Shown here: positions 1-64,000 of the stretch, one piece after another
How positions within the stretch are numbered: position 1 is the first letter of the stretch
Layout of the letters: every line of letters begins with the position of its first letter
Source of the DNA: a virus
Reading direction: 5' to 3' (one strand)
DNA length: 64,000 bases
Virus record (IMG/VR): IMGVR_UViG_3300034683_000142
Coordinates: 34,885 to 98,884 of that record
Notes under the pieces: model-generated
Database searches by the model: none
What the model saw: the letters and a program-made list of their open reading frames with translations, nothing else
What the model was told of the DNA's origin: nothing
Program-made: the position numbers and the translations under genes

Positions 1-897
1 ACAGCAGGACAATTTACTGGTATTCAACCAGTACCTGGACAAGATACAGATCATTGACTTAGGTTTGGAGAATCATTTGAAGCAATAGCTACAGGATTAA
101 TATTGGCAGAGAAAGCTAATATAGCTGGTTTTGCTTTTGTAGATCAAACAATGATTTCTCAAAATGGGATAGATGCTAATGGTAATGCAGTTAGTTTGGG
201 ATCTGATAACACTCCACCGTCTGGATATATACCTAATTTATTAATAGATGGTGTAAATGGAGTAATATCTGCAAGTGCTAATAAAGTAAGATTTAATGCT
301 GATGGTTCAGGTTATTTAGCTAATAATAAAATACATTGAGAAGCAGATGGTTCTGGATATATAGCAAATAATGGAATACATTGAGATACTGCTGGTAATT
401 TAACAGTAAATGGACAATTATTTACAGGTACTCCAGTTGGGGGTATTTATCCAAATGAAATAAGATCTGATGGTAGTGGACGTTTAGCAAATGGAAATAT
501 TTCATGGGGTACAAGTGGAGATGTAGCTATTAGGGGGTTATTTGAAAGTACGGCAAATGGAGATAGAATAATTATTTCTCCTAGTGAAAAAAAATTTAAG
601 ATGATTAACTCAAATAATAGAGTTGTTGTCGATATGGCATTTTATAATGACCCTGATGATGGTTCATCTGCTAATTTTTTATTATATAATTATGATATAA
701 ATGGAAATAAAATTGGTCAAACTCAAATGTTTGGGGGCAGATTAATTCTTAGCGGCGTTTCATCATTTTTTGATATTGCATTTTTAGATGGACAATTGCA
801 ATGGATAATTGATGTTGGCAATTTACCTTCATCTTCAAGTGGATTATATTATGGGCAGATATATAGAAACGGAAGTACACTATGTGTAAAAATTTAA
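1..897 (+). CDS. Tail/tail-fibre protein, C-terminal part (5'-truncated by the window; TGA=Trp at 337 and 382)
   Basis: Frame-1 ORF is open from base 1 to TAA at 897 if TGA is Trp. It has three DGSGx(L/I)ANxxI-x-W repeats and a C-terminal LPSSSSGLYYGQIYRNGSTLCVKI motif resembling Bacteroides phage fibre ends. Confidence 0.65.
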
Positions 898-908
898 ACA
901 TAAAAAAT

Positions 909-1174
909 ATGAAAACAGCAGATTTATCAAAATTACAGATTGAGATGATTGATGGGTCGATTATGTAATATAACTTGTCAAAAGAATTGGTGGAAGTCAT
1001 ATTTAAACGATGCAAAGTTTGGCAGAACATTCGTTTTGTTTAGGCCTATACAAGAATCTGATTGTTGAGTTGACAGACGAAAACAAGGCTATTATTGAAA
1101 AATATGTCGGCCAATATTTTAAAGCATTTATACAAATTGCGGTTAACAAATTATTGAGCAATGAAAATAATTAG
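909..1174 (+). pseudogene. Disrupted small phage protein (fibre-adjacent family)
   Basis: ATG at 909 gives MKTADLSKLQIEMIDGSIM, then in-frame TAA at 966-968, then YNLSKELVEVIFK. A frameshift near 1008 continues into TMQSLAEHSFCLGLYKNLIVELTDENKAIIEKYVGQYFKAFIQIAVNKLLSNENN and TAG at 1174. Confidence 0.55.
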
Positions 1175-1478
1175 AAACAACATCATCCCATTTCAAGGAT
1201 TTAAAGCAATAAATCTTTTTGGTATATTGTTTGTCAGAAAGAATGCTTATATAGATAAATATACTCTTAATCATGAAGAAATTCATACATATCAAATGAA
1301 AGAATTACTTTATATATTCTTTTATATTTGGTATGTTATAGAATGAATAATTAAGTTATTTAAATATTCAAGCAAAGCATATAGAAATATAAGTTTTGAA
1401 AGAGAAGCTTATGATAATGATAGAGATTTGAATTATTTAAAAACTAGAAAGAGGTTTTCTTTCATTAGATATTTATAA
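1161..1478 (+). CDS. HExxH zincin-like membrane-associated protein, 105 aa (TGA=Trp at 1344)
   Basis: NHEEIH motif. Read-through gives FYIWYVIE-W-IIKL...AYRNISFEREAY, the typical end of this Bacteroidota/phage family. TAA at 1476-1478. Confidence 0.75.
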
Positions 1479-1479
1479 A

Positions 1480-1959
1480 ATGACAATACAAGAAAATTAC
1501 TTAGCATATTTACAAACTGCTAATGCTCCTCTAAAAATTCCATATATAGAATGTGTTAAAGAGTTAACTGAGAAAATTCCAGTAACTTATGACACTACCT
1601 CTAGCTCTAATGTATTATTATCAAATGTTACTCCTACTTGAGAGCTACTAAGGGATATTAATGTTAAGATGCTTAGTAAAACAAAAGAAATAGTAGTACA
1701 AATGTATCAAAGAGCATTACCAATTAAAAAATTCGGAAGGTTAAGAGGTAATATGGAATATTTAGAGGATGCTTGGGATATACAGATACAACCTATAGTT
1801 ATTAAATATGCTTATTTAAAAAACAATGCACTTACTTTATCTGAAGCTAGGCAAGCTAAAATACGTGATAAGTATCTTAAAGTAAGAGTAAGATATGATG
1901 GAACTAAGTACGTTATAGTGAATGCAATAAAAACATATTATACTGTATCATATGCCTAA
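1480..1959 (+). CDS. Virion structural protein resembling the C-terminus of the crAss tail stabilisation (muzzle) protein, 159 aa (one TGA)
   Basis: ATG at 1480 is in frame with ORF 1669..1959 through one TGA. Motifs GRLRGNMEYLEDAWDIQIQP and KIRDKYLKVRVRY. Confidence 0.55.
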
Positions 1960-3208
1960 TATTATAAATAACGGATATATAAATCCGTACTATCAATCTT
2001 ATTTACCTCCTACTAGATTTGATAATCCGTCTGCTTTAATAGAGGATAACAATAAAAAATGAATGTCTAATATACTAAAAATGCCAAAAGATTTATTTGG
2101 TAATACAGTATCTAATAATTTATTTGGACAAAGTGTATCAACTGTTCCAGCTAATAATAATAATCTTACTTCTGGATTAACTTCTTATTTAGCTGGACAA
2201 GCTGCTAGCCAAGTTACTAAAAATCCTAGTATATTATCAGATTTAGGTAAATTTCTAGGAGGTAACTTTAGTAAGTTGCTTGGACAAGGAGGAACTGATG
2301 TTGTAAAAAATTTAACCAATTTCTCAACATTTAGTCCAAATGGGTTAATTAGTGTAGGAGGTAGTTTAGCTGGAATTGGTTTGGAAGCATTAGGAGTAAA
2401 TAAAGCTAATTCAAATAATCTTAGTGGTTTTGATAAAGTATTAGGATTTGCTTCAAAGTTACCAATACCAAATCCTGTAGTATCAGGTGTACTAACTGGA
2501 GCTAATTTAATAAATCAGTATGCTGGAAAAACTTCTAAGAAACAAGGTACTGCTGATATGGGAAGTATATTAGGATATGGACAAGCTGATGTAAATCAAA
2601 ATGCAAATACTAAATATACTTTATCTGATACTGTAAAAGGATGATTTGGAAAAAGTAAAAGAGAAAAAACTAATGATTTAACTAAGTATTATGATGCTTC
2701 TAATATATTAAAATCAATTCCTGGATATGATTATTTACAAAATATGAGAGCTGCTAATAACTCAGTATCTCATATAAGTCAAAGGAATTTACAGCAACTT
2801 TATGGAGGAGTTTCTACTAATATGTTAGTTGCTAGAAAAGGCACAAAGTTACATCTTAGAAGAATAATTGATAAAGCATCTCCTCATAATGTTATACCAG
2901 ACGGAGCTTTTCACTCTAGAAAAAATAATTTGCCAGAAGAAATATCTGAACAAGTAACTTCTAAAGGTATCCCTGTAATAACAGAAGAAGATGGTGGTAA
3001 AATAAAGCAACATGCTGAAATAGAAAGGAATGAGATTATATTTCATAAAGGAGCTACTGATAAAATAGAACATTTTCTATCTTTATATAATAAAGCAGAA
3101 GACCAAAAAGAGAAAGATAGAATAGCTACTGAATGTGGTAAGTATATAGCACATGAAATATTGTTAAATACTAAAGATAATACTGGTTTAATTGATAACA
3201 TTAAATAA
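1952..3208 (+). CDS. Putative virion cargo protein, 418 aa (two TGA)
   Basis: ATG at 1952 joins ORFs 2063..2644 and 2744..3208 in one frame through TGAs. Gly-rich N-half; NVIPDGAFHSRKNNL...AEIERNEIIF motif. Confidence 0.7.
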
Positions 3209-3209
3209 T

Positions 3210-3428
3210 ATGGATTATTTAGCAAGTTATAAAGCAGAAGAATATAAAAGAAAATATAAAAAAGGTGGTAAAATTCACATAAAGCCAGAAAATAAAGGTA
3301 AGTTTACTGATTATTGTGGTGGGAAGGTTACTGCTGAATGTATAGCTAGAGGCAAAAGAAGTCCTGATCCTAAGATTAGAAAAAGAGCCACTTTTGCTCA
3401 AAATGCTAGAAAATGGAATCATAAATAA
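3210..3428 (+). CDS. Small basic conserved phage protein (IHIKPENKGKFT family)
   Basis: ATG at 3210. KKGGKIHIKPENKGKFT...RKRATFAQNARKW motif. Confidence 0.75.
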   Translation: MDYLASYKAEEYKRKYKKGGKIHIKPENKGKFTDYCGGKVTAECIARGKRSPDPKIRKRATFAQNARKWNHK

Positions 3429-3437
3429 TAAAAAATA

Positions 3438-4607
3438 ATGGAACAAACTAATACTGTTAAAGCATCCTTATTCGACTTATTAGATAATTATAGAAAAAAG
3501 ATTTTTAAAGAAAATCCTGAAGAGAGTCCTAAAGAAGAAAATACAATATTACGTAGTAATATATCTGGGCCAGAAGAATATGAGAAAGCTTGACAAGAGT
3601 ATTTAAAAATTAATCCAGAAGCATCTCAGTATAAAGACATTCTTACTAGGATAGCTAAAAAAGAAAGTAGTTTTAGAAATATACAGAATACTGCTGGTGC
3701 TCCTGCATATGGGTATTTTCAGTTATGAGAGACTAATCTTGGTGGATTAAAACCACAAGAAGTTCTAGCTAATCCAGTAAAACAAATAGATTTAGCAGTA
3801 AATTTATTACAAAACAATAGAAAATCTCTAACTAAAGAAGATTTAGAAAAGCTATCTGAATTTGGTTATACTCCAGAAGGAGCAGATTTTGCTATGTGGC
3901 TTGGTGGTTATGGAGGATTAAAGAAATATCTCTATAAGGGTATAGACAGTTCTGATTCTAAGTATTATGGTGGAAAAGGAGGATCTTCTGTAGGTAAATA
4001 CATAAGAATGGCTAAAAAAGGAGGTCAGTTTAGAGATATTGAGCTTATTGAATTAGCAGGAAAAGAATACTATGTAGAAATAGTAGAAGATGAGGAAGAT
4101 AAAGTTATTGGATTATCAAATAGAGATTCTTTACCAGAAGATGAAGGAATGCTATTTATAATAAATGATGATGAAAAAGATAGTAATGGAAGAGTATTGT
4201 TTACTATGGAAGACACTAAGATACCGCTAGATATTATCTTTTTAGATAATGATCTTAGAGTAACTCAAGTTTCTAAAGGAAAGCCTATGTCACCTAAACC
4301 AATATATGGAAAGGGAGACTATGTATTAGAAGTAAATAGTGGATCTGGAGCTAAAATAGGGGATGATTTAGAATTTATTTCTGATTTAGAAGTAAATAAA
4401 AAAATGATAGTTTTAGATCCAGAGGGTAAACCACAAATGATATTAGATGGCGGTGAGAGAATAATGAGTATTGATAATACTAAGGTATTGATAAAGTTTG
4501 CTAAAAAAGCAACTTCTTCAAATAATGATAATGATTATAAGTCTCTTGGAAAAAGAGTATTTAAGTTTATAGAGATACAAGATAACACTCCAGCAGAGTA
4601 TGTGTAA
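3438..4607 (+). CDS. Lytic transglycosylase (SLT-like) domain fused to a DUF192 domain, 389 aa (two TGA)
   Basis: ATG at 3438 is in frame with 3894..4607. SLT motifs: IAKKESSF (catalytic ES) and AYGYFQL. DUF192 motifs: GLSNRDSLPEDEGMLF, FTMEDTKIPLDIIF and YVLEVNSG. Confidence 0.75.
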
Positions 4608-4628
4608 ATTAATTAATTAAAACTAAAA

Positions 4629-4868
4629 ATGAGAGTAAAATTACAACAGGGTGGCCAAATGCCACAGGATGCTCCTCAGGGTGCTCCACAGGAACAACAA
4701 GCTTCTCCAGAAGAACAGATAGCTATGATGGCTCAGGAAATAGTAAGACAATTAGGCCCTGATGGTGCTGCATTGTTAGCTCAAGCTATTATGTCTATTT
4801 TACAACAGGCACCACAGCAAGCTCCTGCTTATGCAAGGAAGGGTGGAAAATTAGTAAGAATTGGGTAG
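4629..4868 (+). CDS. Small Gln/Pro/Ala-rich virion protein
   Basis: 79-aa ORF bracketed by LQQGG and ARKGGKL motifs. Confidence 0.7.
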   Translation: MRVKLQQGGQMPQDAPQGAPQEQQASPEEQIAMMAQEIVRQLGPDGAALLAQAIMSILQQAPQQAPAYARKGGKLVRIG

Positions 4869-4874
4869 CTAACT

Positions 4875-4912
4875 AATAAAGAGAAGGCTATATTAGTCTT
4901 CTCTTTATTTTT
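4875..4912 (+). terminator. Rho-independent terminator
   Basis: AATAAAGAGAAGGCTA-TAT-TAGTCTTCTCTTTATT hairpin ending in a T-run. Confidence 0.7.
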
Positions 4913-4926
4913 AATTTATTAATAAA

Positions 4927-7900
4927 ATGGGATTAGTAAAAAAATATGATAATGGAGGTAGTTTTGCAGATTATGTTAAAGAAAGGCTTGCTAAAGGGGA
5001 CTTACCTTTAACTAATAAATCTTATCCGATAATTAATCAGAGACTACAAAGCTTTGATGGAAGCACTGTTTCTGGTAATGTTAAAAAGAATTGGGCAGGT
5101 CAAATAGTTGCTAATACTCCAGAAGAAGCTGATGCTTTTCTTGCGAATTTATATCAAGATTACAAAAAAATTACCTCTAACGTATCCCCAATAACTCCTA
5201 AAGAAGGATGAGGGCCAGTAGAAAGATCTATAGGTGATTTAGCTACATATGTAGCTAATAAAGACTTTGGTGGAAATACAGAATACGCAGCTCAAGAAAT
5301 AGCAAAAATGAAAGATAACAATCAAGTTAAAAGGTATGTTGCAAAACATGCTAAAGACTTGCTTAGTGATTATATAAATAAAGCTGCACAAAATCCATCT
5401 GACAATTGAAGAGACTTAGACAAAGTTAAAAATATATACTCTAATATAGCTAATATTGATTATAATAATCTAACAGACGATGATTGGGATAAATTAAAAG
5501 CATGGACTAATCAATTAGATTGGCAAACAGGTAGATTTCTTATACCAGATACAGAATTAGCTAGAAGAGAGGAAGAAACTAAAGCTAAAGAAGAAGCTGA
5601 AAAAATAAATAATATATCTAATACTTTAAAAGATATAGGTATTACAGATGAAAATGTACAAAATTACTTGTATCAATCTGGATATACTAAACCAGCTGAT
5701 AATTTAAATCCTTACCTAAGTAATTATCTTAAAAGTAAAAATTATACTGCATTAACAAATGGACAAGGATATAAGATAATAGGTAATAATAATTTAGTAA
5801 CTAATGAATCTGGATTACTTACAACTGATGTTTTATCTCCAGACTATGGAAAAACTTTTTCTATAGTAAATGGTGACCTAATAATACACGAAAAAGGTGT
5901 AAGACCAGAGAATTTTAAATTACCAGAATTTCCTGATGAAGGAGATGTATCTAAACAGCTAATATTTAAACAAGATATACCTGAGTTTAGTTCACAAGAA
6001 GGATGGATAGCTTATGGAGATTCTGGTAGTTCACTAAAAGGTGAAACTGCTAGAGATGAATTTGGTAGAAGAGATTTTCTAAAAAATATAATTTTTATCA
6101 ATAAAGATAAAAAACAACTGATTAGGGCTATTAGACAAGATGATGGTACTTATAAAACTCCAACTGGAGTTATTAAAATACCAGAAATTGAACGATTTGG
6201 TTCAACAATAAGATTTGAACCAAGATCTGAAGATGTATTATGGAATAATCCTACATTACCACTTAAAAATATACCGTTACGTGTGCTACCAAAATATAAC
6301 AAACCAGGATATCTTGAAAAAGTATTAAAGGACTTATCTGAAATAGAGCAAGCTTTAGATAATAGCATTAATAAAGAAAATGATGCAGATATAAATCAAA
6401 AGAAATTAAAAGAAATTGCTCAAGCTTTAAAGTATTATGGAGTATATGGCAATCCTGAACAAAAGAGAATTGCTGATCAAAATTCTGCAAAACTTAGTAA
6501 AATAGCTGCAATTACAAATCCAGAAGGCAAAAAATTATTTTCTTTATACAAGAAAGGTGGAATACTAAAAGCACAAAATGGAGATACTCTAGAAAATATA
6601 GTAAAAACTAATAGACAGTATGCTATAAATACACAGCCTACTACTAATAAAGCTGCAACACAGCCACTTGTTATTAAAGGAGTAAAAGATACTTCAAGAG
6701 CAATAAAGAATGCTGATGCTTTAGATATTGTATCATTAGCTGGATCTACAGCATCCTTTATTCCTGGACTTGGGGTAATAGGTGGACTAGTCTCAACTGG
6801 TGCTGATGCTATAAAAGGATATAAAGAAGGATGGGATAGACAAGATACTATGAATTTATTTGGTAATCTAGGATTTACTTTATTAGCTGGATTAGGCTTT
6901 GGTGCAGCAAAAGCTGGAAAAGTAGCTAAGCAAGCTAAAACTGTTTATAAAGGAGCAAAAAGTTTAGACCAAGCAGAAGACTTAGTAAAAATGGCTAAAA
7001 ATCTAGGAGGTGCAGATGAAGTTGTTAAGTCAGCTGAAAATCTTACAAAGGTTGGAAAAAATCTAGGAGAAGATGTTAAACTAAGTAAGTTTATAAACAG
7101 TAATAAAGCATTTAAAGATACAAAGAAAGTAGAAAAACTAAATGATGCTCTTAAATCTGCTGGATATTCTGAAGCTAGAAATTCAGAGGAATTGTGACAA
7201 GTATTAGGTAGAGATTTAGATAATGTAGCTGATTTAGCAAAGTTAAAACAAAGTACAATTGTTAATGAAACTAGAGAAGCTATAGAAGGTGCTAAAAAGG
7301 CAGGAAACTTTGTAATAAACAAAAGCTCTGGTGTAGCAAAAACAATTCTTCCATTATATACAGGGTATGCTGGAATTACAGGTGCTGGAAATTTGGTATC
7401 TAATGTAAGAGAAGATGGTTTAGCTGGTGTAGGAAATACTTCAATAGATGATATTAGAAGTATGATACAGTTAGGAGGTTTATCAAGAATAGGTTATAAA
7501 AACAGACAATATTCTACTTCTAGAAATTTAAATACTCATGTAGTAGGTGGAACTACTCCTGAAACTACTATAAAAGTAGATGGTAAATCATTTAAAGTAG
7601 AAGGTGATGTAAGACAAAAAGGACTAAATAAAGGAATAAATGTTTTAGGCAAGAAAACTGTTTTTGCTGGTAAATCACAAGAAGCTAAAAAAGAATTTCT
7701 AGAAAAGGTAAAGAAAAATTTATCCGATAAAGATAAGGAAGCTTTAGAAAAAATACTCAATAAAGAATCTATAGGTAAGATAGAATTTGAATTTTCTCCA
7801 AGTACAGGAGGCACTGTTGTACTAAATGATGCTCCTACATCTCTTAAATATAAAGATGTTAAGTCTTATAATATAGCTAAGAAGCAATTAGAAGGAGGAT

Positions 7901-9174
7901 ATAGTCAATATGGTACTATTGGAAGGCTGCTTAATAAAAAAGTTCCTAAGAAAGATATAGGCGGTTTATTGAGTATTTTAGGAGACAGTAAAAAACAATA
8001 TAAATTATCTTATGATAATCCATTATCTAATAAATCTTGGTATAAAGGGTTAAATAGTAATACAAATACATTTGAGAATATGTATTCTAGAATAAATTTA
8101 CCAAAAACTTTATCAGATACTAGGAATAATACAAGTACTAATACATTTGAACAATTTACTCCAGTTCCATATACTAAAAAACCATATAAAGATTTAGGAT
8201 TGTTCTTTAACACTTTACAATATGGGCTTACCAATTTATATAATGATAAGTCAACAAATTTACAAGTAAGAGCAGCTACTGAAATTCCTAAGTTAAGTAC
8301 TATGGATTATACTTATTTAAAAACAAGTACTCCATATAGTAATTATGCTTCTAAGCAAGCAGCAGAAATGAGGGGATATGGTAACAGGTTAGGAACTTCT
8401 ATAGCTGATATAGATAAAGCAAATGCTTATAGGTTACAAGCTAATAAACAAGCATCAGATACCGAACTTCAAGGCAAGTATAGAGATATAGATATGAATA
8501 CTAAAATAACTAGTCAGCAAGCTGATTTAAATAGTAGGGTAAATACTTATAATACAGATATTATGAATAAAATATCTGCGCTTGGTTCTCAGGCTAGAAG
8601 TAATGTATATAAACTATATGCTAATAATGCTGCTGTAAAAAATGCTAATATTCAAAATTTATTAAGATATTTAACATATAGTTCAGCTGAAAGACCTTAT
8701 AAAGAGGCTTCATGGAATTATATGCAAGAAACTCTTAATCCTAATATTATGAATGCTTATAACTATGAGCAGAAGTTGAATGGAGAGATATTAGATGACT
8801 TTAAAAAGGAGTATGATGAGTATTATGGTAAATTAGAAAAAACATCTCCAGAATATCTTAATAGACCTAAGTTTGAAGACTCTCCTGGGGGTAGAAAATA
8901 TAAAGAAGTAAAAGATGCTCATCAAAACTTAATAAATTCTTTAAATACTAATTTACTTACTTTACAAAGAGGAGTAGCAGCAGTATCTCCATATGGTATG
9001 GCAACAACTCCATACTATGCAAGAGGTGGCACTTTAAATCTTGGTGAAAGAATTGTATTAGAGAATGTTAAAACTTCTAATAGAAAAGCTCTAAAACGTG
9101 AAGAAATGTTTTATAGGCAACTTTTAAATAATAATAAGTTAGTACAAGCAGCCTTAATAAAAGTGTTTAAATAA
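4927..9174 (+). CDS. Large virion cargo/ejection protein, ~1415 aa (three TGA)
   Basis: ORFs 4927, 5668 and 7393 share one frame and are separated by TGA. Gly/Ala-rich hydrophobic segments (SFIPGLGVIGGLVSTG; GFTLLAGLGFGAA) and several xxGG motifs. Confidence 0.75.
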
Positions 9175-11072
9175 TGAAGTATAAAAAATTACAACAAGGG
9201 GGATTACTTGTGTATCAACCCACAATTGTCCCATCATCTAGTATGCCAGCAGCTCAAAGTGGAGCTGTTGGCTCTACTGGTAATAAGAGTAGTATATTAG
9301 ATGATGATATAGTAAAACAATTATCTGGGGTAGAAGGATTAACTAATGATACTAATGCCTTAATCTCCCAATTAGCACAACTAGAATCATCTTCAAATCC
9401 TTTCTTAAGTAGGCAAAATAGAACAAAAGCATTAGCTATTATAGGAAGAATTAATGAGCTTAAACAAAATAAGTTTATGTGAGAAAAATCTTATAATACG
9501 GCTAAAGAATCTAAGGGCTTAAATGAAGTTGCTGTTGGAGATCTTGGAGAAATGTATGTAAAGGATAGTGAAGGAAATATAAAAGCAATTACTCCAGAAG
9601 AATATAAGAAGAATACAGATAGATATAGAGCTATGTCAGTAGCAGAATTGCTTGAAGAAAGAAATTCTAACCCAAATCTTACTGGAAAAAATGAAATATT
9701 TAATATAGCTAATAATTCTATTGGTATGGAAGAAATATCTAAATATGCCAATAGCATAGTAGCTGCTTTAGGTAAAGAAACAATAAAAGCTGCAAAAATA
9801 TATGATAGAGACAGTTTAGCATCTGCTTTAGATCAGTCTGGAAAAGATATTCAATTAACAGGAAGAAAAGCTACAAATGAAGAATTACAGGGATTAGCTA
9901 TACTAGAGTCTATGAAAGATAGTCCCTCTAATTATAATAAAGTTATTACCGAATCTAGTACAGAAAGAAATCATGTTTTAAAAGCAGCAAAATATATATG
10001 ATCTACATTAAATAATAGTGCTCAAAAGAAATTATCTGTTCAAGCAGCTTTAAACAATACTGATCCAACTAACTTATTAGTTGATTTAATAGTATTTGGA
10101 AGTGATGTTTCTAAGGATACTGATATTGTTCCTATAAAAGGAGGTGCTGGTTCAGGGTCTGGTTCTGGTGAAAGTTTAACTCATGCTACTCGTTTATCAC
10201 CATTTGAAATGTTTATAAGAGGTACTTTAAGTTCTGGAGCTACTATGAAATTTAACGATCCAGAATTTGCAGCTAAATATGAAGGACTGCTATTTGGACA
10301 AATGCCTTTAGTAACACCTAAAGGTGATCCTATTGGCCCAACAATTTTAGAAAATGTTCTTAAAAATGGAGAATATGAAAAGTATGTAGATAGAAATAAT
10401 ATATACTTTGGTAATAATAAAGTAAACATATGAAATACTAAAGAAATAGCTTTAGACGGTGGTTCCGAAGTAGCTCATGTTTTGTTACCAGTAGATAATA
10501 GTGGTAAACCAACCCAAGAATCACTAGAATCGTTTAGAAATGTTATGGATATCTACAACAAAAATAAAGATACTATGTCACCAGTAGAGATACAAAAACT
10601 ATTCAATCAACATAGATTTGATGTAACTGTGGATACAAATAAAAATGTAAAAGCTAGAATGATTGGAGGAAATGTGAAACCATTCTTGATAACATGAGGA
10701 TATACGACTGCCGCAGTTGATGACTTAGTAACCAACAATTTAAACTATAATAATGGAGGTCTTAGAAAAATTGAAAGTTCTGAAAAAGATGGTATTTGGC
10801 CTATATTAAAACAAGCCTGGACTGTAAAAGAAGGTAATAAAGTTAAAGTTAAAGATCCAAAAAGTTTTATGAAACAAGACCATGTATATAAAGGAATAAT
10901 ATTTATGCCACTTGTACAGAGTGCCGATGCAATAGCCTCAAGTTATGCTGGGCATGGGCCACTTAAACCAGCTTATACAGAAGAAGATGTTATGTATCAT
11001 GTTCAAAATAAATCAGGAACAAATTTTGTTCCATCAACAATAGAAGATATGGAGGATTCGTATGAATGATAA
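9174..11072 (+). CDS. Virion cargo protein, ~632 aa (TGA read-through)
   Basis: ORFs 9174, 9552, 10209, 10482 and 10869 share a frame and are separated by TGA. The gene ends TGA-TAA at 11067-11072. Confidence 0.75.
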
Positions 11073-14000
11073 TTTGCCTAAAATAGAGACTAAGTCTGGA
11101 ATAGTAAATGATATGTTTTTAGCTACTATTAAAAATCCTAATGCTACTACATATGATTTTTTAAATAATAATGTAAATCCTCTAAATACAAGGTTATTAG
11201 ATAGAGACGCATATAGGGATAAATCTGTAATAAAAGCACAGTTTACTAGACCAGATGGTAAATTTGATGAAGCAGCTTTTAATGCAGCTTATAATAAAGC
11301 TTTATTTAATTATAATCAGATATCTAATGAAGAAGCTATAAAGAATCTGGACGATGTTAAATATAATCCATTTAGTGTAACTAGGCCAAAAGAAGCTAAA
11401 GTTTGGGATGTAAAAATTGAATTTTCTGAAGACATAAATCCATTTAAACAGTTATATAGTAGAGATTGGGTAAACTCAGTTACAGACAATCCTTTAAGTC
11501 CAACAGAAATAGCTCAATCTGGAAAGATATTAGATACCAGAACTGGTGAATGGCTAGATTCTGCTAATAAGAAAAATATATTTGATAAATTTTTTGGTGA
11601 AACTTTAGTATATGCCCAATGGGATGAAGATGGTGTACATACTGATCCTATAACTGGAAATACTGTAAATCATAAAAAAGGTGATTGAAAATTTGATCCA
11701 GATGGAAACTTATATCTAGAAACTCTTGGAGATAGAGAAGTGTATGGAAAACAAGTTGTTAGTCCTACTGATATTTTAACAACTGATGGAAGTGTATTTA
11801 ATAAATTTGATTTTCTGGATTCAGATGGAAGAACTAAATCTGTAGGAAAAGTAGCTGCTAAAGCTGTTGCAGAAGTAGCTCCTTTACTTATACCAGGACT
11901 AAATACTTGGTATGCTGGGACAAGAGCAGCTGTTAGTCTAGCTTCTGTACTTCCTACCTTTTATAAATCTTTAGAAGGATTATTAATCGGTGATGAAGAA
12001 AGCATATTTACAGATCCAGTTACCAAAGCTGAAGGATGGTTGGCTAAATTTAATCAAAGTAGTAAATCTGAAGAAGCTTCTAGAAGTTTCTGAAATCTAG
12101 AGCAAATGTCTGATATGGTAACTAGTGTATTCTCTCAGATTTATGAACAGAGAGCTATGGCTAGTCTATCTAGATTATTAATGAAGCCTGACAAACTTTT
12201 AGATAAAAGAACTGCTGAATTACAAAATCTTATGTCTAAAAAAGCTTATGAAGCATCTACAAAATATGGTATTGATGCTAAAGAAGCTATAAGAAATGCA
12301 GTACAAGATTTACCTGAATTACAGGAATTATATAGAAAGCAATCCCAGTTTGCAAAGGCTTTAAGTCTTGGATATATGGCATTAACCTCAACAGGTAATG
12401 TGTATGGGCAAGCTATAGATTCTGGATATGATAGAAGAACTGCTGGATTTGCATCTTTATTAACAGCTGCTGGTCAATATGGTATTATGATGAATAATAG
12501 AATGGGTGATTGGTTCTTGGATAAGACTACAGGCTATTCTATTGGAGTAAATAATGCTTTAATGAATAAAGCTATAAAACCATATCTTGAACAGACAGAT
12601 GATATACTTAAAAATTCAGGATTAAGTATAGCAGCAAAGAGAACTAAACTTGCAGAGCTATCTACTAAATTCAAAAGGAATTTAGACAATATGTTTACTG
12701 GCCCTTCAGTACTAGGAGAAGCAATGTTTAGAAATGCTATGATTGAAGGTGCAGAAGAGGTTACTGAGCAAATGGTTCAGGATGCTACTCAAGGTATAAT
12801 AGATGTTATGGGTTATCTAGGATTGACTAAAGAAAGAGGAAATTTAAGGATAGCTGAAAAATATACTAGTGGAGAATTCTTACAAGAATACCTAGCTAAC
12901 TTCATTGGAGGTGTTTTAGGTGGAGGATTGTTTGAATTGGAGAGATTTAAAATTAATCCTTGATTATCCAATGATAATAAATCTGTAAGTAATGAAACTA
13001 AAAAAGAATTAATTGAACTTATAGCTGGAGGTCATAAGGAAGAACTTAAAGATATGATTAGAAAAGAAAGTAAAAAACTTACTAATGATTTCTTATCATA
13101 CGTTACAGAGGATGGTGAATTTAAACCAAAAGAGAGTGTATCTCAAGCTGATGCCGTAGCTAACCTAGTTATAGGTATGGTTGATCAGTTAGATACTGTT
13201 TTAAATTCTGAAGGATTAAATCTTACCGATGAACAAATAATTGATAAAGCTATACGTACTAAAGTTATATTAGACAGATTTGAAGAGCTTAAATCAGATG
13301 ATAAACCATTTGGTATAGAAGCTTTAGTTCTTGACGATCTAAAGAATACAATGGTTAAAATAGCTCCACTAAAAGCAGAAATAATGAATCTTGAGAAAGA
13401 TCCAGAAAATAATAAGGAGCAAATAAAACTTAAGAGAGAAGAACTTAAAGGATATTCTAGTAGAGTTAATGACATATTGGAAGGTAAGCTAGGCATGGAG
13501 TATTTTAACCAATTGCTTATGTTACTTGATAAACCTATAATATCTAAATATGGATCTTTCGATAGAGACACATATACAAAAGCAGTTTATAAGAAAAGTT
13601 ATGATGAATTACCAGAAACTGGCATAGTAACTAAAGAATCAGTTAATAAAGAATGACAAGATTATATAGACTCAACTGATATTAAGAGTAAGTTAAAAAC
13701 TGCTACAAATGCTTTCTTAAATAATGAAAAACTAATAAATCCAATAATAGCTCAATATCATGATACTGGATATTCTGTAGAAAGGAGTAAAGTATATAAA
13801 GATGTAATTGATTTAGCTAAAACAGCTTATCTATTTCATAACTCTAATCCCCAAGAAAAGCAAAAATGATTTACTCATTTTATAGATGTGATGAATAATC
13901 TAGAATCAAGAGGAACTACTAAAGTAGGAGCATGGGATGTCTATAAAACTAGTATATTTGATGAATTTCTTAATAACTCAATGATAAAAAGAGTTGATTA

Positions 14001-17000
14001 TGGTATAGATAATGAGGGTAATATAATTAAAAATACTTCTGATATAGATGATAAATACTTATCAGAAGTAGATGAAAATGGCGTATCTAATAGAGAAAAT
14101 GCTGAAAATATAATAAATGAAATTGTTGCTAGACAACCGTCTCAAGCTCTAGATACTAGATTTTTAATAGATACTTATAATAGCATAATTGATAATAGGA
14201 ATGCTGATATTATAAATACTATTAATAGATTAGAAAGCAAAGAAAATAAAACTGAAGAAGATTATCAAGTTATAGATTCATTAAAAAAATCTATATTTAG
14301 TGTAGGTTTAACTTATGCTGAAAATCCTGCTGCTTACGAAGAGGAAAAAGAAAAAGCTAAAAATAAAATCATAACAGAAGTAGAATCCAGATTTCCAGAA
14401 TTATTTACAGAAAATGAACCTAATGAATCTAAATTATCTAAAGTAGATTCTATATTAGAAAATTATACTGTATTAAAACAAAACAGTGCTTTATATGAAA
14501 AAACTGTAGATGATATAATAAAAGATGAAGTTGGAGAAGTAAAAGAAAATTTTGATGATTATAGTAGAAGTGATTTAATAAATATCTTTAACAGATTAAA
14601 AAATATTGGTATTCTAGACCAAATAAGTCTCAAATATAGTGATATAAATGAAGAACTAGAAAAAATAGAATCTGGTGAGTATGATAAAGATACTTTAAAA
14701 AATATTTTAAGTATTACTAATGAACATATTTTGGAATCTAAAGCTATTCTAGGTAATCCTAAATATGAAGATTTGCTTAATAAGTTATCAAATATAAATG
14801 AAGAATTATCAAAAAATCTTAATTTATATACTCCAGATATTATGAAATTACAGAATGTAGCTTTTAGTACTATAATAAGAGCACTAGATTCTGGAATTTT
14901 AGATAGAGAGTTGTTTAATGAAGCTAAGAATATAGTGAATAATGATTTACTTGTAGCTAAAAATAAACTCTTTAAAAATGGTGATAATTTAAGTAATGAG
15001 GATTTCATAAATATTATTAACAGCATTGATACTATAGTAGATAGAATAAGTTCTTTATCTCCAGATGTATTCTTTAGTGATGAATCTTTAGGTGATTATG
15101 AACCTTATGAGGGTTTGTATCTTATGACTTTAGCTGATTTGTTACAGACATATGATGCATTTTATTCTGGAGATTTCTCATCTATTCCTGATTTCTTCAA
15201 AGAAGAAGGTAGATATATGGATGAGGAAGATTTTAACTACTATTCTGAAAAGTTTAAAAATGAATTCGGAGAAGATTGGCCATTATTAAGAAAAGTATTA
15301 GAGAATTTTGATGACCCAGATGCGTATGCTTCTTCTGTTATTTTAAACATTAGTTCAGGTTTAAATAAGAATTCTGTAGGTAATGCTATAAATAACTATG
15401 AAATACTGTCCAAATACGAAAAGAATACTAATAATTTTATTTCTAATCCTTTATATGATTTTTTAAGAAAATATTTTATATCTTTGGATTCTGGTAAAAA
15501 ACCATTAACTATTTTAGATATACTTCAAAGAGAAGAAACTTCTTATAATGCAGCTTCTGGTGCTTCTAATTTTATATCTGATGATATAAGAGAACAAGAT
15601 GTTAGACAAGCTATACAGATGCTTGAGTTATTAAAAGTAAATATAATGGCTGCTAGCCAATCAGATGTTAATGGAGAGTTGCTAGGATTTATAACTTTAA
15701 GAAAAAAATATGCCGAAAAATCTGGAATAAAAGATGATGTTCTTGATTTAAGAACTATATCATCTGATGAAGGACAGTCTATGATTAATGATATAGATCG
15801 TCTTATAATAAGATTAGATTTTATATCTGGATTAGCCACTTTTAATAGGAAGAGAACTGCTGTAGAACAGGAAGAAATAGGTAGAAAAATGGATAATGTT
15901 CTACTAAGTACTTGGGATACTATTATAAAAAGTGAGATAGGTAATGAATTCATACCTTTAGAAGCTATACAAAATGCTTTAAGTTCAAATAAAAAATCAA
16001 GTGCTAAGTTATTAGATATAGAAGATGCTGTATATGAGCATAATAAAAATAGAAAAATAGATGCTTTTAGAGTTTTAATAAGAAATTTTGAAGGAGCTGT
16101 AGTTGGAGAAAGGTCTAATATAACCAAAGATATGACTTCAGCAGATGTAGTTCAAATGGATTTAATAAACTATTTAGCTACTACTTTAGCAGTTAAATCT
16201 TCTAGCTATTGAACAAGAAGAAGGAAGAATCTTGAAAGAGAGGGTAAAGCACCGTTTTATATGCAGGAGTTAGTTGCAAAAGAAACTTATGCTTCTATAG
16301 TTAATCCAGATCTATTTGCAGAAACCTTTAATGTAAAGAAAAATGCTTTAAAAGATGATACTAGTTCAATTACTATAGTATTAGGGTCTGCTGGTTCTGG
16401 AAAAACTACAGCTATTATGGGTTCTGTTATAAATGATATAAAAGATTCTAATCCAAAATCAACAATATGGTTAAGTGCTCCCAGTCAACTACAAACTGAT
16501 AATCTTACTAAAGCAATAATTGATGTAACAGGCAACGAAGGATTGTATTATACTAGCTTTAATAAGAAACAATTATTTTCACAGTTTGGAAGTGAGGTAG
16601 AAAAGTTATATGATAGAATTCAAGATAGTATAAGAAATCTTGACAGTGTTAAGACTTATACTTGGGAACAACATCAAAAAGGTGAAGATAGGTCTGAACT
16701 ATTTAGCATAGTAAATGATGCTTTATTTTTTAATATCCCAGAAGATATATATGATAAAATAGACTTAAGTAAAGCTCCAAATTTATTAATAATAGATGAG
16801 GTAACTCACTTTTCTAATCCAGAATTACAACTGTTACATGCTATATCTCAAGTTTCTAAAAAGAGTAATAGCAATTTTATGAAAGTTGTTGGTCTTGGAG
16901 ATCAAAATCAGCTAGGTTATAAAGTTAAACATTTAAATCAATATATAAATTTCAATATAGAAGGAATAAATGCAATATTTACTCCTGTACTATTAACATC

Positions 17001-20000
17001 TGTAAGAGCTAGTAATGATCAACAAAGAGTAAATAATGATTTACTTCTTAATTTGGCATCTAAAGCAGACAATATAACTTCTGATATTGCAGATGTAGCA
17101 ACTGCTAATGCTATGGTTAGGTCTATGCTTAGTGATGTAAATGTAGTAACTGGACTTAAATACTATTTAGATAATAATTCTTTTAAAGGTACTTATATAG
17201 CTCATTCTTATAGAGATTTAAATCCTCTTTCTGTTATTGCAAGAGAGTATAAGAATGGCAAAAAGAATAATAAAACTGTTACAATTGGAGTTATAACTTC
17301 TACTGGGGATATTGATGAAGAGTTATTAAGTAGTTTGGATAAAGTCGGGCTTTCTAAGGATGACATTACAATATTTAGTGCTAATAATGTTCAAGGTAGT
17401 GAAGTTGACTACATGATTTTTGGTACAGAAGATATATTGAAATATGATAAGCTTAAAGAAAATCTAAGAGCATTATATACTTTTGCATCTAGAAGTAGGT
17501 CTGCTAGTATTATAATAGATCCAGATAATAAATTAAATGATGTATTAAGTATTACGAATGCAGATAAATCTTTATATTATATAGATTATGATCCATTAAC
17601 CCCTACTTTAATAGAAGATCTTAAAAAGAAAAGATTGCAGGATTTAGATGAGTTGTTAAAAAATATTGATAGTCAGTTAGAAGATTTTAAATGGATATCA
17701 GGAATTACTACAACAACCCCTAGTACAGATATTGATTTTGGTGCAGTTGCTAATCCAAATTTATATTTAGATACTCCAGAGGATAACAAAAGTCTTAAAA
17801 TAATGAGTGGGAAAATTAAAGCTAATGACTTTAAAATAATGCTTCATTCATTTTATAATAGTCCTGGAGCTAAATTATCTATAGAAGATGGGAAACCCTC
17901 AAAAATAACTGTAGATAAAGAAATGCCTAATTTTGACTTAAATGGATTAAAGAATGTAACTTCTAAAGATAAAGCAAAAAATATAGTAAATCAATGAGTA
18001 TCTCTTAAGTATAATATATTAAATAAAAGACCAATAAAATCTACCGACTATAAGGATTACTTAAGTCATATATTTGCGGGAAACTTTAATAACCCTACTA
18101 ATATAAATGTAGAATATATGACTGTAGTCCAAAGATATAATGAAGAATATCATGACCCTTATGCTAAATATGAAGGAGATTCTAGTTTATATTTAAAGAA
18201 CACTGATTTATTCATAAATTTAGTAGCAAAAATATCTATAGGTGATAAGAGCCATTTTATAACTTTGGCAAATTTTCCTACTAAAGATACTTTACTTTCA
18301 GAAGGTTTAAAACAAGTCGATGGGGATGTTTCTACATTAGAATCTAAAATAAATGATTTTTATGATAAGCTAGAACATGACATACCATTAGATTTTAAAG
18401 GATTTAAAAAACTTAATAATATAGATATTAGCAGTTTTCAACCAATTACTAGTACTAGATTAGTAACCAAAGATTTAGATAATAAATCTATCTACACATT
18501 AGATACTTTATCTGATAAAATACCAGGATTAAAATATAGTACTATAAAAATATTTCCTGGAAATATAGATGATTTCAAAAATTATGTAAATAAGTACACC
18601 TTTGGAGAAAAAAGATCTGATGAAGAATTAGGAAAACTATTTAATATATTAAAAAACAAGCCACATATAATAATATCCTTTGATTCTGATTTAAATGGTT
18701 CTAATGAAAATAGTCAGGCTAAGTTAATGCCGATAGGATCCAAATCAAGAAAGTTAAATGAGCTTATTGATGAAATACTTAATCTAAAGAAAGATGCTAA
18801 TATAGAATTAACTCAATTTTATAAAAATACTAGTAATGGTGTTTATACTCCAAGTAAGGAATTAAATGCTAAATTTGAGACAGTTTTAAATCCTTCTCAA
18901 ATACTAGATATGTTAATAAAGTGAGTGCAAACTGATATTGATATAAATGGGGATAATATTAAATTAATAGACTTATTATCTAGAGAGATTAATTTTGAGA
19001 ATACTAATGATATTTATCAAGGTAATAAATCTATATTAGATCTTATAAATAATTTCAAAGAATCTACTGTTACTGGAGAAAAACTAAAAGATGTTATAAA
19101 AATAGTAAAAGATACCATAAATAATAATCCAAAAGCTGAAGCTAAAGAAATAAAGGATTCTGTTATCAAACAGATTAGAAAAGGTTATACTGGGTGACAT
19201 TGGAACTTCTATAATTTATTTGCTTATGCTGATATAATAGATCAATCTTTTAAAAAGAAGATTTTTGAAATGGTAAAATCTGGCTATCTTATAGATAGAG
19301 ATATAGATTTTGAGTCTGAAGGATTAAAAGAACTTAAGGGTAATATTGAAAAACTATTTTATCCTATAAAAAATTGAGGATTTTACTATAATGTTCCTAT
19401 AAGTTTAGATAAAAATTCTAATATTGTAGCTAATGAATATATAAGTGGAGAACATGGGTTTAGTCCTAAATATTTTTCTGATAAATTCTTTATAACATCT
19501 ACTCCAGAAGGGCCAAGACTTTTATTAGATTTTAATTCTGTAATAAATAGTAATCCTACTATTGTGGATGAAAATAAAGCTGAACCAGTGCCAGATATAG
19601 TAAAAGAAGTTACAAGAAACACAGAAAAAGAACCTATTTTGGATTTAATTAAAGAACAAACTCTAAATACACCGAGAAATCCTATTTCAAGTACTAACAG
19701 TGATTCTACAGTATATAATAATACTATAGATATATCTAGTATAGAAATCAAAGATGTTAATGGAAATATTATAAAACCATTTACTGACTTTAATGTAGAT
19801 ATATTACCAGGTCTCTTAGATGGTGCTAATATGTTAAATAGAAAGGATGAAGCTATTAGTAAAATTAATGATGCTATAAATACTTTAGTTACTACTATAT
19901 CAACAGGTTCAAATATACTTGGGGTTCCTAAAACTGGGTATGAAGCTATTAGAGACTTTTTAATATCATTAGCAGAGTTTGGAGATGGTTATGTAGAAGA

Positions 20001-20148
20001 CGGTGATTTACCAACTTCAATAGATATTATTAAAGCTTTTTATGGAGAAATTTCTAAATTACCTAAAGAAGTTAAAGAAAAAATAAAGAATTCTAATTTT
20101 AGAAATTCTTTAAATAAATTAATAAAAAATATTAATCAATGTAAATAA
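11062..20148 (+). CDS. Giant virion protein (~3028 aa) with an SF1 helicase-like P-loop domain; RNAP-associated cargo
   Basis: Nine ORF-track pieces share one frame and the gaps contain no TAA/TAG (10 TGA). SF1 motifs GSAGSGKTT, LLIIDEVTH, GLGDQNQ, VQGSEVD and LYTFASRSR lie within ORF 16261..17997. Confidence 0.8.
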
Positions 20149-23100
20149 TGCATACTTGTAGTAATAAAATTCAGAAACGCATTATCGAGGCTATGGATAA
20201 CTACCTCCTTGATGCTGATAATCCTACATTTTTAGATTTAGAAGAGTATATAGCAGAAGAACTTGGAAGAGATACTTTTAGTTTTAAGGAAGTATCCGAT
20301 AATGCTCCAATAATTACAAAATTAAAGGACATATTTGGTGAAGATATAGACTTGTCATCTGACGAGTCTATATCTCACTATTCTAATATATTAAAGGATG
20401 TAAAATCGTACTCTATAGATGATTTGTTTCATGGTATTCCAGCTGCTAAAGTAGAGTTTGATAGCTATGTTAAAAGAGTTGTAATAGGAGAAGGTGTATT
20501 AGGTAAAAACAATGATGATACCTATGCAGTAAATGATGAACAGTTAAATAATAATTTTACTAGAATAAAAAGTGATTTATTTAACAAAATTCAAGATTTT
20601 CTAATCAGTAAAAATTTATATCATGGGGATATTCTGCCTTTATATAATGAAGAAGGAGTAGCAAATTATGATAGTTATGTAAATATAATGACTATTATTA
20701 ATGATTATTTTTTCAATAATCCAGAAATACCTATTATAAAATCATATACTAATAAGAAAATACCTAATCTATCAGTAAGTGATGCTAATAAGCCTATATT
20801 AGAAGCATACTATAACATGATTTTACTTTCTAATTTTGATACTGTTATAAGTACAAAATTTAAGAATTTCTTTAAAGTAAATTTAAATAAATTTAATCTA
20901 TTAGATTCTGGGTTTGGAGAAAATTTGAAATACTATTTAAAATTTGATCCAATAACTACTCCATATTGAAGAAACGATAATCACCAATCTGATAGCTCTG
21001 AAGAAAGAACTGATGAATTTACAAGAAATATTGTAAGTATCATACCTTTGTATAATAAGTATGGTGTTAAAACTGACGAGTATCTTGAGGTAAATGATCT
21101 TTATTTAATAGCTGCTAAAGTATCTGAATTTGAATTACGAGAAGGCAATAGGCTAAAGAATCAAAATACCAGCTTTGACTATTTTAATAGTAATCCTATA
21201 GAAAAACTCAAATGGTACATAGAAAATATTAACAAAGCTATAAGTAGGGAATCAGATTCAATACAAGAATTAAATAGATATTTTGATTCTATATATGATA
21301 AGATATTATCTATTGATAAATTTATAAATGAATCTGAATATAATATAGCTAAAAAAGAGGTTAATTCTGGAAATTCTATATTAGGTTATATAGCACAAGT
21401 AATTAATAACAATTATGGAACTTCATATGCATCTTATGATATTAAAGGAAAATATAATGTACAAGAAATGTATAACCAAGATTTTAACTCAACTAGGGTT
21501 CAAAGTACTGTATTTTCTACGTTAAAGATGCACTATGCAGATAAGGATTTTTATAATATATCGGATGACTTTGAAGAACTTTTTCCTAATAGAATAGATA
21601 CAGTTGATAACATATTACATGCTGTAGAATCTGGTGAAATAGACTACAATAAATTAAATAAATATATAACTTCTAAAACAGGTATAGCAATGTCTAAACA
21701 ATCTTTAATTAATACTATTAAAGATGTTTCAGTACATAATAAAAATGGCAATCCTGTTAACGGTATAGAATTTAAAAGTATGCTTAAAGAATTAATGTTA
21801 AATCTTAAAGCTGATTTTAGTTCTGATACATTTAGAGAAGCTGTAGCATTATCTAACGATAAATCTGTTAGGTTAGATTCAACTGTTGGTAAGTATTTAT
21901 CAAATACAGTAAAAAATCCATTATTTATAGCTCTAAAAAATTCTTTCATAGATAAGTTTACTGTAAAAGTAGTAATGAATGCTAATACAGCAAATGGTGA
22001 TACAATACCTTCTTTTAAAATAGGAAATCTTACATACAAGGACACACAGTTATTTGACTTAAGAAGACAATATGAAAGAGAAAATCCAAATGGATTTTTT
22101 AAAAGTTTGTTATTGAAAGACAGTCCAGCTATTCTTGGAACTTTGACTAAACTAGAAGTAGTTAGAAAAGGAAGAGCCAAAGACTATTCTAAACTTACTC
22201 CAGAAGAACAATTTATATCCGATTTTAATTATGACTTTTTAAAGAGTTTAAATTATTTTGGAAGATTTTCTGTAATATTAGGAAACTATTCTGATAAACC
22301 AACAATACTAGCCAAAATTATAAATGGAGATTTTAAGTTAACAGAAAATGGCAAGCCAATTGTCAGGGAGTCTATTGATACTATATTAGAAACTGTAAGA
22401 GTACAGTCTTTTTCTTATTATTCTGATTTATTAGATAGTATATTTTTAGATTATAAAAATATATTTGATATATTAGGTATTAAAAATAATATAGATTTAA
22501 ATTGGAAAAATAATAATAAATTAGAAGACAATGTAAAAAACATAAATGATATTCTTAAAGTTAATAGTATATCAAGTATAAATGATAGGCTCGCTGATAT
22601 ATCCCCAGATAAGAGACCAAATTTGTTAATGCAAGAACTTCACTATTCTAAATATTCTAATGGAACTTTTTTAAATAATCTTATCTTAGATAATTACCTA
22701 ATATTTTCAGATAGTTCTAAAGATGGGTTGTTTTATAATATGTTTGTTCCTAGAACTGAAAGTTCTTTCATAACTAAATTTTCTAAGTTTTCTAATCCAG
22801 ATTCTTTACATATAGACAAGAATGAAATTGATAGTTATTTAAATTTATTAAGTATAAATAGAGAAGACTTTAAGTCAAAGAACGGTAGTAAATCTACTTA
22901 TGAATATGATTCTTTACTTATAAATAATAAATTAAATCCATTTGTAAAGAAATGGCTTTGATTAAATTCTTTATTTAGAAATGAGTATTTATATATAGGA
23001 GTAAAAGGAGAGTATATGCATCCTCATAAGAGCAATATACTTTTTAGATTTGGAAGTGATGATAAAAACTATTGGGATAATTACTTTTTAGAAATGTCTA

Positions 23101-26100
23101 AAAGGATGATTCCATTAGGTAAAAGAAATGTTACTTATACTGCTTCTATAGAATCACCTATTAGAAATTCTAAAAGAGGTGTTCCAGATAAGATTAATGT
23201 TGCTGCAATAGAGGATTATAAATCTAATATATATACAACTTCTGGGTATAAAAAAATTGGAGCAGATTCACATGATGGCTCTTCTTTCTTAGATTATGTA
23301 TATAGTAAAATGGTTGATGAATCTTTTCCTGGAAAAGGTTATTCTGGAACTAAAAAACAGTTTGCTACCTTTGTAACCCCATATGGTGTCACAATTAAAA
23401 AAGATGCAGAATCAGTTATAACTAATGCTAAAATACTAGCATCTGGAGATTCTGACATTAATCTTCTTCATATTAAATATAAGATGCTAAACATTCCTAT
23501 AGGAGATGCTGTAAGATTAACATATAATTCTGGGAGTTTAGCTAATTATTATATAATAAGAAATGGTGTTAGACTTAGAGTAAATTCTATAAAGATAAAC
23601 AATGATGATGGTGGTAATTATATAAGTATAAACTATTCTAAAGGAATAGAAAAGGATGGCCAAATTATATATACTGGCTCTATAGACACTAAAGAATATA
23701 TAGATACTTTATATGATATATGAAATCATATAGGTGCACAATACTCAATAGATGTAAATGGAAACTTTAACGAAGAATCTAATGAAAGGTTATATGATAT
23801 AGTTATAAATACTAACAATGGTATTTTAAAAACTAAAATGATTCATATACTTTCTAATGTATCTGCATTAAAAGCAGGAGCTGCTGGAGTTAATAGTGTT
23901 TCTAGATGAAAGAGTTGGGATTCGTTATTATATTCTACTTATAATAGTAGATTTATGGGGCCTCAGTTGGATGCTTCTCATGAAGCTGATCAATCTGAAA
24001 TTAGGGAAGTATCTCAAGTTATTTCAGCTTTATCACAAGGAGGTTTTACAGCTGATATAGCTGATGAAGCCTATAGAGATATAGCTAATGTCATAGCTAA
24101 GTCTATGGATAAGTACTTAAAACATATGAAAGTAGATAATGTTGATAAGAATGCATTATATAATATGTTAAGTGCAAAATTCATTAGAAGCATACAAAAA
24201 TCTGATAGAGAGGAAATAACTAAAGACCTTATAAATATTTTATTAGATAATGGAGTACCTGTACCATTTAGTAATCAAAATTTTTATAATTTATATGTAA
24301 GAGAAATAATAACAACTCTAAATAATGACTTTATATCTAGAAATTATCCTGGAATAGGTGGAGTGTTGATACCATCTCATGGTATGATACAACTCTACGA
24401 TGTATTAGATGGAAACAAATGGATAACTGTTACTCAAGAAGATATTGTTAAAGAAGCTTTATCAGTTCTTAGAAATAATGAAAAAGTACCTGTAAACAGT
24501 ATTAAATTATATGACACAGTAGTAATAGGTGGAATAGAGTTATCAATTGATACAGAGCAAAGATTAAGATGGTTGAAAGATAACTATAGTGATAGACTTG
24601 TTGAAAAAGTACCTGAATGAAATAATGAAGATTTTGTAAACGAATATATAGTTAATAAATTAAAAGATATTTTAGTAAATTCTGAAGACATAGAATTAGG
24701 TGATACTATAAGAATAGATGGAGAAGCTATTACATTAGATACTCCAGCTAAATATTATTCTTTTAAAGAAAGTGGGCCATCTACTGTATATAGAGTTTTA
24801 TCTAAACCTAGAGACTTAAAACCAACTTTACATACTTTTAAAGAAATAGTATATGATCCACAAACTAATTCAGAAATTACTATACACAAAAATACTTTTG
24901 ATATTCAACCTTTAGCTTTATTATATAAATATACAGAAAATATATTAAATGATAAGGACAAAATTATTATCAATAATATAAAAAATTATATTGGCAATGA
25001 GAATATAGTTAAGTTTTTAAGAGCTTGGTATCAGAGAGATCTTCAATTATTAGATCACGGTTTAATAATGAAAGAACTTAAAGAAACAGATAATGTATCA
25101 GAATATTTTAAGAATGACAATGTATTAGAGGATATATTACAAGATGTATTATCTTATTATCAAAATAATGCAAATAAAATAGTTGATTTAAGATTTAAGC
25201 CTGCTGAAATAATGATGCCAGACATCTATAAATCTACTTTTAATAGAGACGATAATGATAGTTTGTATAGGATAAAAAAAGAGGGGCCTAAATACTTTAA
25301 AAATAAATTTGATATATTATATGACTATGATAATACAGAAGCTGATATAAAAATTGTAACTAGTGATGTTAGTAATCCTGTTTATATAAGACTTGTAACT
25401 AAATTAACTGGTGTAAATAATGTAAATATAAAAAGAAATCCAGATGTTGATTATGAGTTATACTCTAGATATAATGAGGTTGGTGATAGGTTATACGATT
25501 TAGTAGATTATAAAAACATTAGAGCATTCTCTGAGGGAGGAAAAGAAATAATAGAAATTAAAGTTGGATATACTGATAAGAATGGTAAAAATATTCTTAA
25601 GAGAAATGCATTTGCTAATGTAGAAAGACTGATAAAATCTTTTACAGATATAAGAGCTATTGTCCCACTAAATAATGGAAATATTAGTTCAGCTTATTAT
25701 AGTAATATAGTAAGTAAAGAGGAAATGTTAGATATATCTGAACAAGAAATAAAAAATGTAAAAAATGATGATTCTTTAGATCCTGTAAATGTATATTCTA
25801 ATATATCAAACATATTTTCTAAATATAACGATATTAATCTAGTTGGAATAGATACCTCAAATAAAAATTGATTTTCTAGTAATAAAGAATTAATTTTAAA
25901 TAGATTAGCTAATTCTATATATGCTTCTTGGGAAAAATCTCATGATGTAGTAGCTTCTCGTATTCCTTCTCAATCTATGCAATCATTTATGCCTATGCGT
26001 AATGTTGGATATATAAAAGGTAATACAAATGATGTATATGTGAGTGTACACCAGATATTTCTACAAGGTTCTGACTTTGATGTGGATAAGGCTTATATAT

Positions 26101-29100
26101 TAGGACATGGATTCTTGAATAATGGTAGAACTGATTTATGAACTAATCTAAGTTCATATTCTACAGTAGATCAGTTAAATGCATTAATGCAACTTCCTAT
26201 GCCTAGTGGAAAGATTATAAATATTATTGAAGGTAATGGAGACCCAAATTTAGAAATTCTATATAATCAAATAGCAAATAGTTTAGCTAATGTATCATAT
26301 GAATATGAATTACCAACTGAAACTATTCTATTATTTAATAAATTTATAAGAGCTTTACCAACTACTAATCTAGATGTATTACCTATAAATATAAGTCAAG
26401 AAAATCCTAATTTATCTTTTAATGAGTTTGAGAGATTGTTAAATAAGCATACTACATATACTGATTATAGTACAAGTCCATATAGTGTTAAGAATTCTAT
26501 TGTTCAAAAAATAAATAAAGTTATTTCTTCTGCTAGTAATCAAATTAATGCTAATACACCTGTTGATGTACAACCATTACATGATGCTATCAGAAATGTT
26601 CAAAATAAAAGAAATGGACAAACTCAACCTAAAAACGTAAGTAGTTCTAATAATATAAATAGTTCTAATAATAATGAAATAGGTAATCCTAATATAGTTT
26701 TTCGCACGTCTTCATTCAGTGATTATAAAGACAGAACTTATGAAAATGCTTCAGCAGATGCAACTATAGCATTAGCTACAGATTTTAATAGTTTTGGTGA
26801 ATTAGCTACTAAAGTAGCTGTTTTAGGACAAAATAAAAAATATATACCTATTGATGCTAACAACTTAAATGTAACGCCAGAAAGAGTTGATAAGATAGTT
26901 AATGAACTAAATAACCTATCTAATCCTACTCCTATTTTAAATTATTCTAAATTAGAAGAAAAGTTACAACTATCTACAAAAGAAAAACCAATTATTGTTT
27001 ATGTTGATGGTAGTGATATTAAAGGAACTGGTGCTATTGGATTTGGAGTAAATACCACTTATGATAATAAAGAGTATTCTATATCTGGCTCATTTGATAC
27101 AAATAACTTATCAAGTTTAGAAAAAGATTTAGGTATTAAATTAAAAAATAAGCCTTCCAATGCTGTAATGGAGTTTTATGGATCTTTAGTAGCATTGAGA
27201 AATACTCCAGAAAATGAATATATTGTTATTAGACAAGATTTAGAAGGTGTACAGCTTTGAATTTTATCAGGATTAATGGAGAGATTTTCTAATCAAAATC
27301 TAGATACAAAAAGCAAGTATGATTCTTGGTATAAATCTTTAACTGAAGAACAAAAGCAAGATTACTATAATAAAGTACAAAATATAATAGGTCTAGATAA
27401 AAATTTAATTTCTAAATTTGATTGGGACGGTAGAAAAGGATTTTATGCTGAAGATATGACTGTTAGAGCAATTCAGCAAAAGATAATAGATATTATATTA
27501 AACAGAAAAGGAAAAGTAAAATATCAATGAGTTAGGGGACATTCTGGTGAAGCTGGTAATGAAAAAGTAGATGCTATTGCAAAAGAAAGACGTAACTATA
27601 ATACATATAAAGATTTATTTAATAAATCCGCAGGTAAAGAAAAAAATACTGAAAATAATTTTAATTCTGATTTATCTAGTTTAGAGAAGAATGCTAAAAA
27701 AGAGATATCTCTTAATATAGCAGGCAATGGTATTTATACTATGAAAGGTAAATATACTCAAGACCAAGTTGATGAATTTACCTATAAATTATTAAAAGCT
27801 ATTATTGAGTCTCCTAATCTTAAATTAAAAATTAATTCTATTAGATCTGGTGGTCAAACTGGATTTGATGAAGCTGGTGCTAAAGCTGGTATAAAATTAG
27901 GAATACCTGTTACTGTCTTAGCTCCCAAAGGTTGGAAATTTAGAGATATAAATGGAAAAGATATTTCTGATGAAAAGAAGTTTAAAGAAAGGTTTAATAA
28001 TGTATTAAACAAAAATAAACAGATAAGTAATCCTATTCTAAGTAAAGAACAAAAAGAAACAGTAAAGACTCCAACTATACAACATATTGCTGATCATGAT
28101 AGTGACTTAGGAAAAGATAAAAAAGGGTATGAGCAATTTAGAATATATGAAAGGATTGATAATCAGGATGGATATAGTTTAGCTTATGGTAAACCTATTA
28201 AAATTAAAGGATTTGAAGAATTTGATTTTTATTTAGCAGAAAATCAAGAAGGAAGACCATGAACTACATATGAAAAAAGAACAGGTAGAATTACAAGTCG
28301 TGGAAATACTCAAAAAGAAGCAATTGAGAGTCTTCAAACTGGATTAAACTCTGTTGGATTGGATAATATGAGGAATATTATATCAAGTCAAAGGTCAGTT
28401 TATGAAGAAAATCAGGTAGAAGAATTTAATACAGAAGAAGTAGAAAATATATCAGATGAAGATAATTTAAATTCTCATGATATGTTATCTTATTATCAAC
28501 AACAGTATGATGCTTCCGTAGGTAAAGATAACACTGGTATAGCTGCTAATGGAGTAAAAGGATTGTTTGCTTTAACTGCTTATTATAATAATTTCTTTTT
28601 AAATACTTGGGGAAATAAAGATCTTACTGATACAGAACTTAGACGTAGTAGTAAACTATTTAAGAAGGATATTAAATTCAAGGATGATTTTGGAAATGAT
28701 GTAAGGATATTTATAGGAAGCTTGCCTGATGTACTTATAAATAGAAAACAAGAAGAATCTTTAAAAAGAGTTTTAGGAGATAATTATAGTAGATTATTTC
28801 CAAATAGTGCTGTATATATGAGTGCATTTGTATCAGCTGCAACAGACAATGCAAAAGAGCTTATTATGGCAAAGGTTAATGCTTCACCAAAATTAGCAGG
28901 AATGCACGCTTATATGATAGCATTAGGATTTACTCCAGATCAAATTACTGAGTTTATGACTTCTAAAACAGCTTCAAAAATTGTTTTGAGATCTACAGAT
29001 AATATATATGATGATGGTATTAGTAATTCTGTTACTAGGGTTATAAAGGAACTAAAAGCTGATCCTACCGTAAATAAAAGTCAGTTATTAGCGTTTGAAC

Positions 29101-30626
29101 AATTATACCTAGATTCTCAAGAATTTGCTAATCTTACAAGTATATTAGGAGTAAATCAAAAATTAAAAGCCAGAACTTGGGAAATGTATAATTTTTTAAG
29201 TAGATTTGATAATATATTAAGTTCTGCCGAAAAACTAGCTATTAAAAGTTTTAAAGACTTGGATAAAATTAAATTTAGAAATGCTATATTGAAGTATAAT
29301 AAATTATTAACTCCAGAAGATTCTAATTATATAGATGAAATATATGATGCTATAAATTCATTAACTTTAGAAAATGGTAAAACTGTAAAGATATTACACA
29401 ATTTTAATAGTAATTATTATTTCAGTAGTCCTAGATATAGACACTACGTTAAAGAATATTATAATCTTATTAAGAGAACTTTTAATATTTTTGAAGTAGT
29501 TGATGAAGTTCCTCATTTTAAAAAATTAATAGAAAGTTTAAGTATGTCAGATAATGTATTAAAAAATACTACTGAAAAATATAACTATACTTTAAATACT
29601 TTAAAAAATGTTTTAAATGATGAGTCTCATGAATTAAATGAAAATGATATTCCATTATATGTTAACATAAATAATTTAACTAAGGGATCTAATTATTTTG
29701 ATACTAAAGCTATATTATTATGGTTAAAAACAGACAAGATGAGTAAATATGCTTTTGATGTCGGGAAAATACTTAGACAAGCTGGAATGGATAGCATTAC
29801 ATTATATAAAGATAGCAGTTCAAGATATAACTTAGAAACTATAACAGTAACTCCTGGAGATGACTATATTGTAGATTTGACTACAGATTATGGAATTGCT
29901 AACTTTAAGAAATTGATGGAGGAGGCAGTTCTGCCATTACTACAGCAGTTAGATAATTCTAATGTTATAAAAAATCTTAGAGTTGAAACTATTACAAATC
30001 AGTATGGATTAAAGACTAATGCCATAGTATCAGCTTATGAACTTAAAAGATTAAATTCTTCAATAGCTATAGAGCAATTTAATCAACTTATTGATGCTTT
30101 TAATAATATAGATATCAACACATCTACAGCTAATAAGTTTCAGAATGCTTATGGTGAACCTTTACAGTGAAGGGATCTGTTCTATATTTATAATCTAGTT
30201 GTAAATAATGAAAGGTATGGGAATAAAAGACTTACACCTCTTTTTAGAGACTATACAAAAAGTTTTGATTCTCTATCTTTAGACTATATGAAGTTCTTTT
30301 CAAAAATAGATAAAGGTGATATAGACGTTTTGTATGATGATTTATATAATAGTCCAGAGTATATAAATGCTGATGAAGATACTAGAAAGTCTTTAAAAGA
30401 AAAATATGATAAAACTATTAAAGAAGATTTATTGTTTTATTCATTTAATGAAAGAGGCGTATTATCAGAATTAGAAGACAGCCCTGAAGTAAAAGCACAG
30501 ATAGCTAATCCAGATTTTGTTTTAACTTGAAATATAACTGGCAAATATGATACATCATATTATAAGATGAACTCTTTACTTAGAAAGATAAATTTAGGTG
30601 GTTTTATAGTAGAATTTAATTGTTAA
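20148..30626 (+). CDS. Virion DNA-dependent RNA polymerase catalytic subunit (~3492 aa, 12 TGA), with inserted SLOG and RNase H domains
   Basis: Single frame from ATG 20148 to TAA 30624-30626. SRIPSQSMQS...LQGSDFDVDK catalytic motif at 26067-26087 matches crAss/phi14:2-type DFDID RNAPs. Downstream GKDNTGIAAN and SAATDNAKEL motifs. Confidence 0.9.
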
Positions 30627-30627
30627 T

Positions 30628-33600
30628 ATGGCAAAGTGTGTATATATATTAAGAACTCCAGGAGGAGAAAAGATAATAATTCCTGCTGATTTTGGAAGTT
30701 TAGAATTAGATGATGATAAAGCCATAGAACTTATAAACAATTATAAGAGTGCTAAACCATCTGAAAGAAATGATGCTTTAAATGAACTTGTATCTTATAT
30801 TAAAGAGAATACTAAAGTAACTAAGATAAATAAATATGTGATAGAAGATGCTTTAAATAAAGATAAAATTTCTGATATTATAAAAGAAATAAATCAACAA
30901 TTAGAGTATTCTACAACATATAAAGATTTTTCTAAAGCTTTAAAAAATTATTTATATAAGAATCCAGAAAAGTATAATGAAATTAATGAGAGAATTAACA
31001 GAAGGCTATTGCCTTCTGATTTTAAAAATTTAGATACTAATAAAGTATTAGGAGTAACTTCACTTAATAATGAGATATCTAAATTAGATTTATTAATAAA
31101 TGAAAATAGAACTCAAGGATTTGATTATACTTTTCTGGATAATATTAAAAAATTCTTAGAAGCACTGCATACATCTAGAGTGTTAAATAAAGATAAGAAT
31201 GTATTAATATCTTTTTCAACAGAATATGGACTAAAATCAATAAATGTAGATGAGTACTCATTTTTTAAAGAAGATAATCCAAGTTCTCTATTTTTAAGTC
31301 TTTTTAAAAGAGTTGGGAATAGTATTGATGTTAATTTATTAAACGATATTCTTACAAAATATAAAATAGATACTGTAAAAACTTCTAAAGAATTTTTTGA
31401 TAATATAGCAGAAGAAGCAGTTAATCCTTCTAAGTTTGAAAAATTATTAGAAAGTAAAGAGAATAATAATGTAATTTCTGAAATAATAAAACTAATAACT
31501 AATAGGTTAGATCCTACAGGTTATTTGTACAGTAGTACTAAAAGTGTATTTCAAAATTTAAATCCGAATAGTTATGGGTATAACATAGTAAGAGACTACA
31601 TGAATCAGCAACAGTTTTTAGAAATGGAAAGAATTTTTAGTAGTGAATATACTACTAATAAAATAATAACTTATGCTGAATCTCTAGACTTATTTGATTA
31701 TAATAAAGCTAAGGATGACTTATTTTCTGAAGTTATTCAATTACCTAATGTAGATTATAAATATGTAACACAAAATGTTGCTGTAGGAAAAGACTTGTTG
31801 TTAGTTCAAAATACTGATAAGTCTGGAAAAAAGTATTTTAATTCTTATATTATTCAGAATATATTTCCAAAGGATAATGGTGTATTCATAGTTAGCCTTT
31901 ATAAAGATCAGGATGGTAATTATAAAAGCTATAAACAAACATATCTACCTGGTGATGATCTTTTTATAAGAAAAAGAGAGAGTGCTAAGATACCATATGA
32001 TCCAGATTTGGAGATTACTACTAGTAATAATTTTGTAGAATTAAAAAGAAATTTTAAGTATTTGTCTAAAAATGATTTGCAATATTTTATAAAAGATATA
32101 GCAACTGTAGGAGATAAAACTGATATTGGTACTGTAGTAGGTGTATATCCTTCATATTTATATATAAAGTCAGAAGGTGGTTTTACTAAGCAAGCATATT
32201 CTGATATAAAAAGTTTTAATTCTACTGTGTTAGAAGAATTATATAAATCATATTCTGACATACTAAAAGATTTTAATTATAATGCTTATACAGAAATACG
32301 TGATGTAAATCTTATATCAAAAGATGATATAATAATAGATCCAACATCTGCAATTAAAAATAAAGCAATTGTAGTATATTCTAATCCTGATTATGTATTT
32401 ATAATATCAGATAATGGTAATAAAAAATATATAAAACCAATCCCAAGAATAGAACTAAAAGATAGTAAAGCATGGATGAATTCTATTGATAATCTAACTC
32501 CTGATGAAAGGAAAGAAATAATAGATAATTTAAATGCTATGGATGCGTCATCTATGACATTATCTTTATTTTTTGATAAGAGTAAGGCCACTAAAGGAGA
32601 CTATTTCTATGGTAAATTGAATAATGACCAAGTATATGGTAAAATAGTAGATAATAATAAAGTTATAATTTTTAAAGATGGCTCAGAAGTACATAATATT
32701 TCAGATATATCTGATATACAGTTTTATACTTCAAGAGATATATCCTCTTCACATACTTTACATATTTTAAGAGTCAATAGTTGAAAAGTAACTCCTAAAC
32801 CAATAAGTATTGCTGAACAAGATCCTAGTTTTGTAGAAGTGAAGTATATTATTCCTAATGATATAGATGAGAATAGTTTAACATTTTTACCTACTGGATA
32901 TGCAGATATAGGAAAATATATAGACAAATATACTGATATTCCAAAAGGATATAAAGATATTACTAATTATGTAAAAACTACATTTTTTAAAATTAATGAC
33001 AAGAACACTAAACTTTATGTAATTGATTTAAATGGTTCTAGAAAGTATGAGGTAGATCTTACTGGTCTTAGGAAGATTGTAGATTTTAGTAAAATTCCAG
33101 TTGAAGAAAAAGAAAGAATAAATCCTTTAAGAAAAGGAGTATATTTTAATATAGTAGAACGTGGGCGTTTATCTGATACTATGTATAGAGTTATGGAAGA
33201 TGTTGGAGATGAGATTATAGCTCATACTAACAAAATCAATGATAAAGGTGATATAATAACTATAGAAAAAGTATTTAGTAAGAGACAATTATATCAAACC
33301 CCTATAAAGGTAGATGGGAGAGACACAATTCCAGAAGGTTCTATATATAATTTATATCTGCAAAGTGGAAATAGTAAAACTAATGTATTATTAAAAGCAA
33401 CTGAAAATATACTATCTCATGATGAAATTCTTAATGTTGCTGGTATGCAAGATTTATTAGATAAAATGAAAGCCTATTTTGGAAACTATGGTATAGATGT
33501 AGATATAAGTAATGATAGTAAAGAGTTTAAAAATAATCAATTTGCTAAAATAAAAACTGAAGTAGTAGATGATAAACTAAAAACTTCTATATTATTAAAT

Positions 33601-34050
33601 GGAAATAAAGGTACTAAATCAGATCTAGTCCATGAAAATTTACATATATTCTTAACATTACTTAGATATAGTGATTATAGTACCTATGGAAAAGTTATTG
33701 ATTCTGTATTAGGAAAAAATGAAAATGAAGAAGATATTTCAGAAAGAGAAGAACAGTTTGTTAAAGCTATAGTTAATGCTTTACAAGGTGATTATATTAC
33801 TAATTTCTTAGATAAAGCAGATATAGTAGCTCAACAATTATATAATGTAATTAAAAAAATAAATCCTGATTTTAGTCTAAATATAGAAAGAGCAATAAAT
33901 AATCCTGAAGAATTGTTTAAGTCCTCTTTAAAAGATATATTTAATTATAAAAGTGATATATCTTCTCCTTACTATAATGTTAGATTAATAGATTCAGAAG
34001 CTTCGTTTAGAGAATGGGCTAAAAATAAAATAATACTAAAATGTGATTAA
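30628..34050 (+). CDS. Large virion protein (~1140 aa) with a C-terminal zincin-like domain (one TGA)
   Basis: 30628..32784 and 32839..34050 join through TGA. LVHENLH...EREEQFV zincin motif. Confidence 0.75.
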
Positions 34051-34051
34051 T

Positions 34052-37000
34052 ATGGGATGCTTTTATTATAAAAAAGAAAATGGTGAATTAATAAGATACG
34101 ATTTAGAAAGTTCTGTATATGAAGATTTCTTAAAAGAAACTAGTATCCTAGCTTCAAATTCTATATTTAGTTCTGAAGATGTGGTAGATAGTATTAAAAG
34201 AGAAATACTTAAAGCTAATTCTCCAAAAGCTTATTATGAAGCTACAGATATAGAAACTGTATATGAATTTGTTACTAAACCTCATGCTGAAATATTTGGA
34301 AATATAGCAGCACTAAAAGGACAGAGTAGGTTAGCTCCAGAATTTATACAGGAAAATAGAATTCTAGAATTTGTTAAGGCACATTTAGAAGAGTATACTA
34401 ACAACACTGGTGCAGTCTATACTCCAGAATATTTAGAGATGTTAAAAAAAGATCCTGTATTAAAACAATACGATGATAAAGACTTAATACCTGCACTTGC
34501 TGAAGTAGAAAGTAGGATTAGAATAGAAGAAATGACTAAAAATTTTAGTATTAAGTTTCATGAATGAGTAGATATGATTTTATCAAATAATGGAAAATTT
34601 GAAGAAGATTTTAGAAAGTTTTATTCAGAGAATCCAGAGATATTTGGTAATGATGTAGATATATCTATATGAGAAGAAAGAATAAAGTCTATTATTGGTA
34701 ATATAATACGTTCTTTAGAAGGAGAACCCTTACGCTCTATTCATTTAGTATCCTTACCTAATAAAGCAAATAATGTTCAATTAAAAGCTAAACTAGGTAT
34801 AGTAACTGTTAATACTTCTGGAGTGGCTAGTATATATGATGTGAAAATATCTAAACATCCTTTTAGTGATTGGGATGAATCTAAAACTCTTACTTATGAT
34901 TGGGAGCTAGCTCTAGAAAGACAATTATTAGGACAACATATAGATGTAGAAAATACTAGGCTTTATATAATACCTATAGAATTTAGTAAGTTAGGTGATG
35001 TAACTACTTTAAAATTTGGAACTCCAATAAACAGAACTACTCAAGGAGTCTCTGGTTTAGAAAAGTATAGACAAATATCTTCTATTGCTGAGATATTACT
35101 TCCTAGAAAAATTAAACCTGAGTATGATCCAAATAAAATAGCAGCACTTAAAGATTCTTTGAATAAATTATTGTTTCCAGATTACAGAGTTAAAACAGAG
35201 TGGGAAGATAATGATTTAGAGTTATTAATGAAAAACTCTAGAGAAAGATTTGAAAAAACTGGAGTATTTAAAAAATATAATGGTTTTAAAGATATAGACG
35301 GATTACCAGAAGGGATGATAATAGAAACCACTGAACACCAAACTGCTGAAGAAGCAGAAACAAAGTTTAGAGAAAAGATGGCTTTATATGTAAATCATGT
35401 AAAATCATTAGAAGGTAGAGGTGTTAGTGTAGTAAAAAATGCTGTAATATCATCTATTGCTACAGGTTCTAGTATAAAATTAGGAAAAAATCCAAGTAAA
35501 AAAGATATAGCTTTAGACCACGTATTAACAGAATATTTAAATGATGATTGGCAAGTTTTAGAAGGTATTAACGAAGCTGATGCCTTAGGAATAATTGTCA
35601 TGAGAAATACTAAAACTGGAATAATAAATTTATTTGATATTACAGTTCATAACTTATGAGCAGAATCTGGAATTAAAGGAATGACTTATGACCAGGTAGA
35701 AATGTTAAAAGCTATGTATTTCTTAAATGAATATAAAGATGTTCTTTTAGCCAAAGGAGCTTATAAGTTAGGAGAAATAATAGTTTTTAATAGTAGGAAT
35801 GGAAAAAGTAGATATAGGTCTTCTGCAACTGTTCTTACTTGGTTTAGAAGAAGAATGAATGAAGTAGGTATGGGAGATAAAATAAAAATTAATGACAATG
35901 ATTTAGTAGGAACAGAAGATCTTGCATTAATGACTCTAAATACTTATGTAAAAAACTATGCAGGTAAAGGACAAAAAGAAGTTGAAAATATATTTTCTAT
36001 ACTGCAAAATAATAGGTTTGACGAAATATCAAGAGAAAGATTAATTGAAGCAAGGGATCAATTTCTAATAGCTTTTCCTGAATATAGAGATGTAGAACCA
36101 ACTAAAGAACTAGATTTTCAAAATCCAACAGAAGTATTATATGCTTTATTACAAACAGCTATATTATCTAAATCTGGTATAAAACCTGAAGTTGATTTTC
36201 AAGGTTTAACAGAATATAGTATCGAGGCTGGAGATTTTCAGTCTCTGTGATTAGGTATTCTTAACAAGAATCAAAGAAAATATGATAAAAAAGGTAATAG
36301 AATACTTGGTATAATAGGTGGGTTATCCTGGATTAATCCAGAATTTGTTCAATCCAAAGACTTAAGGAATATAAATGAGATGGTTGCTAATGGCAACTCT
36401 ATAAATGGACAGAAACTTAATAAATTTAGTGAACACCAATGACCTTTAACTGATGAACTTTATAGAAAACTAGGATATGGTAAGTTTAAACAAATGACTT
36501 GAGGGGAAACTCAATCTATACATGCTGACTTTTTTGTAAAGGATAAAGAAACTGGAAAAATTGATAAATCTTTTAGAGCTAAAAATCCATATATAATTGA
36601 TGAAGAAAATGCTTTAACTGAAGACCAGAGAAAATATTTAAAACAAACATTGCTTTATATAAATGGTTTCATGGCTGGACTACCAGAAAATGAAATATAT
36701 TCTATAGATCCGACTAATTTAGAGAATATTACTAATAATAAATTACTAAAGGCTAGAATAGAATCTGGAGATTATTTTAAAATGCCACTTATGAGGAGAG
36801 AAGAAATCTCTAAATATAAAAGACTTGTAACTGGGTTTGGTGAGTGGTATAATATGGTAAAAGATAATCTAAGAGATACCATAGATCCTAGAGAATTTTC
36901 CTCACTTGATGTAGAAAATATAGAACACCAAAAACTTGGTTTTTTTCAAATGTATGATGTGTTTGGAAGTCAAGATGATGAGACAAGAGCAAGAATGATG

Positions 37001-38692
37001 GATAGGGAACAAATAGACTATTTTGAACTAAATCTTGATACTATAGCTCATAAGGTAGCTTTTTATAAAACTAGAAAAAGAATATTCGATATAATACTCC
37101 CAACTATTGAATCATATGTATGGTGAATGAAGTTAATGGGAGGAAAGATGGATGAAAAGGTTAGGAAGCAACTAAACTATATAGTTAACCAGGTAAACCT
37201 AGCAGTATTTAGTAAACCATTAGTGGATGATGAAGAGAAAAATATAGCTCAAGGATTAGCTTTTCAAAAGAAATTTTCTACTATAGCAATGCTAGCTTTT
37301 AGACCAACTATGTTAGTAAAAGAAATAACTGTTGGAACTATAAGAAATCTACTTACTGCTGGTACAGGAATACATGCTGACTTTGGAGAAAAAGAAATGA
37401 TAAAGGCTTATGAAAAGTTATTAACTGTAGGGTTAAAACAAGCTGTAGAACATAATTTAATAGAGGCATTAAATAGTGAGTATAGAATAGCTAATATGGA
37501 TATAGCAACCATGCCAGAAAAAGTTCAACATGATAAATTAGGATTGGCAAGGGGATTAGGTAGATGAATGTTTGCTACATCAACTGGTGGAGATTACTTT
37601 AATAGGTTAGCCATATTATTAGCTAGAATGATTAAAGATGGTTCTTATGAAGCGCATTCTATGAAAGGAAATACTTTAGTATATGATCCAAGAAAAGATA
37701 AAAGATTTTCCTATTACTTAGCAGAAAGGGAAAAGTATAAGGATGCTGATGGCAATTATACTAAAAAATCTGGAGACTCTTTATACAATGAGCAAAGAAA
37801 TCTATATCTTTTAATGATAGAACAATTTAATTCTGAATATGCTATTGTAGGAGAAGGTCATCTTACAGAAAAAGATTTAATTCCTAAAGCTTATACTCTT
37901 AAAGAAAGAAACTCAATAAAAGCTATGGCTGATAGAGTATATGGAGCATATGATAAAGATGCACAAGCTCAAATTAATAATAAGTTAGCAGGAATTGCAT
38001 TCTTTCAATTTATGCAGTATTGGCCATCAAAAATGCAATTTTGATTTGGTAAACCAATATCAGCTGATGCATCTCCTGTAGGTAAGTTTGAACATGCAGT
38101 CAAAAAAGATGCTGATGGCAATCTAATACTCGATGATAAAGGTAAACCAATACATTTATATCTTAAAGATGTTGTAGATGAAAATGGTGATCCAGTATTA
38201 GATGAGTATGGTGTTCCAAAAAGAGAAATTGTAGAATATGAAACAGATGAAAAACTTATGGCTTGAAATGGCACTCCACAAGAAGGTATATTTTATTCTG
38301 TCTTTTATACAATAAATGATTTAGTTAGATTAAACTGGGATGATCTTAAAAAGAATAAATGAAGAGTAAATAGAACTCTTTATGCCATAGGAGATTCTGT
38401 TTTGATCTTTATGATATTAGGTATTATGAGAGCTATATACGACTCAATGAAAGATTCTACTGAAAGAGGTACTTTTAGTGGTGAAACTGTAGCCTTTATG
38501 GATGCTGTTAATACAAAAGTACTTAATGAGTATAATTTATGAAATAATACTTTTGGAGCATTAAGTTCCGAACCAGCATGATTAAGTTGGAGTTTAGGAG
38601 CCATGCAAAATGTAGGAGATGTTATTCAAGGTGACAAGACTTTGGGTAAAGCAGCTGCACAATCTATAGGTATGTTTGAAATGTTAAGATAA
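34052..38692 (+). CDS. Large virion cargo/RNAP-associated protein (~1546 aa, ~13 TGA)
   Basis: One frame from ATG 34052 (MGCFYY) to TAA 38690-38692, interrupted only by TGA where read. Confidence 0.75.
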
Positions 38693-38700
38693 AAAAAAAT

Positions 38701-38736
38701 AAGCCGAATACAGTAATTTCTGTACTCGGCTTTTTT
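38701..38736. terminator. Bidirectional intrinsic terminator 1 at the convergence of the two gene blocks
   Basis: A-run, then AAGCCGA-ATACAG-TAATTT-CTGTAC-TCGGCTT, then T-run. Confidence 0.8.
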
Positions 38737-38748
38737 ATTAAAAAAAAT

Positions 38749-38782
38749 AAAGGGAATAATCTATACAGACTATTCCCTTTTT
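38749..38782. terminator. Bidirectional intrinsic terminator 2
   Basis: AAAGGGAATA...TATTCCCTTT hairpin flanked by A- and T-runs. Confidence 0.7.
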
Positions 38783-38836
38783 CTAACAAACAAACAAAAA
38801 TAAAATGGAAACAAAATAGTTTTTAACTATTTTAAT

Positions 38837-39063
38837 TGGGGAGAGAGCAGGATTTGAACCTGCATGATTGGATTTTGAAATGGAGGCCAGTCTACAAGTT
38901 TTTTCAATGGGAATTTTACCCATCCTGCTTATTAATGTGTTTTCTGATGTGAGTTTTGTCACCTCTCACAGCCCACGTGGATTATGTATTATGCCACGTT
39001 GCAGTCCTTGTGCACTACCAATCTTACCATCTCTATGCGTCTAACCAATTCCGCCATCTCTCC
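38837..39063 (-). ncRNA. tRNA-like RNA (227 nt) with a large structured insert replacing the anticodon arm
   Basis: Acceptor stem GGAGAGA/TCTCTCC followed by CCA. D-arm GCG-GAATTGGTTAGA-CGC; T-arm GCAGG-TTCAAAT-CCTGC. There are 172 nt between the D- and T-arms. Confidence 0.75.
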
Positions 39064-39182
39064 TATTTTAAATATCCTTTCTAAGACTTTAAAAAATTTC
39101 AGTTAACATCTTCTTCATAACCAACTTTTGAATTGATCCTAATGTATTTGTATAGCCTTTACATTGATTTTACAATATATTA

Positions 39183-39395
39183 TTATCCTAAATTTTTCAT
39201 AATCAAAATTTCAGTTTGTCTATAATAATTTGAAAAATCATTATTTTTTAATTCTCTGTTAGCTATTTTTATAAGAAGTTTGTAATATTCATCTTCTATT
39301 AAATTCCTAATATTAGGATATTTACTTATTATATTAATAGTGTAATTTTTTACTTTGTGTAAATATGCATTATTAATAAGATCTATATATTCCAT
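39183..39395 (-). CDS. Hypothetical protein
   Basis: 70-aa ORF overlapping the thyX end, in operon orientation. Confidence 0.5.
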   Translation of the reverse strand: MEYIDLINNAYLHKVKNYTINIISKYPNIRNLIEDEYYKLLIKIANRELKNNDFSNYYRQTEILIMKNLG

Positions 39396-40386
39396 TCTCT
39401 ATTATATATCTATAAGATTTAAATCCTCTAAGATTACCACACCAACCTTCTTCCAGAATTATTCTTCCATTATAAAAACCTATTGTTTTTGTACTAGCTT
39501 GATATTCTTCTTCAGTTAAACATTGACAAATGTGCTCTAAAGGGCTTAAATGACCATTTTCTATGAGTTTGTCATGAAGTTTTATATCTTTTTCATAATC
39601 AATCTCATTATCAAATGTCATATAAGACAGTCTAGCACATCTTGCAGTTGCTATTTTAATAACATCATCAATATTATCTTTATCTATATTCTCTCTATAA
39701 GGAATATGCCATTGATTCTCTCTAAGAAATACAGGGGTAGATTTATTATAAGCATCCCACATAGCTTCTGCTAATGCTTGCATATGTATTTCTGCTTGAG
39801 CTATGTTACTCATTCTCCAATCATTTTCTGTCCAATTAGAACATTCTCCTGTATATAACATTGCTTGTTCTTTACTTTTAAATGTAGCTTGAGTTGGTTC
39901 TAAAGCTTCTGGTCTATCTTTTGGATACCAATTAATTACATATTGCGGACATCTGAGTTTAAAAAAGTTTTCAAACTCAGTTGCAGTAAGTAATACTGTA
40001 TGCCATAAAAAAGGTTCTAATAATCTATTACATAGTTGTTTTGTTACACCTTCAGAATGTAGTTTTTTAGCTTGAGTAACAGCATTATCTCTAGCAATTA
40101 ACCACTCTTTAATTTTAGATTTAGATTCCTCTTCATTAAAATACTCAGTACCCTGCATACCTTTGTGATCTTTTTGCCAAGCTATAGGTATAAATGGATC
40201 TTCTTCTACCATTTTAACCATTTTTTCAAAAGGTATAGCTCTACTACTAGCACTATTACGTGAAAACATTCTGTGAGTATTTAATTCAGGTAGTATAAAT
40301 CTAGGAAAGGTAAGTAAAAATGTAGTAACTCTATCCCCATGTATAGATATTGAGTCAGCTACAATATTAGCACTTATTTTATTCAT
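39373..40386 (-). CDS. thyX: Flavin-dependent thymidylate synthase
   Basis: ELNTHRMFSRNSASSRAIP, SARxARLSY-like (TARCARLSY) and GHLSPLEH motifs. Confidence 0.85.
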   Translation of the reverse strand: MNKISANIVADSISIHGDRVTTFLLTFPRFILPELNTHRMFSRNSASSRAIPFEKMVKMVEEDPFIPIAWQKDHKGMQGTEYFNEEESKSKIKEWLIARDNAVTQAKKLHSEGVTKQLCNRLLEPFLWHTVLLTATEFENFFKLRCPQYVINWYPKDRPEALEPTQATFKSKEQAMLYTGECSNWTENDWRMSNIAQAEIHMQALAEAMWDAYNKSTPVFLRENQWHIPYRENIDKDNIDDVIKIATARCARLSYMTFDNEIDYEKDIKLHDKLIENGHLSPLEHICQCLTEEEYQASTKTIGFYNGRIILEEGWCGNLRGFKSYRYIIENGIYRSY

Positions 40387-40820
40387 TATTTATCAATTTC
40401 AACAATAGAATCTGGATATTTATAACAAGCATCTAGATAACTTTGTACAAAATTTACTAAAGTTTCATAGTTACCCCATCCATTTTCTGGATTAAATTTT
40501 TTATACTTTTCTGGATCTAATTTTAATAAGTGTAATCCTTCTTTTAAAGGCTCTATTAAATCTCCAGCTCTGTGTACTTTAGGATTCCATAAAGCTTCAT
40601 ATAAACCAGCTTCTCTAGCCATATGTGTTAGATTATGTGTTATATTATCGGAATATAATACATCATCTTCAACTTCATAAAGATTTATATCTTTGTCAGG
40701 ATATCTTTGTTTGGCTTCCTCTAAAGTTAGTTCCTTATTCTTTCCATCTTCTCTTACAAATATACCAGTTCTTAGTCTAGTAGATTTTTTATTATCTCTT
40801 AGTGTTACATCTAAACTCAT
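40386..40820 (-). CDS. Conserved phage hypothetical protein
   Basis: NITHNLTHMAREAGLYEALW and NPENGWGNYE motifs; translationally coupled to its neighbour. Confidence 0.7.
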   Translation of the reverse strand: MSLDVTLRDNKKSTRLRTGIFVREDGKNKELTLEEAKQRYPDKDINLYEVEDDVLYSDNITHNLTHMAREAGLYEALWNPKVHRAGDLIEPLKEGLHLLKLDPEKYKKFNPENGWGNYETLVNFVQSYLDACYKYPDSIVEIDK

Positions 40821-40826
40821 AGTTTA

Positions 40827-41093
40827 TTATTTTTTATTTATCCACATAACAGTCATAATAGCATAATTAGCTAAATCAATTAATGTATCAGTTATAGACT
40901 CATCAGTTTCTCCAATACCATTTTTAATTATATTTGAGAATCTATTTAGTTTATCTGATAACCTTATTTTAGCTACTATCAATCCATCATCATCAAGAGT
41001 TTTATCAAAACTATTTCCATAGTTCTTATTCTTCTCTTCGTACAATTTAATCATATAATCAGTTATATTCTTAAACCTTTCTATATTATCCAT
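40827..41093 (-). CDS. DUF1599 / nucleotide-modification-associated domain protein
   Basis: KNKNYGNSF...IRLSDKLNR...ESITDTLIDLANYAIM signature. Confidence 0.75.
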   Translation of the reverse strand: MDNIERFKNITDYMIKLYEEKNKNYGNSFDKTLDDDGLIVAKIRLSDKLNRFSNIIKNGIGETDESITDTLIDLANYAIMTVMWINKK

Positions 41094-41376
41094 TTAAAGT
41101 ATCATTTTTAAAACTTTCATTAGGTATATCTAATAGATAATTGTATTTATATATACTATCTACAAAAATTGGAACATATTTTTCCATTAACCCATCTCTT
41201 CTTATCTTAACTTTTTCTCCGTTGTAATATATATAAAACCCAGATTGTTTATTTTTCTTTATTTGGCATCTTAAGTCTAAAAACTCTAACTCATTCAATT
41301 TACCGTATGAAGATCCATCTGGCCCGAATACTTCTATAGTCTCTGGTTCAATAACCTTAATCTTTATTTTACTCAT
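41086..41376 (-). CDS. Hypothetical protein
   Basis: 96-aa ORF in a tightly packed operon. Confidence 0.6.
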   Translation of the reverse strand: MSKIKIKVIEPETIEVFGPDGSSYGKLNELEFLDLRCQIKKNKQSGFYIYYNGEKVKIRRDGLMEKYVPIFVDSIYKYNYLLDIPNESFKNDTLNG

Positions 41377-41605
41377 TATTTAAAGCTTCATTAATTTTAT
41401 ATAAGTCTATAACTCCATCTTCAGATATAAGACCAGTTCTAATAAATGCTTCTGCCATATCATTATACCATTTTTCACGGTTTTTGTTATATAATTTGTT
41501 TCTAATAATATAAGCCCAAGCATCCAATTGTATCATTACATCTTTGGTACCACTTTCCACACAAGTGCAAGCTAGATATGGAGTCCATACCAAATAAAAT
41601 CCCAT
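41369..41605 (-). CDS. Hypothetical protein (paralog of 41836..42069)
   Basis: Shares W-x2-YLAC...Q-x2-AWAYII-x-NKLY...G-x-IS-x-DG-x-I with the paralog. Confidence 0.65.
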   Translation of the reverse strand: MGFYLVWTPYLACTCVESGTKDVMIQLDAWAYIIRNKLYNKNREKWYNDMAEAFIRTGLISEDGVIDLYKINEALNNE

Positions 41606-41608
41606 AGA

Positions 41609-41833
41609 CTATTGTTTTTTAACTTTATAAACCATATCATTAATTAAATTAGCTAATGCATTTAAGTCATTAAGTTTCTTTTCTAAACTACTAATTCTTT
41701 TTTCAAAGTCTCCTGAGCTTTTATCCATGTGTTCTAATATAGTTATGTCGTTTCTACAGCTATTAGTTAATAGATTGGCTTTATCAAGTAAATTCTCTAG
41801 CTCTTTACTTATTTCTATTTTTTTCATCATCAT
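41609..41833 (-). CDS. Hypothetical coiled-coil protein
   Basis: 74-aa ORF with a heptad-like pattern. Confidence 0.55.
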   Translation of the reverse strand: MMMKKIEISKELENLLDKANLLTNSCRNDITILEHMDKSSGDFEKRISSLEKKLNDLNALANLINDMVYKVKKQ

Positions 41834-41835
41834 AT

Positions 41836-42069
41836 TTATTCACTATTATATACTTTATCCCAATTTATTTTTCCATCTATAGATATATATCCATTATTTA
41901 TCAATTCACTTGAAATTCTACCATAGAATCCCTGTAAATTTCTATAAAGCTTATTCTTAATTATATAAGCCCAAGCTTCCATTTGTTCTTCTATTGTAGC
42001 ATCTTCACCCTCACAGAAACCTTCTGCATAAGCACAAGCTAAATATGAATTCCATTCTATATTTACCAT
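41836..42069 (-). CDS. Hypothetical protein (paralog of 41369..41605)
   Basis: Shares the motif pattern given for 41369..41605. Confidence 0.65.
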   Translation of the reverse strand: MVNIEWNSYLACAYAEGFCEGEDATIEEQMEAWAYIIKNKLYRNLQGFYGRISSELINNGYISIDGKINWDKVYNSE

Positions 42070-42797
42070 AACATAAAATTATAATTAAATCCTATACCTG
42101 CATATGGGCCATACCCAAGTAACTTAGTATTTAAATCATATAAACTACCAACCCCTAATTGTAGAGATACCCCAAATTTCTTTTGTGGTATATTAACTTG
42201 ATATACTTTCATATCTTTAGTAACAGTATAAGGATTTAAGTTAGTTACTATACCATAAGGAGTTCCCTGTCTAAATATATTACCTCCTTCATACCCTATA
42301 GTAAGTTGATATTCATTATATACTTTTAAATCCAAATAAGAAAAACCCTTTCTAAATCCAAATACTGTATTTATCCATTTATCAGATATAGTATCTAATA
42401 TAGTAGATTGAGAAAACACAATTGTATCTCCTCCTATAGGATAGAATTGCCTTAATGTATCAATAAAAACAGTTTCATCTTTTAATATCAATGCAGTATT
42501 TAAATCTTTAATTTTCTTATCTTTATTCTTAATAAGATTTTGCAGCTCTAAATTAGTGCCTGTAAGATTCTTAATTTTTAAAAAATCTGATTCTTTATCT
42601 GTTTGCATTACTCTAATTTTAGCTACATTTAAAGAATCTTTGTTTTTATATACTTTTAAAGAATCAGTTATTGCATTATATAATTCTATCTGATTATCAT
42701 ATTTATTTTTATAAGTATTTATTCTTATTATAGTTATAAATATAACTATACCCAAAACAATAAGTAATATAATATTTAACTTATTTATTTTCATCAC
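42063..42797 (-). CDS. Membrane-anchored protein, spanin-like architecture
   Basis: N-terminal TM helix, then coiled coil, then C-terminal aromatic beta-strands (GPYAGIGFNYNFMLW). Confidence 0.5.
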   Translation of the reverse strand: MMKINKLNIILLIVLGIVIFITIIRINTYKNKYDNQIELYNAITDSLKVYKNKDSLNVAKIRVMQTDKESDFLKIKNLTGTNLELQNLIKNKDKKIKDLNTALILKDETVFIDTLRQFYPIGGDTIVFSQSTILDTISDKWINTVFGFRKGFSYLDLKVYNEYQLTIGYEGGNIFRQGTPYGIVTNLNPYTVTKDMKVYQVNIPQKKFGVSLQLGVGSLYDLNTKLLGYGPYAGIGFNYNFMLW

Positions 42798-42976
42798 TTG
42801 GTATTTAATAATTGTTCACATTCATTTCTTTCACCTATAAACCATATATTTCCAAATTCATCAACAACTTTATATTGAGTTACAGCTGTACTTTCTCCAG
42901 AATAAAAAGGTTCTATTCTTAGTTTATTACTTAGGGTGCTATACCCAGTATAAATAGAATTTTTATTTTCTTGCAT
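42794..42976 (-). CDS. Hypothetical protein
   Basis: 60-aa ORF ending TGA TGA AAA TAA. Confidence 0.5.
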   Translation of the reverse strand: MQENKNSIYTGYSTLSNKLRIEPFYSGESTAVTQYKVVDEFGNIWFIGERNECEQLLNTK

Positions 42977-43005
42977 AAATATTAATAGTTTACTTTTAAA
43001 ATATA

Positions 43006-43039
43006 GGTATAGAGTAGCTATAATAACCTCCTCTATACC
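43006..43039 (-). terminator. Hairpin downstream of the ligase (possible terminator)
   Basis: GGTATAGAG...CTCTATACC inverted repeat with a weak U-tract. Confidence 0.4.
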
Positions 43040-43048
43040 ATATATTTA

Positions 43049-44215
43049 TTATTCATAATCTCTTACAACTTGAAATATGGGTTGCAAAGGAACTCCATCT
43101 TTAGACCATTCAAAGAATTTTACCGTTCCTTTTTTACCAATAATATTATCAATATTTTCAAGATATTGTTTTTTAAGTTCTCTATCTCCTATAGGTTTAG
43201 CAGAAAATAACTTACCATCTTCAGTTTGTAATATGAAACAAAAATCTTCATCTCTAAGACCATCTTTATAATCTACAATCTCAAATTCTTGTTCCATATA
43301 TTCTTTAACTTTAATCATATCAGAACCTCTTTTACCGAATTGATAAGTACTAGTAGGTTTTCTAGCAACTAATCCTTCAAACCCTTCTTTAACCCATTGA
43401 TCATGAAGTTTTTTAATTTCACTAAAACTGTTAGTTTCTACATGTTCAAGAAACTTTATCTTATCAGCATCTATCAATTCTTTTTCATATTCTTTTAAAA
43501 GTTCTAATCTTTCTTCAAAAGTTTTTTCTGAATCAGCTATATCATAAACCCAATATTCTAGTAGGTTACACCTATCATCCCATTCTTTTAATCTAGCTAT
43601 GCCACTCAATTCTTGTAAATGGTGTCCGTGTCTATATAATTCTCCATCCAATATTACAGTAGGATGTTTATCAAAGAAATCTTTTAATTGATTTCTAATT
43701 AATGTAGTAGGTATATTATAATCCTTACCACCTCTAGAGATTGCATAGATTTCATCACCTCTCTTCTGAATCATAGCTCTGGTGCCATTTAACTTTTTGC
43801 TACATAACATCCTCTTATTTAATACAGACGTTTGACACTTATTAGAGTCTTTAGCTAACATCGGTTTTAAGAATCCATCTGAATCTGTACTAACTGATGG
43901 AACAAGTCTATTCATTTCAGATTCATTAATCTCATTAAAAGGTGTCTTAGTAAGGTCAGATACTTTCTTATATCCTTTATCAAGATACTTGTTAATTATG
44001 CTGTTAAACTGTAATTCAGCCTGTTCTATAGAAGATCTTTTAACTTTACCACTAGTTATAATTAGGTCTGGCTGCTCTGTCTGTTTACCTAAATATTGCC
44101 CAGTAAATCTCTTTATAATAAAAGACTTAGTATCTTGAATTAATTGAACCTCTACCTGTTGAACTTTGTCTCTAGCATTTCTGCTAACTAAATATATATC
44201 CTTTAATATTACCAT
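43049..44215 (-). CDS. ATP-dependent DNA ligase
   Basis: PMLA, KLNGTR (motif I variant), LDGELY, EGLVAR, R-x4-K-x-K and a C-terminal OB-fold. Confidence 0.9.
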   Translation of the reverse strand: MVILKDIYLVSRNARDKVQQVEVQLIQDTKSFIIKRFTGQYLGKQTEQPDLIITSGKVKRSSIEQAELQFNSIINKYLDKGYKKVSDLTKTPFNEINESEMNRLVPSVSTDSDGFLKPMLAKDSNKCQTSVLNKRMLCSKKLNGTRAMIQKRGDEIYAISRGGKDYNIPTTLIRNQLKDFFDKHPTVILDGELYRHGHHLQELSGIARLKEWDDRCNLLEYWVYDIADSEKTFEERLELLKEYEKELIDADKIKFLEHVETNSFSEIKKLHDQWVKEGFEGLVARKPTSTYQFGKRGSDMIKVKEYMEQEFEIVDYKDGLRDEDFCFILQTEDGKLFSAKPIGDRELKKQYLENIDNIIGKKGTVKFFEWSKDGVPLQPIFQVVRDYE

Positions 44216-44223
44216 TTTAATAA

Positions 44224-44655
44224 TTAATATCCACTAGATCCATAACCTTTTGTACCTCTTTCTGTGTTATCCAAAGTATCAACTTCTTTCCATACTACTT
44301 TGGGTACTTCTTGTAGTACTAACTGTGCTATGCGATCTCCATTTCTAACAATATAATCTTCCTTTCCAGAGTTATATAAAATAACTCCTATAGAATTTCT
44401 GTATCCAGAGTCTATAGTTCCTGGAGAATTTAATACAAATATACCATGTTTTAAAGCTAAACCTGATCTACTTCTTACCTGAAACTCAAAACCTTTAGGA
44501 AGTGCTACATAAATATCAGTAGGTATAAGGGCTCTTTCTCCAGGTTTTATAACAATTTCGAAATCTAAAGAAGCATATAGATCCAATCCAGAATCTTCAT
44601 CATGTGCATATTTAGGTAGTGGATTTTTTGATTTATTTATTATTTTTATTACCAT
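44224..44655 (-). CDS. dut: Trimeric dUTPase
   Basis: SGLDL, RSRSGLA, PGTIDSGYR, GDRIAQL and RGTKGYGSSG motifs. Confidence 0.95.
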   Translation of the reverse strand: MVIKIINKSKNPLPKYAHDEDSGLDLYASLDFEIVIKPGERALIPTDIYVALPKGFEFQVRSRSGLALKHGIFVLNSPGTIDSGYRNSIGVILYNSGKEDYIVRNGDRIAQLVLQEVPKVVWKEVDTLDNTERGTKGYGSSGY

Positions 44656-44977
44656 ATTTACATCTTAAACCATAGGCTAAATTAAGATAGCTAAATTCAT
44701 TATCTATGAACTTTTTGTCTGAATAAGGAAATACTTTTCTAAGTATTCTTTTAGAAAATCTCTCCCATTTTTCATATTCTTCTTCAGAGTTAAAAGTATA
44801 ATATTCGTACCATCTTTCTCCTTCTATTGTAGGATTATCTTTAACATAATCTATATCAACTTTATATCTCTTTAATTCTTTATTTATTATTAATCTAACA
44901 GCATCATCTTTAGACATCTTTTTAGAAAAATAGATTAAGTAAAAATCTCTTAAATTTTGTTTTATTTTGTTAACCAC
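44633..44977 (-). CDS. Hypothetical protein (start uncertain)
   Basis: ORF between nrdJ and dut; the start is probably the GTG near the nrdJ stop. Confidence 0.5.
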   Translation of the reverse strand: MVNKIKQNLRDFYLIYFSKKMSKDDAVRLIINKELKRYKVDIDYVKDNPTIEGERWYEYYTFNSEEEYEKWERFSKRILRKVFPYSDKKFIDNEFSYLNLAYGLRCKYGNKNNK

Positions 44978-47900
44978 ATTTACTGTTTCCACAGTTCTTG
45001 CAGATTTTACATCCATTTTCATATACTATAGCTTTTTCTCCGCATTCTGAACAAACCTCATCAGTCTTTGTTCCGTCTTCAATAAAAGACTTTATAGCTC
45101 TAATAACTCCATATTGCCAAGAATTTAGAGATTTATTATTAAATTCTAATTTCTCTATAATATGAATAATATTTTCTAAAGCTACTCCTTCTCTTAGTAA
45201 AGCAGATACAAACCTGGCATAATTCCAATACTCTTTATTAAATATTCTATTTAATCCACCTAATGTATTAGAGTATCCATAATTGTCAACATACCTAAAA
45301 TCATATCTAGATTTTCCTTCAGAAGGTATTTTTATAATAGTACCTTCTTCTATATAAGATGGTATTGGAAATTCATCTAGGTCATTAATACCTGTGAATA
45401 TTTCATATGGTTTACCATCTTTTATACCTATAAAAGCTATCCAATCCTTTTTTTCATTTTTAAATCTTAATACTTTACAAGGTAATTCAGGAGGTCTTGT
45501 AGAATCTTTACTTTCTATGTTAATTAAAATACCAGATCTACTTCCAGCTCTATAAGTTGTTAAACCTTTTAAGTTTTTTTCATAACCTAATATATACAAC
45601 TTATTAACAGTTTCTTTATCTATATTCTCAGGTAAATTAACTGTAGAACTGATACTATGAGTTGTATATTTCTGTAAAATAGCTTGCGTATCTATTCTTT
45701 GTTCTGGTGTTAAATCATTAGCAGTTTGTAGATAATATGGAGATTCTTTATATAATCTGTCCAAATTTTCTACTGACTCATCTTTTAATTCTTCACCATA
45801 TTTTACTTTATACCATTCTCTAAACTTAGGATGAATAACCATATAAGTCTTAAAACCTACTCCATTTTGATCTACAAAATCAGGAGTTTCTCCAGGATTA
45901 CATTTCTTCCTTCTTTGGTAGTATAATGAAAATACAGGTTCACAACCAGAAGTAGTACCTGTTAATATACTTAGAGACCCCGTAGGAGCCACAGTACTAA
46001 TTGAAATGTTCCTCCGACCGTACAGCACCATTTTACTTACTTGTTCTGGATATTCTTTTAGAAGAAATTCATACAACTTGTTACCGCCTTCTAGTCCATA
46101 TTCTCCTGAATAATACTCTAGAGCTCCATTATAAACTGGAAAAGGCCCATCAGTAATTGCTAAATCAATAGAAGCATCTAATTCTGCTTGCAATTTTATA
46201 TGCATTATTCTTTCTACTACTGAAGGATCTCCATATGGAACTCCTAGTGCAGCACACATGTCACCTAATGCAGTTATTCCTGTACCTGTTCGTCTTCCAT
46301 TTTTTCCTACAGCATATACTTTTTTCCAAAGTTCAGGCTCATCATTAAGATCTATAATTCTTTTTATATGCTTTAATTCAACATCAACAAGAGTATCTGC
46401 AATAACCTGAGCTTCATAAAATACGGTATATGCTAGATCTTCATTTATATAAGCTTCTTTTGTAAAAGGATACTTAACAAGACTATATAAGTTAACTGCA
46501 ATTAAGCGACAAGAATCTAAAGCACTAAGTGGAATTTCCTATGATTTAAATTTAATTAAATCATTTCGACTATATCTTCTAAATTAAATTTATAATACAT
46601 ACTTTTTGGAATAATATCTTTAAAAGGTTCTAAGAAATCTTTTATGAACTTAATTATAGTGGGTTTACTTTGTAAGATTATAGCTTTAGGAGTGATGTTA
46701 AAAGTATATCCATACGTTTTAAAGTACTCAAACAAAGCTTCTTGTAACTCTGTATTTATAGTGCTAAAACCTAATTCCCAAGTAATATATTTACCCTTAC
46801 TTATAGAAAAATATCCATCATCCAGAAAATAAAGCATAACTCCAAAAGGTGTTAATTTACTTACTAAATCTTTTTTAGATAAATGTAGTAATCTTGATAA
46901 TTGTTTATGTAAAACCTCTCCAGTTCTATAAACATAAGATTCATAATTATCTTTAGATATTCTCTTTCTTATTTTCTCTAAACCATTTGTTTGAGGGTAA
47001 GCTTTATTAAATAATGAGACCTTAAATTTTAAGTATTCATACTGTTTATAACCATGTTCTATTTTAAAAGAATTTTCTCTTTCTATAGAACCATCTCCTA
47101 ACATTTGAGAAACTAAAATAGCTTCATTATCTTCAGGAGTTGGATTATATTTCTTACTTGGTATTTTAGATAAAGCTAATACTTTTAATTTATAGTAATC
47201 TGATGTACCAAAATATTTTTTTAATGTATTAGCTAATCTTACACTATCATTTATTCCAGTTAAATCATAAAACTCTTTATAAGTTTCTGATTGAACTAAA
47301 CAATCAATTACCTTTTCTTCTGAAGGAATAAGATTATTAGAAATAAACTCACTAACAGGCATTCCAAATAGGCTCTTAAACCTATCTCCAGCTGTCCTTT
47401 TACATATTCCAAATTCTTTTGCAAGAGTTTCATAAACATTATTATTTTTAACTCTTGTACATGATAGGGCTAATTCTTCTGCCCTTTCTTTAAATGTTTT
47501 CATAAATTAATTTTGATTCGTACATAGTCTGTGAACCTTCTCCATATTATAAATAACTTAGGAGCTCGGCTGCTGATTACTTAACGTTATACTATTTTCA
47601 AACATTCACAAATACCATTTCTAGTTTTGTTGTAGTTGTATAACTATCCCAAGTTTCCAGCAATTCTCGAATTTTTTTACTTGCAGCAAAATCTACCGCA
47701 AGGATTTGTTGATATAGGTTTATACTCTGGATATACACTAGCTAAATCATAATCTACAATGTTATCCCAGAAAAGTATTCCTGGTTCAGCCGACTGCCAA
47801 TTAGATTCTATTATAGTATCCCATAATTCTTTAGCTTTTATTTTCTTGATATATCTCTTAGTAGATACTTCATATAGTTTATCATATTCTAATTTACTTA

Positions 47901-49582
47901 AATCTATATCATCTATATTTATATCTACAGGCCATCTTAATAGGTAATCTTTATTACCTTCTACAGCATATATAAAATCTTTAGATACTTTTAAAGATAT
48001 ATTAGCACCAGTTATTTTAGTTAAATCCCTTTTACAAATAGCAAAATCTGGAGAATCAGGATGTCTGATATCTAGGGTTATCATTAATGCGCCCCTTTAT
48101 TTGGACTATATCTTATCTTACTTAATAGTAAGACTTGGGTTCTCTAGCTGGTTATTAAGGGAATCCTCTTTCCCTCCAGTAGTCTCTACACCTTCTTCAG
48201 AATGGTCTGAAGCTCGGCTCGGTATTGTACTATTTATAGTAGTTTCACCGAATTCTCCCAATTCAAGACGCAGCGCATTGTATTTATTATATTTTCTTTT
48301 CAGTACAATTAAATCTTCTTTACCATACATGGCTTTTAAAATTCTTAATACTGAATCTTTCGATGACATTTCTAGGACATAACAATTTTCATCACCTTTA
48401 GGGTGAAGGCTTGATACAACTTTATTCTTTTCAAGTAATTTTTGTATAGCATATAATAGTTTATAAGAACCTGTAAAACATATTTTATACCATAATCTAT
48501 TACGATCTTTTCTATGTCCGAATGTTAAACATCCATCTCCATCAAAAAAACCTAATAGCATATATGGTTGTAAATCTTTTCTTATTCTAGGAAATGTTTT
48601 ATTCTCTTTAGAATTACATAACCTATTTATATCTTCTACTATTTTTCTATTACCTATACTCAATTTTGCATTAGGAAATGTTCTAGATTCTCTATTTAAC
48701 TTGGTATAAGTTCTTACTTGTCCTCCTATTTCTGAGGCTATAAAGTCTAGTATTTCTTTATCTGCAATAGCACATCCATAAACTAAATCAGAATTACTAA
48801 TATACCCATCTGCTAAAGTGTATCCTAAAATATAAGCTTTTTCCTTAGTGTCAATAGTACTAAAGTAATTTTCATTGTAAATAGGTTTTTTATATTTCAT
48901 ATCATTTTCTAAACCATATTTATGAATTCAATAACTTATAGCACTTCTCTTTATATTAACTCCAGGAAGAGCTTCTATTTGTCTAGTACTTAGTCCTTTC
49001 TCTAAGCATTCCATTAAAAATTGTTCGTCCATAATATTTACTCTGTATATTTTCAATATTAAAAAATGTTTCATCTGTTTTACGTCTTCCACTCTGCCCA
49101 ATTGTATTGGTTACATTACTAAATAAATCCATAAATGGTATAATCCCAGTAGTAGTTTTAGCAGCATTATTAACAGAAGCGCCTTTAGGTCTTAAAACTG
49201 AAATGTCTACTCCAACTCCTCCTCTTCTTTTATAGATATTAGCCATATATTTAGCTGTATCAAAGATTTCTGATATAGAATCTTCAGTGCTAAGAACATA
49301 GCAATTACTAAGGCTTACAGGCTTATCAGTACCTATTCCATATAGTACAGAGCCTCCAGGAATTATATATTTAAAATCTTTAAATAAAGTATGTAAGGTT
49401 TCTCTATATGGATTGTTTAGCCTCTTTTTTCCATACTCTGATAGATTTCTATCATAACTAAAAGATCTATCAAACCCTTTTTCCAGTCTTTCAAAAAATT
49501 GTTCTAAACTTTCTCCTTCTTGTCTATACTTGTCTTTCCAAACATCATAGGCTAGTTCATCATGTTTAAAATAATCTTCCAT
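44970..49582 (-). CDS. nrdJ: Class II (B12-dependent) ribonucleotide reductase, split into three exons: 49582-49082, 48093-47695, 46538-44970 (~822 aa)
   Basis: Joining the exons restores GQSGRR|GALMITLDIRHPD and STNPCG|EIPL. Also SLSNCYV, DSCRL, TVAPTGSLS and a C-terminal Cys cluster. Confidence 0.92.
46539..47694 (-). mobile_element. Group I intron 2 in nrdJ (1156 nt)
   Basis: P1 pairing TGCGGT/GCTGCA has a U.G at the splice site. P AATTGCTGGAAA, Q AATCAGCAG, R GTTCACAGACTA, S AAGATATAGTC; terminal G. Confidence 0.9.
46556..47503 (-). CDS. Intron-encoded LAGLIDADG homing endonuclease (between core elements R and S)
   Basis: ILVSQMLGDGSI and MLYFLDDGY motifs. Confidence 0.85.
   Translation of the reverse strand: MKTFKERAEELALSCTRVKNNNVYETLAKEFGICKRTAGDRFKSLFGMPVSEFISNNLIPSEEKVIDCLVQSETYKEFYDLTGINDSVRLANTLKKYFGTSDYYKLKVLALSKIPSKKYNPTPEDNEAILVSQMLGDGSIERENSFKIEHGYKQYEYLKFKVSLFNKAYPQTNGLEKIRKRISKDNYESYVYRTGEVLHKQLSRLLHLSKKDLVSKLTPFGVMLYFLDDGYFSISKGKYITWELGFSTINTELQEALFEYFKTYGYTFNITPKAIILQSKPTIIKFIKDFLEPFKDIIPKSMYYKFNLEDIVEMI
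48094..49081 (-). mobile_element. Group I intron 1 in nrdJ (988 nt)
   Basis: 5' exon ends in U (CGT) and the intron ends in G. Core elements: P AATTCGGTGAAA, Q AATACCGAG, R GTAGAGACTA, S AAGATATAGTCC. Confidence 0.88.
48118..49032 (-). CDS. Intron-encoded LAGLIDADG homing endonuclease with an N-terminal HTH-like region, 304 aa (TGA=Trp at codon 35)
   Basis: ATG at 49032 gives MDEQFL...SAISY-W(TGA 48930-48928)-IHKYGL, in frame with 48118..48900. Motifs AYILGYTLADGYI and MLLGFFDGDGC. Confidence 0.85.
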
Positions 49583-49869
49583 TAATTATTATTAGGATTA
49601 AGTTTTACAATTTTAGGATGATCTTCTTCATCTATAATATCTTCATCAGATATTTCATTATCTAAAGTTGTGTCTTTTTCCTCTTGTTCAGATCTTAATT
49701 TCAAAGTCAGCCAGTTATTAAAGTCAAATTGAGTAACCATTTTTAATACTTTATCCATCTCTTCTTGACTTTTTATATCTGGATTTTCTTCTATAGATTT
49801 TCTTCTTGTATCTGAAATCATATAAGCTCCAAATGATACTAAATCTCTTTCATCAAATAGTGTTACCAT
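49582..49869 (-). CDS. Hypothetical protein
   Basis: 95-aa ORF coupled to the nrdJ start; acidic C-terminus. Confidence 0.6.
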   Translation of the reverse strand: MVTLFDERDLVSFGAYMISDTRRKSIEENPDIKSQEEMDKVLKMVTQFDFNNWLTLKLRSEQEEKDTTLDNEISDEDIIDEEDHPKIVKLNPNNN

Positions 49870-49889
49870 TTTTAAAATTTTATAATTAA

Positions 49890-50153
49890 TTATTTATCAT
49901 CTTTTAGTAATGAATCTAGTTCTTTCTTCCAATCAGGATTATTTTCACTCCAGATAACCTTTTCTGAATCTTCTCCCACTAATTCTACTAGTGGAACTTT
50001 TTTAGTTCCATTCTTTGTAAGAATAGGAATTCCTTTTTTCTTTTCTTTGTAATGACTTAGACTGTAAATTTCCTTCTTTACATTATAGTCTTTAACAATG
50101 TCTAGAATAAATTTACAGTCGTCGTCATACACAATTTTAATTAACTGATACAT
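49890..50153 (-). CDS. Possible glutaredoxin/thioredoxin-fold protein (single Cys)
   Basis: 87 aa next to nrdJ, with DDDC and G-x3-VP patterns but no CxxC. Confidence 0.4.
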   Translation of the reverse strand: MYQLIKIVYDDDCKFILDIVKDYNVKKEIYSLSHYKEKKKGIPILTKNGTKKVPLVELVGEDSEKVIWSENNPDWKKELDSLLKDDK

Positions 50154-50904
50154 TCAATAGTTTTGATAACAGTATTGTTTTATCTGCTATGTTAACTATA
50201 TCTTTTTTATCGTGGCTGATAATGTCGGTAAAAGCATTATATACTTGAAATTTACTAGGATTAATTCCTCCAGGCACAAAATACTTACTATCCGAATCTA
50301 AATATAAATCTTTATATACTTCAATAGGAACAGACGAAGGTATTCTTATTTTATCAAATCCTTTATCATCATAATGACTTATTGTAAAATCTACCCATTC
50401 TCCTAGTTGAATCTTTTTATCCTCACGGACAAAATATTCATTTTTCATTCCCTCTAATACTTTATGCATATTATTTTCCTTTTCAACAAGCTCTTTTAAA
50501 GAACTATAATTTATAGGTTCATCTGGTTTTAATTCTTGAATATTTAACCAAGATGGATCAAATACACATAAGTTTAAACACGCTTTATTTAATACACCTC
50601 TATAAATTTTTGCAACAGGTTTCCTAACATCTAAGCCATATATTAAACCATATGTTTCTGCATGATTATCTACAGTATATTTATCTGGTAATACAGCTTG
50701 TATCCATACTCTATTATATACCACATCTTTAGAATCTTTTGTAAGACTCATTTGATCTGCTTCCTTAACCTGTATAATAAAGTTATCAGTTACTTTACTA
50801 AGTTTCTCAAAAAATGGTTCTGCATATTCTCTAGTAGGTAAGTATTCTCTATTTTTAATTATTGTGCTTTTGCCTTTAAGCAATGCATCTGCACTAATTT
50901 CCAT
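50137..50904 (-). CDS. DUF932-like conserved phage protein
   Basis: KIYRGVLNKACLNLCVF and FQVYNAFTD motifs. Confidence 0.6.
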   Translation of the reverse strand: MEISADALLKGKSTIIKNREYLPTREYAEPFFEKLSKVTDNFIIQVKEADQMSLTKDSKDVVYNRVWIQAVLPDKYTVDNHAETYGLIYGLDVRKPVAKIYRGVLNKACLNLCVFDPSWLNIQELKPDEPINYSSLKELVEKENNMHKVLEGMKNEYFVREDKKIQLGEWVDFTISHYDDKGFDKIRIPSSVPIEVYKDLYLDSDSKYFVPGGINPSKFQVYNAFTDIISHDKKDIVNIADKTILLSKLLNVSVN

Positions 50905-50907
50905 AAT

Positions 50908-52251
50908 TCATTCTTTTATTATGCCGTCTAATGTATCTCCGTTTTTATCTATGAGGGTAAAGTCACATCCCCATTTAGCAAATCCGAAATTAGCATGTAT
51001 CCAATTACTAGAACCAAATAAGCTACTTACAGATTTGTATTTAAAAGCTCTTCCATACGTTGTAGCACTATGATGTAAATCACCTTTTACTACAGTAATG
51101 TCACCTCCTAAATTATGATATCTTATATATTCATCAAAGTATAACTCTGTTCTGTCATTAAGTACAAGGGGAAAATTCTTAAATTGGTCCATATTATCTT
51201 TACCATGTAAGAATATAACAGTTTTATCACCAATAATAAAGTGATCTATAGGCCTAACCGCTACATATGTACTAATACCTTCATGCTCTAGCATTATAGC
51301 TAATGCTGTAATAATACTATGTTCAAAATCTCCACCATGATTTGAATGACCAACAGATACAAAGAATATATCAGAATTTGGATTATTATCTTTTAAATTT
51401 GTAAAGAAACCACTCATTTGTCTTAATAAAACTTGTCCTTGTTCTTTATTAGACATATTTTGTGGAAGAATGTGAGTTGAATCAGGTCTTGAGGTTTGTG
51501 CATTATATCCATCAATTGCATCTCCTAAATTTAAAATAATTATATTTTTAAATGTACCATTATAACTATTTATTTTGTTTAGGATTATATTTAACCTTCT
51601 ATGAACTTCTTCCTCATCATACTTATTATCATATACTCCTTCTTCAGACACATAAGCTCCAATATGCATATCACTTAAATACACTATAATAGTTTCATTA
51701 GAGCTATCTAATTTGATAGTATTAAACTTATCTTTATTTATGTCTTCGGAAATATATTTTGCAGATTCAAAATCTTCTTTAAGTTTTTGATGTTCTAATA
51801 AAAGTTCATTATATTTTTTCTTATATAAATCTCCTTTATCTTGTTCATACTTCTTAAGAAAATCTACCTCTTTCTGCTTTATATGTAATTCTAGTAACTC
51901 TTCGGTTGTTCTAGATTCTAGAACATGAGGAGGAAATGGTACTACAGACTTAGTGACATTAAAAGCACGTAGTATCTTTTTAAATTCAGATACTGTATAT
52001 GGAAAATGTCTAGATATATTCCTCTGAGTAAGATTAGCTCCATCAGAAGAGTACTCTCTATATATTAGTTCCATTTCTTCGTTAGTAAGAAATCCTTCTA
52101 ACGGTCTAGAATCTCTAACATATATCTTAAATCTATAGCCATTTATCTTTCCATCTTCGTCTCTAACTGGTTCTCCTACAGACCTTTGGTCAAATGCTTC
52201 ATCCTGTGAGGCATTATATTCAACTTCTCGTAAATCTTTCTTTTTTTTCAT
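50908..52251 (-). CDS. Calcineurin-like metallophosphoesterase with an N-terminal extension
   Basis: SDMHIG, LGDAIDG, SNH, HGK and GDLHH metal-binding motifs. Ends in TGA. Confidence 0.8.
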   Translation of the reverse strand: MKKKKDLREVEYNASQDEAFDQRSVGEPVRDEDGKINGYRFKIYVRDSRPLEGFLTNEEMELIYREYSSDGANLTQRNISRHFPYTVSEFKKILRAFNVTKSVVPFPPHVLESRTTEELLELHIKQKEVDFLKKYEQDKGDLYKKKYNELLLEHQKLKEDFESAKYISEDINKDKFNTIKLDSSNETIIVYLSDMHIGAYVSEEGVYDNKYDEEEVHRRLNIILNKINSYNGTFKNIIILNLGDAIDGYNAQTSRPDSTHILPQNMSNKEQGQVLLRQMSGFFTNLKDNNPNSDIFFVSVGHSNHGGDFEHSIITALAIMLEHEGISTYVAVRPIDHFIIGDKTVIFLHGKDNMDQFKNFPLVLNDRTELYFDEYIRYHNLGGDITVVKGDLHHSATTYGRAFKYKSVSSLFGSSNWIHANFGFAKWGCDFTLIDKNGDTLDGIIKE

Positions 52252-52288
52252 TATGTAATCTATAAGTTTAAATCTTAAATTAGACTAA

Positions 52289-52317
52289 AAAAGGTGAGGA
52301 ATGTTTCCCCACCTTTG
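52289..52317 (-). terminator. Intrinsic terminator
   Basis: On - strand: AAAGGTG-GGGAAACATTCC-TCACCTTTTTT. Confidence 0.6.
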
Positions 52318-52326
52318 TAATTGTTT

Positions 52327-52908
52327 TTAGTACTCTTCTACGGCAAAAACAAATTTACCCATTTTAGCGGAAGCAGACGGAGTATATTCTCCATAAGCTG
52401 CGTACTTCTGCCCTTCGGTCACCTCTTTAACGATTTCAATTACGTAAGGTTTCCGATTTTCCTTAATAAGTTCCTTCATAAGATCTAAAGCTTGGTCTTT
52501 CTTAGTAGCCTTTCCCTCTACTTTACCAGTAGATATAACAGTTACTTCAGGAACATCTACATCTTCTCCATTTTCATCTTTTACCGTGCGGTATTTTACC
52601 TTAAATTCAGCTTCTTTTATTTGGTAAGTAGTAGTTGTTTTTCTCTTACCTTTAGTAGCCTCATTAATAATTTTATACGGTCGTTCTCGAGTATCTTCTG
52701 AAGCGGACTCCAGAACAATATAAGCCCCTGAATTTCTATTTTCTTTTAAATAGTTTTCAAGGAATTCCGCTAATTTTTTACCACCTTGTGGCTCACCTGC
52801 CTTTTTCCAAGAGAGTGTGGCATTTTTTAATTTCTCAAAAGGAATTACAAATCCTGTTTCTTCATAAGCTTTTTTCTTGCTGTATCCCTGCGATTCTGCA
52901 ATTTTCAT
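52327..52908 (-). CDS. Conserved hypothetical protein
   Basis: 193-aa ORF with its own candidate promoter and terminator. Confidence 0.7.
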   Translation of the reverse strand: MKIAESQGYSKKKAYEETGFVIPFEKLKNATLSWKKAGEPQGGKKLAEFLENYLKENRNSGAYIVLESASEDTRERPYKIINEATKGKRKTTTTYQIKEAEFKVKYRTVKDENGEDVDVPEVTVISTGKVEGKATKKDQALDLMKELIKENRKPYVIEIVKEVTEGQKYAAYGEYTPSASAKMGKFVFAVEEY

Positions 52909-52972
52909 ATTTACATATTACATTAAAAATTGTTAATTTACCATCTACTAGTATTTCCATCTAATTGTATTA

Positions 52973-52980
52973 CAAAGTTA
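52973..52980 (-). promoter_or_regulatory. Candidate Bacteroidota sigma-A -7 element (TAnnTTTG)
   Basis: TAACTTTG in the 190-nt intergenic gap upstream of 52908. No clear -33 TTTG at canonical spacing. Confidence 0.4.
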
Positions 52981-53101
52981 CAACAATTAAAATTCTAAAA
53001 TTGCCTCAACTTTGATAATTTTTATCTGTTTACTTGGTTAGTGTCTAAACATAGTATATGTATATAATAAATCTAAAAATAATTATTATAATAAACTCAT
53101 A

Positions 53102-54010
53102 TTATATTCCAAATCCTATTCTAGATTTATTATACTTTGCATTGGTATAATTTTTCTTATCTGTTGGATTTAATACTTGATTTACTGCTTTATCAATACT
53201 ATAATCTAAAACATACACACATATAAATATTTCCTTTAAATCAGCTAACGAGCAATCCTTAGTTGCTTCAACTAAGGTACTTATATCTTCTTCTGGAACA
53301 TTTTTATATCTAAAATATTCTTCTCTAGTTTTTTCAGATGGGTATCCTATTTCTATTTTTAAATCTAATCTACTTGGTCTTAAAAAAGTTTCAGGAATGT
53401 CCTCAGTATTGTTGCTAGTTCCTATAACTAAATGATGATTTAAATGAAACTGACCGTCTAAAAAATCCAATAAACCTGCTTCTACTTCTCTATATTGATC
53501 TATGTCTTCTAATATAGTTATTATAGGAGTGTCTTTTTGAATTTTTCTAAATCCGTACTGAATAAAGTCTATGTAATTAGATAAATTATTTATACCATAT
53601 ACTTTAAACACTACACCTCCATTTTTAATTAACTCTTTACTTATAATGTTTATGATAGTACTTTTACCAGTACCTGCGAAACCTGCCAATAAAATTCCTC
53701 TTTTATGTATTAGTTTCTTTTTTTCATATACATCTTTTTTATCCCAAAATGTTTGAATTTCATCTAATAAATTTTTAGTTATAGAATCACTAAAAACAAA
53801 TAATTCATCTGTATCAACATTTATAGGTTTACAAGTAAATCCTTTGTCATTACTATAATCTATTTTATACATTCCAGGAGGCAGTTCCTTATATATAGTA
53901 ATATCTGTAGATGGCATAAAGACATCCTTGTCTCTAACCCATATGGACGCTTTACTAACTATATCCTCATCCATATAATATTCCTCACTAAATTCTGTTA
54001 TACTCTCCAT
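53102..54010 (-). CDS. AAA+ ATPase
   Basis: RGILLAGFAGTGKS (Walker A), ILEDID (Walker B) and RPSRLD. Confidence 0.85.
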   Translation of the reverse strand: MESITEFSEEYYMDEDIVSKASIWVRDKDVFMPSTDITIYKELPPGMYKIDYSNDKGFTCKPINVDTDELFVFSDSITKNLLDEIQTFWDKKDVYEKKKLIHKRGILLAGFAGTGKSTIINIISKELIKNGGVVFKVYGINNLSNYIDFIQYGFRKIQKDTPIITILEDIDQYREVEAGLLDFLDGQFHLNHHLVIGTSNNTEDIPETFLRPSRLDLKIEIGYPSEKTREEYFRYKNVPEEDISTLVEATKDCSLADLKEIFICVYVLDYSIDKAVNQVLNPTDKKNYTNAKYNKSRIGFGI

Positions 54011-54019
54011 AACTAAAAA

Positions 54020-54394
54020 TTAAAATGGAGTCCATGTATTTAATAACTCCTTTATTTTATTTATAATTTGTTTTGAATCAGTTAATCCATATGAATTAAA
54101 TTTACTAACACCATATGATAAATCATCTACTAACATAGATAAATTTTCTAAAGCATTATAGAAAGAAGTTCCTTCTTTTTCTTTAGTTATTTGTAATAAT
54201 ACATCTAGTGTAGTAAGTTTAGGATTTTTCTCTTTTAATTTATTAGCTGTTAAGGCTACTAATGATATAAGAATTAGTTTATCATCAAACTCATCAGATA
54301 ATAAATTCCCAAATCCAAAACATCTTACATATAACTTAAATCTATCCTCATATGATAACTTATTAATCTCATTAGTTATCTCATCAACATTCAT
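54020..54394 (-). CDS. Hypothetical protein
   Basis: ORF overlapping the exonuclease stop; ATG start MNVDE assumed. Confidence 0.6.
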   Translation of the reverse strand: MNVDEITNEINKLSYEDRFKLYVRCFGFGNLLSDEFDDKLILISLVALTANKLKEKNPKLTTLDVLLQITKEKEGTSFYNALENLSMLVDDLSYGVSKFNSYGLTDSKQIINKIKELLNTWTPF

Positions 54395-55382
54395 AGGCAA
54401 CAAGTATTAATAAATTTTTAAACTCTTCTAAGCCTTTTTTAATCCATTTATCTGATATTTTAAATACTCCAGAATTATATTCTGGAATAGTTTCTATAGC
54501 TAGAATATTAGCTTTATATTTATATCCTTCTAAATTTAAACAGTTATTTAGTAAATATAAATACATTGCCAACTGTCTATAATATCTGTATTTCTCAAAT
54601 GATCCAGGAATATAAATCCCATTAAATTCATTACCCATAAAAAAAGATAAAGGCTTGCCAGTAGATTTTACATCATTAAGAGTTATGATTTTTTGTTCAT
54701 GGTCAATAGTAAAATTATCTAATTTACCTTTTACCTTTACTATTTTATCTCCAACTTGTATCTCTCCTAATATAGCATATTCATTATATACTTCAGGATC
54801 ATTTATAATTCCTTTTGGATACAATGTGCTCATAAATTCATTATTACTTATTATATTAGAAATACAAATATCAAATATACTAGCCATAGACTTAGATAAG
54901 AATATAGTAGATTTGTCTAAACTTTCTTTTACTTTAAGTCTATTTAAATAGAATTCAATAGATTCTTTTATTGCAGTTTTTAATCTTTTACTTGTTAATT
55001 TATCCTTATAATAGTCAGATTTTTCAGAAGCTAATTTTATTGAGTCTTCTATACTATATCCTTCTTTTCTATACAGATAAACATTCTCTGCAAATACTCC
55101 TAATTTTCCAGATGGTTTTCTAATATCAGATATTTCATATTCATCTGGTTGTAAGAGCATACAATGGATACTAGAACCTAATTCTAATGAACTAGAATAT
55201 TTTGACTCTAATCCTTTTTTAAACTTATCTATAGAACCATCTTCTTCAGGATTAATAAGGCTTAGCCTACTATTACTTATATAATCAGAATATTTATCAG
55301 AAAAATATTCTTCATCACTCATTCGTAGGAGTTGTAAACTACCCGGAACTACTTTTAAAGATATTTCATTATCTATTTTCAC
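54384..55382 (-). CDS. PD-(D/E)xK exonuclease (RecE/DUF3799-like)
   Basis: ISNSRL, LGSSIH, KGKLD, DVKST and YYRQLAMY motifs. Confidence 0.8.
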   Translation of the reverse strand: MKIDNEISLKVVPGSLQLLRMSDEEYFSDKYSDYISNSRLSLINPEEDGSIDKFKKGLESKYSSSLELGSSIHCMLLQPDEYEISDIRKPSGKLGVFAENVYLYRKEGYSIEDSIKLASEKSDYYKDKLTSKRLKTAIKESIEFYLNRLKVKESLDKSTIFLSKSMASIFDICISNIISNNEFMSTLYPKGIINDPEVYNEYAILGEIQVGDKIVKVKGKLDNFTIDHEQKIITLNDVKSTGKPLSFFMGNEFNGIYIPGSFEKYRYYRQLAMYLYLLNNCLNLEGYKYKANILAIETIPEYNSGVFKISDKWIKKGLEEFKNLLILVAYEC

Positions 55383-55413
55383 TATTACATACTACTAAAC
55401 ATATTTTATTCAT

Positions 55414-56394
55414 TTATATCTTTTTATTAGGTATTTCAGTGTTTCCAAATATACTTAACTCTCCTGATAATACAGTATTACCAAAAATTCTAGAACATTC
55501 ATATATAAATACATCATCAGATACTTTAGCTTTACCATATACTTTTGCTAGGTCAAATATTTTAGCATAACCTTCTATAACTGCTTCTTCAAAAACCATT
55601 GCATCTCCATATACTTCTGGACTTCCTGTTATAATAGCTTTATTAAATACCTTAGCACCACCATATACTATAGCATTGCCTGATATTTTAGCATTATCAT
55701 ATATTACTGCAAAACCAAATACTCTAGCATTTTCAAATACTTGAGAAAAGTTTTTTAATCTAGCATGATCAAATATCTGTGCATCATCATATACTTTACA
55801 ATTATCTAGTATTTTAGCTTTGCCATATATTTTAGCACTGCCATATATTTCTGCATTATCATATATACTTACTCTATCTTTTACTATAGCATTGTCATAT
55901 ACTTTTGCATTTCCGAATATTTTAGCACTTCCTGATATTTTTGCATTTCCAAATACTTTGGCACTATCATATATGTTAGCTTCTTCTGATATGACAACAT
56001 TATCCATTACTTTAGCTGAATCACGTATTTCACTATGATCTTTTATTATAACATTTCCAGATACTTCTGCATTATCGGTTACTATTGCTTGATCAAGTAT
56101 AATAACATTATCTTTTACCACTGCATTTTTACATACAGTAGCATTATCAAATATTTGTGCATTGCCTTTTATAACAGCGTTATCAAGTATTCTTGCACTA
56201 TCACGTATTACAGCATAATCTTCTATTCTGGCATATATAGCTACATAACCTGAAAGTACTACTGCATTTTCTCCTACAAAGGCACTATCAGCTACCTCAG
56301 CCTTTTTGTATACCCAACCTCCACCATTAGGATGTTGACTCCACTCAGATCTATTTTGTTTTCCATATCTGGCCTCTAATTCTTTAAATGTCAT
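55414..56394 (-). CDS. Hexapeptide-repeat (left-handed beta-helix) protein
   Basis: Dozens of A-x-[VI]-x-[DG]-[DNS] hexapeptides. Likely start MTFKELE at 56394. Confidence 0.8.
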   Translation of the reverse strand: MTFKELEARYGKQNRSEWSQHPNGGGWVYKKAEVADSAFVGENAVVLSGYVAIYARIEDYAVIRDSARILDNAVIKGNAQIFDNATVCKNAVVKDNVIILDQAIVTDNAEVSGNVIIKDHSEIRDSAKVMDNVVISEEANIYDSAKVFGNAKISGSAKIFGNAKVYDNAIVKDRVSIYDNAEIYGSAKIYGKAKILDNCKVYDDAQIFDHARLKNFSQVFENARVFGFAVIYDNAKISGNAIVYGGAKVFNKAIITGSPEVYGDAMVFEEAVIEGYAKIFDLAKVYGKAKVSDDVFIYECSRIFGNTVLSGELSIFGNTEIPNKKI

Positions 56395-56395
56395 A

Positions 56396-56887
56396 TTATT
56401 TATTATTAAAAAATCTATTATACTTCTCCTCAATTTCTTTATATCTTAAAGAATTTATTCTATAAGGAGTTAATATATTGATATTATGAGGTCTAGTTAA
56501 TAATAATGCTGGTAGTCCAGATTCTATAGCTTTTATTACATTACTATAAGAGTCGTCTACCAGCACATCACACCTTCCCTTAATTAAAGTAGCTTTATTT
56601 CCTTTTTGATTGTATAATTGATATATAGGTTTTACAGGAAAGTTATTTTTTAATAACCAATTCTTAGTATATCTTTTACTATTTACCCTTTTAGTACAAT
56701 ATATATGAGGTTCAAAATCCATAGTTTCTAATACTGGTAAACTTTCCCAGAAATTTTTATTATTTCTGAGTTTATATACATTTCTGGTGATTTCATAATC
56801 TCCCTTTTTAGGTTTTCCATATAATCTATAATATGGATTCAAAAAATCCGCAATGCAGTCGTCAATATCACATGCTATCCTTAACAT
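56396..56887 (-). CDS. HAD-family 5'(3')-deoxyribonucleotidase-like protein
   Basis: DIDDCIAD and VLVDDS motifs, plus RPHN. Confidence 0.75.
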   Translation of the reverse strand: MLRIACDIDDCIADFLNPYYRLYGKPKKGDYEITRNVYKLRNNKNFWESLPVLETMDFEPHIYCTKRVNSKRYTKNWLLKNNFPVKPIYQLYNQKGNKATLIKGRCDVLVDDSYSNVIKAIESGLPALLLTRPHNINILTPYRINSLRYKEIEEKYNRFFNNK

Positions 56888-56889
56888 AT

Positions 56890-57141
56890 TTATTTATTGA
56901 ATATATTATTATATAACTCTTCTATTTTATTTTCTGACATAGATTTTGAATATACTGTTTTGTAAAAATAATCTATCTTATCTTCTGGTATAATTTCTTC
57001 TAAAGCAGTTGACAGTGCTTCATCAAAATTATTAAACACAGAATATAAATCAACATCATGTTCTATTGGAACCTCTTTTAGGAGCCTATTATTCTCCAAT
57101 ATATTATTTACTATAATGGAAAAATTATCTAAACTAATCAT
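56890..57141 (-). CDS. Small acidic protein, tandem paralog 4
   Basis: MISLDNF...DLY...EEIIP-x-DK...LYN-x-IF pattern. Confidence 0.7.
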   Translation of the reverse strand: MISLDNFSIIVNNILENNRLLKEVPIEHDVDLYSVFNNFDEALSTALEEIIPEDKIDYFYKTVYSKSMSENKIEELYNNIFNK

Positions 57142-57143
57142 AG

Positions 57144-57395
57144 TTATATTTCAAATATATCATGATATAAGTCTTCTATATTATCTTCTTTCAAATAACC
57201 AGAATACACTATATCATAAAAGTAGTCAGACTTATCTTTAGGAATAATTTCATCTATAGCTGCTGAAAGAGCCATATCTAAATCTTTAACCACAGGATAT
57301 AAATCTATACCATATTTTTTAGATAATTTCTTTGAGAGTTTGTTACTCCTTAATATACCAGATACTAGTATGTTAAAATTTTCTAAGCTTATCAT
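57144..57395 (-). CDS. Small acidic protein, tandem paralog 3
   Basis: Same pattern as the other three paralogs. Confidence 0.7.
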   Translation of the reverse strand: MISLENFNILVSGILRSNKLSKKLSKKYGIDLYPVVKDLDMALSAAIDEIIPKDKSDYFYDIVYSGYLKEDNIEDLYHDIFEI

Positions 57396-57401
57396 AACTC
57401 A

Positions 57402-57653
57402 TTATTCATTAAATATGTAATTATATGCTTCCTTTATTTCACTATCAGTCAAATCATCATATGCTACCATATCGATGAGATAGTCTATTTTTTCTTTTGG
57501 AATAAGTTCATTAAGAACTATATCCAAAGCAATTTCCAAATTTTCTGTTAATGGATAAATATCTATACCATATTTATCATACAGAAATTGTTTAGTATCA
57601 TCATTACTTGCTATAGCACGCACTAAACGATTAAAATCATCTAAATTCATCAT
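57402..57653 (-). CDS. Small acidic protein, tandem paralog 2
   Basis: Same pattern as the other three paralogs. Confidence 0.7.
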   Translation of the reverse strand: MMNLDDFNRLVRAIASNDDTKQFLYDKYGIDIYPLTENLEIALDIVLNELIPKEKIDYLIDMVAYDDLTDSEIKEAYNYIFNE

Positions 57654-57659
57654 ATTCTG

Positions 57660-57920
57660 TTATTCATTAAATATATAATCATATGTTTCTTTTATATCAT
57701 CGTCAGTTAAATCAGTATATATTATCATATCCATGAAATAATCTAATACATCTAATTTATCTTTTGGAAGAATTTCTATTAGAGTTATATCTAAAGCATT
57801 TTCTAAATTCTTAGTTAAAGGATAGATATCAATATCATATCTTTCTGATAGAAAGTCCTTAGTATTAATACTCTCTCTTATATAATGTGCTAATTTAGCA
57901 AAATTATCTAAACTTATCAT
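57660..57920 (-). CDS. Small acidic protein, tandem paralog 1
   Basis: Same pattern as the other three paralogs. Confidence 0.7.
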   Translation of the reverse strand: MISLDNFAKLAHYIRESINTKDFLSERYDIDIYPLTKNLENALDITLIEILPKDKLDVLDYFMDMIIYTDLTDDDIKETYDYIFNE

Positions 57921-57928
57921 ATTTTATT

Positions 57929-58396
57929 TCATCTTTTAGCTGAATAAACAGCTTGTTTTTTATAATCTATTATTGAATAATTATCCCTTAAATAATCTGA
58001 ACCTAATATTCCTACTATATTAAAACCTTGTGTCTCTAAGTCTTTAATAATAGGACTTAAATCTGAAGTAGAAAAAAGGATACGTCTGCCATCTATGATT
58101 GTAGATACCAAAATAGTTTTTAAATTTGAGGTACCTGATATACCTGTTATAATAGTACTAGTTTCTTCACCTTCTTTACGAAATAAATCAGAGTTATTGA
58201 AATACCAAGTACTATCTATAACAGATAAATTAGCTCCAGAATCTACTATAAATAAAACTTTTTTATTTCCTATATCTTTCTCTATAATAGGAATTTTTAC
58301 TTTATTATTTTTGTTGTTTTTAAAATATTCTACATTATATCCACTACAAGATATAAATAAGAGTAAAGACAGTATAATAATAATTTGTTTAGTCAT
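57929..58396 (-). CDS. Retropepsin-like aspartyl protease, predicted lipoprotein
   Basis: Signal peptide ending LLFISC; FIVDSGANLS and GILGSDYL motifs. Confidence 0.75.
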   Translation of the reverse strand: MTKQIIIILSLLLFISCSGYNVEYFKNNKNNKVKIPIIEKDIGNKKVLFIVDSGANLSVIDSTWYFNNSDLFRKEGEETSTIITGISGTSNLKTILVSTIIDGRRILFSTSDLSPIIKDLETQGFNIVGILGSDYLRDNYSIIDYKKQAVYSAKR

Positions 58397-58790
58397 ATTT
58401 AAGTTTTAATAGTTTATAGAATAACTCTTTTGGTATTATAACATATTCTCCTACACTAACACTGTTTACTTCTCTTTTTTCTTGTGCATTTCAGAATATA
58501 GCCAGTGGTTTATCTTTTTTTCCTACTTCAGCATTAAGTTTTTTAACACTAGGATTAGATTGAGTATTTTTACATTGTACATAGAAATCTAACACATTAT
58601 TGGGATCTGCTATATCTATTTTAGCATCATCTAACCTCTTACTTTCAGATCTAGATGTACATAGTTCAGAATCTCTGGTTATTTCCTTTAATTCATTTAC
58701 AATCTTTCTTTCATAAGAACTTCCTTTTCTCTTATTTTTGCTGCCATTTACTTTTTTCTTGGGTTTTTCCTCTAATTCGTTATTTTCCAT
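58389..58790 (-). CDS. Holliday-junction resolvase-like PD-(D/E)xK nuclease, 133 aa (TGA=Trp at 58493-58491)
   Basis: KRKGSSYERKI...DI...VQCKN. Read-through adds WNAQEKREVNSVSVGEYVIIPKELFYKLLKLKYD and TAA, filling the gap to the next gene. Confidence 0.75.
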
Positions 58791-59829
58791 TGAATATATA
58801 AAAATATTTTGTATTATGAATAGTTTTATCTTGTAGTATTAATTCCATATCTTTGATTATTTCATACCTTTGAACATAGTTTGATTTTTTCCATAAATCA
58901 CTAATATCTTTGGCATATTTTCTTTTTATAAATATACATCTCGTATTATAGAGTTTTTTATATTTTTGAGCACCTTTTACTCCAGCTAAATCATTATCAT
59001 ATAAACATATTATATTATTAAAACTATTTTGTAATTTTTCAAATCTAGCTTTATTTATTACAATAGTTTCAGATATAGGGGCAACTGAATTTATCCCTAT
59101 ACTGTATAATGTCATGACATCTTTTAATGATTTAGTTATTATAAGATTTTCTCCAGAAACTGGAAGTTGTCTTATTCCTTGTAACATGGAAGAGCTCCAA
59201 TTACTTAAAAATCTATATTTAGTTTTTGTTGGAAAATATAATCTCCAGAACTCGTCTCCATTTTTACTTTTACCTCCATAATATCCATATATAGAAGTTT
59301 TTTCTGATGAGCCTGTAAAATAATTTCCATTTAAAAACACAGACTTTACGGAATAAACTCTAAATTTTTTTAATATATCATAAGATATACCGAATTCTTT
59401 CCACCAATTTAACTCCTTTTCAGAAAAATCTTTTGCTTCTATTTGTATATTAGCATGTTTAGTTTCTTCTAAAACATTACCAGAGTATTGTATCTTAGGT
59501 GGATTAGTATCTAGTTTAGTATATGGTATTAATCCAAAATCATTAGCTATTATTCTTAAAGATTGATAATAACTACAATGGAATATATTCATAACTACAG
59601 TTGCAGCATCTCCAGAAATTCCTGCAAAATCCTTAAATATAAGAATCCCATTTTTATTTTTATAGAAAGCACAGGTTGGCCTAGTGTCTTTTCTTAAAAA
59701 AGATGGGCATATAAAGAGTCCCTTTTTTACAGGGACTCCTAAATAATGCTCCATCAATCTTTCTTGTCCTATTGTATTATATAGGAATTCTTTAGTAATC
59801 TTTGGAGCTCCTTCATACTTAAACTCCAT
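58780..59829 (-). CDS. DNA primase (DnaG/TOPRIM type)
   Basis: N-terminal CP...RKDTRPTC, IITKSLKDVM, LYDNDLAG and KDISD motifs. Confidence 0.85.
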   Translation of the reverse strand: MEFKYEGAPKITKEFLYNTIGQERLMEHYLGVPVKKGLFICPSFLRKDTRPTCAFYKNKNGILIFKDFAGISGDAATVVMNIFHCSYYQSLRIIANDFGLIPYTKLDTNPPKIQYSGNVLEETKHANIQIEAKDFSEKELNWWKEFGISYDILKKFRVYSVKSVFLNGNYFTGSSEKTSIYGYYGGKSKNGDEFWRLYFPTKTKYRFLSNWSSSMLQGIRQLPVSGENLIITKSLKDVMTLYSIGINSVAPISETIVINKARFEKLQNSFNNIICLYDNDLAGVKGAQKYKKLYNTRCIFIKRKYAKDISDLWKKSNYVQRYEIIKDMELILQDKTIHNTKYFYIFNGK

Positions 59830-59840
59830 TAATTATTCAA

Positions 59841-60539
59841 TTATAGTCCAGAAACATCAAAATCTAAATCTAAGTTACCTACTTCTGGAAAATCCATTTC
59901 GTCATCTACTTTAGTAGGAGTAGCTTTAGCTTCATTGTTCATATTTGATTTTTCATAAGCAGTAAATGCTAAGTTACTTCCTATAAAATTATTTCTAACG
60001 TATGCTCTTCCTTCTTGATTTATTCCAGTAAAATATTTAGGAAATATTACTTTACCTTCTCGATCTTTTACTAATTTTATTTTAACTGTAGCACCGATAC
60101 CTTTATTAAGAATGGCGACTACATTATTTCTAAATTGTTCCCAGTCTTTACCACCTAGAGTTACCTCCCCTTTATCTATTTTCTTTCCCACTTCTGGGAG
60201 AACTGCATCAATTAAATGCTTAAGTAATAGCATCATATTTTCTTTATTTGAAGCAGAAGGTATTTTTTGCTCTTTACCGTCTCTTACTACAGTATTCTCC
60301 CTTCTTTTGGAGTCCTCTGGTCTAGGTTCAAATATAGTATGCTCAAACTGACCTTTGTCATTTGAGAATTTTATTCTTAGTACTCTAAAAGTTTTATCAG
60401 GTTCTTTTCTACCTTGCATGTCTTCAGAAACTATTCCATCGAATCTTACTTCATGTATTTCGTTTCCTGGTAATTGAGGTTTAAATGTAGATTGTGATGC
60501 ATTTGCAGTAATGTTAAAATTAAATCCGTCCATTGTCAT
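59841..60539 (-). CDS. Single-stranded DNA-binding protein (crAss type)
   Basis: Lies between the Sak4-like ATPase and primase; beta-rich with an acidic/hydrophobic C-tail. Confidence 0.55.
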   Translation of the reverse strand: MTMDGFNFNITANASQSTFKPQLPGNEIHEVRFDGIVSEDMQGRKEPDKTFRVLRIKFSNDKGQFEHTIFEPRPEDSKRRENTVVRDGKEQKIPSASNKENMMLLLKHLIDAVLPEVGKKIDKGEVTLGGKDWEQFRNNVVAILNKGIGATVKIKLVKDREGKVIFPKYFTGINQEGRAYVRNNFIGSNLAFTAYEKSNMNNEAKATPTKVDDEMDFPEVGNLDLDFDVSGL

Positions 60540-60546
60540 TTTCTTA

Positions 60547-61095
60547 TTATAACTTAAATTCTAATTCATCTATCTCATAAGTTTCATCACCATCTACAAG
60601 TAATTGTGCATCGACTTCATCTGATAATTCTATAGCTTCTTCTACTGTTTCAGCCACTTTAGAATTAGATACTAGTTTCCACACTCCATCTCTATATTTT
60701 TGTATAGTAAATTCATCTCCAAATTCACCTAATACTGTATTTTGGTTTCCTCTAAAGGAAACAGTTTTAGATTTGGTAAGTTTATTACCAGCTCCTATTG
60801 TATCAAAAGACACATCAGTTCCTATTACAGGAAATAATTTACCTTTATCTTTCTCATATTCAACAACTACTCTAGATTCAGAAGTTAATCCCATTTCATC
60901 TATAGCTTTATTGTTAAATATTAATTTTCCATCCTCTCTTATAATAAGAGGAGTATTTTCCAATTCTTCTATTACTTCTTTCTTCTTTTTAGTAGTAGTT
61001 TTTTTCTTTACTTCACCTTCTACATGAGCTTTTACGTTAGTAACTTCTCCGGTATCAGTGTCTACATCAAAACTTATAGTTATTGCCTTAACCAT
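60547..61095 (-). CDS. Hypothetical protein
   Basis: 182-aa ORF with an acidic tail, in the replication operon. Confidence 0.65.
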   Translation of the reverse strand: MVKAITISFDVDTDTGEVTNVKAHVEGEVKKKTTTKKKKEVIEELENTPLIIREDGKLIFNNKAIDEMGLTSESRVVVEYEKDKGKLFPVIGTDVSFDTIGAGNKLTKSKTVSFRGNQNTVLGEFGDEFTIQKYRDGVWKLVSNSKVAETVEEAIELSDEVDAQLLVDGDETYEIDELEFKL

Positions 61096-61792
61096 TGTTA
61101 TATTCGTCTATTTTTTCTAAAACATATTTTAGATCGTTATCTATATATAAATCTTCAAAACATCCCATAGGAGTTTTTGCTGTGGTTGTGCCATCAGACT
61201 TAGTGATAAATTTATATTCTATTTTCTTACCATTAGCATCTTCAGTTCTTATTACTTCTGTGAATAGTACATATGTGAATAACCCTTCTATAGTTATAAA
61301 AGTGTCCAACATTTTTCCAACAGTCTTAATTTTATAACTAGGATTGGTAGAATCGCCTATATTTTCACTATGAGTAATTACACAGACTTTTAAATCGTCT
61401 CTCATATTCATAATTTCTTTTAAAACTGAATAAAAATTAGCTGAAATTTGAGAGAACTTATCATACCCTTTTTCATTGGCTCTATCCATCATTTCAAATC
61501 CCATAAGATATTGTGCATCTTCTAAAACTACAACCTTTATATCTGGTCTAGTTTTATCTATAATTTTTAAAGCTTGTGCAATTTTCTTTACATCAGAAGT
61601 ATTATATAAATTACCCACAAACTTTTTTGTTTCTGGGTCTTGCTTAAAAAGAGTGTAATTTTTCTTAAAACCTGGAAAAGGCAAGCTTTTTCCAGTAACA
61701 TTAATAATAAAAGTTGATTTTGGATCTAGATTTCTTAATGAAGTGCTCTTTCCAGATCCCGAAGCACCTACAATAGCTATTGATTCAGCCAT
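61088..61792 (-). CDS. AAA_24/Sak4-like ATPase
   Basis: GASGSGKSTS, VVLEDAQY, KIKTVGKMLD and TAKTPMGCF motifs. Confidence 0.8.
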   Translation of the reverse strand: MAESIAIVGASGSGKSTSLRNLDPKSTFIINVTGKSLPFPGFKKNYTLFKQDPETKKFVGNLYNTSDVKKIAQALKIIDKTRPDIKVVVLEDAQYLMGFEMMDRANEKGYDKFSQISANFYSVLKEIMNMRDDLKVCVITHSENIGDSTNPSYKIKTVGKMLDTFITIEGLFTYVLFTEVIRTEDANGKKIEYKFITKSDGTTTAKTPMGCFEDLYIDNDLKYVLEKIDEYNNG

Positions 61793-61795
61793 TAT

Positions 61796-64000
61796 CTATA
61801 ATTTAAAAACATTCCTATCATCGTTATCTATTGTAGTTGATTTATCTGCTCCAGTTAATAATAAATATTCTGAATAATCAGTAATTTCTTCAGGCTTTGG
61901 TAATTCTCTAAACATTCCTATTTCACCATGAAATACTACTCCTTTATTAACATCAGACTTCCCAAACCTGTTTTTAAGTACCATAACCAGCCTAAACCTA
62001 TCTTTAAGGACATTTTGTATAGGATATCCTTCAACTCTTGGTATTTTCTCTCTATATGGATAATATAAAGCTAATACAACTTCAGAGCCATCAGTAGTTC
62101 CTGAAGTATCTTTAAAATCATCGAGTTGAGTAAGCTCGTATCCATTAAGCTTCCTGTCCATAGACTTTTGTCCTCTATTTAACTGCTGAATAAATACACC
62201 AGTTAATCCACATTTATTTCTAAAATATATAAAATAATCTACGACAGTATCTATTCTTTCTTTTTTAGTTCCTGGCCCTGATATTACAATTTTGTTACCG
62301 TGAATGCTTTTTATCACTCACTTCTATATGTCACCATATAGTTCAGCATATATTTTCATCCTAAAGATTAGGATGTAGAGCTCTCGTGGGTATATTATAT
62401 TCTCAATTAAGAGGTTCAATACCTATGCGTTGCATTACTAAATAACTTTTAAATTACTTAGTTAACTCAATGTCATCTTTGTAAAATACATCTTTTTTTC
62501 TACTTAAATAAATAGTACTATCATCGTAGAGAAATTTTTTAAACTTTTCTAAAGAATCTTTTTTTGATACAAATAATCTATACATATCTTTGTAAGATGT
62601 AGAATATTCATCAGATAAAGGTTTTCTCATTACCTTACCAGCTCTTTTTTCTACATTTATTCTTGTGTCTATATTATAGTCATTTATAATAGTCTGTAAT
62701 TTAATAAGGAAATTTTCATTTATAGAAGCTATATTAGCTTTTAAATATTTTCTATCATAAAATACAGTACCATCACCATCGAAATAACCTCTAATAAAAT
62801 GTCTTAATAGAGATTCTTCCATTTCAGGTATTTCTAGTTCTTTATAAGTTTTTTCATATACACATCCTAAATTTATTAAGTTTTTACAGAATAAACTGGA
62901 ACTAATTTTTAAAATAATAGAATTTCCATTTACTATTATATCTTGTTCAGGACATATATAATCTTTTATTTTTTCTAACAATGCTCTATCACTTTCTGCA
63001 TTTTTTAGTTTTATACAGGCTTGATCTTGATGTGTAATACATCCATCAGAATACCAAAAACCAACAATATAGGCTTCAATTTCATTATTAATAGATTTAG
63101 CATCTCATAATAATTCTTTTCTACTAGTTCTTTTTGGATTTTCTACTTTACTAGTTAAACCATACTTTTTAAAGTGATATGATGCAGAAAAGTTATACTT
63201 CTCTCCGATTTGTTTTTGTGTATAATTTCCTTCCTTGTATTCTTTATACACTTCTTTTACTTTTTCTTCTGTTCACATAATTTTTATTTTTGAATTAAAC
63301 ATATTACAAAAATATAAAAATCTGTGGTCAAAAATGTATAAAATACAATTTATTTAAAATAATACACTGTGATGTATTTCAAAGGTTTCCTTTGATTTAG
63401 CTCTATTTTCACTTATATATTACTATATAAGGGGGCTAATAGTTTACCCCATATGATCGATTATAGCTACTTTATATTCTTCTATATCATTTTCTACATA
63501 ATCTTCTTTATGTTCATTGATAGGAATAAAAGTACCAAATCTTTTTAGCCAATCTTTTAATGTGCCATATATATAATTAGGAGATAAGGGTCTATCATAT
63601 ATAGTAAGGGTATTTTCCAGTTTATTTAAAAATGGAACACATTTATTTACTATTTTGAGTTTATCATCACTAATAGGCTTAGTTAATGATAATATTTCTT
63701 CAAAAGTGATAACTACATGATACTCATCATATATATATCTAGATAATAATTTTGCATATAATACTTCAGAAGCCATTTCAAAAGAGTAATATAAAATATT
63801 AACTTTTCTACTTCCAGCATTTTTAATAAGATTATATACAAATATATCTAATCCAAAACTTGTCTTTCCTCCAGAAGTATCGGCTCCTATTGTATATATA
63901 TATCTTCTCTGAATACCATAAAGAACTTTATCTATAGCAGGTAATCCCATAGAAATACCTATATTCTTTCCAGACCTACCATCTTCTATTTGTTTTAGTA
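61796..64000 (-). CDS. DnaB-like (SF4) replicative helicase, split by a group I intron (exons >64000-63446 and 62286-61796; start outside the window)
   Basis: GADTSGGKTS (Walker A) and SFEM. The spliced junction gives IIDHMG-L-ISG; also QQLNR and LKNRFG. Confidence 0.88.
62454..63278 (-). CDS. Intron-encoded LAGLIDADG homing endonuclease, 274 aa (TGA=Trp at codons 2 and 58)
   Basis: ATG-TGA-ACA-GAA-GAA-AAA (MWTEEK), in frame with 62454..62981. Motifs AYIVGFWYSDG and FIRGYFDGDG. Confidence 0.85.
63307..63314 (-). promoter_or_regulatory. Candidate TAnnTTTG promoter inside the helicase intron, upstream of the endonuclease
   Basis: TATTTTTG(TAATA) ~30 nt before ATG 63278, with the same TTTGTAATA context as the 52973 site. 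Confidence 0.35.

Follow-up and report, generated by a model that had tools for sequence, protein, structure and literature searches.

Among crassviruses, proteins of the RNA polymerase (RNAP) module are known to be packaged in the virion and ejected only in crAss001 and phi14:2; the module is thought to be ejected partly unfolded, and in some phages it is fused into one polyprotein (PMC10172136; 10.1101/2020.03.07.982082). In crAss001, gp47, gp49 and gp50 were identified as virion cargo by mass spectrometry, the cargo density is not resolved in the map, and the virion has disulfide bonds both in its tail assembly and, at the portal vertex, in the gp57 dimer (PMC10172136). The crAss001 cargo proteins are poor in cysteine: the sole Cys is Cys2339 in gp47 and Cys5 in gp49, while gp50 combines Cys5 and Cys2404 with a single internal one at 1334. 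Similarly, phi14:2 gp078 ends in ...TIC*, with the Cys at residue 1797, the two cysteines of gp077, the RNAP that was crystallised, are Cys3 and Cys2179, and gp076 has only Cys3; these GenBank names, gp078-gp077-gp076, correspond to gp067-gp066-gp065 in the preprint (10.1101/2020.03.07.982082). Both phages, as well as the prototype crAssphage, follow a rule by which cysteines lie at the termini that face the next protein of the module. We found no description in the literature of terminal cysteines, or of a link between proteins, for crassvirus cargo.

A bond of this geometry has been seen in another podophage. Cryo-EM of the pre-ejectosome of the cyanopodophage A4 (Anabaena phage A-4L) revealed a disulfide between gp27 Cys1715 and gp26 Cys5 (PMC12002296). 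In the A4 genome (KF356198), each bonded residue is the sole cysteine of its protein, of 1717 aa for gp27 and 1114 aa for gp26. The genes are adjacent and in chain order, with the upstream Cys three residues from the C-terminus and the downstream Cys at position 5. Other ejected proteins have no cysteine at all, including the Schitoviridae proteins N4 gp50 and DEV gp71-73 (PMC11445570) and, by our count, T7 gp15 and gp16. An earlier proposal, cited in PMC11445570, attributes this purge of cysteine to passage through the oxidising periplasm.

Four giant proteins of a deep-branching crAss-like phage

The window analysed here is a 64,000-nucleotide stretch of viral DNA (IMG/VR record IMGVR_UViG_3300034683_000142). 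Its open reading frames were translated with table 4 (TGA=W), and this reading is sound, since the residues that standard-code relatives place opposite in-frame TGA are W, Y or F, not C or G. A tRNA search gave no tRNA gene accounting for the recoding. Four contiguous genes on the + strand, A to D, encode proteins that together comprise 9,206 residues.

Gene B (20148..30626, 3492 aa) encodes a virion-type two-barrel RNAP. Its catalytic motif at about residue 1973 is the two-barrel DxDxD in a GSDFDIDK-type context, of which the G, D, D, D and K are invariant in the RNAP alignment; B matches crAss001 gp50 and phi14:2 gp077 across the motif region (blastp) and carries an RNase H domain inserted at residues 2280-2480. 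Gene A (11062..20148, 3028 aa) is the first member of the series and matches the A protein of lineage L001 and the A1 and A2 proteins of L002 (blastp). In A, a Pfam scan picked up weak SF1-helicase-like P-loop similarity over residues ~1766-2152, where AAA_19 scored 26.2 bits (cut-off 25.1) and both AAA_30 (25.9, cut-off 27) and UvrD_C_2 (22.6, cut-off 27.4) fell below their cut-offs. Gene C (30628..34050, 1140 aa) has an HExxH motif (HENLH) at residue 1002, also present in the C proteins of L005 and L002, and is zincin-like by this motif only. Gene D (34052..38692, 1546 aa from its ATG), the last member, is homologous to the C-terminal two thirds of the crAss001 gp49/phi14:2 gp076 family (hhalign probability 97.7%, E 2e-12). 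The match of C to the gp49 family is weak (12%, aligned at the HExxH motif only), and thus only D can firmly be taken as part of a split gp49-type protein. Among the functions assigned in the original prediction, RNAP for B is upheld by the catalytic motif and blastp, helicase for A corresponds to a marginal P-loop match, and zincin for C to the HExxH motif.

Searches for further relatives returned little. PHROG gave no match for A, C or D, and Pfam none for C or D; IMG/VR searches with C or the A C-terminus found no close relatives, and tblastn of C against the phage collection was empty. Relatives of the window were reached only through B and through alignments. A-D are best explained as the polymerase module that a deep-branching crAss-like phage packages in its virion and injects into the host. 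Compared with crAss001 gp47-gp50-gp49 and phi14:2 gp078-gp077-gp076, B and D are homologous and the same terminal-Cys rule holds; the window differs in having a four-member series, with the gp49-type protein apparently split into C and D, as well as TGA=W, no internal cysteine and the RNase H insertion.

The original prediction described six cysteines arranged as three pairs at the gene junctions, and our count over the table-4 translations finds exactly these six, at the same codons. They are A Cys3027 (codon 20140-20142, ...NQCK*), the sole Cys of that protein; B Cys4 (20157-20159, MHTC) and Cys3492 (30621-30623, ...EFNC*), the latter being the very last residue; C Cys4 (30637-30639, MAKC) and Cys1139 (34042-34044, ...LKCD*); and D Cys3 (34058-34060, MGC), again the sole one. 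All six lie no more than four residues from the three facing termini. The outer ends, the N-terminus of A and the C-terminus of D, have no Cys, as had also been predicted, and the recount turned up no overlooked internal cysteine. About 96 cysteines would be expected in A-D at the 1.04% frequency of other genes in related loci, and the minus-strand replication genes of the window contain 1-2.5% Cys; the near-absence of Cys in A-D is like that of Cys-purged ejection proteins, the terminal six excepted. The probability that six cysteines all fall inside six 4-residue facing zones is (24/9206)^6 = 3e-16, and with the order-wide rule described below this leads us to dismiss chance as the source of the pattern.

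Two further genes, at 4927-9174 (1415 aa) and 9174-11072 (632 aa) on the + strand, precede A and are free of Cys over their combined 2,047 aa. Their positional analogues in L001 and L002 likewise have 0 Cys, and a family search with the two genes gave no match. By position, like crAss001 gp45/gp46, they are candidates for additional cargo or ejection proteins outside the Cys-linked series. Directly after the D stop, a G+C-rich hairpin followed by a T-run (approximately 38703..38737, + strand, read by eye from the sequence) looks like a terminator closing the + strand late block.

Terminal cysteines across Crassvirales

Conservation in relatives was surveyed in 46 RNAP lineages, dereplicated at 70% identity, with a terminal Cys scored within 12 residues of an end. 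Cysteines were present on both sides at 57 of 60 junctions, and in the remaining three the partner Cys lies slightly deeper or at a second Met. By comparison, terminal cysteines occur in 10-15% of control ORFs. No chain-start N-terminus (0/16) and no chain-end C-terminus (0/36) carries one. Internal Cys amounts to 0.097% in the chain proteins versus 1.04% in neighbouring genes. The cysteines are found at positions 2-9 from the N-terminus and 1-10 from the C-terminus. Apparent exceptions were resolved on inspection: crAss001-type RNAPs have their Cys at -9 or -10, the start in L101 is a second Met (MSC), the N-terminal Cys of L088 and L089 is at 9 and 20, and the L112 A protein has its Cys at -32. 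The terminal-Cys pattern is a rule across Crassvirales. An intramolecular bond between the N- and C-terminus of one protein was rejected, as the outer ends never carry Cys.

Additionally, the cysteines follow the joining and splitting of the genes. Fusions of A with the RNAP (3,600-4,392 aa; L082, L092, L094 and L102) have only a C-terminal Cys at their ends, fusions of the RNAP with the downstream protein keep the N-terminal Cys as their sole terminal one (L085, and L096, the prototype crAssphage), and the 5,642-aa all-in-one polyprotein of L095 has 0 Cys. Conversely, fissions bear a Cys pair, as in L002 between A1 and A2, in L102 between proteins of 1167 and 1308 aa, and between C and D in the window's own clade. 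Of the 15 D-family clusters with a scorable upstream neighbour, 14 retain the C-D pair, and a C-terminal Cys of D occurs in 0 of 21 clusters. The RNAP tree requires at least seven architecture changes, and well-supported branches force at least two per fusion type. When split termini were mapped on fused proteins by blastp, the one usable pair (L065 on L082) was collinear. Together, conservation and this covariation, in which fusions lack the pair and fissions have it, strongly support head-to-tail heterotypic pairing in chain order. The sequence findings that the original prediction named as refuting it, namely terminal cysteines that are not conserved or do not co-vary in relatives and overlooked internal ones, were looked for and not seen.

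These results also bear on whether the cysteines bond elsewhere, in homodimers, to other virion proteins (portal, capsid interior) or to periplasmic host proteins during ejection. Many disulfides exist between crAss001 tail proteins (PMC10172136). However, bonding to such partners leaves unexplained why Cys is missing from every chain-start N-terminus and chain-end C-terminus, why there are always two terminal cysteines per junction however the genes have fused or split, and why the L095 polyprotein has none; we regard it as unlikely.

Because the window junctions are tight, with a single nucleotide of overlap or spacing, and TGT encodes five of the six cysteines, the Cys codons could instead belong to a nucleic-acid or translational signal for coupling, re-initiation or read-through. 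This explanation is contradicted by lineages in which the gp47-type partner is encoded on the opposite strand, kilobases away, and still ends in Cys, often its sole one (12/12 visible lineages, including crAss001 gp47). Furthermore, the gaps at chain junctions vary from -19 to +500 nt, the Cys positions vary, TGC is used as well (19 codons, against 116 TGT), and other tight junctions of the window (9174, 11062-11072) have no in-frame Cys codon. A nucleotide signal is hardly credible as the source of the rule.

The cysteines could also serve to ligate or cleave the chains chemically, through intein-like trans-splicing, joining that resembles native chemical ligation or autoproteolysis, with a true polyprotein or processed products as the outcome. 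Many C-termini finish in Asn-Cys (EFNC*, RINC*, KENC*), which recalls the C-terminal junction of an intein. Nevertheless, the Pfam scan detected no Hint or intein domain in A-D, the window cysteines lie so near the ends (1-4 residues) that intein halves would have no space, the N-terminal Cys occupies position 3-5 rather than 1, and fused relatives have no junction Cys. In crAss001, the bands of ~150 and 270 kDa on a reducing gel (PMC6235969) are consistent with separate polypeptides, gp49 of 154.5 kDa and gp47/gp50 of 262.5/276.9 kDa, which add up to about 690 kDa. Processing of this kind is therefore very improbable.

A probable disulfide-linked thread

The strong purge of Cys from giant ejected proteins, the virion RNAP included, is shared by the window with N4, DEV and T7. 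In those phages all Cys is purged and there are no terminal pairs, whereas the crassvirus purge spares exactly the facing termini, which marks the terminal cysteines as functional. The A4 signature, with a Cys near the upstream C-terminus and another at about position 3-5 of the downstream N-terminus, is found at all three window junctions. The systems differ in scale: in A4, a member of another family with a 42-kb genome, a single link joins two proteins, each present in five copies, and neither is an RNA polymerase. In contrast, three links would join four giant proteins in the window and as many as four links would exist in relatives, and the rule holds across the whole order and covaries with fusion and fission. 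When A4 gp24-gp29 were compared with the crAss proteins by blastp, no match was meaningful, and gp27 and gp26 had none at E below 0.1. Since no sequence homology was detected between A4 and the crAss proteins, A4 serves as an analogy. Profiles of the D and gp49 families, searched against the PDB, brought up noise only and no phage chain.

Pairing logic alone does not name the chemistry, and the facing termini could dock with their cysteines as ligands of a shared metal ion or in a non-covalent clasp. B begins with MHTC, in which a His adjoins the Cys. Against this, each terminus has one conserved Cys, with no second conserved Cys, His, Asp or Glu beside it, while known inter-chain metal clasps, such as the Rad50 zinc hook, take a CxxC from each chain. 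The one structure solved for this signature, that of A4, shows a disulfide (PMC12002296), and we think a metal site or clasp quite unlikely. By analogy with A4, the bond is probably a disulfide. Counting against a disulfide, the cytoplasm where virions assemble is reducing and the habitat of gut phages is anaerobic.

We consider it likely, with A4 as the model, that head-to-tail disulfides turn the ejected polymerase module into a pseudo-polyprotein. The chain proteins would have been purged of Cys like other podophage ejected proteins, except near the termini facing the next protein. In the oxidised, assembled virion, the Cys at the C-terminus of one protein would pair with that at the N-terminus of the following one as an inter-protein disulfide. 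The product would be one linear A-B-C-D thread of ~1 MDa, mimicking the single giant polypeptide of some relatives, and its likely use would be to package the four proteins together at 1:1:1:1 and to thread them, partly unfolded, through the tail without a break from N to C. After threading, the bonds would be reduced in the cytoplasm and the proteins would separate. The sequences show the rule itself, its conservation over the order, its covariation with fusion and fission and that it does not require the genes to be adjacent; we infer the chemistry of the bond, when it forms, in what order the proteins are ejected and their release by reduction.

Several features limit how such a chain could work. 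There is one Cys per terminus and no obvious chemical specificity among the three junctions; correct pairing must therefore rest on non-covalent docking. The many internal cysteines of some lineages, such as the 17 in the L077 RNAP, would count against a chain, as they invite scrambling. Finally, fused relatives exist, and thus the parts either need not come apart afterwards or do so in another way.

For the order as a whole, we lean towards the view that the injected RNAP module is one disulfide-linked thread of up to five giant proteins, a redox-cleavable substitute for a polyprotein that sets packaging stoichiometry and ejection order, comes apart in the reducing cytoplasm and arose independently in A4-type cyanopodophages. 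How ~0.7-1 MDa of folded protein is packed and passed through a narrow tail is a question raised by the crAss001 structure. A conserved end-to-end tether offers a concrete mechanism, one that predicts a single thread, a defined order and redox release, and it also explains why these genes have been free to fuse and split in evolution. The A4 gp27-gp26 bond may be one case of a wider principle, and the terminal Cys pair provides a sequence marker for ejected-protein chains in uncultured phages, in an order, Crassvirales, that includes the most abundant human gut virus.

Cysteine content of the four giant proteins

Under table 11 the region 11062-38692 is a series of many broken ORFs. With TGA read as tryptophan it resolves into four contiguous plus-strand genes: A (11062-20148, 3028 aa), B (20148-30626, 3492 aa), C (30628-34050, 1140 aa) and D (34052-38692, 1546 aa). 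This code is justified because, at alignment columns where TGA occurs in frame, standard-code relatives have W, Y or F. The original prediction of six cysteines across the four proteins was borne out by the TGA=W translations: 6 were counted in 9,206 residues, at position 3027 of A, 4 and 3492 of B, 4 and 1139 of C and 3 of D, with codons starting at the predicted nucleotides. Under a uniform placement model, the chance of all six falling within the facing four-residue zones is 3e-16. The two genes upstream of A (1415 and 632 aa) contain no Cys, and the minus-strand replication genes of the window contain 1-2.5%.

In-frame TGA is common in late plus-strand genes (1-13 per gene counted) and scarce in minus-strand early genes (0-2). 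Across the window and positions 1-36000 of its source genome, contig C1, which together cover that single 98.9-kb contig, ARAGORN detected no tRNA genes, so none accounts for the TGA decoding. Also on this contig, a 1211-aa virion-type protein (C1:32146-35781, ending at window position 897) carries a Cys four residues from its C-terminus (TLCVKI), and the genes downstream offer no obvious N-terminal Cys partner.

Protein B possesses the catalytic motif of the crAss two-barrel RNA polymerase (RNAP) and aligns with crAss001 gp50 and phi14:2 gp077. It also contains an RNase H domain at residues 2280-2480 (PF00075, 34.8 bits, above the Pfam cut-off), followed by a phrog_10774/cpYpsA-like piece at residues 2521-2610; the two together span window 26985-27977. 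Offsets in blastp alignments to the RNAPs of MT835492 and of L005, an IMG/VR contig of the same species as MT835470, suggest an insertion of ~600 aa at the RNase H region. A has a marginal SF1-helicase-like P-loop match. D is a homologue of gp49/gp076 family proteins over their C-terminal two thirds (hhalign 97.7%), so the C/D boundary looks like the fission of a gp49-type protein, with weak support for the C side. The sole feature recognised in C is an HExxH motif at residue 1002, and this motif is located in differing chain members by lineage (crAss001 gp47 residue 2157, phi14:2 gp076 residue 245). The corresponding segment of crAss001 gp49 is PEEFAH, which lacks HExxH, and in BK010471 the zincin is annotated as fused to the first protein. 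Domains seem to move among the proteins of the chain, with the terminal-Cys rule unchanged.

Terminal cysteines across Crassvirales

An RNAP alignment recovered 80 IMG/VR loci; these were pooled with the relatives and model phages and dereplicated at 70% identity to 46 lineages, and each terminus was scored for Cys among its outermost 12 residues. Cys was present on both sides at 57 of 60 junctions, confirming the conservation expected among relatives; in the other three the partner Cys is slightly more internal or located at a second Met. Chain-start N-termini (0/16) and chain-end C-termini (0/36) had none. Among control ORFs from the same loci, 9/87 had Cys in the first 12 residues and 13/87 in the last 12. 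Internal Cys made up 0.097% of chain proteins, against 1.04% Cys in control ORFs. The Cys codons used were TGT (116) and TGC (19). The original observation is exact, and it holds as a rule throughout the order.

In the RNAP tree the window, the MT835470-like phages (L005) and MT835492 form a deep clade with full support. MT835470 uses the standard code, is ~27% identical to the window, and its successive proteins run to SQNCKLNI, from MAC to RINC, from MSC to KENC and from MAC, the last without a C-terminal Cys. Its RNAP gene is interrupted by a 234-aa ORF with 5 Cys (23634-24338) that resembles an inserted mobile intron or homing endonuclease; the resulting pseudo-termini have no Cys, and the gene is uninterrupted (3254 aa) in L005. 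Similar interruptions occur in loci L061 and L063. In MT835492, where TAG encodes Q, A is in two pieces and the added junction has its own Cys pair (FEACKVIA facing MQSNC).

In phi14:2 the only Cys of gp078 is its final residue; the crystallised RNAP, gp077, contains just two, Cys3 and Cys2179; and gp076 has Cys3 only. The sole Cys of crAss001 gp47 is Cys2339 of 2341, gp50 has end cysteines Cys5 and Cys2404 of 2412 plus one internal (1334), and gp49 has Cys5 only. The gp47 gene is encoded on the strand opposite gp50 and gp49, and in 12 of 12 lineages with a gp47-type gene so placed, crAss001 included, its product retains the C-terminal Cys.

Fusions, fissions and partner order

Fusions of A to RNAP, for example in loci L092 (4111 aa), L094 (4392 aa) and L102 (3890 aa), each have one Cys, at the C-terminal end. 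A single 5,642-aa ORF in L095 (2009-18937), with an RNAP motif at ~residue 3161, has zero Cys, and its length leads us to read it as upstream partner, RNAP and downstream partner in one. Prototype crAssphage (locus L096, which shares 97.5% DNA identity with Carjivirus communis BK010471) has a chain of two proteins, with SFSCM facing MSC. Fission junctions have the pair in MT835492, L102 and at C/D. Within the window's clade D could be aligned in 21 lineages; of the 15 with a scorable upstream neighbour, 14 have Cys on each side of C/D, and D never has a C-terminal Cys. The RNAP tree needs at least seven architecture changes, and its well-supported branches force at least two per fusion type. 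Absent from fusions and present at fissions, the pairs co-vary in relatives; the original prediction had named a lack of covariation as contrary evidence.

The survey, fusion/fission, tree, trans-partner and codon results rule out three explanations: chance, a nucleotide signal, and a bond between the N- and C-termini of one molecule. They favour a heterotypic pairing of each protein with the next, and the predicted head-to-tail pairing in chain order is strongly supported by the order-wide survey and the fusion/fission pattern.

Probable bond chemistry and proposed ejection

A literature search found no description of a terminal-Cys chain for crassviruses. The crAss001 structure paper, which identified gp47, gp49 and gp50 as cargo by mass spectrometry and reported disulfides in virions, does not mention the cysteines of these three proteins (PMC10172136), and the phi14:2 RNAP preprint nowhere mentions cysteine (10.1101/2020.03.07.982082).

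A comparable arrangement was seen by cryo-EM in cyanopodophage A4, where gp27 Cys1715 and gp26 Cys5 form a disulfide (PMC12002296). In KF356198 these are the sole Cys of proteins of 1717 and 1114 aa, encoded in that order; the terminal-Cys signature is the same as in the crAss chain, while homology is undetectable. In contrast, no Cys is left in the ejection proteins of Schitoviridae (PMC11445570) or in gp15 and gp16 of the T7 internal core, so the spared terminal Cys of the crAss chain stand out. T7 gp14 has one Cys, at position 2, and no facing pairs exist among gp14, gp15 and gp16 (T7 27307-34551); thus the rule does not extend to podophage ejection proteins in general.

A peptide link between chain proteins is opposed by the reducing gel of crAss001, in which bands of ~150 kDa and ~270 kDa correspond to separate gp49 and gp47/gp50 (PMC6235969); these bands fit a reducible link. 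A disulfide is, in our analysis, the probable chemistry of the pairing, and it is reasonable to propose that the chain would be ejected in order and released by reduction.

Follow-up and report, generated by a model that had tools for sequence, protein, structure and literature searches.

No viruses dominate the human gut as crAss-like phages do. To our knowledge, the roles of their giant packaged 'transcription' proteins beyond RNA synthesis are largely unknown. Among the closest described systems to the locus analysed here is the crAss virion RNA polymerase (RNAP), which is packaged and ejected, as known only for phi14:2 and PhiCrAss001 (10.1101/2020.03.07.982082; PMC10172136). Both gp66 of Cellulophaga phage phi14:2 (2,180 aa; PDB 6VR4) and gp47/49/50 of PhiCrAss001 present a giant polypeptide with a beta'-like barrel and a DFDxD motif carrying Val or Ile at position 4. 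We analysed a window of 64,000 nucleotides from the virus record IMGVR_UViG_3300034683_000142, in which a giant ORF shares these features and likewise lies within a block of giant late genes. In contrast to gp66, which has no RNase H or SLOG insert between its catalytic loop and bridge helix, the window polymerase carries both.

The inserted domains have relatives of their own. Polyvalent virion effector proteins, described by Iyer et al. 2017 (PMC5512222), combine several unrelated enzyme domains in one virion-associated protein, with contents that differ between close relatives; RNase H and SLOG have 0 occurrences in that paper. The window protein resembles them in holding RNase H, SLOG and a small module inside one RNAP that is presumably virion-associated, yet its effectors show a double nesting, with the polymerase core enclosing the SLOG domain and a loop of the latter enclosing the RNase H, and are not placed in tandem at an end. 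Viral YpsA-clade SLOGs are predicted to act on cADPR-like signals and occur fused to NADAR or Macro domains (PMC9503650). Finally, the RNase H-clamp protein (Rhc) of the Chimalliviridae phage Goslar serves replication and also aids transcription, apparently through the removal of R-loops (PMC13648698). Rhc is a separate protein bound to DNA polymerase, whereas the RNase H described here is nested inside an RNA polymerase. New in this locus are the presence of RNase H as a guest and the nesting at two levels.

The phage polymerase and its genetic code

Translation with TGA as Trp (code 4) gives a single uninterrupted frame of 3,492 codons, whose product is probably the phage's crAss-type virion RNAP (Table 1). 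The DFDVD motif, downstream of SRIPSQ, falls at aa 1976-80 and has Val at motif position 4, as described for crAss-like RNAPs (bioRxiv 10.1101/2020.03.07.982082). Beyond the cassette, GKDNTGIAAN (aa 2792-2801) and ATDNAKEL (aa 2898-2905) are both in frame. The 26-residue helix there, equivalent to residues 498-523 of the model of homolog P0237, is a candidate bridge helix, judged by the spacing in gp66. The SAATDNAKELIMAK element covers near-invariant columns 592-620 of alignment A4, and its tip has low pLDDT (residues 598-612 of the same model).

Table 1 Features of the polymerase gene and its cassette (window positions)
Feature	Position	Strand	Remark
Giant ORF, probable crAss-type two-barrel RNA polymerase polypeptide	20148..30626	+	Trp at 12 in-frame TGA codons
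beta'-like catalytic barrel segment, SRIPSQ ... DFDVD	25956..26087	+	Asp triad at 26073-26087
Whole optional cassette, aa ~2156-2761 (~606 aa)	26613..28430	+	absent from orthologs
N/S-rich low-complexity linker (aa 2156-2182)	26613..26693	+	pLDDT <50 at aa 2168-2179
SLOG N-terminal half (aa 2183-2260; beta1-alpha1-beta2-alpha2-beta3-alpha3)	26694..26927	+	phrog_10774, local HMM
Type-1 RNase H guest (aa 2276-2490)	26973..27617	+	between SLOG halves
SLOG C-terminal half (aa 2515-2620; LNIAGNG strand, SGGQTGFDEAG loop, APKGW)	27690..28007	+	phrog_10774
Small beta-rich module and long helix (aa ~2662-2754), TGA=Trp at 28260	28131..28409	+	model
RNAP resumes: near-invariant segment with GKDNTGIAANG and 26-residue helix (aa 2794-2819), candidate bridge helix	28449..28604	+	
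Near-invariant SAATDNAKELIMAK helix-loop-helix (aa 2887-2910), candidate trigger-loop or bridge-helix element	28806..28877	+	

Sequence searches did not connect the window polymerase, itself translated with TGA as Trp, to gp66. Whole-protein phmmer of the giant polypeptide (P0001) against the PDB gave no match, gp66 included, and a profile of insert-free RNAP homologs against the PDB returned chance matches only, none of them gp66. A tentative structural match to gp66 came from the modest-quality model of a homolog (35-39% identical) with a mean pLDDT of 60.9, falling below 50 in the catalytic region. Nor did phmmer match the RNAP segments to the 120 giant proteins of the initial search, since the RNAP parts are too divergent and SLOG and RNase H alone are common to both.

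The source is a crAss-like phage of gut type, in which TGA encodes tryptophan. The sequence-only reading had held that the nested domains are visible only with TGA read-through, and this proved correct: all strings it quoted are present in frame in the code-4 translation, and code 11 would truncate the RNase H at aa 2371 and 2461 (codons at 27258 and 27528). In 8-9 of 9 homologs, Trp stands opposite each of these two TGA codons; one of the two also aligns with a Trp in E. coli RNase HI (segment KWEWVKGH), and locus L005, which uses the standard code, has TGG at the matching positions. Trp codon use (TGA and TGG), GC and GC3 are the same in the cassette as in its flanks, and all + strand late genes show the same TGA read-through pattern. 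ARAGORN called no suppressor tRNA in the 98.9-kb record, which is 53% complete; a tRNA-like element at 38837-39063 has neither an Rfam tRNA match nor an ARAGORN call.

An optional cassette with nested domains

The cassette is a genuine insert, because orthologs exist that are free of it. P0259, a full-length ortholog of 2,904 aa with 68-71% identity, has the two flanks joined by about six residues (q1-2172 = s1-2186; q2768-3492 = s2178-2904), which also bears out the proposed return of RNAP homology after the insert. P0239, P0237, P0235 and P0236 have directly joined flanks too, and the cassette is also missing from loci L001 and L002. Alignment with other crAss RNAPs, suggested earlier as the way to delimit the insert, thus succeeded, the finer alignment setting the boundaries at aa ~2156 and ~2761. 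The insert had been placed about 200 aa after DFDVD; it is there, but starts slightly earlier, at ~180 aa, and it ends ~33 aa before the first near-invariant helix. Neither repeats nor composition gave any sign of an insertion mechanism or a recent import: we found no meaningful repeats in the flanks and no compositional break at the junctions. Scans of IMG/VR and JGI contigs returned no close relative with the nested form.

Two profiles place the SLOG domain on either side of the RNase H. In phrog_10774, positions 5-59 match the N-terminal half (E 2e-6) and positions 78-164 the C-terminal half (E 3e-17), while positions 1-78 and 56-176 of a locally built SLOG HMM match aa 2183-2260 and aa 2496-2618. 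The RNase H HMM match, at aa 2276-2490, falls between both SLOG HMM matches, in agreement with the nesting of RNase H in SLOG in polymerase that the sequence-only reading had proposed. The same arrangement was seen in an AlphaFold model beginning at aa 2168 (model residues 1-12 = aa 2168-2179), in which the block-mean pLDDT is 72-92 for the N-terminal half and 88-97 for the C-terminal half. PDB 3IMK superposes on model residues 10..387, covering both halves, and other Rossmann-type folds superpose across residues 10..463. As modelled, the split halves form a single Rossmannoid domain, so the structural check proposed earlier came out in its favour. In the fold alignment, window-derived bridging rows stood in place of the giant proteins. 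The motif stretches YKDRTYENAS... (aa 2193-2221; nt 26724-26810), LNIAGNG (aa 2522-28), IRSGGQTGFDEAGAKAG (aa 2565-81, with SGGQTGFDEAG inside it) and APKGW (aa 2592-96) are all in frame.

The naming of this domain as SLOG/cpYpsA-like stood in part. A profile of 18 contiguous phage SLOG domains (A5) matches 3IMK, a 'putative molybdenum carrier protein', with an E of 2.6e-10, and all its invariant columns (R, T, N, D, G, E, N, G, Q, D, E) are present in the window SLOG. The window domain shares the Rossmannoid fold and the GGQTGxD(E) glycine-rich loop with 3IMK, PF12694 and the viral SLOGs of PMC9503650; with the YpsA clade it further shares the RT..NA..D..T and LNIAG motifs and co-occurrence with NADAR. 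Unlike 3IMK and PF12694, it is circularly permuted (profile 141-177 = chain 5-41; 24-108 = chain 53-136), and unlike YpsA-clade SLOGs it is interrupted by a 255-aa guest. It is not collinear with Pfam cpYpsA (PF12694), the segments being swapped: it scores 21.4 and 20.1 bits over model positions 1-32 only, below the gathering cut-off of 26.2, and its N-terminal half aligns to positions 49-113 (E 0.067) in an order permuted relative to the model. Several SLOG homologs exceed the cut-off, for example P0157 at 39.9 bits. The SLOG segment matched no NCBIfam entry and no model of the PADLOC defence-system library. We considered that the guest might sit at the cpYpsA circular-permutation point and rejected it, as the profile alignment to 3IMK puts the guest in the alpha3-beta4 loop and the permutation further on.

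A type-1 RNase H fold was recognised in the guest, which scores 42.4 bits (E 1e-10) against Pfam RNase_H (PF00075) on the segment and 34.8 bits on the whole protein, compared with a gathering cut-off of 25.8. The earlier claim of a complete RNase HI-like domain with intact acidic residues is borne out by D2287 (27006), E2342 (27171), D2364 (27237), H2465 (27540) and D2475 (27570), the Asp-Glu-Asp-Asp set plus the His124 equivalent. These five residues and the conserved Trp residues are kept in 9 of 9 aligned homologs of 47-82% identity. VYVDGS (aa 2284-89), SNAVMEF (aa 2337-43), IRQD (aa 2361-64) and WVRGHSGEAGNEKVDAIAK (aa 2461-79; code 4) are in frame, and the C-terminal motif aligns with E. 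coli RNase HI. The guest thus resembles E. coli RNase HI, the human RNase H1 catalytic domain and retroviral RNase H in its catalytic set and His124 equivalent, in the conserved Trp of WV(K/R)GH and in a segment matching the basic protrusion; unlike them, it has its third catalytic Asp separated from the protrusion by an additional helical stretch of ~45 aa. NCBIfam gave nothing informative on the cassette except sub-threshold RNase HI matches. The RNase H clade was found solely within crAss-type giant proteins, and a search for stand-alone relatives of 132-422 aa returned the window's own fragment only. A hidden divergent SLOG half after the RNase H in RNase-H-bearing giants, seen with MAFFT, was discarded as a column-restriction artefact, the SLOG HMM finding none.

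Beyond what had been noted before, the insert holds a fourth module, at aa ~2662-2754. It is modelled with strands at residues 495-552 and a helix at 555-587 (pLDDT 57-77), and it has no Pfam or PHROG match.

Exchange of modules among relatives

The contents of the cassette vary over short evolutionary distances. In P0253, a protein from a 3.6-kb Logan contig of a strain whose flanks are ~97% identical, an unrelated stretch of ~145 aa occupies the place of the RNase H, and the small module is 100% conserved. P0126 (95-99% identity) has an extra ~220 aa after the C-terminal SLOG half, and P0244 carries an ART-PolyVal domain between q2825 and q2831, ~60 residues downstream of the cassette site. 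The two SLOG halves are contiguous in 193 of 221 related SLOG proteins; guests, among them NADAR and DUF7831, sit at the alpha3-beta4 loop in 22. Homologous giant proteins carry NADAR, ART-PolyVal, Zeta-toxin, helicase or HNH domains. The suspected insertion hotspot is borne out twice over, at the RNAP site and again in the SLOG loop.

SLOG identity is unusually high, 65-80% between giant proteins that are otherwise unalignable, which points to strong purifying selection. In 18 diverse proteins the GGQTGxDE loop of the domain never varies, nor do ~30 further positions. Judged from the alignments, the RNase H is dispensable, being replaced in the ~97%-identical strain and lost with the whole cassette in the 68-71% ortholog, and the cassette is probably a fast-changing accessory kit. 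Guests turn over fast at both insertion sites, a pattern that suggests they are selected by host defences and not for a core part in transcription.

Possible roles of the cassette

The reading we favour, at a probability of roughly 0.6, is that the cassette is a swappable kit of polyvalent-type effectors, delivered with the packaged polymerase; its activities, and the packaging by analogy with distant relatives, are what we infer. The ~606-aa unit would have been inserted in frame at a surface-permissive linker of the RNAP, with a complete type-1 RNase H hanging in the SLOG alpha3-beta4 loop on two flexible linkers of 15-25 aa. Once carried into the host cell, its domains would work independently as effectors. 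Where RNA:DNA hybrids form at or close to the entering genome, the RNase H would cleave their RNA strand; such hybrids may be R-loops that a polymerase with a preference for single-stranded templates leaves behind, or intermediates of host systems. An NAD/ADP-ribose-derived nucleotide would be bound or cleaved by the SLOG domain. Against this reading, an RNase H tethered to the RNAP could degrade the transcripts made by that enzyme wherever hybrids persist, so that some form of regulation would be expected.

A rather unlikely competitor is that the RNase H acts in cis within the transcription or replication machinery and is no free-standing effector. Positioned near the bridge-helix and secondary-channel side of the polymerase, it would remove R-loops in the wake of the enzyme or cut transcripts down to primers for replication of the phage DNA in a ColE1- or T7-like manner. 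The ~33-aa distance to the near-invariant helix is in keeping with this, and in vitro gp66 accepts single-stranded or denatured DNA as its template, a mode of transcription from which RNA:DNA hybrids would remain (10.1101/2020.03.07.982082). Goslar Rhc, moreover, is a phage RNase H acting in both replication and transcription (PMC13648698), and RNase H of this clade occurs as a fusion to RNAP-bearing giants in at least 12 other phage proteins. Yet the clade takes widely different places relative to DFDxD in other phages: P0004 and P0007 have it far upstream, P0071 and P0078 have it ~1,350 aa downstream, and P0002 and P0044 have it in tandem with SLOG, so a fixed geometry seems unnecessary. Being swapped or missing in the relatives described above, the RNase H is not essential to the polymerase, and it hangs on long low-confidence linkers within another domain.

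We hold it doubtful, and advance only tentatively, that the packaged polymerases of crAss-like phages hold a two-level 'socket' system, formed by the slot upstream of the bridge-helix region and by the SLOG alpha3-beta4 loop, with guests swapped on strain-level timescales. RNase H, NADAR, DUF7831, PUA-like and other guests would be exchanged in the slots of a highly conserved SLOG scaffold. The RNase H would then be an injected counter-defence enzyme, destroying hybrids that host immunity needs, such as defence reverse transcriptase or retron products and RNA-guided R-loops, and the SLOG scaffold, for its part, might gate its guest and either detect or use up a nucleotide signal.

It is improbable that the domains are enzymatically irrelevant passengers, be they structural spacers, packaging or ejection aids, or decaying fusion remnants. 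The cassette is dispensable in relatives, its long low-complexity linkers suggest loose tethering, and ejected cargo proteins must partly unfold (PMC10172136); against this weigh the retention of the RNase H catalytic residues and conserved Trp in all nine homologs and the invariance and high identity of the SLOG domain.

There is very little chance that the insert is not in the mature polymerase, whether through TGA stops giving small proteins, removal as an intron, as an intein or by proteolysis, or a chimeric assembly: the code-11 ORFs at 26187-27260 and 27741-28262, the lack of a suppressor tRNA call, the introns and inteins in which some crAss-like groups are rich (PMC7886860) and the polyprotein cleavage proposed for crAss RNAPs (10.1101/2020.03.07.982082) would fit it, but code 11 breaks the RNase H fold at two conserved Trp in a frame that code 4 leaves open throughout, a code-11 fragment spanning RNAP, the N-terminal SLOG half and the N-terminal part of the RNase H occurs on 3 contigs, and base composition is uniform across the junctions. 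The intron and intein variants are contradicted by Rfam (no intron or other RNA family in 25500-29500 at E <= 0.1), by Pfam (no Hint/intein domain) and by the Cys count (two only, at aa 4 and aa 3492), with no Cys, Ser or Thr splice-junction pattern.

For the biology of this family, the locus indicates that a polymerase core tolerates large in-frame enzyme cassettes beside its catalytic elements, and that a conserved SLOG domain can serve as a scaffold whose loop carries interchangeable guests. Standard-code gene calling splits the region into at least 3 meaningless ORFs, so nested architectures of this kind are systematically missed. The alleles form a natural experiment, comprising polymerases with no cassette, with SLOG and RNase H, with SLOG and an unrelated guest, and with an extra module. 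An RNase H that forms part of an injected RNAP would be a first direct link from crAss early transcription to RNA:DNA-hybrid processing.

A recoded polymerase gene

Under code 11, the region reads as same-frame ORFs broken up by TGA. Translated with TGA as Trp, window positions 20148-30626 form a single ORF of 3,492 aa with 12 internal TGA codons, flanked by giant ORFs of 3,028, 1,140 and 1,549 aa, and every string quoted in the sequence-only reading was found in this code-4 translation where it had been placed. The protein contains two cysteines in all, at residue 4 and at the final residue. The read-through that was called for is indeed required: the two TGA codons of the RNase H domain, at aa 2371 and 2461, match Trp in 8-9 of nine well-aligned homologs from other phages, and the corresponding Trp residues are written TGG in the standard-code ORF of a further locus, L005. 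The TGA at aa 2461 also lies opposite Trp in the KWEWVKGH segment of E. coli RNase HI. The insert has the Trp codon mix (TGA plus TGG) of its flanks and equals them in GC (0.26-0.30) and GC3 (~0.11). Recoding is needed by the plus-strand late block and mostly not by the minus-strand genes: under the TGA=Trp reading, plus-strand ORFs of at least 300 aa total about twice the length and the minus-strand genes hardly change, with strand and GC skew changing over at ~38.7 kb (window 1-38692, plus; 38700-64000, minus). On these sequence grounds, the TGA=Trp recoding is real. ARAGORN found no tRNA in the entire 98.9-kb record (98,884 bp in IMG/VR, of which the window covers nt 34885-98884; 53% complete by CheckV, with nearly half of the genome absent from it), and an Rfam scan of window 38500-39400 gave no tRNA match at 38837-39063; its best rows were sub-threshold terminator-like hairpins at 38692-38781. 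In the L002 ortholog (GenBank MT835492.1, 5257-15459; 3,401 aa), the frame stays open only if TAG is decoded as an amino acid (table 15), so related polymerases occur in two different recoded codes.

The segment SRIPSQ...DFDVD belongs to a beta'-like catalytic barrel, and position 4 of its motif is Val; crAss-like virion RNAPs have been described with such a motif, including this Val (10.1101/2020.03.07.982082). Judged by this motif, the 3,492-aa protein is a crAss-type RNA polymerase. PDB sequence searches with the whole protein and with an insert-free RNAP homolog profile gave no match, in line with the extreme divergence reported for crAss-like RNAPs (PMC7886860). The polymerase is packaged and ejected in phi14:2 and PhiCrAss001 (10.1101/2020.03.07.982082; PMC10172136) and, by analogy, would be in this phage as well. 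In the related phage L001 (GenBank MT835470.1, 3501-14355), the gene is divided exactly at DFDxD: the first ORF stops at the equivalent of q1986, the second begins at that of q1978, and the 1-kb gap contains a 238-aa ORF (10629-11342). An intron that carries a homing endonuclease could account for this layout, as could a polymerase that is naturally split.

Limits and nesting of the cassette

The insert is missing from several relatives (Table), and also from L001 and L002. In the fine alignment, P0259, a full-length ortholog, links ...NKR to ISD..LNS.DMLSYYQQQY by about six residues, where the window has aa ~2156-2761. The cassette thus measures ~606 aa (nt 26613-28430) and starts ~180 aa after DFDVD; the insert proposed earlier stands, while its start, put at ~200 aa, is corrected. 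In gp66, the virion RNA polymerase of Cellulophaga phage phi14:2 (PDB 6VR4), the bridge helix starts 168 residues and the trigger loop 237 residues from the first Asp of DFDID (10.1101/2020.03.07.982082). In the insert-free coordinates of P0237, the slot lies at +170-176, followed by a 26-residue helix at +202-227 (window aa 2794-2819) and a near-invariant SAATDNAKELIMAK helix-loop-helix at +291-314 (aa 2887-2910) with a low-confidence tip in the P0237 model. These two elements are likely the bridge helix and trigger loop, in either assignment.

Table. Cassette features and relatives with directly joined flanks (q, residues of the window protein; s, residues of the relative)
Feature or relative	Coordinates (aa)	Length	Identity	Remarks
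N/S-rich linker	2156-2182			
SLOG half 1	2183-2260			
RNase H	2276-2490			hydrophilic linkers either side
SLOG half 2	2515-2620			
Disordered stretch				between SLOG half 2 and the small beta-rich module
Small beta-rich module and long helix	~2662-2754			
P0259	q1-2172 = s1-2186; q2768-3492 = s2178-2904	2,904 aa	68-71%	
P0239		949 aa	61-75%	flanks directly joined, no insert
P0237, P0235, P0236		861-1,191 aa	35-43%	flanks directly joined, no insert

Four lines of evidence bear out the claim that RNase H lies inside SLOG. First, phrog_10774 (179 positions) splits into two matches, 5-59 and 78-164. Second, a SLOG HMM derived from 185 contiguous homologous segments aligns in two parts, positions 1-78 and 56-176, which bracket the match of the RNase H HMM. 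Third, the two halves are adjacent in 193 of 221 related proteins. Fourth, an AlphaFold model made from a checked alignment gave pLDDT values of 72-97 for the SLOG halves and 80-93 for RNase H, with both connecting linkers below 50. An HMM search of 234 proteins found this nesting in the window protein only. The small beta-rich module had no match in Pfam or PHROG.

Domain families and exchange at two levels

The RNase H score exceeds the Pfam gathering cut-off and D2287, E2342, D2364, H2465 and D2475 are kept in all nine aligned homologs, confirming a domain with intact acidic residues. Its clade carries an additional ~45-aa helical insertion and was found in our searches only within crAss-type giant proteins; a search for stand-alone relatives of 132-422 aa found none. 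The closest relatives have the two domains in tandem, RNase H then SLOG (P0002, P0260) or the reverse (P0044), and other close ones have RNase H alone, anywhere from the N-terminus to ~1,350 aa past DFDxD.

The SLOG/cpYpsA-like assignment holds in part. The window halves score under the Pfam cpYpsA cut-off, and a profile of 18 contiguous phage SLOG domains matches 3IMK, a putative molybdenum carrier protein of the cpYpsA family (PF12694), with E 2.6e-10 in two stretches of swapped order (profile 141-177 to chain 5-41; profile 24-108 to chain 53-136). The phage SLOG is hence circularly permuted relative to Pfam's own "circularly permuted YpsA" model, and we class it as a YpsA-clade SLOG rather than as a PF12694 member of collinear order. 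The same alignment locates the guest site in the alpha3-beta4 loop, immediately before the LNIAGNG strand, and on it the idea that this site might be the permutation point of cpYpsA was rejected. No model of the PADLOC defence-system library matched. Matches to the SLOG C-half also turned up in ICP1-like vibriophages, in unannotated hypothetical proteins (tblastn H10-H30, 31-33% identity), so the domain is not limited to crAss-like phages.

The suspected insertion hotspot was seen at two levels. In the polymerase, the window has the cassette at aa 2156-2761; P0244, a relative of window aa 2014-3010 with flanks 60-67% identical, carries between q2825 and q2831, ~60 residues downstream of the cassette site, an ART-PolyVal domain (PF18760, 39 bits; residues 419-536), an ADP-ribosyltransferase of the polyvalent-protein type. 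P0245 has an unassigned ~220-aa insert at that same site, and P0238 is 90-94% identical downstream of q2761 but has other sequence upstream. At the SLOG loop, P0253, which has 643 aa and comes from an independent Logan assembly, matches q1944-2251 and q2519-2704 at ~97-100% identity, with an unrelated ~145 aa replacing RNase H and its linkers. Additional residues (116-309) at one HMM position, in this loop, occur in 22 of 221 SLOG proteins related to window 26694-28007, and by BLAST these guests form about ten unrelated groups: NADAR (P0157, P0217), DUF7831 (P0137), a VFVFGSN..G.HG.GAA motif family, a IEAGIRTRTTRS family and several singletons among them. In P0126 (95-99% identical), ~220 aa are added directly after SLOG half 2.

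Novelty and possible function

Multidomain giant proteins of the crAss transcription block (PMC7886860) and polyvalent virion effectors (PMC5512222) are already known, and some relatives already bear the label ribonuclease HI or PF12694 from automatic annotation. We found no mention of RNase H in crAss giant proteins in the literature covered, including PMC7886860, PMC5512222 and PMC10172136. The RNase H guest, the double nesting and the evidence for the SLOG loop as a reusable socket appear to be new.

The architecture, the conserved active-site residues, the optional presence and the exchange were observed directly. The cassette would enter the host along with the packaged polymerase, where RNase H and SLOG may act as two autonomous enzymes, each flexibly tethered. 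In RNA:DNA hybrids, RNase H would degrade the RNA strand; such hybrids are plausible since gp66-type enzymes favour single-stranded templates in vitro (10.1101/2020.03.07.982082), and a newly described phage RNase H aids transcription, apparently by resolving R-loops (PMC13648698). In line with a proposal for viral YpsA-clade SLOGs (PMC9503650), the SLOG domain may act on a nucleotide derived from NAD or ADP-ribose, by binding or cleaving it. Its repeated pairing with NADAR, which has proven anti-DarT1 activity in other phages, fits such a ligand. An obligatory cis-acting role in transcription or replication is unlikely: near-identical strains can do without RNase H, and in other phages the domain is found at many positions. 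Both points favour an accessory role of the cassette in host interaction, to which we assign a probability of roughly 0.6.

Follow-up and report, generated by a model that had tools for sequence, protein, structure and literature searches.

A stretch of 64,000 nucleotides of a viral genome (the window) carries on its minus strand, at positions 38837-39063, a real tRNA-shaped frame of the tRNA-Leu type, and we favour, at a probability of roughly 0.55, the reading that this frame belongs to a genuine RNA gene that does not decode: a scaffold processed like a tRNA, with an upper half derived from tRNA-Leu and with a functional insert in place of the anticodon and variable arms. The frame is shared by a family of phage and metagenome elements, its interior is exchanged as a cassette between near-identical phages, the insert of the window copy is conserved with covariation, no anticodon arm is present, and the element resembles the tRNA-like RNA1 of phage T5. 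The window is part of a 98,884-bp IMG/VR virus record of 28.5% GC, which is estimated to be about 53% complete.

The acceptor stem, the Leu-like D-arm, the canonical T-arm and the 3' CCA that had been named in the initial annotation were all found on the minus strand, and the oversized spacing between D-arm and T-arm was borne out, at 173 nt where 172 had been given (Table 1). Of the features of the tRNA model RF00005 the element has the acceptor stem, the D-arm and the T-arm with its T-loop, while no hairpin with a 5-bp anticodon stem and a 7-nt loop follows position 26. In the window copy the CCA abuts the acceptor stem directly; it is probably a coincidence, because the homologs have ACA or ACT at this end and CCA is not encoded in host tRNA genes. 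The suggested searches with ARAGORN and Rfam were run. Default ARAGORN gave no call in the window and so missed the element; with introns allowed it made one call in the entire 98.9-kb genome, which is this locus, reported as a 'tRNA-Thr(GGU) with a 138-nt intron' whose anticodon stem is mismatched and whose variable arm does not pair. Rfam at its gathering cut-offs matched no family in the window. In a permissive scan (E up to 10) the tRNA model matched only the T-arm, with 14.4 bits against a cut-off of 29, and the other matches were terminator look-alikes and plastid UTR models that fit the reverse complement of the T-arm. Folded as a single sequence, the element is marginally better than its shuffles (z -1.73).

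Table 1. Features of the element and its surroundings, in coordinates of the window.
Feature	Position	Strand	Basis or remark
Complete element (227 nt), a frame of tRNA-Leu type around an interior of 173 nt	38837-39063	-	Full-length alignment with homologs L226 and L305
Acceptor stem (7 bp), 5' strand GGAGAGA	39057-39063	-	Partner strand at 38840-38846; no variation within the subfamily
D-arm of bacterial tRNA-Leu type, GCGG-AATTGGTTAG-ACGC, preceded by U8 and G9	39037-39054	-	5' 26-mer matches host tRNA-Leu(GAG); D-loop same in T5 RNA1
Linker of 13 nt, ATAGAGATGGTAA, holding the GAGATGG strand and the 'GGT anticodon' forced by ARAGORN	39024-39036	-	Variable among homologs; proposed partner deleted in L226
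Closing helix b, 5' strand GATTGG	39018-39023	-	Pairs with 38866-38871; both strands invariant in three homologs; picked by RNAalifold
Hairpin H1 (ACGTGG/CCACGT) with conserved loop AAUACAUAA	38975-38999	-	Conserved, little covariation; similar loop motif in L064
Hairpin H2 with near-invariant loop AGGUGA(C)AAAA	38949-38969	-	4 of 6 pairs changed on both sides among three homologs
Conserved A-rich junction CAGAAAACACAUUAAYAA	38929-38948	-	No conserved reading frame across it; homologs differ by a 1-nt indel
Helix GCAGG/CUUGU enclosing H3 (38907-38923) and conserved UGAAAAAA	38894-38928	-	3 of 5 H3 pairs changed on both sides
TTTCAAA, proposed as UCA anticodon loop	38874-38880	-	Deleted in L226, different in L305
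3' strand of closing helix b, CCAATC, with A and U48 after it	38866-38871	-	Invariant in three sequences; RNAalifold
T-arm GCAGG-TTCAAAT-CCTGC, canonical	38847-38863	-	Sole part matched by the Rfam tRNA model (14.4 bits)
Acceptor 3' strand TCTCTCC and CCA (C73, then CA)	38837-38846	-	Read from the sequence; TCTCTCC at 38840-38846
Exchangeable cassette, 168 nt differing from near-identical phage L002	38868-39035	-	98.0% identity over 4692 nt up to 39036; 100% from 38867 down
Two intrinsic terminators downstream of the RNA, at the convergent junction	38749-38780, 38701-38732 (38701-38780)	-	3 terminator-like sites against 0.3 expected

Two metagenome contigs (L226 and L305) carry full-length homologs of the window element at 78-79% identity. 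Only the RNA matches; their flanks have no similarity to the window genome at the DNA or the translated level. The structure common to the three sequences, supported by RNAalifold and by explicit counting of pairs, has 95.9% of its cells paired and ten base pairs changed on both sides, a level reached by none of 500 shuffles, with slid controls at no more than 1; both the covariation and the structure derive from these same three sequences. The parts follow one another as acceptor and D stem, 13-nt linker, 6-bp closing helix, H1, H2, the GCAGG/CUUGU helix with H3, two bases and the T-arm, and the H3 loop is T-loop-like in L226 and L305 and UAAAAUU in the window. The three hairpins proposed for the insert are therefore present, and H2 and H3 are kept in the homologs through compensatory changes, which together with the sole intron-allowed ARAGORN call in 98.9 kb argues that the element is more than chance. 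Less fortunate was the long helix GAGATGG/CCATTTC, which is not conserved, its 3' strand being deleted in L226. The pairing GATTGG/CCAATC, mentioned in the initial annotation as an alternative, is correct as a pairing and is in fact the conserved closing helix, invariant in the three sequences. A pseudoknot of crossing helices (a-b-a'-b') seemed by eye to recur, and was rejected because L226 does not conserve helix a and because chance alone would give short helices in interiors like these. Because the insert keeps its 78-79% identity within unrelated flanks and its pairs change in a compensatory manner, we consider it to be under selection, and the three sequences point to a folded, functional insert in the window subfamily only. 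L226 and L305 both have a box of the type TAnnTTTG, the Bacteroidota promoter consensus, 8 and 17 nt upstream of G1.

Several searches for a partner or an origin of the insert were negative. The Shine-Dalgarno-like loop of H2 (GAGGUGA) pairs with the 3' tail of 16S rRNA no better than with shuffled tails, and no antisense target was found in the phage's own genome (best match 13 nt, E 0.2). As to a host origin, 401 sampled Bacteroidales genomes gave chance-level A-rich matches only. Blastn against the phage collection returned no match, and exact-pattern scans of viral contigs for motifs of the subfamily found none.

With the two ends of the frame, 5' and 3', as queries, scans of viral, genome and metagenome collections yielded a family of at least 23 distinct phage or metagenome elements, 73-226 nt long, which share the frame almost letter for letter. 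Near-constant are the acceptor, the D-arm, the T-arm, U8, A14, A15, G18G19 and U48, while the interiors (22-175 nt, many of them 100-175 nt) are of some 20 unrelated types. In 21 of 23 members the interior ends in T (binomial p about 1e-11), despite the position of this base, U48 (the partner of A15), at the edge of the variable region. The discriminator is A73 in 21 of 23 members, C73 being restricted to the window and L002 copies. Furthermore, the frame is near-identical in nucleotides across phages of 27-52% GC, and its 5' 26-mer (acceptor strand and D-arm) is identical to that of the host Bacteroidales tRNA-Leu(GAG). Oversized members with other frames have compensatory acceptor stems (AGTCCTG/CAGGACT and AGTCAGG/CCTGACT) and the T stem ACAGG/CCTGT. 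Four loci (L066, L067, L068 and L072) adjoin ordinary tRNA genes, and the anticodons assigned by ARAGORN differ from member to member. Across the family loci no conserved neighbouring protein or partner gene was found. Taken together, the interiors do not clearly exceed shuffled sequence in structure (mean z -0.38, p 0.057), and a helix adjacent to the T stem is weak family-wide (Fisher p 0.002, with 3 of 23 members individually significant). A scan with the window-type 3' end returned ordinary tRNA-Ser genes only.

Some members depart from the common layout. In L072, two Leu-framed oversized elements lie in tandem (4789-4882 and 5007-5114), with the acceptor stems AGTCAGG and GGAGAGA, and ARAGORN calls the first of them tRNA-Ile(GAT) on an unconvincing anticodon stem. 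Two minus-strand members (L279:185-346 and L076:7359-7479) have a hairpin-sized insertion in the D-loop in addition to their non-tRNA interior, the D region being 49 nt in the former and 37 nt in the latter. On the minus strand of L063 (IMGVR_UViG_2791354870_000002), an element starting at 8581 has the 5' Leu frame followed by a T-arm and by more tRNA genes; the acceptor strand on the side of its T-arm pairs with an internal GAGGTG and not with the 5' end, and it may be a rearranged or composite member.

The interior is exchanged between near-identical phages. L002 is a phage with a ThyX identical to that of the window phage, about 15 close relatives of which were detected through this protein (P0121-P0136, with ThyX identities of 89-100%). 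Between the two, identity holds to base 28 of the element and resumes 31 nt before its 3' end, the cassettes in between (168 nt in the window, 170 nt in L002) are unrelated, and the upstream flank is 99.5% identical; since both flanks belong to the same phage, a misassembly is unlikely. Common to both are the acceptor, the D-arm and A26 on one side and TCAT, the T-arm and the acceptor on the other. This shared sequence contains no anticodon arm, so that if the interior were an intron its product would have none. Similar exchange is seen in the pairs L066/L067 (flanks 97.6% identical upstream and 93.2% downstream, elements of 117 and 125 nt), L226/L259 (upstream flank 97.2%, abutting the element, elements of 220 and 85 nt) and L064/L069 (flanks 72% upstream and 75% downstream, elements of 135 and 137 nt). 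A constant frame with an interior swapped between near-identical phages is a new property of tRNA-like stable RNAs. The frames probably serve as homology arms for the exchange, which suggests a locus in conflict with the host. We advance, as a tentative and rather unlikely idea, that Bacteroidota phages have in this frame a common 'socket' for unrelated cassettes, which enter it by recombination and make it a hypervariable RNA locus under arms-race selection, where each cassette would be a decoy, an inhibitor or a guide against a host defence or a competing phage and the three-hairpin cassette of the window would be one successful, horizontally spread version.

The closest known relative of the window element is RNA1 of phage T5 (rna1, T5s03, NC_005859 30501-30644), annotated as 'tRNA-like stable RNA with unknown functions'. 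The two have in common the tRNA upper half, the Leu-type D-arm and the non-tRNA interior. The D-arm of RNA1, CCGG-AAUUGGUAGA-CGG, has a D-loop identical to that of the window element, its acceptor is of 7 bp, its T-arm is canonical, and its 80-nt interior ends in U48; it is likewise missed by default ARAGORN and forced into a 'tRNA-Leu with intron' when introns are allowed. However, RNA1 keeps a remnant of the anticodon stem and a class-II variable arm and sits in a tRNA cluster, whereas the window element has neither arm, carries a larger insert, of 173 nt, and lies at a convergent junction where it stands alone, and the two interiors have no sequence similarity. RNAC and RNAD of phage T4 (species 1 and 2 RNAs) are small stable RNAs encoded with tRNA genes and expressed late, with no established role (PMC3014915; PMC9697503). 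RNAC also ends in a T-arm and an acceptor-like strand, but neither T4 RNA has a Leu-type D-arm or any sequence similarity to the element, and the fold of RNAD that we made has little tRNA likeness. Thus, the suggestion of an undescribed tRNA-mimic class was right in substance as regards the mimic, and wrong as regards its novelty, T5 RNA1 and T4 RNAC and RNAD being long known.

The host Bacteroidales tRNA-Leu(GAG), which shares its 5' 26 nt with the family frame, has A73 and no encoded CCA; it differs in its normal anticodon arm (loop TTGAGGG), its class-II variable arm and its T-arm, and the phage elements are without these interior parts. The tRNA-like domain of tmRNA and the engineered 'tRNA scaffold' likewise hold a foreign domain instead of an anticodon arm in a frame of acceptor, T-arm and D region. 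The scaffold for recombinant RNA of Ponchon and Dardel, from 2007, in which the frame reportedly gives processing and stability, is a laboratory construct and serves as an analogy only, while tmRNA differs from the window element by G3.U70, a tag reading frame and a set of pseudoknots. Lak megaphages, whose hosts are Bacteroidota, have tRNAs with 'enigmatic introns' (10.1101/356790). By their description these are also oversized tRNA-like genes that bacterial tRNA finders miss and their inserts belong to no Rfam class, but they have assignable anticodons and occur in copies with and without the insert, whereas the window element keeps no anticodon arm. The identity of tRNA-Leu in E. coli depends on A73 and A14, and charging does not require the anticodon arm (PMC9976931), so that most members of the family could accept leucine. 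The window element has U8 and A14, and leucylation of this copy is doubtful given its C73.

As to how the element might work, we infer that it is processed and stable and that its function resides in the insert rather than in the frame; it may or may not be charged. The RNA would be transcribed at the end of a non-recoded early block, just before two terminators. Because of its frame it would be matured like a tRNA, through RNase P, 3' trimming and CCA addition, and have the stability of a tRNA. The insert, a domain closed by the 6-bp helix in which conserved A-rich strands connect the three hairpins, would be the working part, acting on some host or phage partner. Across Bacteroidota phages the same frame carries unrelated inserts, swapped between near-identical phages. 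Against this scaffold speak the interiors that as a group are not clearly structured, the helix next to the T stem that is weak family-wide, the lack of a conserved partner gene and of an antisense target in the phage's own genome, the C73 of the window copy instead of the leucine-identity A73, and the absence of a tRNA cluster from the window genome.

The element lies at a convergent junction. The plus-strand block, which extends to window position 38692, 145 nt from the element, consists of giant ORFs with tail-fibre and virion structural genes that have up to 19 in-frame TGA per gene, and all listed plus-strand ORFs terminate in TAA. In the minus-strand block (39183-63950) most genes are without in-frame TGA; the element is on the strand of this block, 120 nt after its last small ORF and before the two strong terminators. 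The 'boundary' between recoded and non-recoded genes to which the initial annotation had drawn attention is the intergenic junction of two converging modules, and no more. Directly 3' of the element, an AT-rich hairpin AATAGTT-AAAA-ACTATT followed by TTTGTTT (38806-38836, minus strand) may act as a weak terminator or as a site of 3' processing before the two strong terminators are reached. An alignment of a 1208-aa late protein with 33 homologs places Trp opposite its 19 TGA positions in 497 of 627 cells and Leu in 2, although some homologs may have been translated under code 4; TGA is thus read as Trp in the late block. The gene of this protein lies upstream of the window (L329:5924-9547, genome 5924-9547), has 19 in-frame TGA and encodes a calcineurin-like phosphoesterase domain (PF00149). 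Full-length homologs of the protein number more than 190, and the contigs that carry them reach 185-280 kb; the genome of this phage clade is therefore probably about 185 kb. No tRNA gene and no other tRNA-like sequence was found in the 98.9-kb record, about 53% complete. No canonical tRNA(UCA) was found in this record or in the 59-kb contig of a relative, which together cover all but about 50 kb of the probable 185-kb genome.

An opal suppressor had been proposed on the basis of a UCA loop. TTTCAAA is indeed present at 38874-38880, and it is specific to the window copy, so that as a conserved anticodon it fails. We deleted every internal segment of the element in the three homologs and scored the products by ARAGORN. 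The product that scored best was Thr(GGU) in the window, Arg(CCU) in L226, and Lys or Trp in L305. UCA was called in the window only; this call requires that 150 nt be excised, forms 3 of 5 stem pairs and scores 105.9, where the 5th percentile over 854 genuine tRNA calls is 111.3. No stop-reading call came from L226 or L305 after any excision. The loop was also expected to be restricted to TGA-recoded phages, while most family loci are 83-95% ORF-covered under code 11, a crude measure on loci this short. Hence a suppressor tRNA is contradicted by the non-conserved loop, by a family that occurs in standard-code phages and by the inconsistent excisions; the amino-acid identity also does not fit an opal suppressor, the frame being of the Leu type and TGA being Trp. 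Since the sequence shared by the window and L002 has no anticodon arm and the excision 'anticodons' differ among the three homologs, the element is not an interrupted decoder.

The main rival to a functional insert is that the frame itself is the working part. By mimicking tRNA-Leu, the RNA would be a decoy or sponge for some factor that reads the acceptor, the elbow and the core but not the anticodon; such a factor could be LeuRS, a defence nuclease that cleaves tRNAs or an enzyme of tRNA processing. The interior would then be a spacer that is tolerated and changes rapidly, and that takes away the part open to cleavage or used in decoding. Near-identity of the frame across 27-52% GC next to unrelated interiors of as little as 22 nt suits it, as do the retention of U8, A14, A15 and U48, the A73 of 21 of 23 members in a tRNA whose Leu identity needs A73 and A14 and no anticodon arm (PMC9976931), and the weak structure of the interiors as a group. 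Moreover, defence systems cleave the variable loops of class-II tRNAs, and phage tRNAs may serve either as a decoy or as a supplement (PMC13096335). It suits poorly the covarying insert of the window subfamily, where 78-79% conservation with compensatory changes and invariant loops in unrelated flanks is unexpected of a spacer, and also the many interiors of 100-175 nt that have not been trimmed to a minimum, and the C73 of the window copy; we rate it as unlikely. Very unlikely, in our view, is a processing signal, in which RNase P would cut off the fold to form the 3' end of the upstream early mRNA, with the released RNA as a by-product. The mascRNA does the same for the 3' end of MALAT1, and RNase P requires only the acceptor/T-arm stack and the elbow; the position also fits, as the element is last in the minus-strand block, 120 nt past its last ORF and just before two terminators. 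Against it, the L226 and L305 elements have apparent promoter boxes of their own immediately upstream, other family members lie in tRNA clusters, an ordinary tRNA would suffice, and the conserved insert is left unexplained.

A gene whose insert is removed by some splicing route to give a decoding tRNA, possibly the missing UGA suppressor of the phage, is largely refuted and highly improbable. It would fit the TGA recoding that ends 145 nt away, the absence of tRNA(UCA) from the record and the relative's contig, the ARAGORN call with introns at this locus, the reported introns of Lak phage tRNAs (10.1101/356790) and the recoded crAss-like phages without a detectable suppressor noted by Yutin et al. 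(PMC7886860). Yet TTTCAAA is missing from both homologs, the UCA product falls below the 5th percentile of genuine tRNAs, the best products disagree and ARAGORN anticodons vary family-wide, the sequence shared with L002 has no anticodon arm, TGA corresponds to Trp next to a Leu-type frame and most family loci are not recoded; in a genome about 53% complete, the suppressor may also lie elsewhere. A group I intron was rejected: Rfam gave no match even at E up to 10, inserts go down to 22 nt, and the shared 'exons' have no anticodon arm. Equally improbable are a decaying tRNA-Leu pseudogene and a tmRNA-like rescue RNA. The missing anticodon arm and a fold only marginally better than shuffles would suit a pseudogene, but the frame is perfectly kept, its stems covary, U48 is retained and the insert is conserved amid unrelated flanks. 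For tmRNA, also considered in the initial annotation, there is the layout of acceptor, D region, long helix and T-arm, which resembles the tRNA-like domain; the acceptor has A3-U70 instead of G3.U70, a 1-nt indel breaks any shared reading frame, neither ARAGORN nor Rfam gives a tmRNA match, and 73-nt members are too short for a tag. YrlA, a bacterial Y RNA, was rejected as well. In YrlA, the RNA ends are on the anticodon side, where they form the Ro-binding stem, and the tRNA-like acceptor is closed by a loop; this topology is opposite to that of the element, which ends at its acceptor stem, and Rfam gave no match.

With the non-decoding scaffold preferred, a tempting wrong answer to the question of how recoded crAss-like phages without a detectable suppressor read UGA is removed. 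The tRNA-like stable RNAs of T5 and T4, half a century old, are linked to a widespread family in gut Bacteroidota phages. A constant Leu-tRNA frame with an exchanged interior is a pattern typical of host-conflict loci, and its function is testable by cassette swaps. Furthermore, standard tRNA finders miss such genes or, with introns allowed, give them spurious anticodons, which can mislead the annotation of phage tRNA sets and genetic codes.

On the relative's contig, which extends about 34 kb beyond the end of the record, the only tRNA-like genes are a tRNA(CAU) and a D-arm-less tRNA-Ile(UAU)-like gene. The latter (L334:1501-1579, minus strand, equal to G403:C1:39156-39234) has 33.2 bits in Rfam, is missed by ARAGORN and contains, after the anticodon arm, a 20-nt segment with the D-loop-like AAUGGUAA. 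The tRNA(CAU) (L334:2742-2815, minus strand, equal to G403:C1:40397-40470; Rfam 43.8 bits) has C33 and two extra bases at positions 8-9, and ARAGORN misreads it as having a 2-nt anticodon.

Follow-up and report, generated by a model that had tools for sequence, protein, structure and literature searches.

A late-code endonuclease has been proposed before in a different group of phages, by Borges et al. (bioRxiv 10.1101/2021.08.26.457843) for an intron endonuclease of an Agate phage. In Zeta crAss-like phages such as Lera (Int J Mol Sci 2025, PMC12386605), TGA encodes Trp mainly in structural genes, the replication and virion blocks are opposed, and several homing endonucleases vary between near-identical genomes. 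In T4, the intron endonucleases in the early/middle genes td, nrdD, and nrdB are translated late only, through late promoters and an RNA hairpin that masks the ribosome-binding site on early transcripts.

The stretch analyzed here (the window) comprises 64,000 nt, positions 34,885 to 98,884 of IMG/VR record IMGVR_UViG_3300034683_000142. It has in common with the Agate phage an intron endonuclease within an early standard-code gene, in-frame TGA for Trp, and a predicted self-splicing intron. However, it belongs to another clade (crAss-like), has several endonuclease families and introns, and contains an ORF opening with ATG-TGA as well as a TGA in a nonmobile resolvase gene; in addition, the preference of its endonucleases for TGA over that of late genes is not significant within the single genome. 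As in the Lera-type phages, the window and its sister contig L001 are near-identical with differing endonucleases; the Lera paper does not report the code of the endonuclease genes, and the likeness lies in the described features only. In contrast to T4, the block on early synthesis would lie in codon meaning.

By its sequence, the window phage is a crAss-like phage whose late/virion block uses TGA as a Trp codon. It encodes a virion RNA polymerase, the samples are from wastewater and the subsurface, and the contig is ~53% complete with a genome G+C content of 28%. The phage genome collection searched contained no close DNA match to a named phage, and a late protein used as query against the genomes of five relatives gave no match. 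The plus-strand late block contains 153 TGA and 124 TGG codons in frame, and its translation with code 4 merges fragments in frame through TGA into ORFs of 1,100 to 3,500 amino acids. Whereas TGA thus accounts for 55% of Trp codons in late genes, the 36 early host ORFs of the minus strand (6,749 codons) contain 65 TGG codons and no in-frame TGA. Early-block stop codons are TAA (29), TGA (3), and TAG (2). Since none of the 65 Trp codons is TGA and TGA serves as a stop, the early replication block appears to be readable by a standard-code host. The block had been described as otherwise free of TGA, which holds for the reading frames of the host ORFs but not for their ends, as TGA is the stop of three early genes, one of which (50908) is confirmed by relatives. 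Two ORFs are connected in frame through the TGA at 50908, which was therefore considered as a sense codon, but this was ruled out by a TAA at the same residue in relatives; the next gene lies in a different frame, which also speaks against it. The TGAs ahead of GTG 42797, and those within the short overlapping ORFs 46129-46329 and 52778-52960, were taken as noncoding. Coordinates of the features are listed in Table 1.

Table 1. Features of the early block of the window (positions in the window).
Feature	Position	Strand	Description
nrdJ (ribonucleotide reductase)	44970..49582	-	three exons, 49082-49582, 47695-48093, 44970-46538; 0 TGA
nrdJ intron 2, group I-type	46539..47694	-	1156 nt; missing from L001; U/G borders
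HE3, LAGLIDADG_2 endonuclease ORF	46556..47503	-	315 aa; Pfam LAGLIDADG_2, E = 1.3e-7; 0 TGA, 1 TGG
nrdJ intron 1, group I (predicted)	48094..49081	-	~988 nt, borders +/-3 nt; missing from L001
HE1, LAGLIDADG homing endonuclease ORF	48118..49032	-	304 codons; ATG 49032; N-terminal HTH
TGA as stop of early gene	50908-50910	-	exonuclease gene 50908-52251; relatives stop at same residue
TGA as stop of early gene	54384-54386	-	
TGA as stop of early gene	57929-57931	-	
Hjc-like PD-(D/E)XK nuclease, putative Holliday-junction resolvase	58389..58790	-	133 aa; ATG 58790
Helicase 3' exon	61796..62286	-	continuous with upstream exon in L001; phrog_19 DnaB-like helicase match; 0 TGA
Group I-type intron in DnaB-like helicase gene	62287..63445	-	1159 nt
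HE2, LAGLIDADG homing endonuclease ORF	62454..63278	-	274 aa; ATG 63278; N-terminal HTH
Helicase upstream exon	63446..64000	-	continues past window end; Pfam DnaB_C; 0 TGA, 1 TGG

All three inserts are missing from L001, which is 98 to 99% identical to the window, and their removal restores a continuous host ORF; the intron borders are therefore fixed by the insert-free sister. In each case the 5' exon ends in U and the intron in G. L001 lacks exactly the bases of the helicase intron, and its helicase frame is uninterrupted; in the window, T (63446) closes the 5' exon and G (62287) closes the insert. With the inserts removed, the nrdJ exons amount to 167, 133, and 522 codons, and the three pieces correspond to positions 1-78, 81-212, and 295-523 of the Pfam profile Ribonuc_red_lgC. 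As had been claimed, the host exons surrounding the endonucleases, both of nrdJ and of the helicase gene, are without TGA. Intron 1 of nrdJ contains an exact S-element, AAGATATAGTCC, at 48103-48114 and a matching R-like element at 48179-48188, the labels R and S following the classic group I consensus. Compensatory changes were found in 16 of 29 predicted pairs across 17 homologous introns, and the last ~50 codons of HE1 overlap the ribozyme core of this intron. Intron 2 has an S-element with one mismatch (46567-46578), and its site is occupied by 241 other bases in a wastewater DNA run. The Rfam model Intron_gpI (RF00028) gave no match at the gathering score, nor at E values up to 10 when the introns were searched alone, probably because the ~900-nt ORFs within the introns break the model. 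No splice joint of nrdJ was present in contigs from RNA runs.

The earlier note had located TGAs in three nucleases, and every one of these codons is present: codon 35 of HE1 (48928-48930), codons 2 and 58 of HE2 (63273-63275, giving ATG-TGA, and 63105-63107), and codon 100 of the resolvase (58491-58493). HE1 and HE2 match Pfam LAGLIDADG_3 above the cutoff (E = 4e-10 and 1.8e-14, respectively) with two motifs each, and all of their TGAs lie ahead of the first motif, again as claimed. Full-length homologues of HE1 are ~301 amino acids long, start with 'MDKQFL', and have W or Y at codon 35, where the relative L044 likewise has TGA. HE2 has more than 100 full-length homologues; of the 18 that were aligned, 12 have Trp at codon 58, and the three closest begin with 'MW' at the protein level. 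The closest homologues of both endonucleases (ENA/Logan) are 70 to 80% identical, and 'LLW' and 'MW' are known from them at the protein level. HE2 has no ATG, GTG, or TTG start between codons 58 and 100, and codon 100 is already beyond the first motif. The public gene call for HE2 (P0006) starts at TTG 62981 and has 175 instead of 274 amino acids, which would leave the protein without its first catalytic motif. For HE1, the public call (P0123) starts at a downstream in-frame ATG, 48900 (codon 45), and gives 260 amino acids instead of 304. Because this ATG precedes both LAGLIDADG motifs, the lock on HE1 could be leaky, with a 260-aa protein carrying both motifs made early in infection. HE3 had been proposed as a natural control since it has no TGA, but with a single Trp codon it is uninformative.

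The putative resolvase matches phrog_244 ('Holliday junction resolvase') with an E value of 6e-9 and Pfam PDDEXK_15 at 23 bits, below the cutoff of 27, and had no sequence match in PDB. Its predicted structure (pLDDT 80) is most similar to Hje 1ob8 (Z = 6.8; 92 residues aligned at rmsd 3.2), with Hjc chains and restriction enzymes as the next best matches; Foldseek against PDB returned nothing significant. The candidate catalytic residues E27, D59, and Q72-x-K74 are invariant, with Q replacing E of the E...D...E-x-K signature. Relatives align over residues 1 to 129 of 133, and the residues G114, E115, K121, F124, and Y125, all downstream of the TGA, are invariant; the region beyond the TGA forms part of the modeled fold. 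At codon 100, 38 of 41 loci have TGG, L001 and the distant relative L041 have TGA, and L043 has CAC. The TGA occurs in 2 of ~12 lineages (that of the window and one distant relative) and is a recent, lineage-specific TGG-to-TGA change.

The relatives had been expected to show TGA enrichment in nuclease genes, and endonucleases of L001, L004, L044, and L046 do contain TGA. The endonucleases of L001 differ from those of the window and comprise a GIY-YIG enzyme with 5 TGA and 1 TGG and a LAGLIDADG enzyme with 3 TGA and 1 TGG, and the host ORFs of L001 have no TGA. In L004, a GIY-YIG-NUMOD1 endonuclease with 4 TGA and 2 TGG lies within a TGA-free early block. However, a UvrD-like helicase and a DNA ligase of L046 also contain TGA. 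Among HE1-type orthologues, the TGA codons are 35 in the window, 35, 39, and 172 in L044, and 39 in L046, and alignment indicates that TGA and TGG interchange freely at the same Trp sites of orthologous endonucleases. TGAs in homologous endonucleases of L058, L065-L068, L072, L080, L101, and L117 proved to be the stops of the ORFs themselves in standard-code phages and were dropped. Two whole genomes of relatives that are not TGA-recoded, G001 and G002, were used for the TAG parallel only. In the TAG-recoded G001, none of the 406 Gln codons of early ORFs is TAG, and a LAGLIDADG endonuclease contains 3 TAG; G002 has a tRNA(CTA), and no in-frame TAG was found in its large late ORFs.

The four nuclease ORFs of the window (HE1, HE2, HE3, and the resolvase) together contain 4 TGA and 3 TGG, which differs from the 0/65 of early host genes (Fisher p = 3.4e-5, a post hoc comparison) and equals the share in the late block (153/124, p = 1.0). 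Endonucleases pooled over several lineages have 43 TGA and 13 TGG (77%), compared with 55% in the late genes of the window (p = 0.003); this excess hints at selection over drift, but the pooled figure combines genomes with different baseline TGA usage. The claim that TGA marks the DNA-cutting genes of the early block fits two endonucleases and the resolvase but not the two exonuclease genes (50908-52251 and 54384-55382), which have no internal TGA.

As the sequence shows, the TGAs in HE1, HE2, and the resolvase are sense Trp codons in conserved full-length proteins, and since the early block is otherwise in the standard code, whole HE2, whole resolvase, and HTH-bearing HE1 need UGA decoding. 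This upholds the earlier claim that no full-length nuclease would be made from the HE1 and HE2 starts under the standard code, the TGAs being real and upstream of the first motif. The explanation that probably accounts best for the data is that these are late-code genes situated in the early block, yielding whole proteins only where UGA means Trp, and that this arrangement had a permissive origin. Under the standard code, translation would end at codon 2 or 58 of HE2, codon 35 of HE1, and codon 100 of the resolvase; whole proteins would appear only once UGA is read as Trp, presumably through a later-acting phage suppressor system, and we infer that UGA decoding comes late. TGG-to-TGA changes would be favored at 28% G+C and lethal in replication genes, and they would not be purged from these genes, given the selfish nature of homing endonucleases and a need for the resolvase that arises only at packaging. 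Late-only synthesis would follow, selected or not.

The earlier note had gone further and viewed the code as a timer or safety catch on toxic nucleases. As a case of selection, this would mean that TGA was fixed because DNA-cutting enzymes are harmful early in infection, with the switch of code having evolved as a timer aimed at them. The part of this view that stands is that the whole proteins need UGA decoding; selection for it is possible but doubtful. It is favored by the recurrence of a recoded stop in four families (LAGLIDADG, GIY-YIG, HNH, and NUMOD1-type) over several TGA-recoded lineages, by the TAG codons in the LAGLIDADG endonuclease of the TAG-recoded relative, by the pooled TGA excess with its mixed baselines, and by the ATG-TGA opening of HE2. 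The Agate intron endonuclease, with its significant TGA preference (Borges et al., bioRxiv 10.1101/2021.08.26.457843), and the confinement of T4 intron endonucleases to late times, if by other means, point the same way. However, the resolvase TGA is restricted to few lineages and the resolvase of G001 has no TAG, close orthologues flip between TGA and TGG at the same sites, the exonucleases have no internal TGA, and the helicase and ligase of L046 indicate that the pattern is not nuclease specific. Because of the TGA/TGG swaps and the identity of the nuclease TGA share with that of late genes, relaxed constraint accounts for the pattern as well as a selected lock does. It is unlikely that the resolvase was deliberately placed in the late code as a means of confining the cutting of branched replication intermediates to packaging.

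Two further readings are both very improbable. If UGA already stood for Trp when infection begins, owing to a code-4 host or a preexisting suppressor, the TGAs would be ordinary codons without any gating. Consistent with this, L041 has TGA also in helicase, primase, and ribonucleotide reductase genes, and the ~53%-complete contig yielded no switch machinery: ARAGORN at default settings detected no tRNA, including a suppressor tRNA(UCA), and neither did Rfam. With introns allowed, ARAGORN reported a doubtful tRNA-like gene at 38838-39063 with a 138-nt insert, which it assigned to Thr(GGT) with a stem mismatch and whose minimum free energy fold has no anticodon arm. Constant decoding, however, leaves unexplained why none of the 65 early Trp codons is TGA when more than half of the late ones are, at such a low G+C content, and why TGA ends three early genes, with TAA at the same place in relatives. 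Alternatively, the TGAs may be real stops in decaying genes, or the shorter proteins from downstream starts may be functional. The public gene calls adopt such starts, and the 260-aa HE1 would keep both motifs. Yet the frames are otherwise open over 274 to 304 codons at 28% G+C, the TGAs fall on conserved Trp positions, standard-code homologues share the N-terminal HTH, the shortened HE2 would be deprived of a catalytic motif, and the resolvase tail beyond the TGA holds invariant residues.

As the idea was published beforehand, the locus opens no new question. With its exactly defined intron borders, a sister genome that lacks the introns, endonucleases of several families, and a TAG counterpart, it provides a clean, well-bounded case of two codes within one infection in recoded phages. 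For annotation, it implies that single-code gene callers shorten endonuclease and resolvase ORFs in the standard-code blocks of such phages. If the resolvase were in the late code by design, stop-codon recoding would be used for housekeeping, and the code switch would time more than selfish endonucleases. More generally, genes physically located in the early block can belong to the late translation program.

The 98.9-kb IMG/VR contig is rated ~53% complete, and the window (~28% GC) spans its bases 34885 to 98884. Matching DNA was present in subsurface, activated-sludge, and wastewater runs, and no close match was found among named phages. A plus-strand block occupies positions 1 to ~38,700 of the window and the 35 kb upstream of it; its giant ORFs appear only when TGA is read through, and it contains 153 in-frame TGA and 124 TGG codons. 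The minus-strand block carries replication and nucleotide-metabolism genes. It also includes four tandem genes of 83 to 86 amino acids (56890-57920, minus strand), with mutual identities of 35 to 56% and no family match.

The earlier note described the early block as otherwise TGA free. None of the 6,749 codons counted in 36 early host ORFs is an in-frame sense TGA, against 65 TGG, although three early genes use TGA as their stop. The TGAs that it named were all found in HE1 and HE2, the LAGLIDADG ORFs of nrdJ intron 1 and the helicase intron, and in the resolvase, a putative Hjc-like PD-(D/E)XK nuclease. Together with HE3, the LAGLIDADG_2 ORF of nrdJ intron 2, these four nuclease ORFs contain 4 TGA and 3 TGG codons, which differs from the early genes in a post hoc Fisher test (p = 3.4e-5) and does not differ from the late block (p = 1.0). 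HE3, proposed as a natural control, is not one because it holds only one Trp codon.

Features of the window and of the TAG-recoded relative G001
Feature	Position	Strand	Description
HE1	ATG 49032; TGA 48928-48930 = codon 35	-	in-frame codon
HE2	ATG 63278; TGA 63273-63275 = codon 2, 63105-63107 = codon 58	-	in-frame codons
Resolvase	ATG 58790; TGA 58491-58493 = codon 100	-	in-frame codon
Minus-block genes	~38,700-64,000	-	DnaB-like helicase, Toprim primase, AAA ATPases, exonucleases, nrdJ
Helicase intron	62287-63445	-	absent from L001
nrdJ intron 1	~48094-49081	-	absent from L001
nrdJ intron 2	46539-47694	-	absent from L001
G001 TAG-bearing early ORFs	105-172 kb block of G001		241-aa DUF723/treble-clef zinc-finger protein, 5 TAG; 348-aa HTH protein, 2; 192-aa unknown, 4

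Sequence comparison shows that the TGAs in HE1, HE2, and the resolvase are sense codons. For the resolvase, 43 related loci were fetched, and codon 100 is TGG in 38 of 41, CAC in L043, and TGA in just two, the near-identical sister contig L001 and a distant relative, L041. The alignment covers residues 1 to 129 of 133, residues G114, E115, K121, F124, and Y125 past the TGA are invariant, and the fold extends to residue 133 in the structure prediction. HE2 homologues (~274 amino acids) span the entire query, most have Trp at codon 58, and the three closest begin with "MW." HE1 homologues (~301 amino acids) have the N terminus "MDKQFL" and W or Y at codon 35. The public gene calls for HE2 and HE1 on the contig are truncated forms (P0006, 175 amino acids; P0123, 260 amino acids).

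The TGA at 50908, which ends an exonuclease gene and shares its frame with the gene that follows, is a true stop, because relatives have TAA at the same residue and their next gene lies in a different frame. The gene end (50902-50910, minus strand) reads ...GAA TGA ATT ATG, with the stop in frame with the downstream ATG, and UGA read as Trp would give a fusion of 447+255 amino acids. The TGA stops at 54384 and 57929 have a TAA backup no more than 3 to 4 codons on. Since sense TGA is fully avoided and TGA stops are used, the early genes argue that UGA is a stop while they are read, and speak against a host in which UGA means Trp at all times.

Under the standard code, HE2 would stop straight after initiation (ATG-TGA), HE1 would stop at codon 35, and the resolvase, as modeled, would lose two strands and the C-terminal helix. 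HE2 has no start codon between codons 58 and 100, and codon 100 is already past the first LAGLIDADG motif. In HE1, however, an in-frame ATG at 48900 lies upstream of both motifs, so a shorter enzyme is possible. The whole proteins therefore need UGA to be decoded as Trp and, we infer, such decoding would come late. ARAGORN found no secure suppressor tRNA in the contig, from which half the genome is missing. With introns allowed, it predicted a tRNA-like gene where the two blocks meet (38838-39063, minus strand); this gene is interrupted by a 138-nt insert and may be the opal suppressor. It has a T-arm and an acceptor stem of 7 perfect base pairs, and its 3' part includes both UUCAAAA (UCA) and AUCCAAU (CCA); ARAGORN called it Thr(GGT), with mismatching in the anticodon stem.

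Intron borders were set by comparison with L001, which is 98 to 99% identical to the window but from which the three inserts are missing exactly, to the base. In each case, U is the last base of the 5' exon and G the last base of the insert. An exact AAGATATAGTCC, which we take to be the classic group I "S" element, lies near the 3' end of nrdJ intron 1, and nrdJ intron 2 has it with one mismatch. When the 3' parts of 17 homologous introns were aligned, 16 of 29 predicted pairs showed compensatory changes. The Rfam Intron_gpI model gave no match to the introns, probably because ~900-nt ORFs break them up. The final ~50 codons of HE1 coincide with the covarying ribozyme core (48094-48276, minus strand), and therefore their strong "protein" conservation is largely RNA conservation, of which the conserved peptide "EGVETTGG" is probably a by-product. 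In several HE1 homologues, the ORF terminates within this core. One wastewater DNA run has 241 other bases in place of the 1.2-kb HE3 intron at the nrdJ intron-2 site (46517-47731), and these may be an ORF-less intron. In the comparison of L001 (1-6100) with the window (63869-64000), host genes are 98 to 99% identical, whereas the intron/endonuclease sets are entirely different (three elements in the window and at least two others in L001), which points to fast turnover.

The TGA pattern recurs in homing endonucleases of relatives. L001 has a GIY-YIG endonuclease within another helicase intron (5 TGA, 1 TGG) and a LAGLIDADG endonuclease adjoining a PolA fragment (3 TGA, 1 TGG), and its host ORFs have no TGA. 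L004, with 72 to 82% protein identity to the window, has a GIY-YIG-NUMOD1 ORF with 4 TGAs amid a TGA-free early block and keeps TGG in its resolvase. L044 and L046, of another TGA-recoded lineage, have TGA in LAGLIDADG, GIY-YIG, and HNH endonucleases alike. In the TAG-recoded G001 (L208 to L210), early ORFs have no TAG among 406 Gln codons, the LAGLIDADG endonuclease has 3, and the resolvase has none; three further early-block ORFs also have in-frame TAG. The other homologous endonucleases are mostly from standard-code phages, with Trp as TGG only, and several apparent TGAs among them were rejected as sense because they are stop codons. The 182-kb relative G002 (L212 to L221) has 22 tRNAs, one with anticodon CTA (amber suppressor), and no in-frame TAG or TGA in its large late ORFs, like some Zeta crAss-like phages with a described "unused suppressor" (PMC12386605).

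A preference for TGA has been reported in the endonuclease of a group I intron that sits within an early gene of TGA-recoded Agate phages, with the proposal that its in-frame stops should block production until late (Borges et al., bioRxiv 10.1101/2021.08.26.457843). T4 keeps its intron endonucleases to late times via late promoters and hairpins hiding the ribosome binding site (PMC2988022). Zeta crAss-like phages that read TGA as Trp and vary in endonuclease sets between near-identical genomes have been described (PMC12386605).

The earlier proposal that TGA lies selectively in DNA-cutting genes as a lock or timer is partly supported. Three points favor selection: the pattern is consistent over endonuclease families and two different recoded stop codons, HE2 begins with ATG-TGA, and the pooled endonuclease TGA/TGG ratio exceeds that of the late block (43/13 versus 153/124; p = 0.003, with mixed baselines). 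However, the TGA of the resolvase arose from TGG in one recent step, and orthologous endonucleases disagree on which Trp codons are TGA (35 in the window; 35, 39, and 172 in L044; 39 in L046). The nuclease TGA share is about that of the late genes. Two exonucleases have no internal TGA, and a UvrD-like helicase and a DNA ligase of L046, which are not nucleases, have it. These four points favor relaxed constraint; what stands of the timer is that the whole proteins depend on UGA decoding.
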